Assembly (NCBI GenBank): GCA_030324005.1 | Contig: JARDVH010000042.1 | Span: 123,617,028 to 123,681,027 of the forward strand | Reading direction: 5' to 3' | Source: Negaprion brevirostris | Lineage: Eukaryota | Length of the DNA stretch: 64,000 nt | Shown: positions 1-64,000 of the stretch, piece by piece | Position numbering within the stretch: the first letter of the stretch is position 1 | How the letters are laid out: every line of letters begins with the position of its first letter | Position numbers and translations under genes: made by a program | Notes under the pieces: model-generated | The model's input: only the letters and a program-made list of their open reading frames with translations | Database searches by the model: none | Told to the model about the DNA's origin: nothing

Positions 1-151
1 TTAGGTTGATTGACCATGCGAAATTGCCCCTTATTGTCAGGGGGACTAGCCAGGGTATATACTTGAGGTTAGAGGAATAGAGCCGGAGTGGGATTGTGGT
101 CGGTGCAGACTTGATGGGTTGAATGGCCTCCTTCTACACTGTAGGATTCTA
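1..151 (+). mobile_element. HE1-type V-SINE, 3' portion (cut by window edge)
   Basis: ttaggttgattgaccatgcgaaattgcccc...gtgcagacttgatgggttgaatggcctccttctacactgtaggattct matches the 3' half of the full copies elsewhere in the window. Confidence 0.85.
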
Positions 152-3100
152 AATTTTTAGACACAATTACTGCAGTTAATGTCAAATGTAGTTCAGTGTA
201 CAGATTGTAGTGCAGTATTGAGTGATGTGGCATCCTGAATACTTGTGTATACGTGTACATAAGAATACAGTTCCTAGCTCTTCTTGACAAATATAACAAG
301 CACCCTGAATTTTTGAGGTATTGGGAGTTTAACGTAATCCTGATAACTAATTGGCTACCATCATAATGTCTTTTCCATTAGAATGTACTTAATGATTATT
401 GAACTAATGAAAGCAGCAGGGCGGTAGGCAAGAAAAATAAAAGTCTTTGTGGTGTATGATTTAAGCAGCAGCCATGGGCATGGAGGAGCCCTTGGGCCTG
501 GAGCAGTTGGTCAGAATTGTGAACGGTACACTGCCCTACTGCTGCTCGCCTTAAAAGAAATATTGTTCTTAAGGCTAATATAATCTTATTTTCCGGTTTC
601 GTTTCAAAATGATGTTTTTTTTTAGAGAAAACGTGTGTATTAACTGTCTGAGATACGTGCATGCAGGAAACTGACCATGTGTCATTTAGCTAATTAAAGA
701 TAGACAAAATATACTCGAACTTAGGATCTTGCATTTCAATGCTTTTTAACTAGACTGACTGTGATGAAACATTGCTTCCTATAGTAATGTGGAAGGTTAT
801 CTGCCGGTATTGATATTTTCCGCAAATTCAAAAGTATGTGTTGTTCACCACTATATTCTTGCTTAAAGCTCCCTGAAGAATCTTACTTTTCAAATCAGCA
901 TGTTAAACTTCACTGAGATGGTTTACTTTGCATTTTTTTTTTATTTTTGAATTGTTCAAAGTTTTAACTTACTTGCATCTGTTAATTTCTTGAAAAGATT
1001 CCAGGGTTAATTATCTGTAAGCTTTATTGGACTTCACTGCCTGTTGAACCATTTGACTTCTTACAGAAAAAGTTGCTACACAACAATGCTTTATCTGCTG
1101 TTCACTCATTTTTACATCTTACGAAGTCCAACCTTCAATGTGGCTTCATTTCAGCTTTTCATTCACTTGCCTTCTTCATTTCCAATTAATATTCACTTTT
1201 TTTTTGAAGTCTATTTTCCCCACTTAAGCAGTTATCTTTGATTAAATGACATTACCTGTTTCAAACTGTTAAAACATCATGTAATGGAATTTGATGAACA
1301 GAAACCGAAGTGGTTTTATTCTGTTGGAAAATAACACTGAGAAAATAAATTACTTTTCCAAATAAGGCCAAGTTTAAATGTCTTGTGGGGTGGAAACAAA
1401 GTAAGTACAAAAACACTCAAAGCAGTAGAAACGTATGCAAATTCAGTAACAGATATGAAAGCGATTCATGTTTACAGTGACCAATATCACAATGAATTTT
1501 ATTGGCAAATACATTGGCTGGAATTTTACTCTCCCATATTGGGATGGAATGGAGGTGGATGGCAAAAAAATGGCCACCAAGCACCACAGCTGGAAATCCT
1601 GTCTCAATTTCACTCTTTCCCTGTCCTTGGAAAATGGCAGGGAGTAGGCCTCTGAATTGGCTGGTTTCTGTAAACAAGGCAATTTGTATCACTGCAGGCT
1701 CACTGAGAGTCCATCCCTGGTAAGTTGTCCAATTTAGACTGAGGTGGACAAAGATCTACTGCTGTCTGGATCTGGCGTTAAGGTTGACTATAAGTCCTAT
1801 GAGTTTATACAGCAAGTGGAATCAAACCGATGTGGCAGCAAAACTGCTGTTCGCACTTTTGCACCTCCAAGATCTTCACGATGGTACTGAGTAATGAGAC
1901 TAGTCTATCCCAAGTTTCAGGTCTCTGGCTGTCCTCCGAAAGTGGGAAATTTATATTTTGAAAACTTACAATTGTCAGCCACAGTTGATTGTCAATTTGG
2001 GGCAGAAAATAGTGTGCGTCCCTGGTGTCGTGCCTCCATTTCTGCCCCTTGGCCATTAATTGGTTGGCAGACCCATCTCTAGCATCATTAAAGCCCAAAC
2101 TCCTGGAAAATCCTTCTTCCTGGAAGGCTGGCGACAGAGGCAGGTTTGTGAACTGAAACTCACCCCGCCTCCCAGTCCCTGCCTCAGAGGAAGAAATCCA
2201 GTCCCTTTGGTGGGAGGGGTGTGGGGGTTCACAGTAGCAGCAGCAGGTATATTGACTTTGCGTTTTCTGAGAATGTTTGTAAATGGAAATGCAATTTCAA
2301 GGTTTTTTTGGAAAAAAATGGAATATATTTGTGTTGTTTTCAGCCACCAGTTTCAGGAGCTCAGTGGTAATAAATGGTGAAGTGGCTTCCATTGGCCTAC
2401 AGATCAAGTGATGATTTGACAAACTCAGGCTGCTGGAAGTCATGTGTTTAGGTTGTTTTTTCCCCTCCTTGTGATACTGAGTTGTAGGATGTGTGGGGCA
2501 ATTTTACTAGCAGGAGGCAAAACTGCAGAAGTACCAAGCTTTTTTTTTGAGCATGGCTTTGTATTATAAATGAGATCTGAATCAGTTTTGGCCTGAAGTA
2601 AACCACTGCAGGGACCAGGTCTGTACTGGGACCAATTTGAAGGCACAAAAGTGCAAACAGCAGATTTGCTGCCACATCAGTTTGATTCCACTTGCCGTAT
2701 AAAATTGCATACTGTTTCACAAAAGGGGGGGAGAAGTCAAGGTTTATTTTCTGAACAGTTGTTTCATATTGGGACAGCTTTGAGTCAGAAATGTAAACTT
2801 AGCAATTCGATCAAAGTGTGAATTGAATAATGGGACTTAGTTAAAGTAGGAGGTCTCAATGAAAGAAGATATAAATACAATAATGAATTTATACTGCTCA
2901 AATCTGATCCAGACAGTTGCAATCCAGCAGCTGGCAGAAATGTGAACAATTCTAGTCCCTAAGTTAATATCAGCATAAAGGTAACCCATCTTTAGGGAAG
3001 ATTTCACAACAAGACCAATTCAGAAACATAACTAAAGGACAAATTTCACTCGCTGGAAAACTAATTTGTTTTGACAAGGTTCTTTTTTTCTGATCTCAAC

Positions 3101-3351
3101 AATTCATTGTAAATGACTGGTAGATTTTCTTTCAAGTTTGATAATTATGGAAGTGAGAATATAAAAACCCATGATTGACAAAACAGAAACCCGAGAATTT
3201 TGTGAGTGTATCCAATGATCATCTTGTAGGCAAATACAAAAGTATTAATTTGGCATGATCCTATCTAAATGAAACTAGGTGTGGATTTAAAAAATAAATT
3301 CTGGTGAACTTAGCTGTGAAACTTACTCATTTATTTTTGTGTTTGTTTCAG

Positions 3352-3441
3352 CTTAACAAAATGAGGGATTTGTATGAGAAGATAAATGAACAATGTGAGG
3401 CTTACAAAGAGTTAATCTGGTCACAAAATGAAAATCATGAG
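3352..3441 (+). CDS. CCDC171: CCDC171 internal coding exon (window exon 1), LNKMRDLYEKINEQCEAYKELIWSQNENHE
   Basis: Acceptor ttatttttgtgtttgtttcag, donor GAG|gtagga, 90 nt, phase 0-0, open frame, coiled-coil composition, joins next exon in frame. Confidence 0.8.
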
Positions 3442-4104
3442 GTAGGAGTTTAATTGATCTGCTAAATAGCTGTTTAGTATTTAAAATAAATGTATTTTAT
3501 TTAATTGTTGAGCCTATCCCTAAGGATGGGATTCTTCAATTTCATCTGTACTCTCCCTACTGCCACAGAGAATTTGGCACTTATCTGAAACTCCATCGAC
3601 TGCAGCTGCACTGAAGAATCCCAGCTACCGATAAGTTCGGAGGTTTTTGGCATCTGTGTCTAGCCAGCTACCTTTATTTAGAAAGTATGATTTCTGTTTT
3701 GCAAAATATTTGCATATTACCAATGTTATCTTTAAACAATTATGCTTCATTTCATTTTGCATGTGGTTTTGGAGGTGAGTTTCTACGTGATAAATATGCA
3801 TCAGTTTATTTCCCTTCAGCTGCAATGGCAACTTTGATCTTGTGTAAGCAGAAAGTCAGATGTATTTGGGAATACAGCCAGCACTGCAGTCTCTGATGAT
3901 AGCTATGGATGCATCCTCGACAGGTTCACAATTAAGGTGCTGAGTACCAACAGATTCCACAGGGACACAAACAAGATTGTGCTTCAACTGGTGCAATTCA
4001 CACTATTAACCTTAAAAGTTTTGATCCCAGACCAATAAGTAATTCTTTGTCTTGGGATGAATTGTACCGAAGACTTCACCAAAAAGTCATGGACTTGATC
4101 AAAT

Positions 4105-4360
4105 TGCTAATAAAAACAGCAAGAGCTGGAAACACTCAGCAATCCTGGCAGTATCTGCGGAGAGAGTTAATGTTTCAAGTCAAATGTGACTCTTCAGAAT
4201 TGAAGGAAGGTAGAAATGTGATGGGTTTGACATGGTGGAAGGGGAAGGAAGAAGGGATCGGGTGGAGAGCAGCAGCAATTAAGTTACAAAGATGTCCTGG
4301 AATAAAAGACAAAGAGAGTGGTAATAATTATTGTAAAGAAACAAGAAAGGATTGGTTAGT
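4105..4360 (-). mobile_element. Penelope-like element 3' terminus (family B) with degenerate hammerhead
   Basis: gctggaaacactcagcaatcctggcagtatctgcggagagagttaatgtttcaagtc...tcttcagaa; reverse strand reads CTGAAGA-gtca/tgac-GAAACATTAAC; related to 29994-30117 and 34092-34208. Confidence 0.6.
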
Positions 4361-5175
4361 TTAGATGGCTAGCACTCGATTCAGATTACCACCTACAACC
4401 GGTCTCTTGATTCCAATCCAATAGGCTCTTTGACTTGGCTCTTAATGGAGAATAATTATAATTAATTTTGGGCTAACCCCTCTTTGTAGACACTCAACTG
4501 TCTTGCATAATTTTTGTAGCTAAATTTTAGGATAAATGTTGAAAGATTTTATATTTTTTGTAGTTTTGTGTCCTTTTATCATGCAATTCTCAAAATATTG
4601 TGGGTTATTTAAAGCATCCAGCATTTCTAGGATGATTGCCAGATCCATCAGAAATCATTTTGCAGCCATATATAATTTTTCATAGATCTTGTTTCACGGT
4701 GAGATTTCATTTTCAAGCGGCATTAAAAGCAGCTTGGGATTCCAAATCCTCTTATCTGCTTCCAGCTTTACCAAGGGCGTGCATTCTTTTCTTTGAGTTA
4801 CTTACATGCCCTGCATTTAGGAAAGCATTCTTGTGAACTGAAGTTAATGTCATGGAAAATGGCTTTGGTTTCTTCCAGCAGAGTTAATGAGCTGCAGGTA
4901 CTGGTAATTGAATAGCCTGTCGTTAGGTTATGTACAAAGTTTCCACTTGAGGTGGCCTCAGAATTTCATCAGCATTAAGAAATTGCCATCACTTCCCTCA
5001 ATGCTCTTCCCCCTAACATTTGAATTAGAGCACTGATTTTGTTTCCTCCATGCTAAAGGAGATTAAATGCTGGAATTGCAACATAAATTTGATAATATGT
5101 TGAAGATGTTTCATCAAGCATTTAAGGTGACAGGAGGATCTCTGATTTGAATTAATATGAATCCTTGTTCTTCAG

Positions 5176-5376
5176 AAAGTTCATGAAGACCTGACAGCTG
5201 CAAATAAAAAGATAAACAATTGGCGCAGTGAATGTTCTGAAAAAGATGCATTGATTGACACACTGAACATGGAGCTACAAAATATGAAACACAACTTTGA
5301 GAGGGAGAAAAACGTTGTTGCTGAAGCTAGAAATGAAATTCAAAAACTTGCACGATCTCATCAAAAGGATACAGAG
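5176..5376 (+). CDS. CCDC171: CCDC171 coding exon (window exon 2), KVHEDLTAANKKINNWRSECSEKDALIDTLNMELQN...IQKLARSHQKDTE
   Basis: Acceptor ccttgttcttcag, donor GAG|gtattg, 201 nt, phase 0-0; resembles recalled human ...CADREALISTLKVELQN...ELQKLSQAFHKDAE. Confidence 0.9.
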
Positions 5377-5675
5377 GTATTGTGATGAATTGCAAGTTAA
5401 TCTCTTAACTAAACATTTGTAATTGCTTTGCTATGTTCAGCACCGTTGTATGTGGCCCATGTATATGACAGCTTTCACACCATAGCTTAATTTAGGATTT
5501 CTGACAAGTACATTATACACATTCACTTATGTAATGATTAGTCTTTAGTTTTTGTTACTGTATAGGTAACTGACCTGATCTGAGGTCTCTTCATCATAAA
5601 GCACTTAATATTCACAAGAATGGATATGTGAAAATTTAAATTTTCTGATAGTTTGTGAATAGTTAAAAAAAAATT

Positions 5676-6360
5676 GGCTTGCATTTGTTGCCCAACCATA
5701 ATTACCCTTGAGAAGATGGTGGTGAGCTGTCTTCTTGAAGCACTGTAGTCTATGTGGTGTAGGTACATCCACAGTGCTATTAGGGAAGGAATTCCAGAAT
5801 ACTGACTCGGTGACAGTGAAGGATTAGTGGTGTACTTCCAAATCAGGATGGTGAGAAACTTGGGGGAGCTTCCAGGTGGTGGTGTTCTCATGTATCTGCT
5901 ACCCTTGGCCTTCTAAATGGTAGTCATGATGTGGAGATGCCAGCGTTGGACTGGAGCAAACACAGCAGAAGTCTCACAACACCAGGTTAAAGTCCAACAG
6001 GTTTATTTGGTTGCAAACACGACTAGTTTTGGGGGCTCTGCCTCTTTGTCAGGCGAGTGGGGAGTTCTGATCACAAACAGGGCATATAAAGGCACTTCAT
6101 AGCATTTGTGGGTTTTGGTGAGTTGCTGCAGTGCGACTCATAGACGCTACACATGTCTGCCACTATACTGGTGGTAGAGGGAGTACATGTTTATGGCTGG
6201 GGTGTCAATCAAGTGGCTTCTTTGTCCTGGATGGTATTGAATTTCTTGACTGTTGTTAAAGCTGCACTCATCCAGGGAAGTGGAGACTATTGCATCACGC
6301 TCCTGGCTTGCACCTTGTAGATCGTGTTGGGGAGTCAGGAGGTCAGTAACTTGCCATAAT
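5676..6360 (-). mobile_element. CR1-clade LINE (family 2) 3' end, interrupted by a Penelope terminus
   Basis: Reverse strand encodes decayed SFTV...WNSFPNSTV...FKKTAHHHLLKG C-terminus followed by the ggttgggcaacaaatgc tail; same family at 26045-27760, 50483-50748, 53060-53252. Confidence 0.75.
5928..6097 (-). mobile_element. Penelope-like terminus (family A) with CpG-decayed hammerhead
   Basis: gatgtggagatgccagcgttggactg...aagtctcacaacaccaggttaaagtccaacaggtttatttgg; homologous to 26731-26932; nested in CR1. Confidence 0.7.
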
Positions 6361-9300
6361 GCGCTGTTGATTATCACTTGATAAACTTGTTGTCATTATG
6401 TTGCAGTCATTAATATTTCATTGTGGATATCATCATGAATGTCCCCAAAGACCTGTCATAAACAAAAGAATAANNNNNNNNNNNNNNNNNNNNNNNNNNN
6501 NNNNNNNNNNNNNNNNNNNNNNNNNNNNNNNNNNNNNNNNNNNNNNNNNNNNNNNNNNNNNNNNNNNNNNNNNNNNNNNNNNNNNNNNNNNNNNNNNNNN
6601 NNNNNNNNNNNNNNNNNNNNNNNNNNNNNNNNNNNNNNNNNNNNNNNNNNNNNNNNNNNNNNNNNNNNNNNNNNNNNNNNNNNNNNNNNNNNNNNNNNNN
6701 NNNNNNNNNNNNNNNNNNNNNNNNNNNNNNNNNNNNNNNNNNNNNNNNNNNNNNNNNNNNNNNNNNNNNNNNNNNNNNNNNNNNNNNNNNNNNNNNNNNN
6801 NNNNNNNNNNNNNNNNNNNNNNNNNNNNNNNNNNNNNNNNNNNNNNNNNNNNNNNNNNNNNNNNNNNNNNNNNNNNNNNNNNNNNNNNNNNNNNNNNNNN
6901 NNNNNNNNNNNNNNNNNNNNNNNNNNNNNNNNNNNNNNNNNNNNNNNNNNNNNNNNNNNNNNNNNNNNNNNNNNNNNNNNNNNNNNNNNNNNNNNNNNNN
7001 NNNNNNNNNNNNNNNNNNNNNNNNNNNNNNNNNNNNNNNNNNNNNNNNNNNNNNNNNNNNNNNNNNNNNNNNNNNNNNNNNNNNNNNNNNNNNNNNNNNN
7101 NNNNNGTCATTCTCACTAATAAATGGGCCAACTTATTCCATCCAACATACCCCACACATCAGTGTTCATTTCTTACACTTCTCCCCTTTTTCACAGTACC
7201 TGGTTACAATTTGTGTTTTTGTTTATTTCTCCATAGATAACTGACTGGTCCTGCTGACAAAGACAACCTTATCAGGGACGCTTGGCCCCCAATAATAAAC
7301 ACTAATCAGCTAATAAGGGATAACTGCTCTTGTCTGTAATTTGCAACCCAAAAAATGGCCTGAAGTATTCTCCAATTTTATTATCTGCTACAACCCTCTC
7401 CTATTCACAACTGATTTTATAATGTATTTGTTTAGCAAATTGTCTAAGCTTAGGCATTTTTATTCCAACGTGGAAATAATCATCCTTGTGCCCCATTTGG
7501 CAATTACAATTTCACAATTTGCCATAAATTCACATCAAAGCAAAGCAAAGCCCAGTGTTGTGAAATCAGTCCCTGAAAATTTCAAGTAAAGCATCCACCA
7601 AACAGTGTTGTCCAAAGAAATGTTGCAGTATATGTGGCCTTCAGCAGTCAGTAATCTACCGCATTCATCTCTGCCTTATTCCAAATTTGATTTTAAATAT
7701 TTACAACATCATATATCTTCCCCACTAGAAATTACTGCTGAACTGTTATTGTCCATGAAACTTGCAGGATGAACGATGGCTAGCTTTAAAGGGAACATCA
7801 ATGTTTTATTTGTGAAACATAAGCAGATAATAGTCCACACACTCATTGTTTTTATCGATTTTCAGTCCGCAAGGAGGGTTGTTTACTTCCTGTGTCGGAT
7901 CAAATGAAGCTGACTAGACCATTGTTTATAACCATCAAATATTTGAGAAAAACTAGTCCAGTGATTGGTGAGCAATACTATTCAAAGATGCTTGGAGCCT
8001 CTGTGTGTGTTATTTATATCGGTCTGCTTGTTAGCTTCAGATATAAACTGTAATCAGAAAATATACTGAGATTACAGTAGTTCTGCGCATCTTTATGGAT
8101 GTCATAAAGTTACATAACATGTAAGCGAGGTCTTGGGGTAATTACAGCAAGGACGCCTCCTGAAATGTCTATTGTATTTTCATATTAAACCATGTGTAAT
8201 GTGGCATCATAAAGTTCATGAGACTATCAGAGTAGGATAGAGAAATATATGTCCATAGTTTGTATTGAATAATGGACCATTAACATCCACAAGCAACATA
8301 TTTAATAACAGAAAGTCAGAAATAACCATCACCTCATCACCATGTCTGTTCTGACAATTTTCGGTGTATGACAATTTTCCTCTTGGCACAATTGCTGTAC
8401 AAATCAGTTTAGATTTTTATTTACAAGACAACAATACACAAATTTATCCATTCAGGCCTTTTATATATAACAAACTTCTAACATTCTTCACGCATCTTAA
8501 GTTATCTGTATGGTGCTTATTATTGCAACTTAATTTCTGAAGTGAGCAAGTGTAAACTTCATCTTTCCACATGGCAGAGTTGCACCTTTCAATATTAATC
8601 TGTTCGGGTGAGACTGAATTAGTCCCGAGTTTAGTTTAGGGCTTAAGAACTGGTTTACACTCATTTGTCAAAAACCTGGCCTTGAATCCTGAGCCTCAAA
8701 GCAGTCCGAAAGCTCTTGAAACACCCTGATTTTGAGGCAATGTCTTCTTAGTCCTCAGCGCATGAACTCAAAACTGACCGAAGGTGTACAAAGTAGCTGG
8801 CAAAATTGTTTGTATCGCTGATGTGGAATAAGCTGCTTCTAATAGATGCAGCAAGATGAGGGGCCTTGAAGCTTAAATTCTTCCATATTGCTAGTAAAAG
8901 GTATTGAAAAATGGATGAAATTCGGCAACATTTTTTTATTGTGATGAGAAATGTCATGGATTGACATATTGCAAATTCTTAGAGAAACATGAGTCTGTGA
9001 AATATGTGTCTGTAAGTCCTAATAAACAATCATTTCAGCTGAGTCCTAGAAAAACTACACTTACACACGTGGACCATAATTTCTGACATCAATCCTTTGG
9101 AACAAACTGCGTAAAATAAAAAAAATGTATTGGAAGGAAAGCATTAGAAAGAGTTTCTTGCAGTTTTAAAGGAGGGACCGTATCTACTTATTGAGCTTGC
9201 ATCCTAGTTTAAAACTCACCCAAAGAACTCTTTAGCTTGGTCTACACAGGGTGAAAATTTATGCAATCCAGAGGCTGCCTGCTTAGCTGGCAACAGCTGC

Positions 9301-9437
9301 TGGATTATCCTGTGGGGTAGAAGTTGTTAAACAATTCCTTTGTGACTGGTGGAGCATGTTTCTGCTCATCTGGCTTCACTGAACTAATGGGCTTCACTCG
9401 GACCTGTTCCTACCCCCTCAATTTGCCTTATTGAATA

Positions 9438-9612
9438 AAGGTAAAGCCTCCATAGTCCCAGATAACCATAGACGATTTTAACCTGAGGATCACTACACCT
9501 TAGGTGAGCGGCAAGGCAGAAAAGGAAGGGTCTTCATGAATAACCTGAACTCACACTATTGGCATCACTCTGTATTCCAAGCCAGTCAACCAGCCAACTG
9601 GGCTAAACCAAC
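9438..9612 (-). mobile_element. tRNA-derived SINE (additional family), degenerate
   Basis: Reverse strand starts ggttagcccagttggctgg (A-box-like), followed by ...agtgtgagttca (B-box remnant), and ends atctgggactatggaggctttacct. Confidence 0.55.
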
Positions 9613-10226
9613 TAAGGCTCCCCTGTCCTCCTTCTCAGTAGGGAGAAAGCAAATCAACTTTTGCATTCACTCTCCTTCAAGTTCTCTCCTCTCTCTTACC
9701 GTCTCTCATGAGGCTGTTTCTCCTTTCCATTCCATCTGGTGCACTTTCTCTCTCCAGTACTTTTCTCCCTACCACTTTTTGGAATCACCTTCTAATCCTC
9801 TCAATATATCCTTTCAGTTACCTTCATCCCCATTAAACATTATCCTTGGTGCCTTTACTTTGCTATCTGGGAATGCTTCCACCTTTTCTGGAGTTGCCAG
9901 TTCCCTCACTGGCTCCATTCTTCCCAGGAATAGTTTTGTATATCCTTTTGTGATTTTGTTATCCTCCATAACAGAAAGCTACATCACAAATGTAACCTGA
10001 CACTCATCCAATCATGTTATTTAACTGTAAAGTCATTGCATTAACTATTCTCAACGCAATTGCAACTTTAGATGTGAAAATCACAGCTTGTTAAAATCTA
10101 TGTGGCAACGATGCAAATCAACAATCACAAGAGGATGTTGCAGCATGTTGGCAAGATGTCACAAGATGCATCTTGTTAAGTTAATTTGTTCTTCCCCTTA
10201 GACTTGCATAAATGTACTCAGGACTA

Positions 10227-10328
10227 TCACAGAATGCTATAGTGCAGAAGAGACCCTTTGGCCCGTCAAGGCTGCATCGATACACAAAAGGCCCTGACCT
10301 GCCCAACTAATCCCATTTGCCAGCACTT
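10227..10328 (-). mobile_element. CR1/HER1-like LINE 3' tail
   Basis: Reverse strand aagtgctggcaaatgggattag...gggccaaagggtctcttctgcactatagcattctgtgat; tail of the type shared with HE1. Confidence 0.65.
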
Positions 10329-10663
10329 AGAAATCATAGAAACCCAACACTACAAAAAGAGACCATTTGGCCCATCGAGTCTGCACCGACCACAATCCCA
10401 CCCAGACCCTAACCCCATATCCCTACATATTTTACTCACTAATCCCTTTAACCTACGCATTTCAGGACACTAAGGGGCGATTTTAGCATGGTCAATCAAC
10501 CCAATCCGCACATCTTTGGACTGTGGGAGGAAACTGAAGCACCTGGAGAAAACGCATGCAGACACAAAGGGAATGTGCAAAATCCATACAGACAGTGACC
10601 CAAGCTGGGAATCGAATCCAGGTCCTTGGAGCTGTGAAGCAGCAGTGCTAACCACTGTGCTAC
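10329..10663 (-). mobile_element. HE1-type V-SINE, near full length
   Basis: tRNA head (gtagcacagtggttagcactgctgc A-box; ggattcgattccc B-box), central V-domain (gggtcactgtctgtatggattttgcac), CR1-like tail. Confidence 0.9.
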
Positions 10664-10664
10664 A

Positions 10665-11780
10665 TGTTGTGCCTTTGTTTAAGAAGGTCTGCAGGGAAAA
10701 GCCTGGGAACTACAGATCAGTGAGCCTAATGTCTATAGTGGGTAAGTTGTTAGGAGGTATTCTGAGAGATAGAATCTATAAGCATTTAGAGAGGCACAGA
10801 CTGATTAGGGACAGTCAGCATGGCTTTGTGAGTGAAAAATCATGTCTCATGAATTTGAGTTTTTTGAAGGGGGAACCAAGAAGATAGATAGGGCAATGCA
10901 ATTGACATTGTTTACATGGAATTTAACAAGGCCTTTGATAAGGTACCGCATGGTAGGTTGTTGCATACGATTAAATCCCACATGATCCAGAGTGAGGAAG
11001 ACTATTGAATACAAAATTGATTTGACAACAGAAGCCAGAGGGTGGTCGTAGAGGGTTGTTTTTCAAACTGGAGACCTGAGACCAGTGGTGTGCCTCAGGG
11101 ATCAGTTGTTACTTAACCTCCCATCCAAATCATTAATATAAGAGACATGTTTGTAAGTTTGCAGGTGACACCAAGATTGGTGGCTTGGTGGACAGTGAAG
11201 AAGATTATGTAGGATTACCAAGGAATCTTGATCAATTGGGCCAGTGGGCCGATGAATGGCAGGTGGAGGTTAATTTAGATAAATGCAAGGTGATGCATTT
11301 GGTAGATCGAATCGGAGCAGGACCGACTCAGTTAATGGTAGGGCATTAGGAGAGTTAAAGAACAAAGGTTTAGGAGTACAGGTTCATAACTCCTTGGAAG
11401 TGGAGTCACATGTGGATAGAGTGGTGAAGAAGGCATTCAACGTGCTTAATTTCATTGGTCAGAAACATTGAGTACAGGAGTTGGGACGTCTTACTGAAGT
11501 TGTACAAGACATTAGCAAGGTCACACGTGGAATATTATGTACCCTATTATAGAAAGGATATTATTAAACTAGAAAGAGTGCAAAAATGATTTACTAGAAT
11601 GCTACTGGGACTTGATGGTTTGAATTATAAAGAGAGGCTGGATAGACTGGGATGTTTTCCCTGGAGCGTAGGAGGCTGAGGAGGCTACTTATAGAGGCCT
11701 ATAAAATAATGAGGGGCACACACAAGGTAGCTAGTCAAAAACCTTTCCCAAAAGTAGGGGAGTCAAAACTAGAGGGACAT
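10665..11780 (+). mobile_element. CR1/HER1-like LINE ORF2 (reverse transcriptase) fossil
   Basis: Decayed translation VVPLFKK...PGNYRSVSL...DSQHGFV...DF.KAFDKVPH...SGVPQGS...KFAGDTKIGG...FSLERRRLR, with frameshifts and stops. Confidence 0.92.
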
Positions 11781-13879
11781 GTTGCACAATGGGAAAGGGC
11801 TGCCCCATGGTTTCCAGAGTCACGGACAGTCTGTATTGCAAATTGCATCTTCATACATGAATATACAGATCAGAAATGAAATATAGAGTAAACCGTTGTT
11901 TGTTGTCAAAAGGTGTAGTCTGTGAAGTTTCTTGAGCAGTACTGCAACACTAAATTGGTGATTAATAGCTCTGGTTAATTAGAAAATGCCTCTTTGACTT
12001 TTGCAGAACTGAGAGTAAAACACTATATAGTAAAGATGTTTAATTATGTAACATTGTGTGTCATAATAGCTTAGGATTGGCACTGTGGCCAGACTTAAGA
12101 TACTGATGAGTGGAAAAACAACTATAAGTTGATGCAGTAAGATAGCATTGAGCCTGCTAGTGCAGGCGCAATGGATGGAATGGTCTCCTGCACTATAAAC
12201 GTTCTGTGGTAAACTGCATTTGTAGGGCTAAGGAATAGTGGCTAGCTTTAAAGGAAACTATGGACCTCATTATCTTATATTTAGGATTTACATGTTTAAA
12301 ACTACAGATATTACAGTGTACAGAGATGATGCTGTCTGTCCTTGTCATGTAACGTGAACATTTGGTTATTGCAGCATATGTGTGGTGCTGATATTTACTG
12401 CAGGAGGAAAACAAATTGCCCAGTGTTTTATCTTCCTATGTATATTTACTGTCCCTATCCATTCTATTTTTGTAGTGATTTAGTGGGGACTGTGTATGTG
12501 CATTAGCTTTCTTAGTAGGCGCTTCTGAAAGGTATCTTGGAGACCGACTGGTGTTTCACTGCCCCCTTCTGTGATGACCCACCTCTGGTTTTGCTTGGAC
12601 AGTCCTTCCACTGTAGTACCACCTAGAATTTCCTTGCTTTCATTGTGGGCTGCTTCACGAAAATGGGAATCTCATTCGGTGCATATAGAACGAGGCTGAC
12701 ACCGGAAAGCAGGTCAGTGCTCAGGTCAATGTGGAGTGACCAATAAGTTCTGCCCTAAGAAGTAGGAACCATCAAACCCTACCCTCCACCCAGATTTCTA
12801 CCACACAGCTAAACAAATAATGCTCATAGAGCTACTGGCTATAATTTCTCTTCACAGATTTTTGTAACATTTTGATATTGCTTTCAGAAAATCTGAAATG
12901 TGGTCACTGGCAAATGAGGCCCATTCTTTCTTTAACTTAAACATTAGTCTAATGGGAAAAAAAACTTAGTGATTGGAACATCAAACACTAAGTAAGGCAA
13001 GGAAACTGGTGGTTTGATAACATAAATGGGCAAGAAATCTTGCAATAGAACATTTATATTATTTCCAGCATTTGCATTTGGCTTGGTCAGCGCAAGAACC
13101 CAACATATGACGACATATGCAATAGTCTTTCGTGCTGTGTAACATAGAAAAGGGAAACATGTTTTGATTAGATAAAGTAGATATCATACTTGGTTCCCGC
13201 TCAGCCTCTATTATAAATTCAAAGCCATCTCAAAACCATTCCACACTACATATTAAGGTATCAACATTTTCTTTGTCACCTTTTTTTAAAAGGACAAATC
13301 TCAAATTGGGTTTATTTGCTGTAAAGATGCTCATTCACCAGTTTAGCGAAGACATAACTCATTTATTTACAGGTAAAACCATACAAAGGCTTGCAGCTTT
13401 ATGGCTACAATCAGCTCCTGGGATGACTGAGTACAGAAGACCGCTCATTACGAGGTCACCCACTCTGCTCCCTGACTGGTTCCCTGGGTCATGTGGTTCC
13501 TGGGGTCACTCTGCAGATTGATTCTTGAACGGACCTTCCCCTCTAAGTCCTTTTATACATACATCAATACCTCATTTATACAGTCCAAGATAATTAAACA
13601 TTTAGTGCATGAATTTAAATAATAAAGTCTTTCAGGGGTTTCCTAATCCTAGTGGAGTGGTATAACTCCCCTGTCTGGTGTGCTATCAGCCAAAACCAAT
13701 GACAGGTCTCTCTTCATGCAGTTCCGTTCAACCTGTTTCCATGGAAATGTCAGTTGTGCTTATCACAGGAAGACCAGGTACTTCAGAGCTAAATCAGACA
13801 GCAACAGACATGAATCATGATTTGTCTCCTGACTACTTTGGTGAGCCTCAACCCTCTGTAGCAAATTTGGAAACATGAG

Positions 13880-14160
13880 GCTCAGTTTCATTCTATCTCC
13901 TCTATCTGTAGCCTTCATATTTTTGTACACCTGAGTTGGGTACCCCCTTAGCCTTCTCTGCACTAAGGAAAACAATCCCAGCCTAACCAGCTTCCCTTCA
14001 TAGCTGAAACGCTCCAGCCTGGGCAGCATCCTGGTGAATCTCTCCTGCACCCTCTCTCGTGCGGTCACATCTACGGACCTTTCTTAAAGAGCTTTCCAAT
14101 CAGTCCTATTCCTCTGCCTTCTGATGCAATATTAAGTCTTCCTTTTCTAAATGTTTATTG
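13880..14160 (-). mobile_element. CR1 LINE 3' fragment
   Basis: ORF 13763..14068 contains ERVQERFTRMLPRLERFSYEGKLVRLGLFSLVQRRLRG. Confidence 0.85.
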
Positions 14161-15719
14161 TTTTACTCTGGATTTTCTGTCCACTGATTTTTTTTTTTCT
14201 ATGGGATGATCCATTTCTTTGCAAACTTTATTTTAAAAATGCCCGTTTGGGCTCCATGTGATAGGTCCTGAAGAAGAAGAGGGTGGTCTTACCATAGACG
14301 TGGACAAGCTGATAATTCATTTTCCCAGTATATACAATGTACCACTGCCTCTTTTCTGCCAGGTATGTTGCTGAAAAATGATCATTTGATGGTTTTGACT
14401 GCCATCTGAAGTGACAATTAGGAACATTTTTAAAGGAGTATTTGGCTTCAAAATCTGGAACTACTTTTCTGTCAATGCCAATGTTTATGCAGTTTTTCCG
14501 TGCCCACCAAAAGGTGCATAAGAATATTATACGTTCATCTTCACATTGAGCTGAGGATCTTTGAGATAGCTGTGCAATTATTATTGTTCTTTATGTTAAA
14601 TATTTTTATTGATTGATCATAAATGTTTGGAACTTGCAGTTTCTTTCTTGTATGTACGTGCATATATCTTTTTTAAATAAAAATCCACCAATTGTTTACT
14701 TATGCAGGTCTACTTTTAAGACTGAGTTATTCCTATTTTTGGTTATGGGTAAATAACAGTTTGCACTGTGCTTATTGTGAAAGTCTGCTGAGGCAACATT
14801 TGACTCCACAATGATATTAAATATAGTTCATTGAGACTACTCGCTGTTTATTGTCATCCAGGCCATCAGCATACTGTAACACTTCTGGCCTAGCAACAAA
14901 GCATTATAATGCTATCCCTTCACAATAAATGCAATTGAATTTTAATTTGGATCAAAAATTGTGTACAAATTTTGGAGCCAGAAGTTAAGGTCTTCAGAAC
15001 AAATCACTACTTGTCAGATGTACTGCAGGAGGGGGGGGGGTCGTGGCGGGGGGGGAGGTGGGGGAGAGAGGAGAGAGAGAGAAAAAAGTGCTTGCTTAAT
15101 GAATATTGGCATTTGTAATAGTGCAGCCATTGAGATTTAAATGATTTTTTTCTGGAAGACATATCATATTTAATTGTCCAGCTCAACTGGCTAATTAAAG
15201 TCAAATATGGAATACTAGGAATAGAAATACAGTGCCAAAAATTAATGTGATACCCCATGCATTTCACAAGCATGCATAAGTTGATATTAATGAGGGCTTT
15301 ATCCATCTGAAATTGAGATCATGCACACTTGTAAGATAGATTATTCTTGATGCTACATTCTATAAGTAACTCAGACATTAAATTATTGATGTACATTTTA
15401 ACATTTATTTCAATAACGATGATCATAAATGCAGAAGTTTTTTTGTAGAAGTCACTTAAGTTGTCTCTGTGTGCATTGAGTGGTAATCCCTTGGTGGAAA
15501 TGAAGAATGTAATTCTGGCTATCATTTCTCAGGATAGAACTCGTTAGCTCCTGGGTGAATTTTGCACCCTATAGTAAGATGAAAGTAAGTTTCATTTGAA
15601 AAAGAGTATGATTCATTATGGAATGAGCATCTGATTTTTGGATTGAAAGTGATGAATTCCAAAATTGGGGTTAAGCTAAGATGCTCCAACAAAAAGTGTG
15701 TAAACTAAAAGTAACAAAC

Positions 15720-15862
15720 TGTAAATGCTGGAAATCGGATTAGAGAATGCTGGAAATGCATAAAAATGAAATACTGCGGAAGATGGAAATCCAAAATAAA
15801 AGCAAAACATTGGAAAAGCTCAGATGATTTGGCACTTGAAGAGAGAAACAGAGTGGTTAATG
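15720..15862 (-). mobile_element. Degenerate Penelope-like terminus (family B)
   Basis: aaatactgcggaagatggaaatccaaaataaaagcaaaacattggaaaagctcag...gagagaaacagag resembles 34050-34140 and 4110-4165. Confidence 0.45.
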
Positions 15863-17400
15863 AACTTCCACTCAAACTGCAACCAGAACAAGTATGTAGC
15901 TGGCCTGCCAGTGTCCTTAGAAAGAAAAGATAGGTTATGACATTTTGATTGTGAACCCAATCAGAATGAAAGTGGAAAGATGAATAGCCGAAGGAAGAGG
16001 TCATTAAAGTGACAATGGAATCTATCAATTAGCAGCATGAAAGCACAGCACTCTTTAAGCGCATGCATGATGGTGACTGAGTGTAATTCCAAAGGAGGGA
16101 AAATGTTAGATTAATAGCTAATGATGCTCACTAATTTATGCTGGATTATATTTTCTAAAGTGTACTCTAAGTCTTCAAGAGCTTCCAAATGTATTTTCCT
16201 TCCTTTTCCTTTCCTTTCTTCAATCAAGACTTTCAGATTATGAATCTTCTTGTTTTATTTCTGATCCCAAGATGTGTATTCACTCACGTGATTTTACTTC
16301 ATTTCTTCTCTGACAGAAATTTGTGGAGAGAGGGAATGCTAAACTAGTATTTCTACAAGAAATCTGTAGAACAGGCAAACTTCAATTTGAAAATAAGTAT
16401 TGTATTAATGTTTTCAAGTCAGTTCTAAACTTCCAGTGAAATTAACATTAGTGGACTAAACTGATACTCTTTCAAATCTTCATTTGTTATTATGTGAGAT
16501 TTCCAAGGCAGTGCAAGAAACCCAGAGTTAAAAGGTTAAACACTGAGGGGCGAAGGACATTGTAAAGTAGTTCTGGTCACACTGTCATTTCAGAGTCCAA
16601 AAAGTTACAGATTGTTTATTGGGATTCAGATAATACAGATTCAGAGATAAAGGTTGCAAGTGGAGCTTCAGCAGTTTGTGAAAGTCTTCTGAGCACAAAA
16701 CATGTTGCACACATGCATGCTTTAACAGCCATTTCTTTTCAGTAAGACATTCAGTCTTGGATTTCTTTAGCATAGTGTATTTTTTATTTGGTTTACAGTT
16801 TTTAACATTTGTTCTCCGAGTCACCATGTGCTGGTCAAACATTACTAATGCTAAATATTGCCAAACTGCAAGATTGGACAGAATTTGATGTCAACTATTA
16901 ATTCAATATATAAGTTTTCAGTCTTATTATTATGACCCTTTGTAGTTTGTTAGGTGGTAGTAAAGTTAATGGTTATATTGAACCTGAGGATTTCTAACAA
17001 ATATAGACATTATAGTTTAACCCTGGATATTTTTAGTAGCAGTTTGCAAAAAAGCCTATTATCTGTATATGAGTTTCTTACACAGAAAATATATATTTTT
17101 TGAACTGTCCAAATACTGCTTATTGATTTATTCAATGAAAATGCCCTGATCATTGGTCTGATTACTTGCTCTGGGCAGGGTGATTGAAAATTTGCAGTGG
17201 TATTAGGCAATAACTTCTTTGTGGTAGTAAATTATAGAGAACACTGATGGAAATACAAATTGTTGCGCACTTGCATTCTGCAGACAGAATTTCTGATGGC
17301 TGGTTTGTTCTCATGTCAGGTTCACTTGTTTCTGTCATCCTCTATGCATGATGATAACACCAAATATTTACTGGAAGGAAAGTCCAATACTTTAATTTGA

Positions 17401-17676
<276 letters not shown>

Positions 17677-18669
17677 TGACATTTGTCTGCATCACAGCTT
17701 GATTTAAAAAAAAAAGCTTGACAGTCAACTTATTTCAAAAGGAAATTCCTATTTAATAATTCAGAAACATTAATTATAATTTGTCTCAGACACAGTTTGA
17801 TGCCATTTCTGAGGGCATGCAAATGCAACTGAAGTCTGAGTGAATTCTCCAGGCACCATTGGTCTCACAAACAAATCTGAATGTTGTTATATACTTTATT
17901 CCAGATTTACTAATTCGACTACAGAGAATTAGCCATAGGGACCTAATTAGAAGAAAATAAACTAATCTAAGTTTTACCAAGAAGAAAATTTCAAGTGTTT
18001 ATTCATTTTCAGCAATAAAGCAACATTGTATTTCTTGTACACCTGCAAAGTAATTTATATAAATAGAAGTACATGCTGGCCTCCATTCTTAGCATTTTGA
18101 GGATATAGGTCATAAGTAATATTTATATTTTCCTGCAGTGTATTTGATGCCTGCCTTGCAATCTACAAGCTGCCATCATTTACAATCATGCCTGAAGAAT
18201 AAGATACGGCAAGGAGGAGTAGGGATCAGTGTGTGATCCAGAGGATTTGCATAATTAATTGGAGCTAGTGCTACAGACTAGTCTTGGAGACTGGTACTGT
18301 GGATAATGCACAGCATGAGTCGGCTGCTGCATAGTTGCAAACATTAATGGGTTGAGATAACCTGGATGGTAGACGGGATTGCTGTGTTGGCCTTTCATCT
18401 CTGGGACATGAATTTAATTCAAACATGGACTGACTCTTGTCTCTAGTGAGAAGGTCCTATGTGTGGTTAGTTTGAGCACTTGCAATTCTGCTTTCAGTGG
18501 ATGTGGATCAATTGTAAGAAAGTTCGAGCAATTGGCCGCAATCAATATTTGAAGATGTCTATTGTAGGAGATAGGATGCCATGTGAACTCAACTGGAGTA
18601 CTCCTTAGGTGTGTTGAAGAAAGGAATTTACTTACTATCTCATCCATTCTGTAACTGACTTTAACTAAA

Positions 18670-19445
18670 CAAGAAACAGTACAGCACAGGAACAGGCCCT
18701 TCAGCCCATCAAGCTTGAGCCGATCATGTTGTCCTATCTAGATCAATCACCTGTAACCTTCTATTCCCCACCTGTCATGTGTCTGTCCTAACCAACGTTT
18801 TATATAACTGTAACATAATTTGCCAATTTTTATGCTGGATGCCCTCGCCATTGAAGGCAAGCATGCTGTATGCTTTCTTCACCACCTTTTACACCTGTGC
18901 TGCCACCTTTAAGGATCTGTGAACCTGTACTCTCCGATCTCTCTTATGCTCCTGATGGCTCTGCTGTTTATTTTATAGCTTCCAGCTGAATTGGACCTAC
19001 CAGAATGCATCATCTTGCTTTGTCTGGATTAAATTCCATCTGCTCTCAGCCCAATTTTCCAGCCTACCTACATCCTGCTGTATTCTCTGGCAACCTTCAT
19101 CACTATCTGCAACTCCAAAAATCTTAGTATTATCTGTAAACTTGTTAGTCAGGCCAGTTACATTTTCTCCCAAGTCATTTATATATATTACAAACAACAG
19201 AGGTCCCAGCATTGATCCCTGTGGGACGCTACTAGTTACAGACCTCCATTCAGAAAAACATCCTTCCATCGCTACCCTCTGTCTTCTATGGCCAGGCCAG
19301 TTCTGAATCCATCTAGTTGGTTCACCCTTGATCCCATGTGCTTTAACCTTTGCATCAGCCTGCCATGAGGGACCTTGTCAAATGTTTTACTAAAGTCCAT
19401 GTAGACAACATCTATGGCCCTTCCCTTGTCAATCATTTTTGTTAT
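18670..19445 (-). mobile_element. CR1 LINE fossil (RT core plus 3' tail, internally deleted)
   Basis: ORF 18997..19269 WRSVTSSVPQGSMLGPLLFVIYINDL...KFTDNTKI; tail near 18680-18760. Confidence 0.9.
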
Positions 19446-19654
19446 CTCAAAATAAATAATGCCTAAAATAAATATTTGTAGATTTTGGTATCTTTCACAG
19501 ATGTGTTGCGCTGTCAGATTTCACTCGATGGGCTCAAATTTCATGCTCCTAAATCGGCAAAATTGTACTCTGATTTTGCTGACTGTTTGTAGCCACAGTC
19601 AATCAAAAAAACTAAAAAGGCCAAATCACATTTTCTTGGGCTACAATAGCAATT

Positions 19655-21620
19655 AATCACAGAACTTGCAAAGTGCAGAAGGAGCTCATTCATCCTGACT
19701 GGTCTGTACTGGTTTTCTGAAAGACCATTCTACCTGCACCCACACCCTTGTCTCACCTGTAATTTGCACATTCTTTCTTTTTGATAGCAATCCAATTCCC
19801 TTTTGAATACCTCTATCAAACCTACATCCACCACCCTCTCACGAAGTTTGTTCCAAATTCCAATCAGTCTTTTAGTGACAAACATTTTCCTTGCATCATT
19901 TCTACTTCTTTTGNNNNNNNNNNNNNNNNNNNNNNNNNNNNNNNNNNNNNNNNNNNNNNNNNNNNNNNNNNNNNNNNNNNNNNNNNNNNNNNNNNNNNNN
20001 NNNNNNNNNNNNNNNNNNNNNNNNNNNNNNNNNNNNNNNNNNNNNNNNNNNNNNNNNNNNNNNNNNNNNNNNNNNNNNNNNNNNNNNNNNNNNNNNNNNN
20101 NNNNNNNNNNNNNNNNNNNNNNNNNNNNNNNNNNNNNNNNNNNNNNNNNNNNNNNNNNNNNNNNNNNNNNNNNNNNNNNNNNNNNNNNNNNNNNNNNNNN
20201 NNNNNNNNNNNNNNNNNNNNNNNNNNNNNNNNNNNNNNNNNNNNNNNNNNNNNNNNNNNNNNNNNNNNNNNNNNNNNNNNNNNNNNNNNNNNNNNNNNNN
20301 NNNNNNNNNNGGACTGACCTATGAAGAGAGACTGGATTGACTGGGCTTGCACTCACTGGAATTTAGGAAACTGAGAGGGAATCTCATAAAAACATGTAAA
20401 ATCCTAATGGGACTGGACAGGCTAGATGTGGGAAGAGTTACTTCCGATGTTGGAGAAGTGCAGAACAAGGGGTCACAGTCTATGAATAAAGGGTCAGCCG
20501 TTCAGGACTGAGATGAGGAATAACTTCTTTGCTCAGGACTTGTGAACTTGTGGAATTCTCTACCACAGAAAGCTGTTGGGGTCAGTTCGTTAGGTATGTT
20601 CAAGAGGGAGCTGGACATGGCCCTGATGGTTAAAGGGATCAAGGGGTATGGAGAGAAAGTGGGAATGGGATACTGAAAGTGCATGATCGGCCATGATCAT
20701 ATTGAATTGTGGTGCAGGCTTGAAGGGCCAAATGGTCTCCCCCTGCACTTATTTTCTATATTTCCCTTGGGGAGAACAGTTTCCCACTATCTGTCCTGTT
20801 TCTACTATCCCTGAAGATTCTGAATACTTCTATTAAGTCTCTGCTTGGCCTTCTTTTCTCCAAGGTAAACAATCCTAACCTCTCCAATCTATTCTCATAG
20901 CTGCAGCTCTTTATCCTTGGAGTCATTCTTGTGAATCGCCTCTGTACTCTTGCCAATCCTTCACATACTTCCTCAAATATGGCACCCAGAACTGGACACG
21001 ATCTCCAGATGCACTTGACTAGTTTCTTGCACAAGTTCATTATAACCTCCCTACTCTTATATTCAATGCACCCATTAATAAAGTCTAAGATACTTTGTGC
21101 TTCATTAACTGCTCTCTCAACATGTCTTGCCATTTTCAATGACTTATGTACTTGTACACTGAGGTTTCTTCATTCCTGCATCTCCTTAGAGTTCCTTCCT
21201 GCCAAAATCAGTCACCTCGTATGTCTCTGCATTGACCCTCATTTGTTACTTGACTGTCCAATGCACCAGTATATCTTTGTCCTTTTGAAGTTCAAAATTA
21301 TCTTCATAACAGTTGACAATGTTTGCGTTCTCCCTATCATCTGCAAATTTTGAAAACATGCCCTGAACACCACAGTCTAAGTCATTAATATATATCAGGA
21401 AGAAGAAGAATCCCAGCACTGAATCCCGCAAACCTCCAACTCAAGCCTTCCTCCAATCTGAAAAACAACATTTATCACTGCTCTCTCTTTCCTGTCATTC
21501 AGCCAATTTGTTATTCAAATGCCTACTTTCCCTTTTATTCCATGAACTAGAATTTTGCTCACAAGTTTGTTGAGTGGCACTGTATCAAATGGCTTTTGAA
21601 ATCCATGTGCACCACATCAG
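19655..21620 (-). mobile_element. Older CR1 LINE (tail 19655-19913, body 20762-21620) split by a gap and a younger + strand CR1
   Basis: ORFs IYINDLDCGVQGMFSKFADD, RVQRRFTRMTP...LGLFTLEKRR and RLIGIWNKLRERVV lie in collinear order on the - strand. Confidence 0.85.
20311..20761 (+). mobile_element. CR1 LINE 3' end nested in the older CR1
   Basis: GLTYEERLD.LGL.SLEFRKLRG...RTRGHS...VNLWNSLPQKAV, then tail ggtgcaggcttgaagggccaaatggtctccccctgcacttattttctat. Confidence 0.85.
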
Positions 21621-21910
21621 TTGGAAGATTTAATGCCCAGTCCTTCCCTTCATTGAGACAGCTCTCTCTTGTAGCAATAATATCACCATTCCATTTGCCA
21701 ACCTGTGCCTATCATTTATTAATCTTATTAACCACACTTGGTGCATTCACAACTATTAGTGACCAGTTTGTCTGAAATATCTGCTCCCTTCAAAATGTTC
21801 CGACTCCCACAAAATTAAAAATCAATTCTGAACTGCATACTTATCATCCCTTGGTTACACTTTGTGCTTAAGTGTATCCACAAAATTTTTTTGTTCTCCA
21901 TGTTAATCGA

Positions 21911-22226
21911 GGTGGCATGGTGGCAGTGTTGAGCACTGCTGCCTCACAGCGCCAGGCACCTGGGTTCAATTCCTGGCTTGGGTCGCTGTCTCTGGTTGGA
22001 GTTTGCACATTCTCCCCATGTCTGTGTGGGTTTTCTCTCACAGTCCAAAGATGTGCAGGTTAGGTGGGNNNNNNNNNNNNNNNNNNNNNNNNNNNNNNNN
22101 NNNNNNNNNNNNNNNNNNNNNNNNNNNNNNNNNNNNNNNNNNNNNNNNNNNNNNNNNNNNNNNNNNNNNNNNGCAGACTCAATGGGCCGAATGGCCTCAT
22201 TCTGCACTGTAGGATTCTATGAATCC
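21911..22226 (+). mobile_element. HE1-type V-SINE (contains N-gap)
   Basis: ggtggcatggtggcagtgttgagcactgctgcctcacagcgccagg...gggttcaattcc head; gcagactcaatgggccgaatggcc...ggattctatga tail. Confidence 0.88.
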
Positions 22227-23851
22227 TTTTAGCTTGGTCAGGCACTTGTGTATATATAATGTTATCTCACTTTGAATGTTTTACTTCCTTTGTGCTGTGG
22301 TGTTGTACCTCGGTGAACATTTTCTATTTCAAGCTAATTACATTCATGCTGTTCAAATTGGCTAATTACATTTTTCCATTTAATTTATTCAAACTACATG
22401 TAAATGTCTTTCACCTAACTGGCTGAATTTATTAATTGTGATTCAAATTTATTAATTTATAGAATAGAATATGTGTTTTTATATTGCCTTTTTAACATAA
22501 CACAGCAATCTAAATTTCTGGATCAGGCTCAGACCGATAGATAATACGTTTGAAGTATGCTCTTTACTGTCATATCTAATTTGCTCAATGTATTGCAACA
22601 TATACAGGAAAGTGGAATTGATATTTCAAGTTCATTATTATTACTGTATTTTTAATTTTTAATTAATCAATGAATGTAGTTAACTACCAACAAAGTTATT
22701 TCCCCTGATTTTGATAGAAATTCATGAAATGTTAAGGAGTTAATACTGGAAGATATAATAATTCAGATGAGTGATTGTAATGTGCAGTGACGGTTAAGCT
22801 TACTAGCAGATAGAATGAAATGCCAAGAAAAAGAAAGCAAAAAGTATGCAGTAAATCTAGGATGGGTTTACTTGCATGATCTTCAGCCTGGCTTTAATTT
22901 AAGTGCTGTGATTGGGTAAAGCTATCTGCTTCCAAGCAAATTGATTTCTAATTTAAACTTTACAACTGACAACTAGTCCCGCGAGTATTGTTGTACTTTC
23001 ACTGTTGTGTTTGCAAGGTTTCCTTCATGTTGATATTTGCTTTTGAAATTAATACATGCAACAAGCTATCAAATCAAAAGACTTAACTCTTTACTAGTTA
23101 TTTAGTGAGATTTTCCTTGTATCTTTTTCAAAGTAGTTATTGGCAGTGTATTTATGGTGTGTTCACAGGAAAGAAAAATTCAGTCTTTTTTTTAAGTTTT
23201 TAAATTTAATAACCACATCCTAGAAGTGGTATGATGTGCTGATTACTTTGCCGTGTTGCCTTTCTGCCCTTGAATAATAATGTGGCAGTCTTAAGTGAAT
23301 TGAAACTAGTCTCTAAATGACTAAATTTCTGGATATAAATGATGGCACACAAACATTGGTGTTGGTGTAAATTTCATGAGAGAATTTTTTTAAACAAATC
23401 TGTCTCATCACAAATGTAATTTATTGTGTATACCGCTTGGCTGAACAGGCATATACGTGGTCCAATTTATATCCTGTATTCTATAGAAATACAATGTGTA
23501 CTTCAAGATTTTAATCCTGACAGTCTGCCAGGACTTTTTGTTCTGATTATTAAGGAATCTGAGATAATGAATGAGAATCCAGCTGACTTCCACTGGTTTA
23601 TGGATGTCAGCAGAACTGCAAGATTGAATATCAAATTTACTGTCAGTCATTTGTTTTCAATACTTGGTGTATAGTTTCTTTAAAAGTTGATTGTGGAAAT
23701 GNNNNNNNNNNNNNNNNNNNNNNNNNNGTATTGCACTGTGTGGTACACAAACTGGGAAGTTTCTATCTTTTGCCAGTGTTTGTTGCGCAAGCACATTTCA
23801 GTAGGGAATAGGTGAAATCTCAATTATGGGTTCATTTTCATTGAGTCCCGA

Positions 23852-24123
23852 CAATGCAGAAGGAGACCATTTGGCCCATCAAGTCTGTACCAACTCTCCA
23901 ACGGAGGATCTTGCCCTGATCCTATCCCTGTAGCCCCATGTATTTACCCTGCTAATCCCCTAACCAACATATTTTCATACACTAAGGTGCAATTTAGCAA
24001 GGCCAATCCACCTAACCCACACATCTTTGAAATATAGGAGGACACCAGAGCACCCAGATGAAACTCACACAGACACGGAGAATGTGCAAACTCCACACAG
24101 ACGCTCACCCAAGGCCAGAATTG
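23852..24123 (-). mobile_element. HE1-type V-SINE, 5' truncated
   Basis: gcagaaggagaccatttggcccatc...gtgcaaactccacacagacgctcacccaagg. Confidence 0.82.
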
Positions 24124-24850
24124 GACTACTTCCCCTTTTTGTTATGTCAAACTAAAGTCAGCTGTCAACATACCTTGAATTCTTTCCTCTTGTGGAATTT
24201 AGCATTTCTGTAGGCCTGAATTACCCAATCATTTAGGGAAACTGTTCCGTCTTGGGGAGCTTAACATTTCTATAGCAGTCATCCAAGTAATCTGTTTCTA
24301 CTACTAGAGCAATTCACACCTGCTCAGCTTTAGATGCTTTCATGCCTTTGGAATCACTTTTGGAGGCTTGCATGCTGCTAGAAATATTGGCTGTTAATGT
24401 TGCTGGGCTGATTTCTACCTTGTAGGTTGCCTTAAATACTTGTTACAAAATATATTGAAAAGGCCATGATCCAAAATGAATCAAGATAATTAATGGCATC
24501 AGCTGCCTTCACAAAGCTCCAAACACTCGTAATGTATAACTTTAATTTTGAGTGGTAAGGTTGTATGACATCAGTGTACTTTTTTAAAAAAAGTTTAAAA
24601 AAATGATTTCTGCAGCTCACAGCTTCAGTCTTGTAATTGTTTCAGGGCTGACTGTGATGAGTCCTTTTATTGCTACTTAAGTGATTTAANNNNNNNNNNN
24701 NNNNNNNNNNNNNNNNNNNNNNNNNNNNNNNNNNNNNNNNNNNNNNNNNNNNNNNNNNNNNNNNNNNNNNNNNNNNNNNNNNNNNNNNNTTCAGGGCTGA
24801 CTGTGATGAGTCCTTTTATTGCTACTTAAGTGATTTAAATGGGGTTGTTT

Positions 24851-25146
24851 TTGATTTGATTTATTATTGTCATATGTATCAATATACAATGAAAAATATT
24901 GTTTCTTGTGCGTTATATAGACAAAGCATACCTTTCATAGAGAAGGAAACTAGAGTGCAGAATGTAGTGTTACAGTTATAGCTAGGGTAGAGAAAGATCA
25001 ACTTAATACAGGTAGGTCCAGTCAAAAATCTGACAGCAGCAGGGAAGAAGCTGTTCTTGAGTCAGTTGGTACGTGACCTCAGACTTTTGGATCTTTTTCC
25101 TGACAGAAGAAGGCGGAAGAGAAAATGTCTGGGGTGGGTGGATCCT
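24851..25146 (-). mobile_element. Rex1/Babar-like LINE 3' end with (AAATC)n tail
   Basis: Reverse strand encodes LKNSFFPAAVR-type C-terminus; 3' UTR ending ...tgacaataataaatcaaatc recurs at 32779, 33619 and 37443. Confidence 0.65.
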
Positions 25147-25174
25147 TGCTCTGGGACTAGTTTTACTATCCTGT

Positions 25175-25819
25175 TGTTATGAGGACAGCCATGTGTTTTT
25201 GGACAGGTTTTTTTTCCCGTTTTCAGTTTGGAGCTGTAGGTTTTGAGTTTTGGTTTTAGAAGGGACAGCCAACTAAAAAGCAGTGTTTTCCCCCTCTCCC
25301 TGGTTTATTTGGAAATTCTGCTGATGATCTTTGGCTGCTTTGGCTTCCTGAAGGAAAACATCTGCTGTTTTGGGGGGCAGGAGCAGAGTGTCTCTAGTGT
25401 TTTGGGAAGTTTTCTTGTCTTCAAACTGTTCTGAGTCTCAAGAGCATTTGACTGCAGAATTCAACCTACAGCCTCGATCCTAGTGTCACGTCAGAATTCA
25501 TCTGTGCTGTGCTAAACCTGTGAAAAGAGTCTTGTCTATTTATGGGATTGGTCTGATTGGAACATTGTAGATATCTTTGTTATGAGTTATACATTATCAT
25601 GATTGTTTGTGATTGATAAAAGTTCTTGCTGATTTTCCTACTATACACGTTAACTATATTCTTAAATAAACTTTGTTTGATAAAAGCTCCCTAGTGGGTC
25701 ACTTGAATTATACCTAAAGTGAAACCTATCATGCTTATCCTAACCAAATTCAAGATGCAAAACTTATGATTCAGGTAGCTTTTATAAAACACTTTGGAGT
25801 TTTAGCCTGAACCATAATA
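25175..25819 (+). mobile_element. Candidate solo LTR (about 645 bp)
   Basis: Begins TGTTATG and ends CATAATA (near-inverted, canonical CATAACA); internal AATAAA near 25666; no clean TSD. Confidence 0.45.
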
Positions 25820-25882
25820 GCTGGCATTAACCACTCTCAGGAACCTTGTGTAATCAGTGGGACCAATGGCTGGGGACAAAAG

Positions 25883-26010
25883 GAATGCCTTGCATTTTCA
25901 TGATGCCTATCGTGAATATTGAATATCTCAAAGCACTTTATAGCCGTCATCTTGTAATGTAGGTAACTCAGTAACCAACTGTGTACAGCAACAAATGTGA
26001 TAATCATTCC
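25883..26010 (-). mobile_element. Deu-SINE (SacSINE1/AmnSINE1-like), left part of a split copy
   Basis: ttgcatt...caaagcactttatagcc...ttgtaatgtaggtaac...acagcaacaaatgtgataatc; homologous to 38270-38450; continues at about 27903. Confidence 0.6.
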
Positions 26011-26044
26011 AACTTCCTTTATATAGGAGCCAGTCTTTAATTTT

Positions 26045-27760
26045 TAAAAATTTATTCATGGAATGTGGGAATTGCTGGCTGAGCCAACATTTATTATGCA
26101 TCCCTAATTGCCCTTCAGAAGATGGTTGGGAACTACCTTCTTGAAACGTTACAGTCTGTGGTGCAGGTATACTTATAGTGCCACTGACAGTAGAGGAACA
26201 GTGATATATTCCAAGTCAGGATGGTTTGGAAGGGGACTGCATGTGGTAATGTTGCCATGTGCTTGCTGCCCTTGTCCTTCTAGAATGCAGAAGGTGGAGG
26301 TTGTGGGTTTGAAAAATACTTTCTAAGGTGCCTTGCTACACTGCATCTTGTGGATCATGCACATCGCTGCCACCATGTGTTGTTAGTGGTTGAAGAAGTG
26401 AATGTTTGTGGATGTGGTGCCAAATGAATGGTATTCCGTCGCATACCTGGCTTGTGCCATGTAGATAGTGGAAGTGAATAGGCTCTGGAGATTCAGGAGG
26501 TAAGTTACTCTCTGCAGGTTTCTTAGCATCTGACCATTTTTTTGTAGCCACATTATTTAGATGGCTAGTTTAGNNNNNNNNNNNNNNNNNNNNNNNNNNN
26601 NNNNNNNNNNNNNNNNNNNNNNNNNNNNNNNNNNNNNNNNNNNNNNNNNNNNNNNNNNNNNNNNNNNNNNNNNCTAGTTTAGCTTCTGGTCAATAGTAAC
26701 CATAATACCATAACTCCCAGAATGTTGTAAAAAGTCTCACAACACAGATTAAAGTCTAACAAGTTTATTTGGAATCACAAACTTGCGGAGTGTTTCTCCT
26801 TTCTCTCATGACTCACGTGAGGAAGGAGCAGCACTCCGAAAGCTCATGATTCCAAATAAACCTGTTGACTTAAATCTGAAATTGTGAGACTTCTTACTGT
26901 GCCCACCCCAGTCCAATGCCGGCATTGCCACACCCCAGGGTATTGTCAGTGGGGTATTCAGTGATGGCAACACCATTGAATGTCAAGGGGCATTGGTTAG
27001 ATTCTTTCTTGTTGGAGATGTTTACTACCTGATACTTGTGTGGAATAAATGTTACTTGCCACTTGTCAGCCGAAGCCTGGATATTGTCCAGGTCTTGCTG
27101 TACGTATCTGGACATGGACTGCTTCAGTATCTGAGGAGTCACAAATAGGGTTGAACATTGTGCAGTCATCACTTCTTACATTATAATGGAAGGAGTGATT
27201 GATGAAGCAGTTGAAGATGTTGGGCCTAGGATTCTACCCTGAGGAACTCATGTAGTGATGTCCTGGAACTGAGATAATCGACCTTCAACTGCAACCATCA
27301 TCCTTTGTGCTGGCTATGATTCCAACCAGTGGAGAGGTTTCCCATAGATTCCCACTAACTTCAGTTTTGCTAGGGTTCTTTGTCCTAATGAGTCAAATGT
27401 GACCTTGACGTCAAGGGCTGTCACTCTTCCCTCACCTCTAGCATTCAGTTCTCTTGTCCTTGTTTGAACCAAGGCTGCAATGAGGTCATGAGCTGAATGG
27501 TCCTGGCAAAACCCAAACTGAGCATCAGTTGACAGGTCATTGCTAAGCAACCCCTTCCATCACTTTACTGATGATCAAGTATAGACTGATGGGGCCAAGT
27601 TGGGTTTGTCTTGCTTTTCGTGCTTCAGATTATGCCAGGCAATTTTCCACATTGCTGGGTAGATGCCAGTGCTATTGCTGAAATATTGTCAGAACCCATA
27701 GCCTTTGCTGTATCCAGTACCTTCATCCGCTTCTTGACATAATGTGGAATGATTCCAATT
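26045..27760 (-). mobile_element. CR1-clade LINE family 2, RT plus 3' end, internally deleted
   Basis: ORFs DAQFGFCQDHSAHDLIAALVQ...VTALDVKVTFD and QQDLDNIQASADKWQVTF; 3' tail at 26050-26130. Confidence 0.88.
26731..26932. mobile_element. Palindromic Penelope-like terminus (family A) with hammerhead-like core
   Basis: Arms about 26731-26805 and 26812-26893 are reverse complements; + strand tcac-gTGAGGA-aggagcagcactcc-GAAAGCTC-atga; flanked by degenerate duplication cccagaatgttg / cccagggtattg. Confidence 0.75.
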
Positions 27761-27902
27761 GGTTATTTAATCTCCATGTGCAGGAACAAAGGTTTTAATC
27801 TGACATAAGACACAAGATAACTCATCATCCAGTCCTGCAGGTATACTCCCCCGCCTCAGTAATGTCAGTGTATTTTCACCAGTCCTCCTCCATGTTGAAG
27901 AA

Positions 27903-28050
27903 GGTAATCTGTTTTTATGGTGTTGATAAGGGACACATTGACCAAGATACCAGGGATCCCTGCTCTTCTTTGAAAAAAAACTTTGTGAAGATGTGGTCTT
28001 CCCACCAGTCCAGCATTCCCTCAGTATTGTAGTGGTGTGTCAGTCTGTGT
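27903..28050 (-). mobile_element. Deu-SINE, right part of the split copy
   Basis: ggtaatctgtttttatggtgttgataaggg...ccctgctcttctttgaaa...cagcattccctcagtattgtagtggtgtgtcag follows the Deu-domain order. Confidence 0.6.
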
Positions 28051-29653
28051 TACCAACTGGACCACCACCAACACATCTGATCTGATGTAGAAATTTTTCA
28101 CTATTTAACTACAAAGAGGATTCTTTTTTCAATTCCTCATTTCACCGCCACCCATTTTGTGTTTGTTGTTGCCTATTAACCCAACACAACAATATGCAGG
28201 ATGGGATAGTGGAAGCCCTCAATGGAAAAGGGTCCAATGACATGAATGGGCTTTTCACTGAAGTGACCAGTGTTATATTTTATAAGCTGGCTGCCCAATA
28301 ACAGTTGTAATCTAATTAAAACATTTATGTATTTGAATATATAACTATTGTATTGTGCATTCATTAAACCAGACCATAGACTGGTCTTGGAGCCTGACTG
28401 CTTGAGTTGTGCTAATTCCTTATATTTTTAATTGTCACTGATGAGATGTAGGTAATGTTCTCCATGCTATTTTCTTCCTCTGCTTTGTCTCAAATTAAAT
28501 GTGCCTTAAATTAAATCATGTTTGTATGAACTTTTAGTTTTTCTGTAATTGAGTGATGAGATGCTAAATTCTCAATCCCACGTTTCTAAATTATGCTGCT
28601 GCAGACTTGTTCGCAATTTGTTGATTGTAGACCTGCATTTTCTTGAAAAGAGGAATTTCACTCTCTCATGGGGCATACTTGAATGAATTTGCCATTATTT
28701 TAGTTTGCTAATCTATTATCGTTCTTTGTTATTATTAAGAACACGTGGCAGTTTATCCCTCTGATTGTATGTTGCCTTCAATTCCCTATAAAATTGTTTC
28801 AACAGGAAAATAAAACTCTAAACTGAGTAGTAAAGGTTTCATGTCCTGATTACCAAACTTTCCATGCATTGAAGTAGTTGTTGTCTCTTAAATATTCTGC
28901 TATTGTGCATTATATATAGTATAAGTTGAACACTGAAGTCTCAAAATGCCACCAAAAACAGGGGTCATGGTGTACGTACGCTTAGTACAAAAGTGAACCA
29001 CCAGCATGTATATTTACCATTTTGAAATGTCATCAGCATAAAATGCAAAGAGTGGGTTTGTCTTAAGTTCCTGTGCATCTTCACAACATAGCCCACATTG
29101 CCTGCTTGATCCCTTGTGCCCAGTTATAAGGCAGTGATGAATGAAATGTGAGGGGCTAGTAGCTAATGCACGAATAGAATGTTGTAACTGGATAGGAAGT
29201 TGACTTGTATGCTGAGCATATGCAGAAGCATGATTCTTGAGGCTGGATAAATGGCTTGTCTTATACACTGGGTTGACTTATACACTGCAATTTATAATGT
29301 TCTAAGTTATAAGCATGAGTTTTGAAAATACACTGCAGTAAAACATTACAATACAGTCAAGGAATAACTATTTTTATATTCATTGCTCCTGGCAATTTTG
29401 ACAGTGTAAATTAAGTAAAGCATGCTTTTGGTATTTGCCTTAAGAAATCTAAGTGTTTACATCTAGAAAAGTCATTCCTCATAGTTCACACATGTTTAGA
29501 TATGGCAGTTTGAGGAATTTAACAGTCATACATGATATGATGGGCAGTCAACTGTGAGATGTAAAAGTTTATGGATCAGAGTCGTATTTATGACTTGAAC
29601 AGTACATGTTTATATGAATGTTTCTAATCCAGTCCTAATTCTGGAACTTGAAG

Positions 29654-29842
29654 GAATCATACTGGGAACGCATTTGCCGAAATAAGGATGAAACTATACA
29701 CCATCTGCAACAAAGCCAAGAGGCTGCCTTCACTAAACTAACTGAACAGATGAAGGAGAGAGAGGCTAGCTGGAAAAAACAGAAAATAGACTTGGAGGAA
29801 CATTACTCTGGACTCCTTGGGGAGGTTCATTCAAGGGCACAG
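29654..29842 (+). CDS. CCDC171: CCDC171 coding exon (window exon 4), ESYWERICRNKDETIHHLQQSQEAAFTKLTEQMKEREASWKKQKIDLEEHYSGLLGEVHSRAQ
   Basis: Donor CAG|gtaata; weak acceptor ttgaag chosen because it gives 189 nt and aligns without gaps to recalled human IRHLEYICKNK...EVQKRAQ. Confidence 0.88.
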
Positions 29843-29993
29843 GTAATATCAATGTAACTGAATTGACTGACTGTAGGGCTGCATAGCAGCTGCCTAAGGT
29901 GTGCTCAGTTTGTTTCTGACAAGTACACTTATGTGTTTACGGACAGAGTCAAAATTGATGGAGAACTCCACACTTATCCAATTTGTCCTATGT

Positions 29994-30117
29994 CAGCAGG
30001 CCCAGCAGCATCTGTGGAGAGAAAAGAAACGGGTAACGTTTCATTAACTGATGAAAGGTCACTGACCTGAAACATTAACTCTGTTTCTCTCTCCACAGAT
30101 GCTGCCAGACCTGCTGT
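29994..30117. mobile_element. Palindromic Penelope-like terminus (family B) with hammerhead core
   Basis: Arms cagcagg...gcagcatctgtggagaga...aacgtttca / tgaaacattaac...tctctccacagatgctgc...cctgctg; CTGATGA 30048-30054, stem AGGTC/GACCT, GAAA 30069-30072. Confidence 0.75.
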
Positions 30118-30277
30118 ATATTTCCATTATTTTCCTTTCTTGCTTTCTATATTGACTCTAAACTAGATTAGGGACAGTGATTATCAGGATTTATAATGGC
30201 TCATACAGTTCTTCCAACTCCAGTTGAAAAGTAGTTCAGCACTATAAGCAATAGTAGCATAGTGGCTATGTTACTGG

Positions 30278-30430
30278 ACAAATAGTCGTTTGGTAGTACA
30301 GAACCTGAGCATTGCTGCACATTGTAGAAGCTTTTCATCTTCTGTTCACCAGGACAAATGCAAGAATTGTTCTGATGAGTGCAAGACAAAAGGCTTCAGC
30401 AATATGTGTCCTTTTATCAGTGTTACTAGA
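30278..30430. mobile_element. Palindromic hammerhead-bearing element (family C)
   Basis: Left arm gaagcttttcatcttctgttcaccaggacaa versus right arm ttgttCTGATGAgtgcaagacaaaaggcttc; homologous to 40325-40685 and 45505-45600. Confidence 0.7.
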
Positions 30431-30504
30431 CAAGTAAACTAGAGGTCTGTACCCAGAGTGAACACCTTCAATGCATGATCAAATATACATTCAGGTGAGG
30501 CAGT

Positions 30505-31080
30505 CAAGTAGGCATTTAAAAACCTCATTGGTTAACTAATGTCTTTCAGGAAACAAAACCTACTGTCCTTACCCAGTCTGGCCTTAATGGAAATCCAGTC
30601 CCACATCAATATTGATTCTTGCCTTCCCGCTGACAGTGTTCCATTTGAACCTTATCAAGAAGGTGGGGTAGCATGATGACAGTGGTTAGCATTGCTGCCT
30701 CACAGCGCCAGAGACCTGGGTTTGATTCCCAGCTTGGGTCACTGTTTGTGTGGAGTTTGCACATTCTCCTTGGCACTGCGTGGATTTCCTTCAGGTGGTT
30801 TGGTTTCCTTCTGCAGTCCAAAGATGTGAAGGTTGATTGGCCATGCTAAATTGCCACTTAATGTCAGGGAGGGTCTAGCAGGGTAAATATGTGGGGATAC
30901 AGGGATAGGGGCAGGTGGGATTGTGATTGGTGCAGACTCAATGGGCCAAATGGCCTCTTTCTGCACTGTATGGATTCTACGAATCTAAGGTCTACCACTC
31001 CCTTCTTTGGGCAACTTGGGATAAGCAATAACTGTGACCTTGCCAGCAACTCATAATTTAAAAACAATTTAATAAAAAAT
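30505..31080 (+). mobile_element. tRNA-SINE (44781 family) 3' part, interrupted by HE1
   Basis: ggttaactaatgtctttcaggaaac...ttacccagtctggcc before the HE1 copy and gggcaacttgggataagcaataactgtgaccttgccagc after it. Confidence 0.6.
30666..30987 (+). mobile_element. HE1-type V-SINE, full length
   Basis: A/B boxes, V-domain and tail ...aatggcctctttctgcactgtatggattctacga. Confidence 0.9.
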
Positions 31081-32778
31081 CATAGGCGTTGAAAATCTCA
31101 GCTGATGTACAGATGATTAAGCCACCCCTTGGCATAGTAATTAGCACTTCACAGGATTGTACAAGGATCTTGGCACTGATTAGTATTCCACTCCTAATCT
31201 ACACTGACTTTGTTGAATAACGTAAAGTACCAGCATCAATTGAGAAATGCTTTCACCCACACAGTTCATGCCAAACCAGATGTAAGTCATCAATCAAGGA
31301 ATCCAATATCAGATTTTGAGGGGTTTTTTTTGATGTTATATTCTCCACTCGTGCAATACAACGATGGCTTCTAACACACAAACGCTGACGGCAAAAGTAA
31401 TGGTGCCAGTAGGTATACTGGTTCCAGTGGATCCCAGTGCTATATTACACTGTCAAACAGTGCTGTACAACTTTCTCATAAATACAGGAGCCTAAATTGA
31501 GAGATGAAAATGAGAAAAATATTACTGTTGCTCAACATGCCTCCACACAACAATCCTGCACATTCCCTTTGACAATAATATCTGTTCATACTTACATTCC
31601 TGACTAACAGGAATTCCAACCTGAGCCTGGTGGAATTATACAATATATTCTTGGATTTTTGCTTTCATCCACTGCAAGTACTGAAAGAGGGAATTGGGAC
31701 AATTTTTCCACTATTCTCAGCTAGGTTTTGTGATTTAATCAGATTTCTTTGACAGCCTATCATATAGATTTTTCCATATAAAAGATAAATATAGGAAATC
31801 CCATGATAGGCAGTAATATAGTAAAGTGTAGAAATAAAAAGTCCTGCTAGTCACCTCCACAGCAACCCAGTAGTGCCTCATCCAAAGAGGTACCTTTGGA
31901 TTATATGTGATGGAGTATGGTGCATTACCATGATATAGTGATATGCACAGCAAGGGACACTGAGGAAGCTATGTGCTTTAGTTTACAGATAATTTCCTCA
32001 AAGCCAAGCTCCGTATTGGTCACTTCCATTATCCCTTCCACTATGATTATAAGTATGATTTTTTTTTGGGAAGAGGTATTGAAGTAATCCCAAGGTAACC
32101 TTGCATTGGAGATTCAGAATCTAAAGCGATCCTTTATGAATGGCCTTAGATTCCAATAACTGAACCAAGCTGATTTGCATTATTTAAGGACATTGTTGAC
32201 AATTCATTAGCATGATCGAACCCAGATGGGTAAATTTTTCACTTGAGAATGAGCTTTTTCCCATTTTAACAACACGATAGCTCCACTGTGCAATAATCTA
32301 ATAAATGTGCTCTTAGCCAAACAAGCAATTGGAAGTTTAACAAAACCTTATTGATAAGCTACATGATTTTTGGTGAGCTCAAGTCCAGAAGTACGTCTGC
32401 ATTCATTTCAAAGACCCCTAATACTCAGCTCTCAGGACTTGTGTAAATGGAGAGAGAGTTTTAAGTCTTTACCTGGAGTTTTTTTTGTTTGTTTGGTATA
32501 GATTTCTCAGTACTTTTGCTCAGAATCTTCAGGTTGGCATGCCAGATATTTAAATACCCAAAAGAAAATCCATTATTGGGATGATACAAGATTGTGGCCA
32601 TTATTTTGTGACACAGTAAATTCTTGACTTTCTCACCCATGCCATTTTGGTAACATCTTAAACAGGACAGAATGTTCCTTTCAAGGAGGGTGTGAACCAG
32701 TCCTGCTTTCCAATTTGTCAGAGACTTGTTGACAGCACTCTTGAAAGCACAAAACTCAGAATCTAAAACAGACAGAAA

Positions 32779-32908
32779 TGATTTGATTTATTATTGTCAC
32801 ATATATTAGTGTACAGTGAAAAGTATTGTTTCTTAAGTGCTATACAGACGAAGCATACCATTCATTGCGAAGGAAAGGAGATGGTGCAGAATGTAGTGTT
32901 ACAGTCAT
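32779..32908 (-). mobile_element. Rex1/Babar-like LINE 3' UTR fragment
   Basis: gatttgatttattattgtcacatatattagtgtacagtgaaaagtattgtttctt...gcagaatgtagtgttacagtcat, near-identical to 24851. Confidence 0.7.
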
Positions 32909-33321
32909 TGTGAAGTGATATCTACTTGTCTAATAAGCATTACTGCTGTTTCTGCTGAGAAATTGCAGAGGCAATCTTACTACTGGACCACAACTTAAAC
33001 TCTCTTCACTCACAAGCAGTGCATAATGCACAAATCTAAAAGCATGTGTCCTGACCAATCTGCCTCACATCTGCTTTCGGAGCGTTAACAAGCTGTTTCA
33101 CCTATTCCAAGAATGTGAAAAAGAATTGCCAGTATTTGTGCTTCCACGATCAGTGTGCTGCCAATGGCCCAGGAAAAGATGGTTTCCAGTTTGCCATTGT
33201 CTATATCAAAACTTTCAGAATGCAATGAGTTTTAGCTATTGTTTTTAGAATTGGATGTTTCCAATACTTCAAACAGTTTCTGTAAAGTTCCAAGAACAAC
33301 TGTTGCCTATTTGCCTCATTT

Positions 33322-33497
33322 CACAACAGTCCAAAAATGTGCAGGTTAGGTGGATCGGCCATGCTAAAATGCCCTTTGTTTCAAGGGGACGAGCTAGGAT
33401 AAATGCATGGGGTTATGGGGATTGGGCCTGGGTGGGATTGTGATCAGTACAGACTCAATGGGCTGAATGGACTCCTTCTGCACTATAGGATTCAATG
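33322..33497 (+). mobile_element. HE1-type V-SINE 3' half
   Basis: cagtccaaaaatgtgcaggttaggtggatcggccatgctaaa...ctgcactataggattc. Confidence 0.85.
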
Positions 33498-34051
33498 ATA
33501 ACTTCTATCAGACATGACAGTGATTTCCCACCATGTTCCCCTGTCCACCTTGCAAAATACCACACTNNNNNNNNNNNNNNNNNNNNNNNNNNNNNNNNNN
33601 NNNNNNNNNNNNNNNNNNATTTGATTTATTTATTATTGTCACATGTATTAGTATATGATGACTTTGTTCAGATGCAAAAAAGCATGTAACCAGGAGTGCA
33701 GCATTTGACTTCAACAATACTTAACCTCAAAATTAAAATATCAAAGAATCCAAAAGCTTAGCAGAATTATTTTAACTGAGCCACTGTGTGGGCAGTCTAT
33801 TCCATCGAACCCTTCCCATTGTTAGCAAGTGGAAATGTAAAGGCTAATGGAAAACTAACAATACAGGAAAAACCAACAACTATTATATAATTTTTCTGGA
33901 TGTCAAGGTCAAAATATTATTTTCCCTTTGGACAGGACATCACGTTTTTAGTCTGCATTATCTTTCAAGTAGATAGGCTGTGAACAACCATTTCCTGGTT
34001 ATTTGGGTGTTTTTGTTTGCTTTTGACATCTATAAGCTTATGTCAACCAGC

Positions 34052-34213
34052 TAAATACTGTAGATGCTGGAATCCGAAACAAGATCAGAGGATGCTGGAA
34101 AAACTCAGCAGGTCTGCCAGCATCGACTAAGAGAAACAGAATCAATGCCCCAAGAACCTTGACTCTCTCCTATTCAATGTTGGAAGACCTGCTGAGTTTT
34201 TCCAGCATGCTCT
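34052..34213. mobile_element. Palindromic Penelope-like terminus (family B), hammerhead centre lost
   Basis: Perfect 24-bp inverted repeat ATGCTGGAAAAACTCAGCAGGTCT (34092-34115) / AGACCTGCTGAGTTTTTCCAGCAT (34185-34208). Confidence 0.7.
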
Positions 34214-34657
34214 CATCTTGTGCATCATCCATTTGGCTCTGATATGAATGTTCAAGCTCTCGGGCTCGAATAGCTCGTATTCCTATTCAGAGATGATAAT
34301 CAGGAGGTGTTCTTGGTCCCCACAAAGATGAAGGAACTCTTGAGAATACAACTGACTTACTCATTTTGTTAACTTTTTAAAGAAACAAGTAAAAGTGCAG
34401 ATATTTCAGTGTTGGAAGCTTCTCATCGTAATTAAAAGNNNNNNNNNNNNNNNNNNNNNNNNNNNNNNNNNNNNNNNNNNNNNNNNNNNNNNNNNNNNNN
34501 NNNNNNNNNNNNNNNNNNNNNNNNNNNNNNNNNNNNNNTTAAAAGTCTAGCTAGAAGCTGCTTTGTTACTCCCATAAATTCATAATGAAAAGAATTAATG
34601 AATTATTTAAAACAGAATTAAGAATTACAACCGGCTGAATTCCATAATTTTTCACAG

Positions 34658-35153
34658 ACATGCCATCTTGGAGCAGAAGAAGCCAAAGAAAAATTATCCA
34701 GTCTGGCAAAAGTCAAGGACAAGGTGACCCTTGAACTGTCTCTTACGAAGAAACTATTGTCTCAGAAACAGAAGGAGCATGTTGCTTTGCTGGCAGCTTG
34801 TGCTCTGATGGCAGGTGCATTATATCCATTATACAGTAAATCCTGTGAACTGTCTATGCAGAAGGACTTCCTTCAAGAGCAAATACATACCTGTGAATTT
34901 TTCAAAAATGAAATCAGGACTGTCGTCCAGGTACTTTCTCTGGAAAGTGACCCGAGCAAATTGAAGAAAAAAAAGTCTCAAAAAGGACTGATTCAGATAT
35001 TCCGAAAAAGCGTTATTGTAATTATAGCGGCCAATAGACTTCGAGCATTCGGCTTAGGATGTAAACCCCTATTTACCTGGACAGAGGGCTTTAAGAACAA
35101 ACCAAGACTTGCAATTTGCACTGGCAAAGTGAAATCCTACATCACTCATTCAG
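34658..35153 (+). CDS. CCDC171: CCDC171 coding exon (window exon 5), TCHLGAEEAKEKL...LLAACALMAGALYPLYS...IFRKSVIVIIAANRL...YITHS
   Basis: Acceptor ataatttttcacag, donor CAG|gtaagt, 496 nt, phase 0-1; motif LLAACALMAGALYPLYS matches recalled human CCDC171. Confidence 0.96.
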
Positions 35154-35660
35154 GTAAGTACTAGCCTGGCTGTCATTTTTGGATTGAAATTTATCGCAAA
35201 ATGTTTTAGCTGCACATCTTTCATTTTCAAGTTTCCTTTTGATCCTTGACTTGTATTGTGTTCTCAAATCAGGAAGTTAATAGAAATGTGACCATCAATA
35301 TTTGGAATGTCACCCCTCGTGAATCCAGAAAATCAGTATGTCACATCAGGATCAACTGGATACTGAAAAACTTTCTCCCCCATTGGGAAGTCCAATCCTT
35401 AGTTAATTATCTATTCAGTCAGTAGACTTTGGCCACTGCTGGTAATCTTGTTGACCTGGCTAGGTACTATCAAGTGACAACCTGACATTTGACAAGAAAT
35501 CCCTCAGTTCAATATCAGTGTTCACTGTTACCAGTTGGTGCCACCCTCTTCTCAAGTCTGACCTTGAAATGTGTTAAGTCATCATTAGAATTTATTTATT
35601 CTTTAATATCAGTTGGTGAACATTAAGATCTGTATCGTTGGCTTGTTCTTTAAAGATTGA

Positions 35661-36281
35661 AGCTGGGATTCTCCAAAAAAACTAAGTGCCCGATGGCTGG
35701 GAAAACAGGAGAATTTCCCACCTGTTTTTGGGCTTACTTAGCCGAATAAATCTCTGATACTGTGCACCACACAGTTCCTCATGCTGGGAAGTGGGAAAGG
35801 GAGAAGAGCCTCATCTGACTGGAGAGGCCAGCACATACGCTGATCTGTCAGTGGGGAGATTGGTGCACGTGCATTGCCCCCACACCCTCCTCTCCCCCCA
35901 GTCACTGGCTCCCTGATTTCTTTTGCAGGCTCCACCAATTTTTCCCCCCTCTTCGCCGGCTGCTCCTCTGGCCAGCCCAGAATGCCCGTTCCCTTTTTCT
36001 CTCATTGCAGAGTGTGCAATGGATTGCTGTTTCCCCCTCCCCTCACCCTTCCCTGAGTAGGGCTAGTGCCCCTGTGACACTGTCCAGTGACAGGATGCCC
36101 AATGGACAGTGCCAAGATGCCAGACTGGCACTGTCCAAGGGCACAACCCCAAGGTTGATTATATCAGAAAAAAGAACCTTCGAGACTTATGATTGGTCAG
36201 ATGCTGGTCACGAGTCCCGCTAATGTCCCCCGGCTTGCTGCATTATTCGAGCAGTGCAGTGGGCTGGGAGAATCCTGGCCT
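35661..36281. mobile_element. Candidate non-autonomous DNA transposon / MITE (PIF-Harbinger-like ends)
   Basis: Terminal inverted repeats gctgggattctcc (35662) / ggagaatcctggc (ending about 36279) around a GC-richer interior; TSD unclear. Confidence 0.5.
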
Positions 36282-37324
36282 GTATGTACACATGTGCCGG
36301 TTCTGTTTCATGTTGTACTATCTTCAAATTTTAATTTCTAATCTCACCCCCACCACCCCTCCCCACCCCAATCTGAGAATGAGGTGTGTGGTGCTACTGT
36401 CCCATGGGTGCCACTAACTTTAAAATTGCCTTTTTGATTTTTTTTCAATACATCAGCCAAAACGCTAAGTTTTGGCGATCTGTTTGATTGCAGAGTTTAT
36501 TGCAGCCAAGCATGATTCAGTCCTGGTCTGACATACATCTTTCCAGGAAGGGTCACTGGATAGTAATTGGAATTGGAAATGTGGCCAACTTCTCTCCTCC
36601 ATTGCCTAAGGACAATTGTAACATGAGTGGAGATCTAACTGGCATGAGAAGCATTTCTCAAAGGACTCTTGATTACTGTAAGGAATAGTCTGCAGTTTTG
36701 GTCAATGCATAGAATAGTTGGTTTCCCTTCATTCTTTATGGTAGTGGTTCCTCTACAGTACTTATGACTGTCGAATTTTGCCTCATTCCTCCTGATTGAG
36801 GTTTGTTTATGCAGCACTGGAGATTGTTGAATGTTGCACACCATTGATTTCTTTAAAACTCTCTTTGGATCTCAATGGATCAGCTTCCATTTTGTTTGGT
36901 GGCTGTCTCAGTTCCCAAAGGTCATTGGCTGAGGAATCCACAGCTGTTTGCTGGCTTCTCATGGAAGGAATTCATGACTCGTTTTGTCTCGACCATCAAT
37001 ATTGTAAGGAATTTACAGGATGAATTTAAATGCCTGTTCATTTATGTGGTGCAGTTGTTCACCATGGAAAAACTTGAGAATTGATCAATTTCATTCTCCC
37101 TTGAGGGCTTAAGATGATTTCAAATAATGGAACATAGAAGAAGATTCTTCATTTCGAGTTAATCCATGTCCCTCCTGAAGAGGCAGATAGTGGAAAAATG
37201 TTCTACTGTTAGAATGTTTCAACTGTGGTGCGCTCTGCTTCAAGTGATTGTGTGGGAAGCTCATCCAAGCTTTTTCCTTATGAACCGACAAAGGTATGTT
37301 CAATTTCTCTCGGAACATACGCTT

Positions 37325-37404
37325 TCGCCAGTACGGGGATTGAACCTGCAACCTTGGCATTGTTAGCACTGTTAGTGCTTTAATGACGTAAACTAACCAG
37401 CTGA
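37325..37404 (-). pseudogene. tRNA-Ile(AAT)-derived pseudogene or SINE head
   Basis: Reverse strand tcagctggttag[insert]gtgctaacaatgccaaggttgcaggttcaatccccgtactggcga versus vertebrate tRNA-Ile ...TCAGTTGGTTAGAGCGTGGTGCTAATAACGCCAAGGTCGCGGGTTCGATCCCCGTACTGGCCA; CpG decay; acceptor 5' strand missing. Confidence 0.75.
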
Positions 37405-37442
37405 TGGAAAAGCTGGCACCTTTCTGTTCAAAGATACTTACT

Positions 37443-37580
37443 GATTTGCTTTGATTTATTATTGTCACATGCATTAACAATCAGTGAAAAGTATCATTTC
37501 TTGCACGCTATGCAGGCAAAACATACTGTTCATAGAGAAGGAAATGAGAGAGTGCAGAACGTAGTGTTACAGTCATTGCT
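37443..37580 (-). mobile_element. Rex1/Babar-like LINE 3' UTR fragment
   Basis: Same sequence family as 24851 and 32779. Confidence 0.7.
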
Positions 37581-38269
37581 GGGAGGGAGAGAGTTTAAAA
37601 GAGTTAGAATGCAGTTTTAGAAGCATAAGACAAGAGTAAAATATAGAATGAAAAGATATGCTGGGCACAGCTTGCAAGAAGTCAGCTTACTCTGGCACCA
37701 TCTTGGATTTCTTGGAATCAGGGTAAACACAAACTAACTAAAACTTAGAAATGCACTGAAACAGTTTTCAGCCATCTTTCTTCACTTCAGATGGCTGGGT
37801 GACTGTTCATTTGCTCCTGTGTCAGGTCAATTGTCATTGTTCAGCTATAGCAGATAAAAGGTGGCAGGTTCCTCTGAAAGGTTCATGGTAGTTTCAGGGA
37901 AGACCAGCTGGATTCTGGGGGTTGAGGGGGTGTGGGGATAAGGGGTAAGGATTTTTGTCATTGAACTCCACAAATAATATCCACCGTTGTATTCTTTGAC
38001 AAGAGTTCCCTCACTGGAACAATAGTTTGCAAATTTGGTTCCCTATGCAAATATTAATGCATTTCTACAGAACCATAGTTAGAAGTCCTGAAAGACAATC
38101 TAAGCTACTTGAGAGAAAACTGCTATTGTTAAAAACTCTTTCATTAATATTATAAGCAGGAATAACTCATGAGTGTATTGGTCTGTGGAAGAATATGTTT
38201 GCTATGTCTGCAAAATGCAATGGTCAGTAGGAATGATTGATATTAGGGCAGTAGACAGTCAAAAATGAT

Positions 38270-38450
38270 TTGCAAGGAAATAAGGCTTTCACTTCTAGAA
38301 TAGTTCTCAATTGTAGGCTGTCCCAGAGTGTTTTACAACCAATAAAGTAATTTTGAAATTTCGTCACTGTTGTAATGTGGGAAATGCAGTAGTTAATTCT
38401 GCACAACAAGAACTACAATGTGACATTGGTCAGGTAATGTGTTGCAGCAT
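38270..38450 (-). mobile_element. Deu-SINE 3' fragment
   Basis: gtcccagagtgttttacaaccaataaagtaattttgaaatttcgtcactgttgtaatgtgggaaatgcagtagttaattctgcacaacaag. Confidence 0.6.
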
Positions 38451-40224
38451 TGTGGTTTCGGAAGTGAGTTCTAGAAGCAGCAGGGAATTACTAATCAAAT
38501 AACTTTTGGCTAGGAAGCAGAAAGTGAGCAGCCACCCAGAGTTGAGACACAAACTGGAATATAGGATTGGAGCAGCTTTCAACAAGAGAGTAAATCTCGC
38601 CCTCTTTCACCCAGCTGACTTTTACTTAAAGAGTGAGAACAGATGAGAAATGTCAATATTTTGCAACACAGTCTATTTTTGACAGAACTGAAACGAGCAA
38701 CATTGAGCAATATATTTTACAGAATAAATTAATTGCTACAAAGTGTATCTCTACCTGTATTTTTCTAGTTATTTATTGACTATTAGATTAGTGCAGAATG
38801 ATGTAACCATTTAATGAGCAGCAAGTTTCCTGTGAGGGACTATAATCTACAAACTTTTGCCCATTGTCTGTCTCTTGTTCCTCCTTCTGACTGACTACGG
38901 AAACTGGTGGTGATATTAAGCATAAGTAAAAATAAAATGAGCATTCTCTCCTCTAGCTGTCAGTGCTGTATGTAACCGTCATTGATGGGTGCCATGTGCA
39001 TATCTTTTACATTGTACAGTGCATTATTTTTATAAAACAAGTACACTGGTTTGAATTATTGTTTTGGTTTGCATTTGTGTTTATAAAGCGTCAAACCTTG
39101 ACCCTCACTACACATGTGCAACAAAGATGAACTTTCCAATAATCTCCCCTTTCTTTTGGAAAATTGACATTTCTTAAAAAGAATGAATCTTTCCATAGGA
39201 GTTGTGATTGGAGGACCCAAATATGAAATGGTGAATGATACCCCCTCTGCCTGTTGTCAACAATGTTATGGAAATTTAGATGAGAGAAATTCTGATCTTT
39301 TTTTTTTCTGCATGATGATTTTTGGGTTTCCTCGAGAATCACTTCATGAAACTCTGAGAGCGCCACATCGCAGTCTCCAGTCAGAGACACTGGAACACCC
39401 CCAACCATGAAAAATGATCCACCTTCTCCACTGAAGCGTTTTGTATAGAATACTTTGGTAGCGTATTCTGGGTTTTTCTGTGGTCTGAAACCTAGCAACC
39501 TGAGCCACTCTTGCAATGTTGGAGGTCTGGAGTTTATCTCAGTAGATTTTAAGCTGCTGGATGACATTGTGATATCACTACCCACGCCAACAGGTCAAAG
39601 GAGAACTCATGTCAAGTCCTATTAAAATTTTCAGTTATGTGACACTACGTAGGACCCAGACGCCTCACCTTTTGACCATTAACAGTTGATTGTGTCAAAG
39701 CTGTACCAGTTTTGTCCAGCTTCCATTAACATTGTGGGCAAGATATTAACTCACTTGAAACCCTTTGGATTGAAGTTAACATTGGGTCCTATCCATTACC
39801 GGGGAAGCATGTGGGACATGCCTTTCACATCTTGTAACGCAGTGATTGTCCATCACCTCTGATGGTTGTGTTAAAAAGGAATTTGCCATTTACATCTGAT
39901 GTATATAAATTATTTAGATGGCTTTGGGAACCACCTATTGAGAGCCATTCTGGAACCTGAAATAGGTCATCTGCTTCGTTCAGGCATCATATTCTACAAA
40001 TGGACATTGTTATCTTCACAGAATCCCAGAAATAAAATATTGTGCTGTTCTTTTAGAAATTTCAGTAGGTAATTTACCAAAGTAATAGATCACAGAAGGC
40101 CATTCAGCCCATTTTAATTTCCCTAAAACATTACAGATGTTCCTATCTCAAGTATTTATCCAGTTTGTTTTGAAAATTACTATTGAATCTGCTTCCACTG
40201 CCTTTTCCACAGGGCACTTGATTA

Positions 40225-41250
40225 TGACGAGATATTAAATTTGGTGCAGGCAGAGGGCATCTGAGGTTTGCATATATCTTTGAAGGTAACAAGACAATGA
40301 GAAAACAATTATAAAAACATCACTTGAGAAAAGACAAATACTGCCGAAGCTTTTACTCATCAGGATGAGTTTGTAATGATACTAAATCTCAAAGGGAACA
40401 GCAATTTATCCTGCATGTGAAAAGGGTGGTGATGTGTTGGCAAGTGGACTTCAGTTGGTGGATGTGTTGCCATAGAGAATGGACGAGGAAATAGCTAACT
40501 GCCACGTTTATGTTTAGATTCAAACCAAATCAGCTCTGGTCAAGGCAATGGCTGTTCCCTGAAGATTATTGTTCCCTTTGAGATTTGGTATTATTGTATG
40601 TGCTGATGAGTGCAAGATGAAATACTTTGTGAGCACGTCTTTTTTTCAGCAATAAAGTTCTGTAATACCAAACATCTATTTGTTGTAAAAATACATGGTT
40701 GCTTGGCTTCATTATGGAGATCTGAAGCTCAAAAACAAAGAAGGTATACTAAATCTTTATAAATCACTGGTTGCGTCTCAGATGGAATATTCGGACAACC
40801 ACACTTTGGCAAGGTTGACAAGACCTTACAAAGGTGCTTACTAGAATGGTGCCAGGAATTAGGGATTTTATTTATGTGGTGAGATTGGAGAAGCTGTGGT
40901 TATTCTTAGAACAGAGAATGTAAAGGGTGGAGTTGACAGATGTGTTCAAAATTGTAAAAAATTCAGAGAAGCTGTTTTCAGTGACTAGGAGAGCAAGTAA
41001 TCAAGGGCACAAATGTTAGGATTCGACAACAGATCACAGTGGAGATGAGGAAAAATAGTGATTTATTATTGTCTGGAATGCATTGCCTGAAAGGATGATG
41101 GGTGAAGACTTAACGAGAACTTCCAAAGAATCGGATTGGAAATCAAAGATAGAAAATTTGCAGGACTATGGGGGAAAGAGCAGGAGAGTGAATCTATTCA
41201 GATAATATTTACAGGAAGCTGGCATGATGGGCTAAATGGCTGCTTCCTGT
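40225..41250 (+). mobile_element. Old CR1 LINE 3' region, interrupted by the family C palindrome
   Basis: Decayed LYKSLV...EY, LEKL.LF.LEQR, WNALPER motifs and gatgggctaaatggctgcttcctgtg tail; collinear across the 40325-40685 insertion. Confidence 0.7.
40325..40685. mobile_element. Family C hammerhead-bearing inverted-repeat element (about 360 bp)
   Basis: Arms actcatcag...atactaaatctcaaagggaacagcaat / attattgttccctttgagatttggtat...gCTGATGAgtgcaagatGAAA (core 40603-40622) with a spacer of about 160 bp. Confidence 0.7.
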
Positions 41251-43572
41251 GTATTTCCAGCATTTACTGAAAGGATCTCCATATTGCAGTAGAATGTGGG
41301 TGACAAGTCAATGAGCGAATCCAATAAGCATTCTTTAGGTTGATGTTTTGAAGCAGTACTGTTTCTTGGATTTGGGTTTTACTGTTCACTGGTCTGTAAA
41401 GAAATTTCTCTTAAAGGAAAATCTAAAACATTGCTGTCATCCATGTGAATAGAACTAAGTTACTTTCTAACTGATGCTCTGGGAGCCTGATGTAGATCTG
41501 TGTTAGCCACACAAGGAAATAAGTGATTTGTGAAAGGAAGATAAGTTAGTTTAAACATTTCATTCATCCATACCAATTCTTTAGGATTATCTTGATCCCT
41601 TGAACTCGGTTAATAAGATACAGTTTAACCTTGGTTTGGAGTGTGCCTAGGTAAACATCCTTTTCCTGCAGTTGGCTGGGGAAAAGTGACACTCTACCAG
41701 GCTAGGTGACTTCCCACACAGGCCTGTAATTTTACTTACTACATACCTGTTTTTTAATCTCAACGCATCCATATGGCAAGTGGGGTCCATCATTCATTGC
41801 ATACTAAAATTGCTACTTCGCAGGCTTTCAGAGTACAAACGAGAACTGGTTAACTCACTGAATAATTAAAATTCGAGTCTGCTTGTTGTAGGACTCTCTT
41901 GTGATATTGGACTTCCAGTGCCTGGTTTGTGACCAACTTGCCCAGTAACCCATGCACTATTGAGCAGGAAGGACACTGCAACAGCTCAAAATGCTTCTCT
42001 GTTACATACAGGTTAGTTGATAGTTTGTCATTTGAGGTTGCTGGTCAATTGTTTGGCATTTTCTGATCTTTTTCTGCCCCAGTGAAAAGAGTCATTCTGA
42101 GCTGAAACGATCTGAGCTGCCTTCTAAACAGTTTACTGCAATTATATGTAATTGACTGGAGGAGGAGCAGCAAGAAACAAATGAGCAAACAGGANNNNNN
42201 NNNNGCTGAAGTCGGGAGCGCTACACAGGAGGCTTTCCCCGAAGTGACTCTACAGGGAACATGAACATCTTGAAGGAACAATGCCTCCGATGCTTCCACT
42301 TCATCAAGGAGGCCATCACTATTTAGCCTGCCACAGTCACAACCTAAGTCTTGGGGAAGAGCATGGTTGGCGGCTGTCAAGGTTGCTGTGGTCTTTAACT
42401 TTTATGTTACAGGTCAAGACAGATGATATTAGCAACATCTTCCCATTCATAGTTTATCATCGCGATAGGTGTAAATGTTCAATGGTTCAGTTGCTTTGAT
42501 GAGGAAAGTCTGGTAACGGAACAATGCTCCATGTTTAATTGGTTAAATCTGGGTGTGGACTCAGAGAAAAGTAAACAGACACAAAGGCTGTTAAAACTGA
42601 ACTGAAACATGGAGTCAACATTTTAAAGCATCATATAAAAATATAAATCTCCTGCATTCTTTAAAACTAGTGTCATCTCTACATTATTCTAAGGAATCTC
42701 AAATATGTGAAATATACAACATTAGGTATGACTCCTTTTACCAAAAGGAACATGTAAATATCTTATCCCACAGCCAAAGCAAATCAGGATGAGAGAGTGT
42801 TAGGCTTTTTCCCCAAGGTCTATGGTTCTCTCAACAGCAACATTTACGTTACTTGAACCTGGCACCCTTCTCAATAGTAAGTGATTGCATTCCCTCAAAT
42901 GTTCAGCTGGTTTGTGGCTACACATCATGCAGTTTTGTGCCTGATTTGCTGGCAGCTGTCATGGTTCATTCATCCCACAAACTCTCTGCTTATTTAATTT
43001 GATATTGGACAGTATGGATAGAGTAAGATGCTCAGACCACAAGTGGGAGTAAACCCAACATCTGTATCCAAGTGAATAACTAATGGAAACACCAAATGTT
43101 AGCAAACCATAATCCCAATTTTAGAAAATCAGTGTGACTGATTCCTTCTCTTAAAGCTGTCTTGTTGGCTCAATTTCGTTCCACAAAGTAGGTCATTTTG
43201 TACCGCAAATTCATTCTATTTTTGCAACTGTTGCAATAGCTCAATGTTTATGGGCAGCAGAAAGCGGATGTTATCATCTTCGTCGAGGTCAGATTCACTA
43301 AATCGTCTTCTATAATTTTAGAAATTTGCCCTAATGAAATTGAATTTTTGATGCTGAAAGTTATTTTGCGAACAGGTTGCTTGAGAAAGGCAAGTTGTCA
43401 CAGGCTGAAGACTGAACAATACTTAGCAGCACATCCAGGGAAACATGCACAATTCCTATCATTCAAAATGTGTGTTAAAAACTGATGATATTTAAAGGCA
43501 AAAAATGTTCCACATTGAAATTAAACCTTTTTTACTGGAGTCCACACAAATATTGGCGTTGGTGTTTTATAG

Positions 43573-43764
<192 letters not shown>

Positions 43765-44780
43765 TAAATCATATGGGTCACTCTGTAGGAAAAATTCAGT
43801 GCTTTCCCCTAACCTGTTTGTTTGATATTAAAAATGTACTTTTATGCTCAACCTAACTGAAAGCTCAGCCTTTCACAAACACACCAAAGGCACACTGTGT
43901 ATTTTATGATCAAGCTATAACCTATCCCACTAGCAGATTTTTAGTCAAGATTGTGAGTAGCTAGAATTTTCAGTAAGGTATAGCAAGCACTTGCAGCCCT
44001 CCAAATTGTATTCGTTTATTGTACTGTGTAATAGGCTGATTGCAAAATAAATAACGCATAATGTGACTGGTTACAGTCAGTATGCAGGTAAGGGCCAGCT
44101 AACTGCTGCTCTGTTACAGTACATTGATGTGACCATGTATTCTCTGGCAATCAACTTCTCTGACAGTGTATAAAGCTTAACATACTTAATGCAATGTAAA
44201 GTGATACTTTCAAGTTGCCTTGAATGTCCTCAGCAATAAGCTGCTTTTCCATGTTGATTAAATGTGTCTACTTGTTCCCTTAGCATTTAATGAAACCAAG
44301 AGTTATCAACTGCCTCCTTCATTGCTGATGAATGGAGATTACTTAATTTTACTTCAGTGAAGACTGACTAATAGTGGATCCACAATTGGCTGATTTCTGC
44401 TTTAAGTCATTCACGGTAGCAATCTGACAACTTGTATTTTTCAGAATTTTATATGTTATAAAAAAGAGTAATTCTGAACTTTTCAGTTTTGAAAATACCT
44501 TAACAAGCTCCAAACATAGTGTAATGGCAGTGAACTGTGTTTGTCTTGAAGCTTCAGTGATGTACAAAATCACAATCCTTTGCATAGAGAAATTTGAAAC
44601 CTTTTTTATAATGAATATCAAACTATGTTTTGTGTACATTTGTCAATGACTTTTGTTTCTCTTGCCAACTGGTGGACTTGCAGCTAAACAGCATGTGGCT
44701 TGGATGGGTGTGGCAGTCCTGTAGATGCAGGAAAAGATAGAATGGATGTTAGTGAAATGTGAAAATTCATTGTGAATTGG

Positions 44781-45140
44781 CGAGATGGTGGCATTGTGGT
44801 AAAGTCTGATGTCTAGTAATTCAGAGGTCCAGGCTAATGTTTTGGGAGATGGGTTCAAATCACACCACAGCAGCTGAATAAGTCTGGAATATAAAGCTGG
44901 TCTCCATAATTGTGACTATAATAACTGATTGTTGTAGTCGATTGTTGTAAAAATCTATCTGGTTCACTAATGTCCTTTAGGGAAGGAAATCTGCCGTCAT
45001 TACCCAGTCTACCATACGTGTGATTCCAGATCCACAGCAATGTGGTTGACTCTCAACTGCTGTTTGAAATGGTCTCAGTTCAAGGCTACTTGGGGATGGG
45101 CAATGATGATCTTACCAGTCCCATGAAAAAAATAATAAAA
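44781..45140 (+). mobile_element. tRNA-derived SINE (non-HE1) with a tail shared with CR1 family 2
   Basis: A-box ggtggcattgtgg, B-box gggttcaaatc, body ctggttcactaatgtcctttagggaaggaaatctgcc, tail ggggatgggcaatgatg...cccatgaaaaaa. Confidence 0.75.
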
Positions 45141-45504
45141 ATGTAAGGTAACAGTTGTTATTTTAGGCAGAGTTTACATAAAATATAGCACTGAATCACC
45201 ATCCAGCATTCTGCAAATGAATTTGTCCCTTATCTAATTGATCATAGGAAATCATGTATATGGCATGTCAGGCTATCCATGTCCTTGTCTCTGTCTATAA
45301 AAAGTAGTCAGAATGCAGAATCATCAGCTAATTTCCCTCCAGATGTGTTTTGAGTCCTCAGTTCTTAATACAATTCTGAATTACCCAGAAGCTTTGGGGA
45401 GCCTATAGTTCCCTGTTGCTTTCTCTGTGGCAACATCTCAGGCAATTGGAATGACATCATCCAGTCGGCATTCTTTAGCCCTGTAGGATAATAATTGATT
45501 GAAA

Positions 45505-45600
45505 TTTAGTTTTCTTGTGTTTTTCCTGATGAGGCAAGATGAAAAGCTTCAGCAACATGTCTCACTTTTCAGCAGAATTTAAGATCTGTATTACTAAGTG
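45505..45600 (+). mobile_element. Family C hammerhead-bearing terminus (single arm)
   Basis: CTGATGA (45526-45532) ggcaagat GAAAAGCTTC (45541-45550), then ttttcagcag...tctgtattac as in 40640-40670. Confidence 0.65.
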
Positions 45601-45739
45601 CCTGCTCGCTTTTTGGTGTTTTTGACTAGGCTGTACTTGGGTTTCCTACAAAGTCATATCAGTCAACATGTTACTTCAGAAAGACTATGAACAGAAACAG
45701 ACAATGTACGCTACCTCATTTTGCAACGTACGGTTCCAT

Positions 45740-46710
45740 TTCAAACACTTCCCTTGCTTGTCACCTCGGTCTATATTTCACGTGATGTACTGACCACCAA
45801 TCTTTACAAGCTCTCAACTATCTTGATTAAAGCTCCTTCACACCCTGCTTCCTGTCAGGATTCCATCACATTCTCCGTCATCTGTTTCAATGATGCTACC
45901 TTTGAAAATGGTGCTTCTGACATGTCTGACATTTTCCTTAACTCACCCTGATGACTCGTCCCCTTTCCACAACACCTTCCTTTGCAATCGCAGAAAATGC
46001 AGAGCCTGCCCCTTTACCTCCATGCTCCTCACTGTCCAAGGCCACACACACTTCTTTCAGGTGAAGCAACATTTCACTTGTATCTCTTTCAATTTGGTCT
46101 ACTGTTTTAGCTGTTCCCTATGTGATCTTCTTTACACTGAGAAGAATAAATGCAGACTGTGTGACTGCCTTGTTAAACACCTTTGCTTGGCCCACAATCG
46201 TAACCCCGACTTTCCTTGCCATTTCAATTCAGCACCTTACTCTCATGCCCAAGTGTCTGTCTTTGGCCTGCTGTAATGTTCCAGTGAAGCCAAACGCAAA
46301 ATGGAGGAACAACATCTCATCTGGTTAGGCACGTTATAGCTCCCAGGATTCAACAACTTTACACTGGGACCATTCTCCTCTATCCTGACCCTTTTATTAT
46401 AAAATATATTTTTTGTTCCAATGCAAACTCACCACCCACCATCAAAACCAGGCCATCTGTCACATATTCTTTAGTTTTGTTTTCACTGAGCGCTGACCTT
46501 ATCCTCCCATTAACACAATCTGATATCTTTATGCAAACACTAGCACCATCTTCTACCATTAGCCCTTCCTCTGTCTCATGATCTATATATCTTTGTTGTG
46601 ATCTCGCCTAGCTCCCAACAATCACTTACCTTCTATTCCTCCAGCTGCTTGACTCTCTCTTACATGGTATAAAATTGCCTTTCTCCTTCTCTTTAACTCT
46701 GAAGAAGTCC
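45740..46710 (+). mobile_element. Penelope-like element fossil (RT C-terminus, Cys-rich linker, GIY-YIG endonuclease, 3' terminal repeat)
   Basis: SSHPASCQDSI...F; CNRRKCRACPF...FQVKQHFTCISFNLVYCFSCSLCDLLYTE (decayed VY...CxxC...LYIGE); terminus ends at ctctgaagaagtc. Confidence 0.85.
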
Positions 46711-46852
46711 ATAAAACCACAAGACATTGGAGCACAGTTAGGCCACTTGGCCCATCAAGTCTGCTCCGCCATGTAATGATGGCTGATATTTTTCTCATCC
46801 CCATTCTCCTGTCTTTTCCCCATAACCACTGATCCCCTAATTAATCAAGAAA
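46711..46852 (-). mobile_element. CR1 LINE 3' tail
   Basis: agacattggagcacagttaggccacttggcccatcaagtctgctccgcc...ccccataaccactgatcccc. Confidence 0.75.
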
Positions 46853-47286
46853 CACCAAGGGTGTGAACGACCAGCTTATGACATTATAGCTTCCGCTACA
46901 GAACAGAAGTCAAGCCATCCTGATCGGCGCCTATGCCCCCACAATGAACAACCCGGACGAGATGAAAGACAAGTTCTACTAAGAATTTGATGCCCCACTA
47001 TCAGCAATGGGCAGTATCGACAAGCTGAGCTTGCTTGGCAATTTCAATGCAAGAGTAGGGTGTGACTCTGCAATCTGGCAGGGAGTCATTGGGAAGCATG
47101 GAATGGCAAGTGTAACAGTAATGGCCTACTCTTAATGAAGACCTGTGCAGCACATGACCTCCTCATCACCAACACAACCTTCTGTCTGCCTATCCGGAAC
47201 AAAACCTCGTGGATGCACCCCCGCTCTAAGCATTGGCATCTTATCAACTATGTCATTGTCAGGAGAAAAGACAGGCAGGATGTCAG
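46853..47286 (+). mobile_element. RTE-clade LINE fragment (AP-endonuclease domain)
   Basis: PKGVND.LM...LIGAYAPTMNNPDEMKDKFY...LLGNFNARVG...DLLITNTTFCLPIRNKTSWMHPRSKHWHLINYVIVRRKDRQDV. Confidence 0.88.
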
Positions 47287-47391
47287 NNNNNNNNNNNNNN
47301 NNNNNNNNNNNNNNNNNNNNNNNNNNNNNNNNNNNNNNNNNNNNNNNNNNNNNNNNNNNNNNNNNNNNNNNNNNNNNNNNNNNNNNGGGGA

Positions 47392-47711
47392 TATCATAGA
47401 ATCTCTACAGTGCAGAAGGAGACCATTCAGCCCATCGAACCTGCACTGACCACAATCCCACCCAGGTTCTATCCCTGTAAGCCCATGTATTTAACCTTGC
47501 TAATCTGCCAGACATTAAGGAGCAATTTAACATGGCCAGTCCACCTAATCAGCTCGTCTTTGGACTGTGGATGGAAACCAGAGCACCCGAAGGAGACCCA
47601 GGCAGATATGGGGAGAACATGCAAACTCCACACAGACAGTGACCCGAGGCCGGAGTTGAACCCTGGTCCCTGACGCTGTGAGGCAGCAGTGCTAACCACT
47701 GTGCCACCACG
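47392..47711 (-). mobile_element. HE1-type V-SINE, full length
   Basis: Reverse strand gtggtggcacagtggttagcactgctgcctcacagcgtcagggaccagggttcaactcc... Confidence 0.9.
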
Positions 47712-49620
47712 ATGGCCTGACTCCATCCCATCACCACCACGCATGCACATGTAATTTGCTATACCTGGGGTCTTTTTTTCCACACTGTGTGTAATGGCAT
47801 ATTAGCCTTGCTGAATTTGACAAAATCAGCTCATTTTATTGGTCGCATGTATCCCTGCCTCATTTTCCTCAACACACAGTACGATGAATGAAAAGAAAGC
47901 AGGAAATTTGTAGAATAGCAGCTCATAAATGTCACTTTCTGAAACCCTTAGTGTTTCTTCTAGTTGTGTGGACCAGCAGGCATGCAAAGATCCCAGGATA
48001 GAGTCTGAGCTAATCCCTTGATGAACACATTGCTTTATTTGGAAAGGTTCGACAAAAGAGGTTAGCAAACTGTGATGTAGAAAGGAAATCCTCATGTGGA
48101 GGTGCTCGTGAATAAGCAGGGAGCGAGACAATGAGCAGAGGAAGTGCTACATCTCACGTTGATAGGTTATGGAAATGGATTCTCATGCCAATACTGAATA
48201 AGACAACAGAAGCTATGAAATCTCCTCCCATGAGCCCTGTGTATACAATCTTTAAAAATTATGTAGTATTTACATAGATCCTTTTGCAGAGAAATGAGCC
48301 TTTCTACTCACCTGGTTTATGCCAGTGTTTATGTTCCACATGAGCTACCTCGAATCTTGGCTCTTCTATTCCCATCAGCCTCATTCTTACCTGAATCTGG
48401 GGCTCCAATTTACACATGGCTGTAACTCCTTGCTTGCAGAGACAAGGGGATTGCTTGGAAAGGACCTAGTGTTGGGCTTCATCTTCCTTTGTGGAGACAA
48501 GAAGTAGTGATTCCAAAGAGCACAGCAGCACGGGATGAAACCTGTCCACCAGGCTGATGCACAGCTAATGTGATGCAATTGGCTCACTGTGAGAACTGAA
48601 GTGGCATACAGTGGGCAGGCAAAGTGTATGAGCCAAACTCTGGAAGTTGCAAAAGGCGAGATATGTCCTGGCATCTGACGTCCCCATTGTAGAATACCAA
48701 GCTGCCACCAGATTTAATTCTACCGTGGAATTTGCACTGAGGAACAGTAGCATGGGTAAAGCAATACAATCTGCATTGTTGCCAAGTAGGTACACAGATG
48801 GAAATAAATATTAATTGTACATGTATATAAAGAGATGGTTGATGAGTAAAAATGGTTGCATGTTATTTGCAATGTAGTGATAAGATTTATATCCTCAGGA
48901 ATGTTTTAGTGTCCGAGCAGTGAGGTGATGCAATCAGATTTGGCAGAACATGTTGCTCATCAGGCAACTTTACTGAGAAAATAACCATTGGATCATTCAT
49001 CTGGGGCACATTTGCAGAGTTGTGTAAAAGTCTTGTCAACAGTGATTGATGTAACAGTCTCCCTGGCTGCAGGTTTCCTTCAAACATTTCTTCTTCCTGT
49101 AGCAGGTTGGCAGGAAAGTAGTTTGCAGCTGGCAATGGGCTGTGTTCTGTATCTTTGCAGGTTGCTGTTTATTATCAGCCAGATCCAGTGCTGCCAATGG
49201 AACCCTTCCTCTTCCAAGGTTCCTAGAAGAAGCTCCTCTTGTACCCACTACACAAATAGTACTGTCTATATCTTTCCACTTTCTATCAGAAAACCACTTC
49301 ACAAACAATATTCAACTATAATTTTATTCCCAAAACATTCTGTGCATCCCTGCTATTTTTTGTCTTTATACAGAGACCTGTTTGCAAGGCAAATTTTCAC
49401 ACACTACTACTGTTTTTGAAACTCTATTCAGTCTATATAGCAAAACACCAGAAGATTGATTGGGGGCTTCAACTCTTTCTACATGACAGAAACCAGGCAG
49501 GTAAAAGCAAGTGGTTCTGTTTGCTGCTCTGTTCTTACCCCGCAACAAGTTTAATCCAGTTATTTTCAGCAGCTGCTGAGGGGTCCAACTAAGCGAAGGA
49601 AGAACTTCAATAGTATATGC

Positions 49621-49973
49621 TGTCAGAATCAACACAGGACCCCAGTGACACTTCAGTAGTGTACTGAGTGTTTCCTCAGAAGGAACTCTTCAAATGCAGG
49701 CAAAAACATATAACAAAACTTATTCCAACTTACAAATCAAAGACAGCGTTTAATAAAGAAACTTCATAACAGCAAATGTGGGGCCTCGCCCTGGGCCAAT
49801 CCAAGCTTACCACAATTCCCAACAGGTTCTTATTTATAGTGAGTCAGCTGGTCACTGACCATCACATCATTCTATAATTGGTTCCATGGTTTACTGGGTC
49901 AGCTGACCCTTATAGCTTATTACTATTGGTTACATTACATCCAATACAAATTTGTACCAGTTACATTCTAACA
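49621..49973 (-). mobile_element. Candidate solo LTR (353 bp)
   Basis: Ends TGTCAGAAT / ATTCTAACA (8 of 9 inverted); on the - strand CCAAT boxes precede CTATAAATAA; no TSD. Confidence 0.45.
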
Positions 49974-50159
49974 CAGAGTAGAAACAGAGGCCCTATCGNN
50001 NNNNNNNNNNNNNNNNAGCAGGGGTGCCAAAGAAATTCTGGGCCTCAGATGGCCTATATTTCCCTCATCCCTTCTGAATCCTTCCTGACTGCAGTTAACT
50101 TGGTTATTGTACAAATGAACCTGCACCTTATTCCTGATGATCACTTTTTAAAAAATATA

Positions 50160-50465
50160 TCTATTCTTGGATTTGGGAATAGCTGCTGAGGGTTGCCTAA
50201 CTTTAGTTGCCCTGAGATGACATTTTAGTACAATATAATGGCTAGCTAAGGCACCAGAGGGGCAAGTGAGAGCCAAGCACATGAAGGCCAGTCTGGGCTA
50301 GGATGATAGATTTTCTTTGCTAAAGGTTGTTATCAAGCAGTTGGGTTTTTCCAGCAATCTGATTTATTTCATGGTCACTTTTTTTTATCTCACTGATACT
50401 AGCTCTTTTTCTTTTAAAACTGAATTCAAATTTTCAACATACCATGGTGAGATTTGAAATCATGC
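50160..50465 (-). mobile_element. Degenerate SINE of the 44781 family
   Basis: ccagtctgggctaggatgatagattttctttgctaaagg...gaattcaaattttcaacataccatggtgagatttgaa. Confidence 0.5.
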
Positions 50466-50482
50466 ACCATCTCTTTGACCTA

Positions 50483-50748
50483 AAACAGAAAGGACAGCAG
50501 CAAATGGAAACATCACTGCCAACAAGTTCCCCTCCAAAACACCCATTGTCCTGTCTTGGAGCGATGCAGCTGATCCTTCATGTCACTGAGTCAAAATTCT
50601 GGGACACCCTCCCCAAATGCACTCTGCGACTATTCTCCTCATATGGGCTGCAGCAAGAAAACCAGTTCATCACCACCTTCTCCCCCATATTTAGGGATGG
50701 GCAATAAATACCAGGCTTGCCAGGGATACCATATTTATGAATGAAAAA
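50483..50748 (+). mobile_element. CR1 family 2 LINE 3' end
   Basis: tccttcatgtcactgagtcaaaattctgggacaccctccc...tttagggatgggcaataaataccaggcttgccag. Confidence 0.7.
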
Positions 50749-52762
50749 ATATTCTGATGTTGCCTATGTCTGTTTTACCATGAGTTTTGAATACAAACAC
50801 CACAATATTTAAAGTGCGCTACTATTGCGTTGGTACCCATTGAATCCTTCATAATGACTGTTAGTGCCTCATAAATCTTCAGCATGCTGAGATAAATACC
50901 AACAGTAGCCGTGGATTCATTTGTTGTGAATCTCTTGCAACCTGTATAGAACTTCCATAACATTTTATGCAATGCAGGGTTTAAAAATAAATGACTAGCC
51001 TGAAACATTTATAGCTTCTCTGAAACTCTTGCATAAAGAATCCATAATTTAAATTGACAAAGGTATTGTGAATCGGAGCGCACACTAACTGGGAATGCAA
51101 TTCGCAAGAACAGAAGTAAACTATACATTGGAAAGAATACAGATATGTCTTGCTGAGTACATTTCAGCAATTCAAATTGTCTCTAAAGGAATCAGCACAC
51201 ATCCTTTCGTATCTTATTTATTGTTTACTGTGGTGGTTATCTTTAGGGGATGGTTCACTTCAAGTTCTACATGTTTTAAGTGCCATGAAATGCAATATAA
51301 TATTACTTGCATATATCATCAGAACCTGTTCAATAAAGAGAAGCAATATTACCATAAAGGAACTTTGCTGAGGACCTATAATAAATGCCACTTAATGTTT
51401 ACCCCTTCTCTCTTACTCCCTCTCTCTCCTCCCCTCCTGTTCCTAAAACCAGCATAAATATATCCCGTTCCAGTAAAATTCCAGAGCAGACAAAACGTGA
51501 CTAGAGGCAGAGAATGCATGCATTCTAATGATCAATTTAAGGTATCATGGGCCACATGATTTCAAGTCCTCTTAAGTTGCGTTAATGATTGTGCAAGAAT
51601 GCATATCTAAATCATCAAATTATCTCCTAGTGTTTTAGAACTTAATTGTTCAGACTTGAAAATATGACTGGCTGGGACTGAAGTACTGAAATCTGAAACA
51701 TGTTAAGCAATGATATTTCAGCAAAATCAATTTACACACCACTATGTACTTTTTTTCTGGGATGATATCAGCAACATTTTTTTGTGTTTGGATATAGTAA
51801 CATACAAAACACTTCCATCTATATTCTACTATATTTTTGATTCTGTGATTGGAAGAGTTGAAAGATCTGTTGAATTGTTGTTGAGTTTAGAAAATAAGTA
51901 CATACGGCTGGGTTTTGACAGCTGTTTCAAGTATATCTTTTTCCATTGTAATGTAATAGTTCAATTAAATTGAACATGACCTTTATTATACAGCTTGGCC
52001 CCAACTATTGCATTGAAAGTGAAGTACAATGCCAAAATATATTGTTGGAATTTGGAAATTCTATTCCAGTGCAATTTTATTTCCAGGCAAAACAAACTGA
52101 CAATGCCATTTCAGTGTTGGCTTACGAGAAGCAAAAATTCAGTTCCCAGTTCCAACTGTATTACAATCATTGACCATTAGGTGGGAGCTAGTGTATCACA
52201 AATACCTGGGTTGCTTGAATTTGATACTGTACAGTGCTGGAAATCTTTTTTGGATAAGGGCGTTGGTACATTTAATATAAATCATTTTGTGCTTTCTGTA
52301 CGCTTGCAGCTAATGATCAGGAAGTGCAAGAATATTTACTTTCCTAAAATCCTGATCGAACTCTCTTTTTTTCATGGAATATGAGCACTAAAAATCAAGG
52401 TGACTTGAGCACCATGCAATTCGGTGTCTTGAAGATCTAACCAGTGCATTGAGAAAAGCTGTCATATATTATGTTTTTAAAAATGAAAACTATTTACATT
52501 TTTGGACAAGTCAGCCTGTCCTCCATCACCAGAGTCAATTTGGTATCCACTGCTCAGCTTATTGCTGGTTCAGGATTGGCTTTTCCCTGCTTTTGGAGCA
52601 ACCTGGAAGCATTGATTTCTGATCCTGTTAGTAAAACATTGTGCAGTTTCCGCAAATAGTTACAGAAACAGAACAAGCGTAACTTCTTGCCATTACAGAT
52701 GAATTTATTTCAATCACATTCTATTTTTTAAAACTAACTAGAAATGCTTTGCATTGGTAACA

Positions 52763-53058
52763 GGTGGCAACAGTGGCACAGTTGTTTCACTGCTGTTTCA
52801 TAGTGCCAGGTATCCGGAGTTCATTCCAGCCAGAGATGACTGTGTCATGTTTGCACATTTTCCCCATGTCTGCATGGGTTTCCTCGGGTACTCCAGTCTC
52901 CTCCCAAAGATGTATGAGTTAGGTTGATAGGCCATGCTAAATTTGCCGTTGGCGTCAGGGTAAATATGTTAGGTTATGGGGATAGGACCTGGGTGAGATT
53001 GTTGTCGGTGCAGCCTTGATGGGCTGAATGGCCACCTTCTGCGCTGTAGGGATTCTGA
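52763..53058 (+). mobile_element. HE1-type V-SINE, diverged
   Basis: cagtggcacagttgtttcactgctg...gtttgcacattttccccatgtctgcatgggtttcc...ctgcgctgtagggattct. Confidence 0.85.
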
Positions 53059-53059
53059 T

Positions 53060-53252
53060 TTATTCCTTCATAGGATGTGGGCATCACTGGCAAGGCCAGC
53101 ATTTATTGCCCATCCCTAATTGCCCTTGAGAAGATGGTTGTGAGCTGCTGCCTTGAATCGCTGCAATCCATGGTGTAAATGCACCCGTAGTGCTGTTCGG
53201 GAGGGAGTTCCACGATTTTGACCTCATGATAGTGAAGGAATAGCGATATAGT
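53060..53252 (-). mobile_element. CR1 family 2 LINE 3' end
   Basis: ORF 53084..53284 SFTIMRSKSWNSLPNST; tail gggatgggcaataaatgctggccttgccagtgatgcccacatcc. Confidence 0.78.
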
Positions 53253-54093
53253 TTGAATAATTTTATTATTGAAAGAATACACATTTACTAACCAAAATAA
53301 TTTTCGTTATCCAATTTAGTTTGTAATCTTACTGTCACAGTCACTGCAAGAAACAATCACACCTTGCTTTATCAACCTTATAATAGTGAATACTGTAATT
53401 AGTAAACTTGATGAGTTTACTGCTTTAATTACTTGCTTTTGGCAAATAGTCTGGTGTTCATTTCAAGCCTCATATGTTGCGAGGCAGTCTTACTCTCATA
53501 TGATCATCCTATACACTGTGTTTCACAACCTGCCTTTTTTCATCAGTGCTATGGAATGTGTATAAATCTTAATTTAATTATGTTTGTAGTTTAGTGTATG
53601 GATAGCAACAGATGGATTAGGATTTTCTGTGGAATGCAGATCTGAAAAAGGGGGAAAAGATGTTACCTAAACCTTGAAGCCATTTGGAAATCTAGGGTAA
53701 ATGGGACACACTAACAAGTGATAATTTCATTTATCTACACAAAACACATTTATTAATTATAAACCTGACAAAACTAGCAGTGAGTAGAACATGTTTGTTG
53801 TACTGAGGCCATAAAACCATCATATGAGAAGGATAATTACCAAACTCCATTGGGGAAATAAGTAATTGTGCTAGTAGTAAAATTTTAATTGCCTAAGAAT
53901 AAAAAGGTAAATTACAGCTTAACTCCAGATGTAAATATCATGATTTCAGGAATTGTGAGATCCAGTAGAGTTATAGTTTTCATGTAAAATAAATTAATTT
54001 TTTTCGATAATTAGTTGAAGGGAATATCTAAATAAGTTTGGTTGAATAAAATAAATTACTCCACAGGGTAATTTTTTTCATTTCTTTATTTAG

Positions 54094-54320
54094 AACCAAA
54101 GCACCTTCTTTCAATCCGTTCAATGGAAAATGCAGCTAAGGGTTCCTTTACAAAACTCATGGACAGACTAAGTGTGGAGATGGAAAATGTTCCACTCTGG
54201 TGTAATAGACAATTCAGATATGGGCATCAAAAGTCATTGGTACAAATACTGGCTGGTGGACTGTGCACTGACAACACCAAGGCAAGGAAGGAAGGACTAC
54301 AGGTTACCATGCCTATAAAG
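54094..54320 (+). CDS. CCDC171: CCDC171 coding exon (window exon 7), (Q)PKHLLSIRSMENAAKGSFTKLMDRLSVEME...KSLVQILAGGL...QVTMPIK
   Basis: Acceptor tttctttatttag, donor AAG|gtaatg, 227 nt, phase 1-0; recalled human AAKNSFAKLMDKISLVME...SLVQRLAHGL. Confidence 0.93.
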
Positions 54321-55307
54321 GTAATGCTAATAATTCACAGTTGGTGAATCCATTTACCAAATTGATCATTTCTACTAATATTGTTAAAGCTGAAGTATGT
54401 CAACAGATGGATTCTTTGCTAAAATAATGCACAGGCATCAACATTTTAAATGCTTACATCAGTCCTATTGCCTCATTTCAAATTACCTGACAAATTTTGT
54501 TCTTAGGATGCTGGAATTTAATGAGAAATTGTGCTTGTTCAGCAAACAAAATGTTGGAATCAGTTTGTCCCGTGCTTTTACTCATTCACGGACATTCCTG
54601 TAAAGAAGGAGGCATATTAGCTGGTTGTGTATGTGCCAATGCTCACTCCTCCATGTGAGCTATTTATTTTAACCCCATTTTCCTGTAATTGAATCTTAGA
54701 AATGTTGAATTTAAAACAAACTATGTATTAACAGCATATGTTTTGGCTCTAAATTATATGTAGATTTGCACCGCAAAGTGAAAGAACTCAATCCCAATGC
54801 AGTGTAACAGATTTTAATCCCAAGTATAATAAATCCAAGGTTTGCTTTAAACAGTCTTGTAAGATAATCTTTTTGTAGCAGTAAATGTTTTTGATACTCT
54901 ATACCACTTTTGATTGTGGGGTCACACCAATTTTACTCTTCAGTAACAACCCTAAACTACACACACAACCCTTCTTCTGTAACATCCGTCTCATTTCTTA
55001 CAAAATAATTTTTTTTATTGTGTGAATGTCAGTGAAAAACTAAAATGATTATCGGTTAGGATTGAAAGCAAGTTTATCAATAATAAAAATGTTTAGTTTA
55101 TAGGAACCTCAATTTAACTGGTTAGCAGGCACTACTTCTTAATAAATTTCAGTATCCTAAAAACTCAACTACAATTGATAAGGTGGCTGTAATTTATTTC
55201 AGTTATACAGGACTAACACAGTTCAGCCCACTTTTGTGTGTTTCTAGATTTTGTTTTATATTGTTATAATTATTTAAATCAATTTAGTGAAATGTCTGCG
55301 TTTTTAA

Positions 55308-55565
<258 letters not shown>

Positions 55566-56665
55566 TAAATAAGAACTATCTTATTTCTGGGCAGTTTTCC
55601 AGCTTTCCAGCATTGCACTCCCTTAAAATTGTTTGTGTTATACAAAAGTCTCTTTTCCATGGCATTGACATCTTTGTGTCACTTGTGCTGACTCCGTCAT
55701 TAGTACAAACAGTTTGTTTTAATGGAAAAGTTTAAAGTCACAAAAAATATAGATCAGGTAAAATGTTAATAGTTAACAGAATTATTTCATTAGAATGTAT
55801 CCTGAATGACACAAGTTTATTGGCTTTACACACTGCTCTGATTTTTAAGTTTTATAAAGAGATTTTAGACATCTGTTAAATAGTAGATACAAGCTAATTT
55901 TAGTGTCACTTAGTAAAGTTGTAAAAGGTTACTACAGGAAGTCATTGAAGTAGTTATGCAAATCTGTATGTTAAAATTGTACACAGTATCTTGGAAAACA
56001 GTACATTTATTTCTGAAATAAGGATAGCATTTGGTCCGTCGTAATAATCCATTTGGTTTGTTTTCTTCTGATTTACTAACCATAAAAATTATGATACTGT
56101 GAATGTGACAGTACCAAATCATGCATCCATTGATACTCATTTCCTCTGTTTTGCTGGTTTGTGAATAGAATAGATCTTCAGGTTTGAAGATTCCATTTCA
56201 GGAGGGTTCAAAAATAGTCAGAGACAGCATTTAGTGAATAGGTTTTTTGACAACTAACATATCACTGGAGGGTCACTTTCCTGTGTTTTTTTTTAAGAAT
56301 CAGCCAGCTATGTAGCTACTTTTATTAAATTTCTAGATTGTTGAAATGGAATTCAAATTCTCAAATTGCCATGGTTGGATTTGATTTTTGCTTCCTACAT
56401 TAGATGTCATGTAAAATTACCACTAAACTACTGCACCAATTGTTGATATAATTTGATAACTTTATGGAATATTTGGTCTTGTTTAAGGATATTATCTTTA
56501 CTTGCAGCTTGCACAATCTATATTTTGAGAATATTTAAGGATAAATTGGATTCTGTCCTTGGTACTTTACTGATCCACAAATAAACCACAGTGATCATAC
56601 CAGAAAATGTCATTGCCTGATGATGATGATTATTGTATCAATCATGTATGTTCTGGGCCAAGAAG

Positions 56666-56995
56666 GGGCATCATGGTGGCAAAGTGGTTAGCACTGCTGC
56701 CTCACAGCACCAGGGATCCATATTCGATTCCAGCCTTTGCGTGACCGCGTGGAGTTTGCACATTCTCCCTGTGTCTGCGTGGCTTTCCTCTGTGTGCTCC
56801 GGTTTCTTCCCTCACTCCAAAGATGTACATGTTAGGTGGATTGGCAATGGCAAATTGCCCCTTAGTGTCCAAAAATGTGTCGGTTGGTGGATTGGCCATG
56901 GGAAACGTGTCGGGTTATGGCGATAGGATGGAGGGGAGGTCCTGGGTGAAATACTCTTTCGGAGAATCAGTGCAGACTCGATTCTCTGATTCTGT
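56666..56995 (+). mobile_element. HE1-type V-SINE, variant 3' segment
   Basis: Standard head and V-domain, a duplicated ggtggattggccatg block, and a different pre-tail gggtgaaatactctttcggagaatcagtgcagactcg. Confidence 0.85.
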
Positions 56996-57451
56996 GAACG
57001 TCGCAGGTTCATTCTCTGTTTTGGGGAGTTGGCTGAGATCACTGTAAGGATGTTGTAGTTGGTTTCTGCATTCCTGGCTTAGGGTGGAGGTGCTCTTGAT
57101 CACTACCTAATGGCTCTGGTGGGAAATGTATGCCTGTGGATACCTGGAATGACTTGGCTCTGAGTCACCACCACCTTCTCACCCATCCCTGGCTCCCCCT
57201 CCCACCCTCCCCACCACTTTCCCACAACTAGATTTGTTAACATTCTCTGTTCAGGATGGCAATGATTAATTAATAAAAACTCAATAACAGCAAATTAATC
57301 AGAATTTTTAGAAACTCCATCAATAATGAAGAACAGTCGGTTTAAAATCAGTCATAGTTTATTCGTGATAGCCATTTGTCACACAATCCAAATAGTCTTT
57401 GAAGAAAGATTAAATGAGTTGGTGCCTAATTCCATAAATCTATGCTTGTAG

Positions 57452-57652
<201 letters not shown>

Positions 57653-58961
57653 TAACCACTTTCACAGAGCCATCTTGTCTTCACTTTAACTTTCTCGTTG
57701 ATTGCTGCCTTTAATAGAGTCCACTGTAGATGTGTGGTGTACCTGTTCCATTATAAATGCAGAGGTGTCTGCATTACTCAGCCAATTGCTTTTTCTATAC
57801 AGAGCTTTGCAGTGAAGAAGTGCAAAATATGCTAATTTCGCTCTTTAAAAAAAGACACAATTAGACTGCTTCAGGAAGAAGTTAGCATTCTGTTATCATA
57901 TGGTCTAGAATATTGAAAATGAAAACTAATTTATGAAAAATTGTGGAACCTGCAGGTATATAATCTTCAGGAGCAATAAAACTCTGAAAAAGCTAAATGA
58001 TGTGTGAGCTCGTCCATATTGTGCAAATGTTGAGAGGCAGGGAGAACGCAAGGTGGGGAAGAGTAGGTGATGAATTTAAACAGAAGTGAGAAAGGAGCGG
58101 TGAGAGAGGTTGGGACTTGTGCAGCTGGTGTATGTGAGAAGAGAATGGTGTGACCGTATGGTCTGCAGAGAGGAAAGGAAAAGGTAAGTACGCTTGAAAT
58201 GTGAGAGAGGTGTTGCAATCTGCTCTGGTGATTGTACGCTGAAAGATGGAGGGAAGAGAATTACTGAAAATGGGGGCAAGGAAGTGTTGAGATGGGTGTT
58301 TTGAGAGACCATCAGTTGTTGCTCAAAAACTGCAGCCCTTGAAGCCTGTTCATGTTGATATATGTATCTTTTGTGTTGTCAGAATTGATCTCTCAGATAA
58401 TTAAGCCACAGTGTAGGGCATTTAAGGAGAAGGACAATATAAATATATCTGCCTCAACCTCATTGAGACCTGTACTTCCTTCCCTGCTCCTGAGGATATT
58501 GAACCTGACAGCACTGAATACAGGTACTGAAGGTGATGCTGCCAGCACTGAATCTTCCAACCACCCTTTAGACAAACATCATTTCAACTTTGCAGTTTCA
58601 GGAAACAGTGTCTTCTTCTGCCTTTATCTCTGTTTTCACTAAGAACTCCTGTAGGACATCAGACAATCAGTCCTCTGACTTATTTTAGCAGGCACTATGG
58701 CCTTGTGTTCTGGACTTAAAAATCCAATTTGGGAATGCAGTCTCGCTGTAAGAGCTACATCCCTCCTCTAAATTGTGAGCATGGGCCTACTGTTGAAAAT
58801 ATTATTGGGGGCTGCTTCTTGGCGACATATTTTGTGCTCCAAGTTACTTTTTTGGAGGAGGCAGGGTGCTGCTAACCAGAGTTGATTCCTCAGTGCCCCA
58901 GAATCAGTGCAGATGATTCAGAGTGCCCACCTTGGTGCTCTGAGACTTGCATGCAAATATA

Positions 58962-59250
58962 TGAATTAGAAGTAGGAATAGGCCATTCAGTCCTGTGAGC
59001 CTACTCTGCTATTCATTAAGATTTGACTCCAGTCACAACTCCACGTTCCCGCTCGGCCCTGAAAACCTTTCACCCCCTTAATGAAAAGATTTCCAAGGAT
59101 CCCCTACTATTTGAGAGAAAAACATCCTCCTCGTCACAGTTCTCAATGGGTGACCCATTATTTTCAAATAGTGGCCTGCTAGAATTGGATTTTTCATCAG
59201 GAAACATCCTCAGCGCGTCGACCCTGTCAAGACTAGTTATGATAAAGCAG
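58962..59250 (-). mobile_element. CR1 LINE 3' tail fragment
   Basis: gaattagaagtaggaataggccattcagtcctgtgagcctactctgctattcattaag; ORF ITSLDRVDALRMFP. Confidence 0.7.
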
Positions 59251-60774
59251 TAAGGCTCTCTCGCCCTCACACCCAACACGCACTGCATGCCCCATCCATG
59301 CCAAACCCCTCTTACCCTCCATGCCAACGTATGCCCTTTCACCCACCCCAAAGCCTCTAGGCAAACCTGGTGGCATACCTAACCATGATCCCCTCACTCA
59401 TTCCCATGGTCCTTTATAACACATTTGCTAACTTATGTCAAAGTCATGCCAAACTGTGCCCCTACCTTGCCCTTACACCTTCCATACCAACCTACCCATT
59501 ATGCACCAGGCGCAGAACTCTGGAGCCATGCAGAGGTGAAATGATGTTCTATTACAGCCTTTGCTGGAATAAATAAAACCACTAATTGATAAAAGCCAAT
59601 TCAATACATTTAAAGCCCTTATGAAAATAAGTATTTGTATTCGTAGCCCCACATCACAGATGGCTAATTACTTTATAATTACTTGAAACTGTCAGTCAAA
59701 CTAAATTTGCAAGCATCCCACTGTGATATTAATAGGATGTGGAAGCAGTCAAGCAGTACAAACCCTATCATGTTGGCCCTCAGGATTATATCAACAAAAA
59801 GCAGTTGAAATAGCGAGCACCATTTTTCTCCAAATGAGACGACTTTTTTATTTCAAAATTTAAAGATTGGGGATTTAAATGATTTGACAGCTTGACAGGT
59901 CAACATAACTCTTCCACCTTCTTGCACATTAGTGTCTACTCGTAATCCCAGAAGGGTACCCGACCTCTCCAAAGAATGTATGTTTGGGCCATCCCCTCAA
60001 ATTTGTAAATCCCTCAAGTCTGTTTTCAGAAATCTCAGGCCGCTTCACTTTTGAATATGCCATTGCCTCTGTTAACTGTGGATCTGTAAAACATGCCCAA
60101 TCATCTCCCCCATCCCCAGCAAAAGTCGTAAATGCTGGATATGAAAGCTAGACTTCTGTACTCAGGGTGCTGGCACCTTTTTGGCTAAGGCAGTATATCC
60201 TCTGAATTTGAGCTATTTTGTTTTAGTTAAGAGAAGAAACTGTTAAATTCACTTAATGTTTCCCTCTCGTGTCGTATTTTCAGACCACTTTTCCTGCAAA
60301 ATGCAATCAAAAGATTGGGATTTGTAAATATTTTGCTTTTCTTAATTAATTAACGAGTTATGCTTTTTCATCTGTTGTGCTTAATGCTGCTTTAGTTTCT
60401 GCCTGTATACCACTGCTTTACAAAGCTTATGTTGGTTACATGCAGTATCTACTTAAGACTTTTTGAAAGTTGATAGGGATGAAGAAGCAGGACATCCTCC
60501 AGAACACTGTGAAATGCAAAGATAGTCTTTTGAAGAAGAGCTACATAGATTTGTTTCCTCTGGAGATGGTCTTGAGATTTAACAGTGCGCTGTGGGATAT
60601 CCTCTTTGATTTTGCAGCAGGCAGCATTGTCATGTCACTGTTTTCTCAGGGTGCACGTCCTGATAATCTTTCGTATGTCGGACAGCATTTTTACAAACTC
60701 TAATCTACATGTTACTGAATAATGTTGATACTTCAGGGGCATAATTTTAGAGAAATGTAAAATGTGTTTTTACA

Positions 60775-61025
60775 AATTCCCTCCTCTACTCTTCTCATCT
60801 TTCATCTCCTCTCACTCTCCATTAACCATCTGTCCTCACCTTTTTGCTCTCTTTCCATTTAAGCCGCTTCTCTTTCCCTACTGTCGCACTTTTCTCCCTC
60901 TTCTTCAGCCCCAATATTCTCCTGCACAACCCCCTCTCTGTGCACCTGGCCCCTCAGACCTCTTACACACCCCTCATTGCACGCACTTCTCCCTCCTCAC
61001 CCTCCTCCAGCCCACTCCTCCTGAG
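60775..61025 (+). repeat. Pyrimidine-rich low-complexity tract
   Basis: Long C/T-rich run with no fixed period. Confidence 0.6.
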
Positions 61026-62687
61026 GATGTTGACTCACACTCTGCTATGATTTTGCCAAGCTGCATCTTCCACTTTTTCAGCAGTGTCTGTTGTTAATAT
61101 GTGCACTCAGACAGCGATTATCTGGCATCCATTCAGCAATTGATGGCACATTTAAGCTCAAATTTGTCCTCAATTGGCAGTTGCAAACCTGCATTTTCCA
61201 GGCGGGGCTGCTGGATGGTGAACAAAAGAAACCTTGTCTGATTTCTCTCTCTACCCTGGGACTAGAAGGCCAGCTGTGGTGCCCAGCTACTGCCTGCCTA
61301 ATATTGATTAACTCAGCAAGATGTTCCTTGTCTGTCTGATTCAGTGGCATATCATTCATTGCATTTAGCCAATAATGCTGAAGCATGCACCCATAGGCTT
61401 TGTCAATCACGTTAATCACTAGAAAATAAATTTATTTAACCCAAAACAGTATAATAAAACCCGAGACACTGCCAGGGATAATTTCAATGTTCTGAAATGC
61501 ACGTAGTACTGAATCAGAACACTTCTACTAGTTTACAAGGCTTGCTATACTTTAGATAATTCTGAGTGACAGTCCAGGAAAAGATTCTGAATTAACAGTT
61601 GTATTTTAAAAGTGCAGGCACTTAATTTTATCGCTTACCATTCGAATGCTCGGCATTCGCAACAAGTTGATCTGCAAGATGTCTGAAGATAGAATCTCTT
61701 GATCTCTTGTAAATCTAGCAGAATATCGGCAGCCCTCGGGAAATGCGTAAAAGGCTATTTACACCTAATGTGGTAGAGTTTCTGCTTTGGGCATGATCAG
61801 AAATCTGATCGCTCAAAATTGCACTACTTTCTCCGATTGACAATTTTTGCTCAAGTTTCTGCTCCAAGGCAAAAATGAGCATTTTTAATTAGAATGTCTA
61901 CTCATTCACCTGTGAATAACCTGATTTTAAACAGCTGAAAGTAACCGCAGCTTTTTAAAATTTAATCATTTACTAATTTTGTTATCGTGCATTCATCAGT
62001 TTGTTAGCATATTAAATATTTTTTTTACTCATTGAGAAGTTTTTAAAAGGTACCTGTGTGCCGAAAAGAAAATAAATGCTAGATTTTAAGAGGCTCTTTG
62101 CTGGCTTGCAAAGGGGCATAATTAGTGGAAATTTGCCATGGTGATTAATTCAGCCGTAGGCAGGGCCAGCTTTGTGGGCAGGGCTATTTTCCAGCATATT
62201 TTTAAAACTAGGGCAAAAGATCATAGAAACTCAATTTGCACTGGATGTAATTTACACATTGACATTTTTTAACACTGATTTGGCCCAAATTATGTGCATT
62301 GTGAAGCCAGCATATCCTAGCAGGAACTCCAGGAAAAATAGCTCCTCATGATCCTCCAACTCTTTGCACAACAGCTATTGATCAGTACTTTCAAATGTAT
62401 GAAACATACCCAGAATCATCTACCACTTTTCCAACAGACCAATAATTGTTAAAGCCAGCAGTTTGCAAATAAGCATTTACATTTCTCATGAAGCTGTACA
62501 CCAGTTAATTATGAACTGCAGCTCATGTACAGCATCACTGATGCAAGAAAACTTATTGCACTGCCTTGCTAGCAGCACATTTATATTGTTCTTGTTGAAA
62601 TCTGGTTTGTGCACAAGAGATGTTAAACCAACAGTAAAAATGCATTATAAAAGCAGCAGGAGTTAGCATGCTAGTTTCTGCACACAC

Positions 62688-62975
62688 AGAATCCTATCAT
62701 GCAGAAGGAGGCCATTTGGCCAATCGAGTCTGCACCGACCACAATCCTACCCAGGCCCTATTGGTATAACCCCATGCATTTACCCTAGCTAGTCCCCCTG
62801 GCACTCGGGGGCAATTTAGCATGGTTGATCCACCTAACTTGCACATCTTTGGACTGTGGGAGGAAAATGGAGCACCTGGAGGAAACCCACGCAGACACCG
62901 CACAGACCACCACCCAAGCCGAGAATCAAATCCGAGTCCCAGGTGCTGCGAGGCAGTAGTGCTAACCACTTGCGC
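62688..62975 (-). mobile_element. HE1-type V-SINE (internal deletion)
   Basis: gcagaaggaggccatttggccaatcgagtctgcaccgacc...gaggcagtagtgctaaccact. Confidence 0.88.
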
Positions 62976-63059
62976 CCAAAAGGAATAAACAGAAACAAGA
63001 AGCACACCCTCCAACTTAGCATTAGCCAAACCAGGAGAAATGCATTAATTATACTACAG

Positions 63060-63142
63060 TATAAGAACATAAGAAGTAGGAGCAGGAGTCGGCCATCTAG
63101 CCCTTCGAGCCTGCCCCGCCATTCAATAAGATCACGGCTGAT
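63060..63142 (-). mobile_element. CR1 LINE 3' tail running into a gap
   Basis: ataagaacataagaagtaggagcaggagtcggccatctagcccttcgagcctgccccgccattcaataagatc. Confidence 0.8.
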
Positions 63143-63656
63143 NNNNNNNNNNNNNNNNNNNNNNNNNNNNNNNNNNNNNNNNNNNNNNNNNNNNNNNNNN
63201 NNNNNNNNNNNNNNNNNNNNNNNNNNNNNNNNNNNNNNNNNNTAATATCGCCAGGGATGGGATTTGTTGCAACATGCTATTAAGGGATGGCAGCAAAGCA
63301 TCACTGGAAAGGAAGTGTGTCATTCCGTACTGTTTTAGTTTTATTGTTGATTTTGACAATAGCACACAGATACACATAGCTCTGCTGCTGATATTTCTAA
63401 ACTTTGTACCATGCATTAATGCTCCAGTTCTTAGTCTAAATATATGAACCCACAAAGTGTTCCACAGTCTATGAGTGATTGGTGTCTATATCATTATAGC
63501 AACCCAATAGCAATGGTATTTTCAATTCATTGCAAATATTTCTTGGACACTTATTGACATATATCTTAAATTTTATTTCAGTCAAGTAGTGGAAATGAAT
63601 AAAAACATGCTCAGCAGGGTGTGAAGTAATGAGTTGCGCTTACAATGAAACACTTT

Positions 63657-63790
63657 GGGTGAGGTTTTTTGGCCATGTTCACTCCAAAACCAGAAAATCC
63701 CAGCTGAAGTCAACGAACCTTTGCATGGTCCAATCCCCTTTCCACCTGCAACACATGCCGTGGTGGACAGGATGGGAGAATCCCCCCCCC
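63657..63790. mobile_element. Candidate short MITE
   Basis: Degenerate ends gggtgaggtttttt / ggagaatccccccc resembling those of the 35661 element. Confidence 0.35.
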
Positions 63791-64000
63791 ATCATGCTTC
63801 GGCACAAGACCCCAACCAATGGGGGACTCTCATGCCAGCTATTGGCTTTGGGGTACCAATCAGAGCTGACAGCTCTGTATTTGCTGATAGTTTATTAGTT
63901 GATAGGCTCAATTTGTATTTCTTGAGCCTATCAGTAACCAATGCAAAGCAACACCAGGCTCTGATTGGTGCAGACCTCTTAGAGTGTGAAAATACTGTGC

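Follow-up and report, generated by a model that had tools for sequence, protein, structure and literature searches.

Endonuclease-bearing Penelope-like elements (PLE) inserted as inverted pairs of ends are already published. In the accessible text on Pen2a_Av and other inverted-pLTR EN+ PLE insertions (PMC3846280; 10.1101/2021.04.23.441226), a 5′-truncated copy likewise lies in inverted, head-to-head orientation with a palindrome at the junction. These insertions resemble the loci described here in having a tail of 30–40 bp on one end, a target duplication of 8–10 bp, and a TATA ∼20 bp before an initiator-like TCACT (PMC3846280, same portion). The explanation given there for the junction palindromes is fold-back, and the accessible PLE papers call it unresolved how the pseudo-LTR, the inversion of one copy, and the restriction of the tail to one side come about. 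The available part of a survey of metazoan PLE minimal hammerheads (PMC4209133) describes mostly single dispersed copies, as here, with the same core, a bulged base before stem II, a palindromic 15.2–16.2, and a U3-A8 variant; in Schistosoma, dual hammerhead motifs are found 100–700 bp apart on opposite strands.

The window analyzed here is a 64,000-nt stretch of Negaprion brevirostris DNA (contig JARDVH010000042.1, positions 123,617,028–123,681,027, forward strand). It contains ten hammerhead-type loci (two of family A, five of family B, and three of family C), every one of them within an intron of CCDC171. Arm coordinates are counted from the start of the hammerhead core (0), negative values lying 5′ of it. 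The features are as follows.

3349..57643, + strand: host gene CCDC171, with nine coding exons within the window
3349–3441, 5173–5376, 17467–17640, 29651–29842, and 34637–35152, + strand: CCDC171 exons 1–5 in the window
43645–43761, 54093–54320, 55323–55514, and 57401–57643, + strand: CCDC171 exons 6–9 in the window
4101..4411, − strand: unpaired 3′ end of a family B (B4) PLE, with 3′UTR and decayed hammerhead
5925..6095, − strand: family A unpaired end, with tail, TATA-like box, and mutated core
15769..15879, − strand: family B (B1) unpaired end, heavily decayed, its 5′ start at −5 being the predicted start site
26721..26932, no strand: family A head-to-head pair; left arm tail-less (+6..+82), right arm tailed (−11..+117)
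29990..30150, no strand: family B head-to-head pair; left arm from +23, right arm from 0
30269..30433, no strand: family C head-to-head pair
34049..34221, no strand: family B head-to-head pair, with arms from +27 and +39
40325..40683, no strand: inverted pair of family C, whose arms are longer (−187, −40) and include the promoter region
45400..45597, + strand: family C unpaired end, sense to CCDC171, with core letters intact and stems broken
45941..46712, + strand: 5′-truncated PLE, with broken GIY-YIG endonuclease, CxxxxCxxC linker, and 3′UTR

An initial annotation of this DNA had sorted about ten intronic loci into three families with minimal type-I hammerhead layouts, and this is borne out by family profiles built from genome copies, which match the three proposed consensus layouts, including the stem III palindromes AGCU, ACGU, and AAGCUU. 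The same profiles gave no match on a reversed 1.064-Mb sample, and the two hairpins that were folded have z = −12.5 and −10.1, so the families are not due to chance. As read from the family references, the predicted motif consists of a CUGANGA/GAAA/UH core, stems I and II, and a palindromic stem III. Family B comprises at least four subfamilies, one of which has a U3-A8 core (UUGACAA), with stem covariation across the subfamilies; stem II of family C has 2 bp only. The core letters of family A vary less than other sites (22/490 versus 793/6992), although both CpG decay and variation among subfamilies confound this comparison. A scan of Rfam with E up to 5 returned no hammerhead family, only generic hairpin matches.

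Five loci (26731, 29994, 30278, 34092, and 40325) had been described as two such hammerhead-bearing ends in inverted orientation. Head-to-head pairing was confirmed for all five, but none of their arms has a clean hammerhead. At 26731 the right arm has GUGAGGA as its core, with C3 mutated, and the left arm has no core (the target duplication of this pair is weak); at 29994 CUGAUGA is absent from the left arm, and the right arm has an intact core and has lost the 5′ strand of stem I; at 34092 CUGANGA is missing in both arms; and the pairs at 30278 and 40325 extend into the core on either side, with breaks in the core or stems. Near-identical 13-mers at 30269–30281 and 30421–30433, missed by the automatic scan, were judged by eye to be the target duplication of the first family C pair. 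The 29994 and 30278 loci are also covered, with little divergence, by contigs from a related organism, but no single piece spans the whole stretch.

Judged from sequence, all three families represent 3′ ends of PLE that bear an endonuclease of the GIY-YIG type, with an abundance of ∼10^4–10^5 loci per family. What had been proposed about PLE-end identity, minimal hammerheads, and PLE machinery is supported. Family B ends lie ∼500 nt 3′ of the endonuclease; an inverted arm is often present 0.3–2.7 kb upstream, and the frames preceding these ends match P0122 (RT plus GIY-YIG); at five loci (L124, L129, L132, L138, and L139) the RT part of P0122 is matched as well, with RT in the same ORF. Family A ends follow a second endonuclease, which matches P0122 at 27–35% and from residue 469 onward only. 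Frames upstream of family C ends match proteins in a search of representatives, and 5 of the 14 scanned match GIY-YIG; a homolog search and an Atlas search with family C frames returned no matches, nor did Pfam scans run directly on the decayed PLE frames. In the window, the locus at 45.9–46.7 kb has coding sequence, a decayed GIY-YIG endonuclease, together with TATAAAA at 46668 and, starting at 46699, a B-type hammerhead represented by its 5′ half. The CX2-5CxxC linker, which along with RT phylogeny serves as a criterion for Neptune/Nematis versus the Penelope/Poseidon clade (PMC8557442), is present in families A and B and absent in C and its relatives.

Pairs, junctions, and tails were counted in a 1.264-Mb sample that includes the window (1.085 Mb of called bases). 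Both arms of each locus were aligned by joint split; arms had to score at least 34 and extend to +40 or beyond, and N-adjacent arms were excluded from breakpoint counts, which kept 82/101 arms in family A and 83/86 in family B. Because copies are 11–17% diverged, breakpoints are precise to a few bases. There are 46 head-to-head pairs (2 only in family C) versus 1 tail-to-tail neighbor, and tandem neighbors number 1 in family A and 3 in family B. No arm reaches the core in 18 of the 44 A and B pairs.

The initial annotation had proposed hairpins that propagate themselves, and asked whether the palindrome center is fixed across copies. Junctions vary from copy to copy: one common to two loci within 2 nt was found for 0/435 locus pairs in family A and 1/91 in family B, and the five exact family C pairs retrieved genome-wide with a tight pattern are all different. 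These variable junctions argue against a self-propagating hairpin family. Non-autonomous hairpins with a fixed center, even if restricted to a small subfamily that has the modal A junction, are therefore highly improbable, even though non-autonomous PLE derivatives are known, such as Chlamys (PMC8557442) and, in the available portion of bioRxiv 10.64898/2026.07.22.740005, retrozymes. A modal 29-nt A junction does recur in 7 of the 50 loci listed out of 478 exact ones (hand count), but the remaining 43 differ in length or letters, and with respect to the tail the modal center can face either way (L292 versus L294 and L303). In addition, short hairpins are missing the upstream promoter, and their lengths grade without a gap into those of inverted elements in the kb range. 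Neither a fixed internal structure of the SINE/MITE type nor the hammerhead-bearing tandem direct repeats by which non-LTR retrozymes are defined were found among the copies.

It had further been suggested that the antisense arm masks the ribozyme, so that the host pre-mRNA is not cut. Folding agrees with masking itself, since window pairs are predicted to form long hairpins that would sequester the motif, but there is no sign of selection, and retention of the antisense arm for this function is extremely unlikely. The majority of loci are unpaired (A 41/71, B 58/72), unpaired copies inside CCDC171 are both sense (four) and antisense (five), and the pair fraction is 6/15 in the gene versus 40/136 outside (p = 0.39, with a small in-gene n of 15). 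An intact 11-letter core was present in just 21/197 arms, and no clean ribozyme was found among the window copies. Moreover, as far as the accessible parts of the two papers go, minimal hammerhead monomers are inactive (PMC4209133) and protein is needed (PMC11167929).

Arm 5′ ends cluster ∼30 nt downstream of a TATA-like box, forming a wall. In family A, 22 arms end at −15..−1 versus 1 at −70..−16 (n = 82); in family B the counts are 19 versus 1 (n = 83). The start site predicted from TATA spacing (TATA+30) falls at −5 in A, −4 in B1–B4, and −15 in C, the A and B1 boxes being weak TATA matches, and the pooled 5′-end peaks are at −7/−4 (A) and −4/−3 (B). Off-target flanks give a less sharp wall (A 4 versus 3, B 6 versus 2), and the same −4 arm is found on a near-full-length element (L132). 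It is likely that the hairpin inner ends record where the parent RNA starts. The accessible main-text literature describes no start-site wall or shark PLE palindromes. A splice acceptor or a ribozyme cut, rather than a transcription start, might also produce a wall, and all B subfamilies do have a splice-acceptor-like pyrimidine tract and YAG coinciding with it; a D. virilis intron ends at stem I according to the available text of PMC4209133. We regard this as very unlikely, because the AG is kept in the arms, the sequence upstream is the opposite arm or unrelated flank, and the predicted cut site has no excess of 5′ ends (A 3/50, p = 0.23; B 4/64, p = 0.61).

Family A also has an excess of G before the predicted +1, as a copied cap would give, although the signal is not clean. 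Among the matches listed, this G is found in 0/100 long copies, and 100 non-C copies have G in 55, T in 29, and A in 16 (hand counts); the opposite arm accounts for some of these G, 11/23 G cases being unambiguous (hand count). No G excess is seen in the 1.264-Mb sample (A 1/8, B 1/6). In family B, G outnumbers A by 28 to 11 among 100 matches listed, against 0/77 long copies, but B3 junctions with filler display no excess, and a cap-derived G is thus not claimed for this family.

Pairs have two fixed outer ends ∼32–36 nt apart (medians +84/+120.5 and +95.5/+127). The tail is on exactly one arm in 38/44 pairs (A 26/30, B 12/14) and on both arms in none, whereas 5.6 (A) and 2.6 (B) such pairs would be expected if tails were independent. 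Target duplications of 8–13 bp were detected for 20/43 pairs versus 1/258 in the control; among unpaired arms they were detected for 4/75, and for 2/18 of those at the wall. Under fold-back self-priming, one cDNA or antisense template would snap back, and trimming of one side by the endonuclease would produce a hairpin whose tail is confined to the other side. The filler, short or zero at many junctions, fits this scenario, and so does the greater likeness of arms within pairs than between loci (0.88 versus 0.82), which is equally predicted by two separately primed cDNAs. However, snap-back cannot add a tail absent from the template, and of 36 scorable pairs the arm extending further 5′ is the tail-less one in 16 (the tailed one in 16, with 4 ties), and both arms often end at the wall with filler in between. 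Fold-back is therefore unlikely. Two independently primed cDNAs are favored by the strict one-sided tail, by arm symmetry, and by the coincidence of the wall with the predicted start.

We consider it probable that each hairpin is a single dead-end EN+ PLE insertion, formed when a pair of short cDNAs, each primed on a different strand of one cut, were joined head-to-head. By analogy with the Anolis element, the outer ends would correspond to two internal RT starts, and the inner wall would be the 5′ end of the PLE's own Pol II transcript. If so, the arms would be run-off copies of ∼90–130 nt or shorter, and the hammerhead would be carried along because it is located just behind the start site. 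The two cDNAs would be joined via microhomology or filler, and the inserted copies would decay afterwards. Since no intact 5′ pLTR-ORF junction was found in the five loci examined, internal initiation is borrowed from the accessible portion of PMC11167929. The rarity of target duplications at unpaired arms is not accounted for by the two-cDNA model.

A more speculative and rather doubtful extension is that PLE replicate by an LTR-like strong-stop mechanism and that the shark palindromes are failed jumps, two per cut. RT would start internally and run off the capped 5′ end ∼100–130 nt away, and the cDNA would normally jump to the 3′ end of an RNA cut by the hammerhead in the downstream repeat. 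The ∼35-nt overlap of start site and cut would serve as R region, the pseudo-LTR would be regenerated, and the palindromes would amount to a fossil map, per PLE family, of start sites and RT starts.

The case for a novel hairpin retroelement whose ribozyme is masked fails, and the value of these loci lies in what they offer as PLE integration data. Extrapolation from the 46 pairs in 1.085 Mb of called bases gives ∼10^5 head-to-head stubs, a large body of natural material for testing; the Anolis in vitro system offers a direct test of two-cDNA priming versus fold-back. In the available text on that system (PMC11167929), the Poseidon element PAc has two internal RT starts bounding the tail, both DNA strands are cut and extended, a dimer is predicted, and the hammerhead is dispensable for insertion; genomic head-to-head stubs and a start-site wall are not described in that text. 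Unlike Pen2a_Av-type insertions, as far as the accessible text covers these, shark arms are usually 50–130 nt long, have no ORF, are present at tens of thousands of loci, and have their 5′ ends at the wall. Unlike the hammerheads of PMC4209133, the available part of which does not mention sharks, the copies reported here are known by sequence and most are decayed. Non-LTR retrozymes, in the portion of the preprint at hand (bioRxiv 10.64898/2026.07.22.740005), are likewise non-coding and PLE-derived with a type-I hammerhead, but they are tandem direct repeats, whereas the shark loci are inverted pairs or solos. Finally, in L1 twin priming, as described in the accessible text of PMC2912911, both target strands prime, microhomology joins the cDNAs, and a copied cap gives a 5′ G; L1 copies adjacent parts of one RNA, whereas the two shark arms copy the same stretch.

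The window is part of a contig 125 Mb long in a genome of 2.69 Gb. An exon in the window shares 95% identity with CCDC171 from the shark Mustelus asterias, and aligning this protein to the + strand gives 23 matches in order across 212 kb, of which nine are inside the window. Inverted-repeat and profile searches identified ten loci carrying ends of Penelope-like elements (PLE), two of family A, five of family B, and three of family C. All ten are in CCDC171 introns, and five are head-to-head pairs of end copies (arms). The three minimal hammerhead layouts proposed in the initial annotation were regenerated by profiles built from genome copies, with zero profile matches on reversed sequence as a control. 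Arm coordinates are counted from the hammerhead core, whose first base is position 0. Other repetitive features of the window are as follows.

1-150, 10330-10663, 21924-22211, 30679-30982, 47390-47717, 56666-56927, and 62679-62970, both orientations: abundant tRNA-SINE-like shark repeat, many copies
10474-10887, 13763-14083, 18997-19377, 20756-21169, and 47066-47449: decayed LINE RT fragments
45941-46370: disrupted GIY-YIG endonuclease, with a 3'UTR and half a B hammerhead downstream
51734-51913 and 62099-62312: one short inverted repeat each, with 25-nt arms, unrelated to A, B, or C

We take the SINE-like repeat to be HE1-like and, by motif, the LINE fragments to be CR1/L2-like and RTE-like.

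Judged by their sequence, the individual window copies are poor ribozymes. The core is absent from both arms of the pair at 34092, the pair at 29994 has a single core, which lacks its stem I partner, the core is mutated at 26731, and stems or cores are broken in the family C copies. An Rfam scan of the window gave no hammerhead match, which is unsurprising because the motifs there are decayed and minimal. Overall, 21 of 197 arms retain all 11 core letters. In assays described in PMC4209133 minimal hammerheads were inactive as monomers, and the one described in PMC11167929 required protein for activity.

To these window loci we added 1.2 Mb picked regardless of content, giving a sample of 1.264 Mb (1.085 Mb of called bases) with 46 pairs, five of which are from the window. 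Pairs and unpaired arms numbered 30 and 41 for A, 14 and 58 for B, and 2 and 6 for C, which extrapolates to ∼150,000, ∼150,000, and ∼17,000 genome loci, respectively. CCDC171 (window -71123 to 141436) holds 15 loci in 192 kb, against 136 in the 893 kb outside it, which gives PLE ends roughly half the density within the gene; there is no strand bias. The suggestion that the hairpins are self-propagating units was not borne out, because junctions vary between copies: of 435 comparisons in A none agreed to within 2 nt, and of 91 in B one did. A pattern search found 478 exact A pairs genome-wide; among 50 listed, seven share a modal 29-nt centre, which occurs in both orientations relative to the tail (a ∼30-40 bp outer extension), and the others differ. 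Target duplications flank 20 of 43 pairs versus 1 of 258 mismatched controls; they occur at only 4 of 75 unpaired arms, a rarity that the mechanism proposed below leaves unaccounted for. Exactly one arm is tailed in 26/30 A and 12/14 B pairs, and both arms in none. Variable junctions, target duplications, and the one-sided tail therefore indicate that each head-to-head pair arose in a single insertion, and the architecture is the one that PMC3846280 and 10.1101/2021.04.23.441226 describe. PMC4209133 already notes hammerhead pairs on opposite strands, 100-700 bp apart.

Outer ends are fixed: their medians are +84 and +120.5 in family A, and +95.5 and +127 in family B. Tail ends of this type are shown in PMC11167929 to be two internal RT starts, both DNA strands being cut and extended. 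Inner ends pile up just 5' of the core, with 22 A arms ending at -15..-1 versus one at -70..-16, and 19 versus one for B. This wall is not an alignment limit, because the flank there in pairs is the opposite arm; it is softer in off-target flanks (A 4 versus 3, B 6 versus 2). Every family has a TATA-like box, C has CCAAT boxes as well, and 30 nt beyond the TATA-like box falls at -5 (A), -4 (B1-B4), or -15 (C). Pooled inner-end peaks are at -7/-4 (A) and -4/-3 (B), with no excess of inner ends at the ribozyme cut. By hand count, the base preceding the predicted +1 in A is C or T in 100/100 listed long copies; among 100 listed non-C copies it is G in 55, T in 29, and A in 16, and at filler junctions G in 11, A in one, and T in none. 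This G excess fits a copied cap, as PMC2912911 reports for L1 and SVA; a cap-derived G was unconfirmed in a sample of eight and at B3 junctions. Filler frequently repeats a short piece of hammerhead sequence (e.g. junctions L296, L297, and L302 of G000:C1), suggesting repeated template switching ahead of joining.

Pairs are probably two run-off cDNAs primed on opposite strands and joined, the start site being predicted and internal initiation inferred. The PLE protein, a predicted dimer, would cut the two strands 8-13 nt apart, and each RT start would give rise to one cDNA, templated by RNA transcribed from the PLE's own promoter. Both cDNAs would run toward the RNA 5' end before their ends join. 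A simple fold-back cannot yield pairs whose tail-less arm reaches further 5', and this arm does so in 16 pairs, the tailed arm in 16, with four ties. Under the two-cDNA mechanism, templates including upstream sequence would give longer arms and hence classical inverted elements; at locus L132, an arm at -4 is found on a near-full ORF.

The initial annotation also suggested that the antisense arm masks the ribozyme. Two pairs folded against shuffles are hairpins (z = -12.5 and -10.1), so a motif in a pair would, by prediction, be sequestered. However, most loci are unpaired, the core is reached by neither arm in 18/44 A and B pairs, unpaired copies within CCDC171 are four sense and five antisense, and pairs make up 6/15 loci there versus 40/136 outside (p = 0.39), an in-gene sample too small to rule out weak selection. 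Read on the antisense strand, positions -6..+2 of family A spell CAG/GTGAGT, which is a perfect splice donor and recurs in introns at tens of thousands of sites, and the sense strand of B ends has a pyrimidine tract and YAG resembling an acceptor; both are possible sources of cryptic exons.

The shark hairpin loci are real and of an ordinary kind, and the quantitative arm-end data make an open question about PLE integration testable. The families or the wall may already be described in Repbase, Dfam, or paper supplements.

The endonuclease segment at 45941-46370 has 7,927 genome candidates; such loci have a B end ∼500 nt downstream and often an inverted arm 0.3-2.7 kb upstream. Frames preceding B ends match P0122, a protein with RT and GIY-YIG. 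A ends are preceded by another endonuclease, with a cysteine linker as in B, and C ends by frames whose relatives match GIY-YIG in 5/14 scanned and are without this linker. An ATG within the family C core (reference; window 30372 onward) opens, by eye, a stop-free frame through the tail, and the PLE ORF may begin there. Linker presence or absence is a clade criterion in PMC8557442, and by that criterion A and B resemble Neptune/Nematis elements, whereas C resembles Penelope/Poseidon. A partial tandem of a B2 element (L129:3035-4997) has two endonuclease copies, its upstream repeat ending at +17. Subfamily B2, found ∼500 nt 3' of the endonuclease at five loci (L122, L123, L125, L126, and L129), differs in having U3-A8 in its core (UUGACAA), for which the stems are compensated; its sister subfamilies in the same genome are C3-G8. 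Cercyon elements of Schistosoma have been reported to carry this U3-A8 variant.
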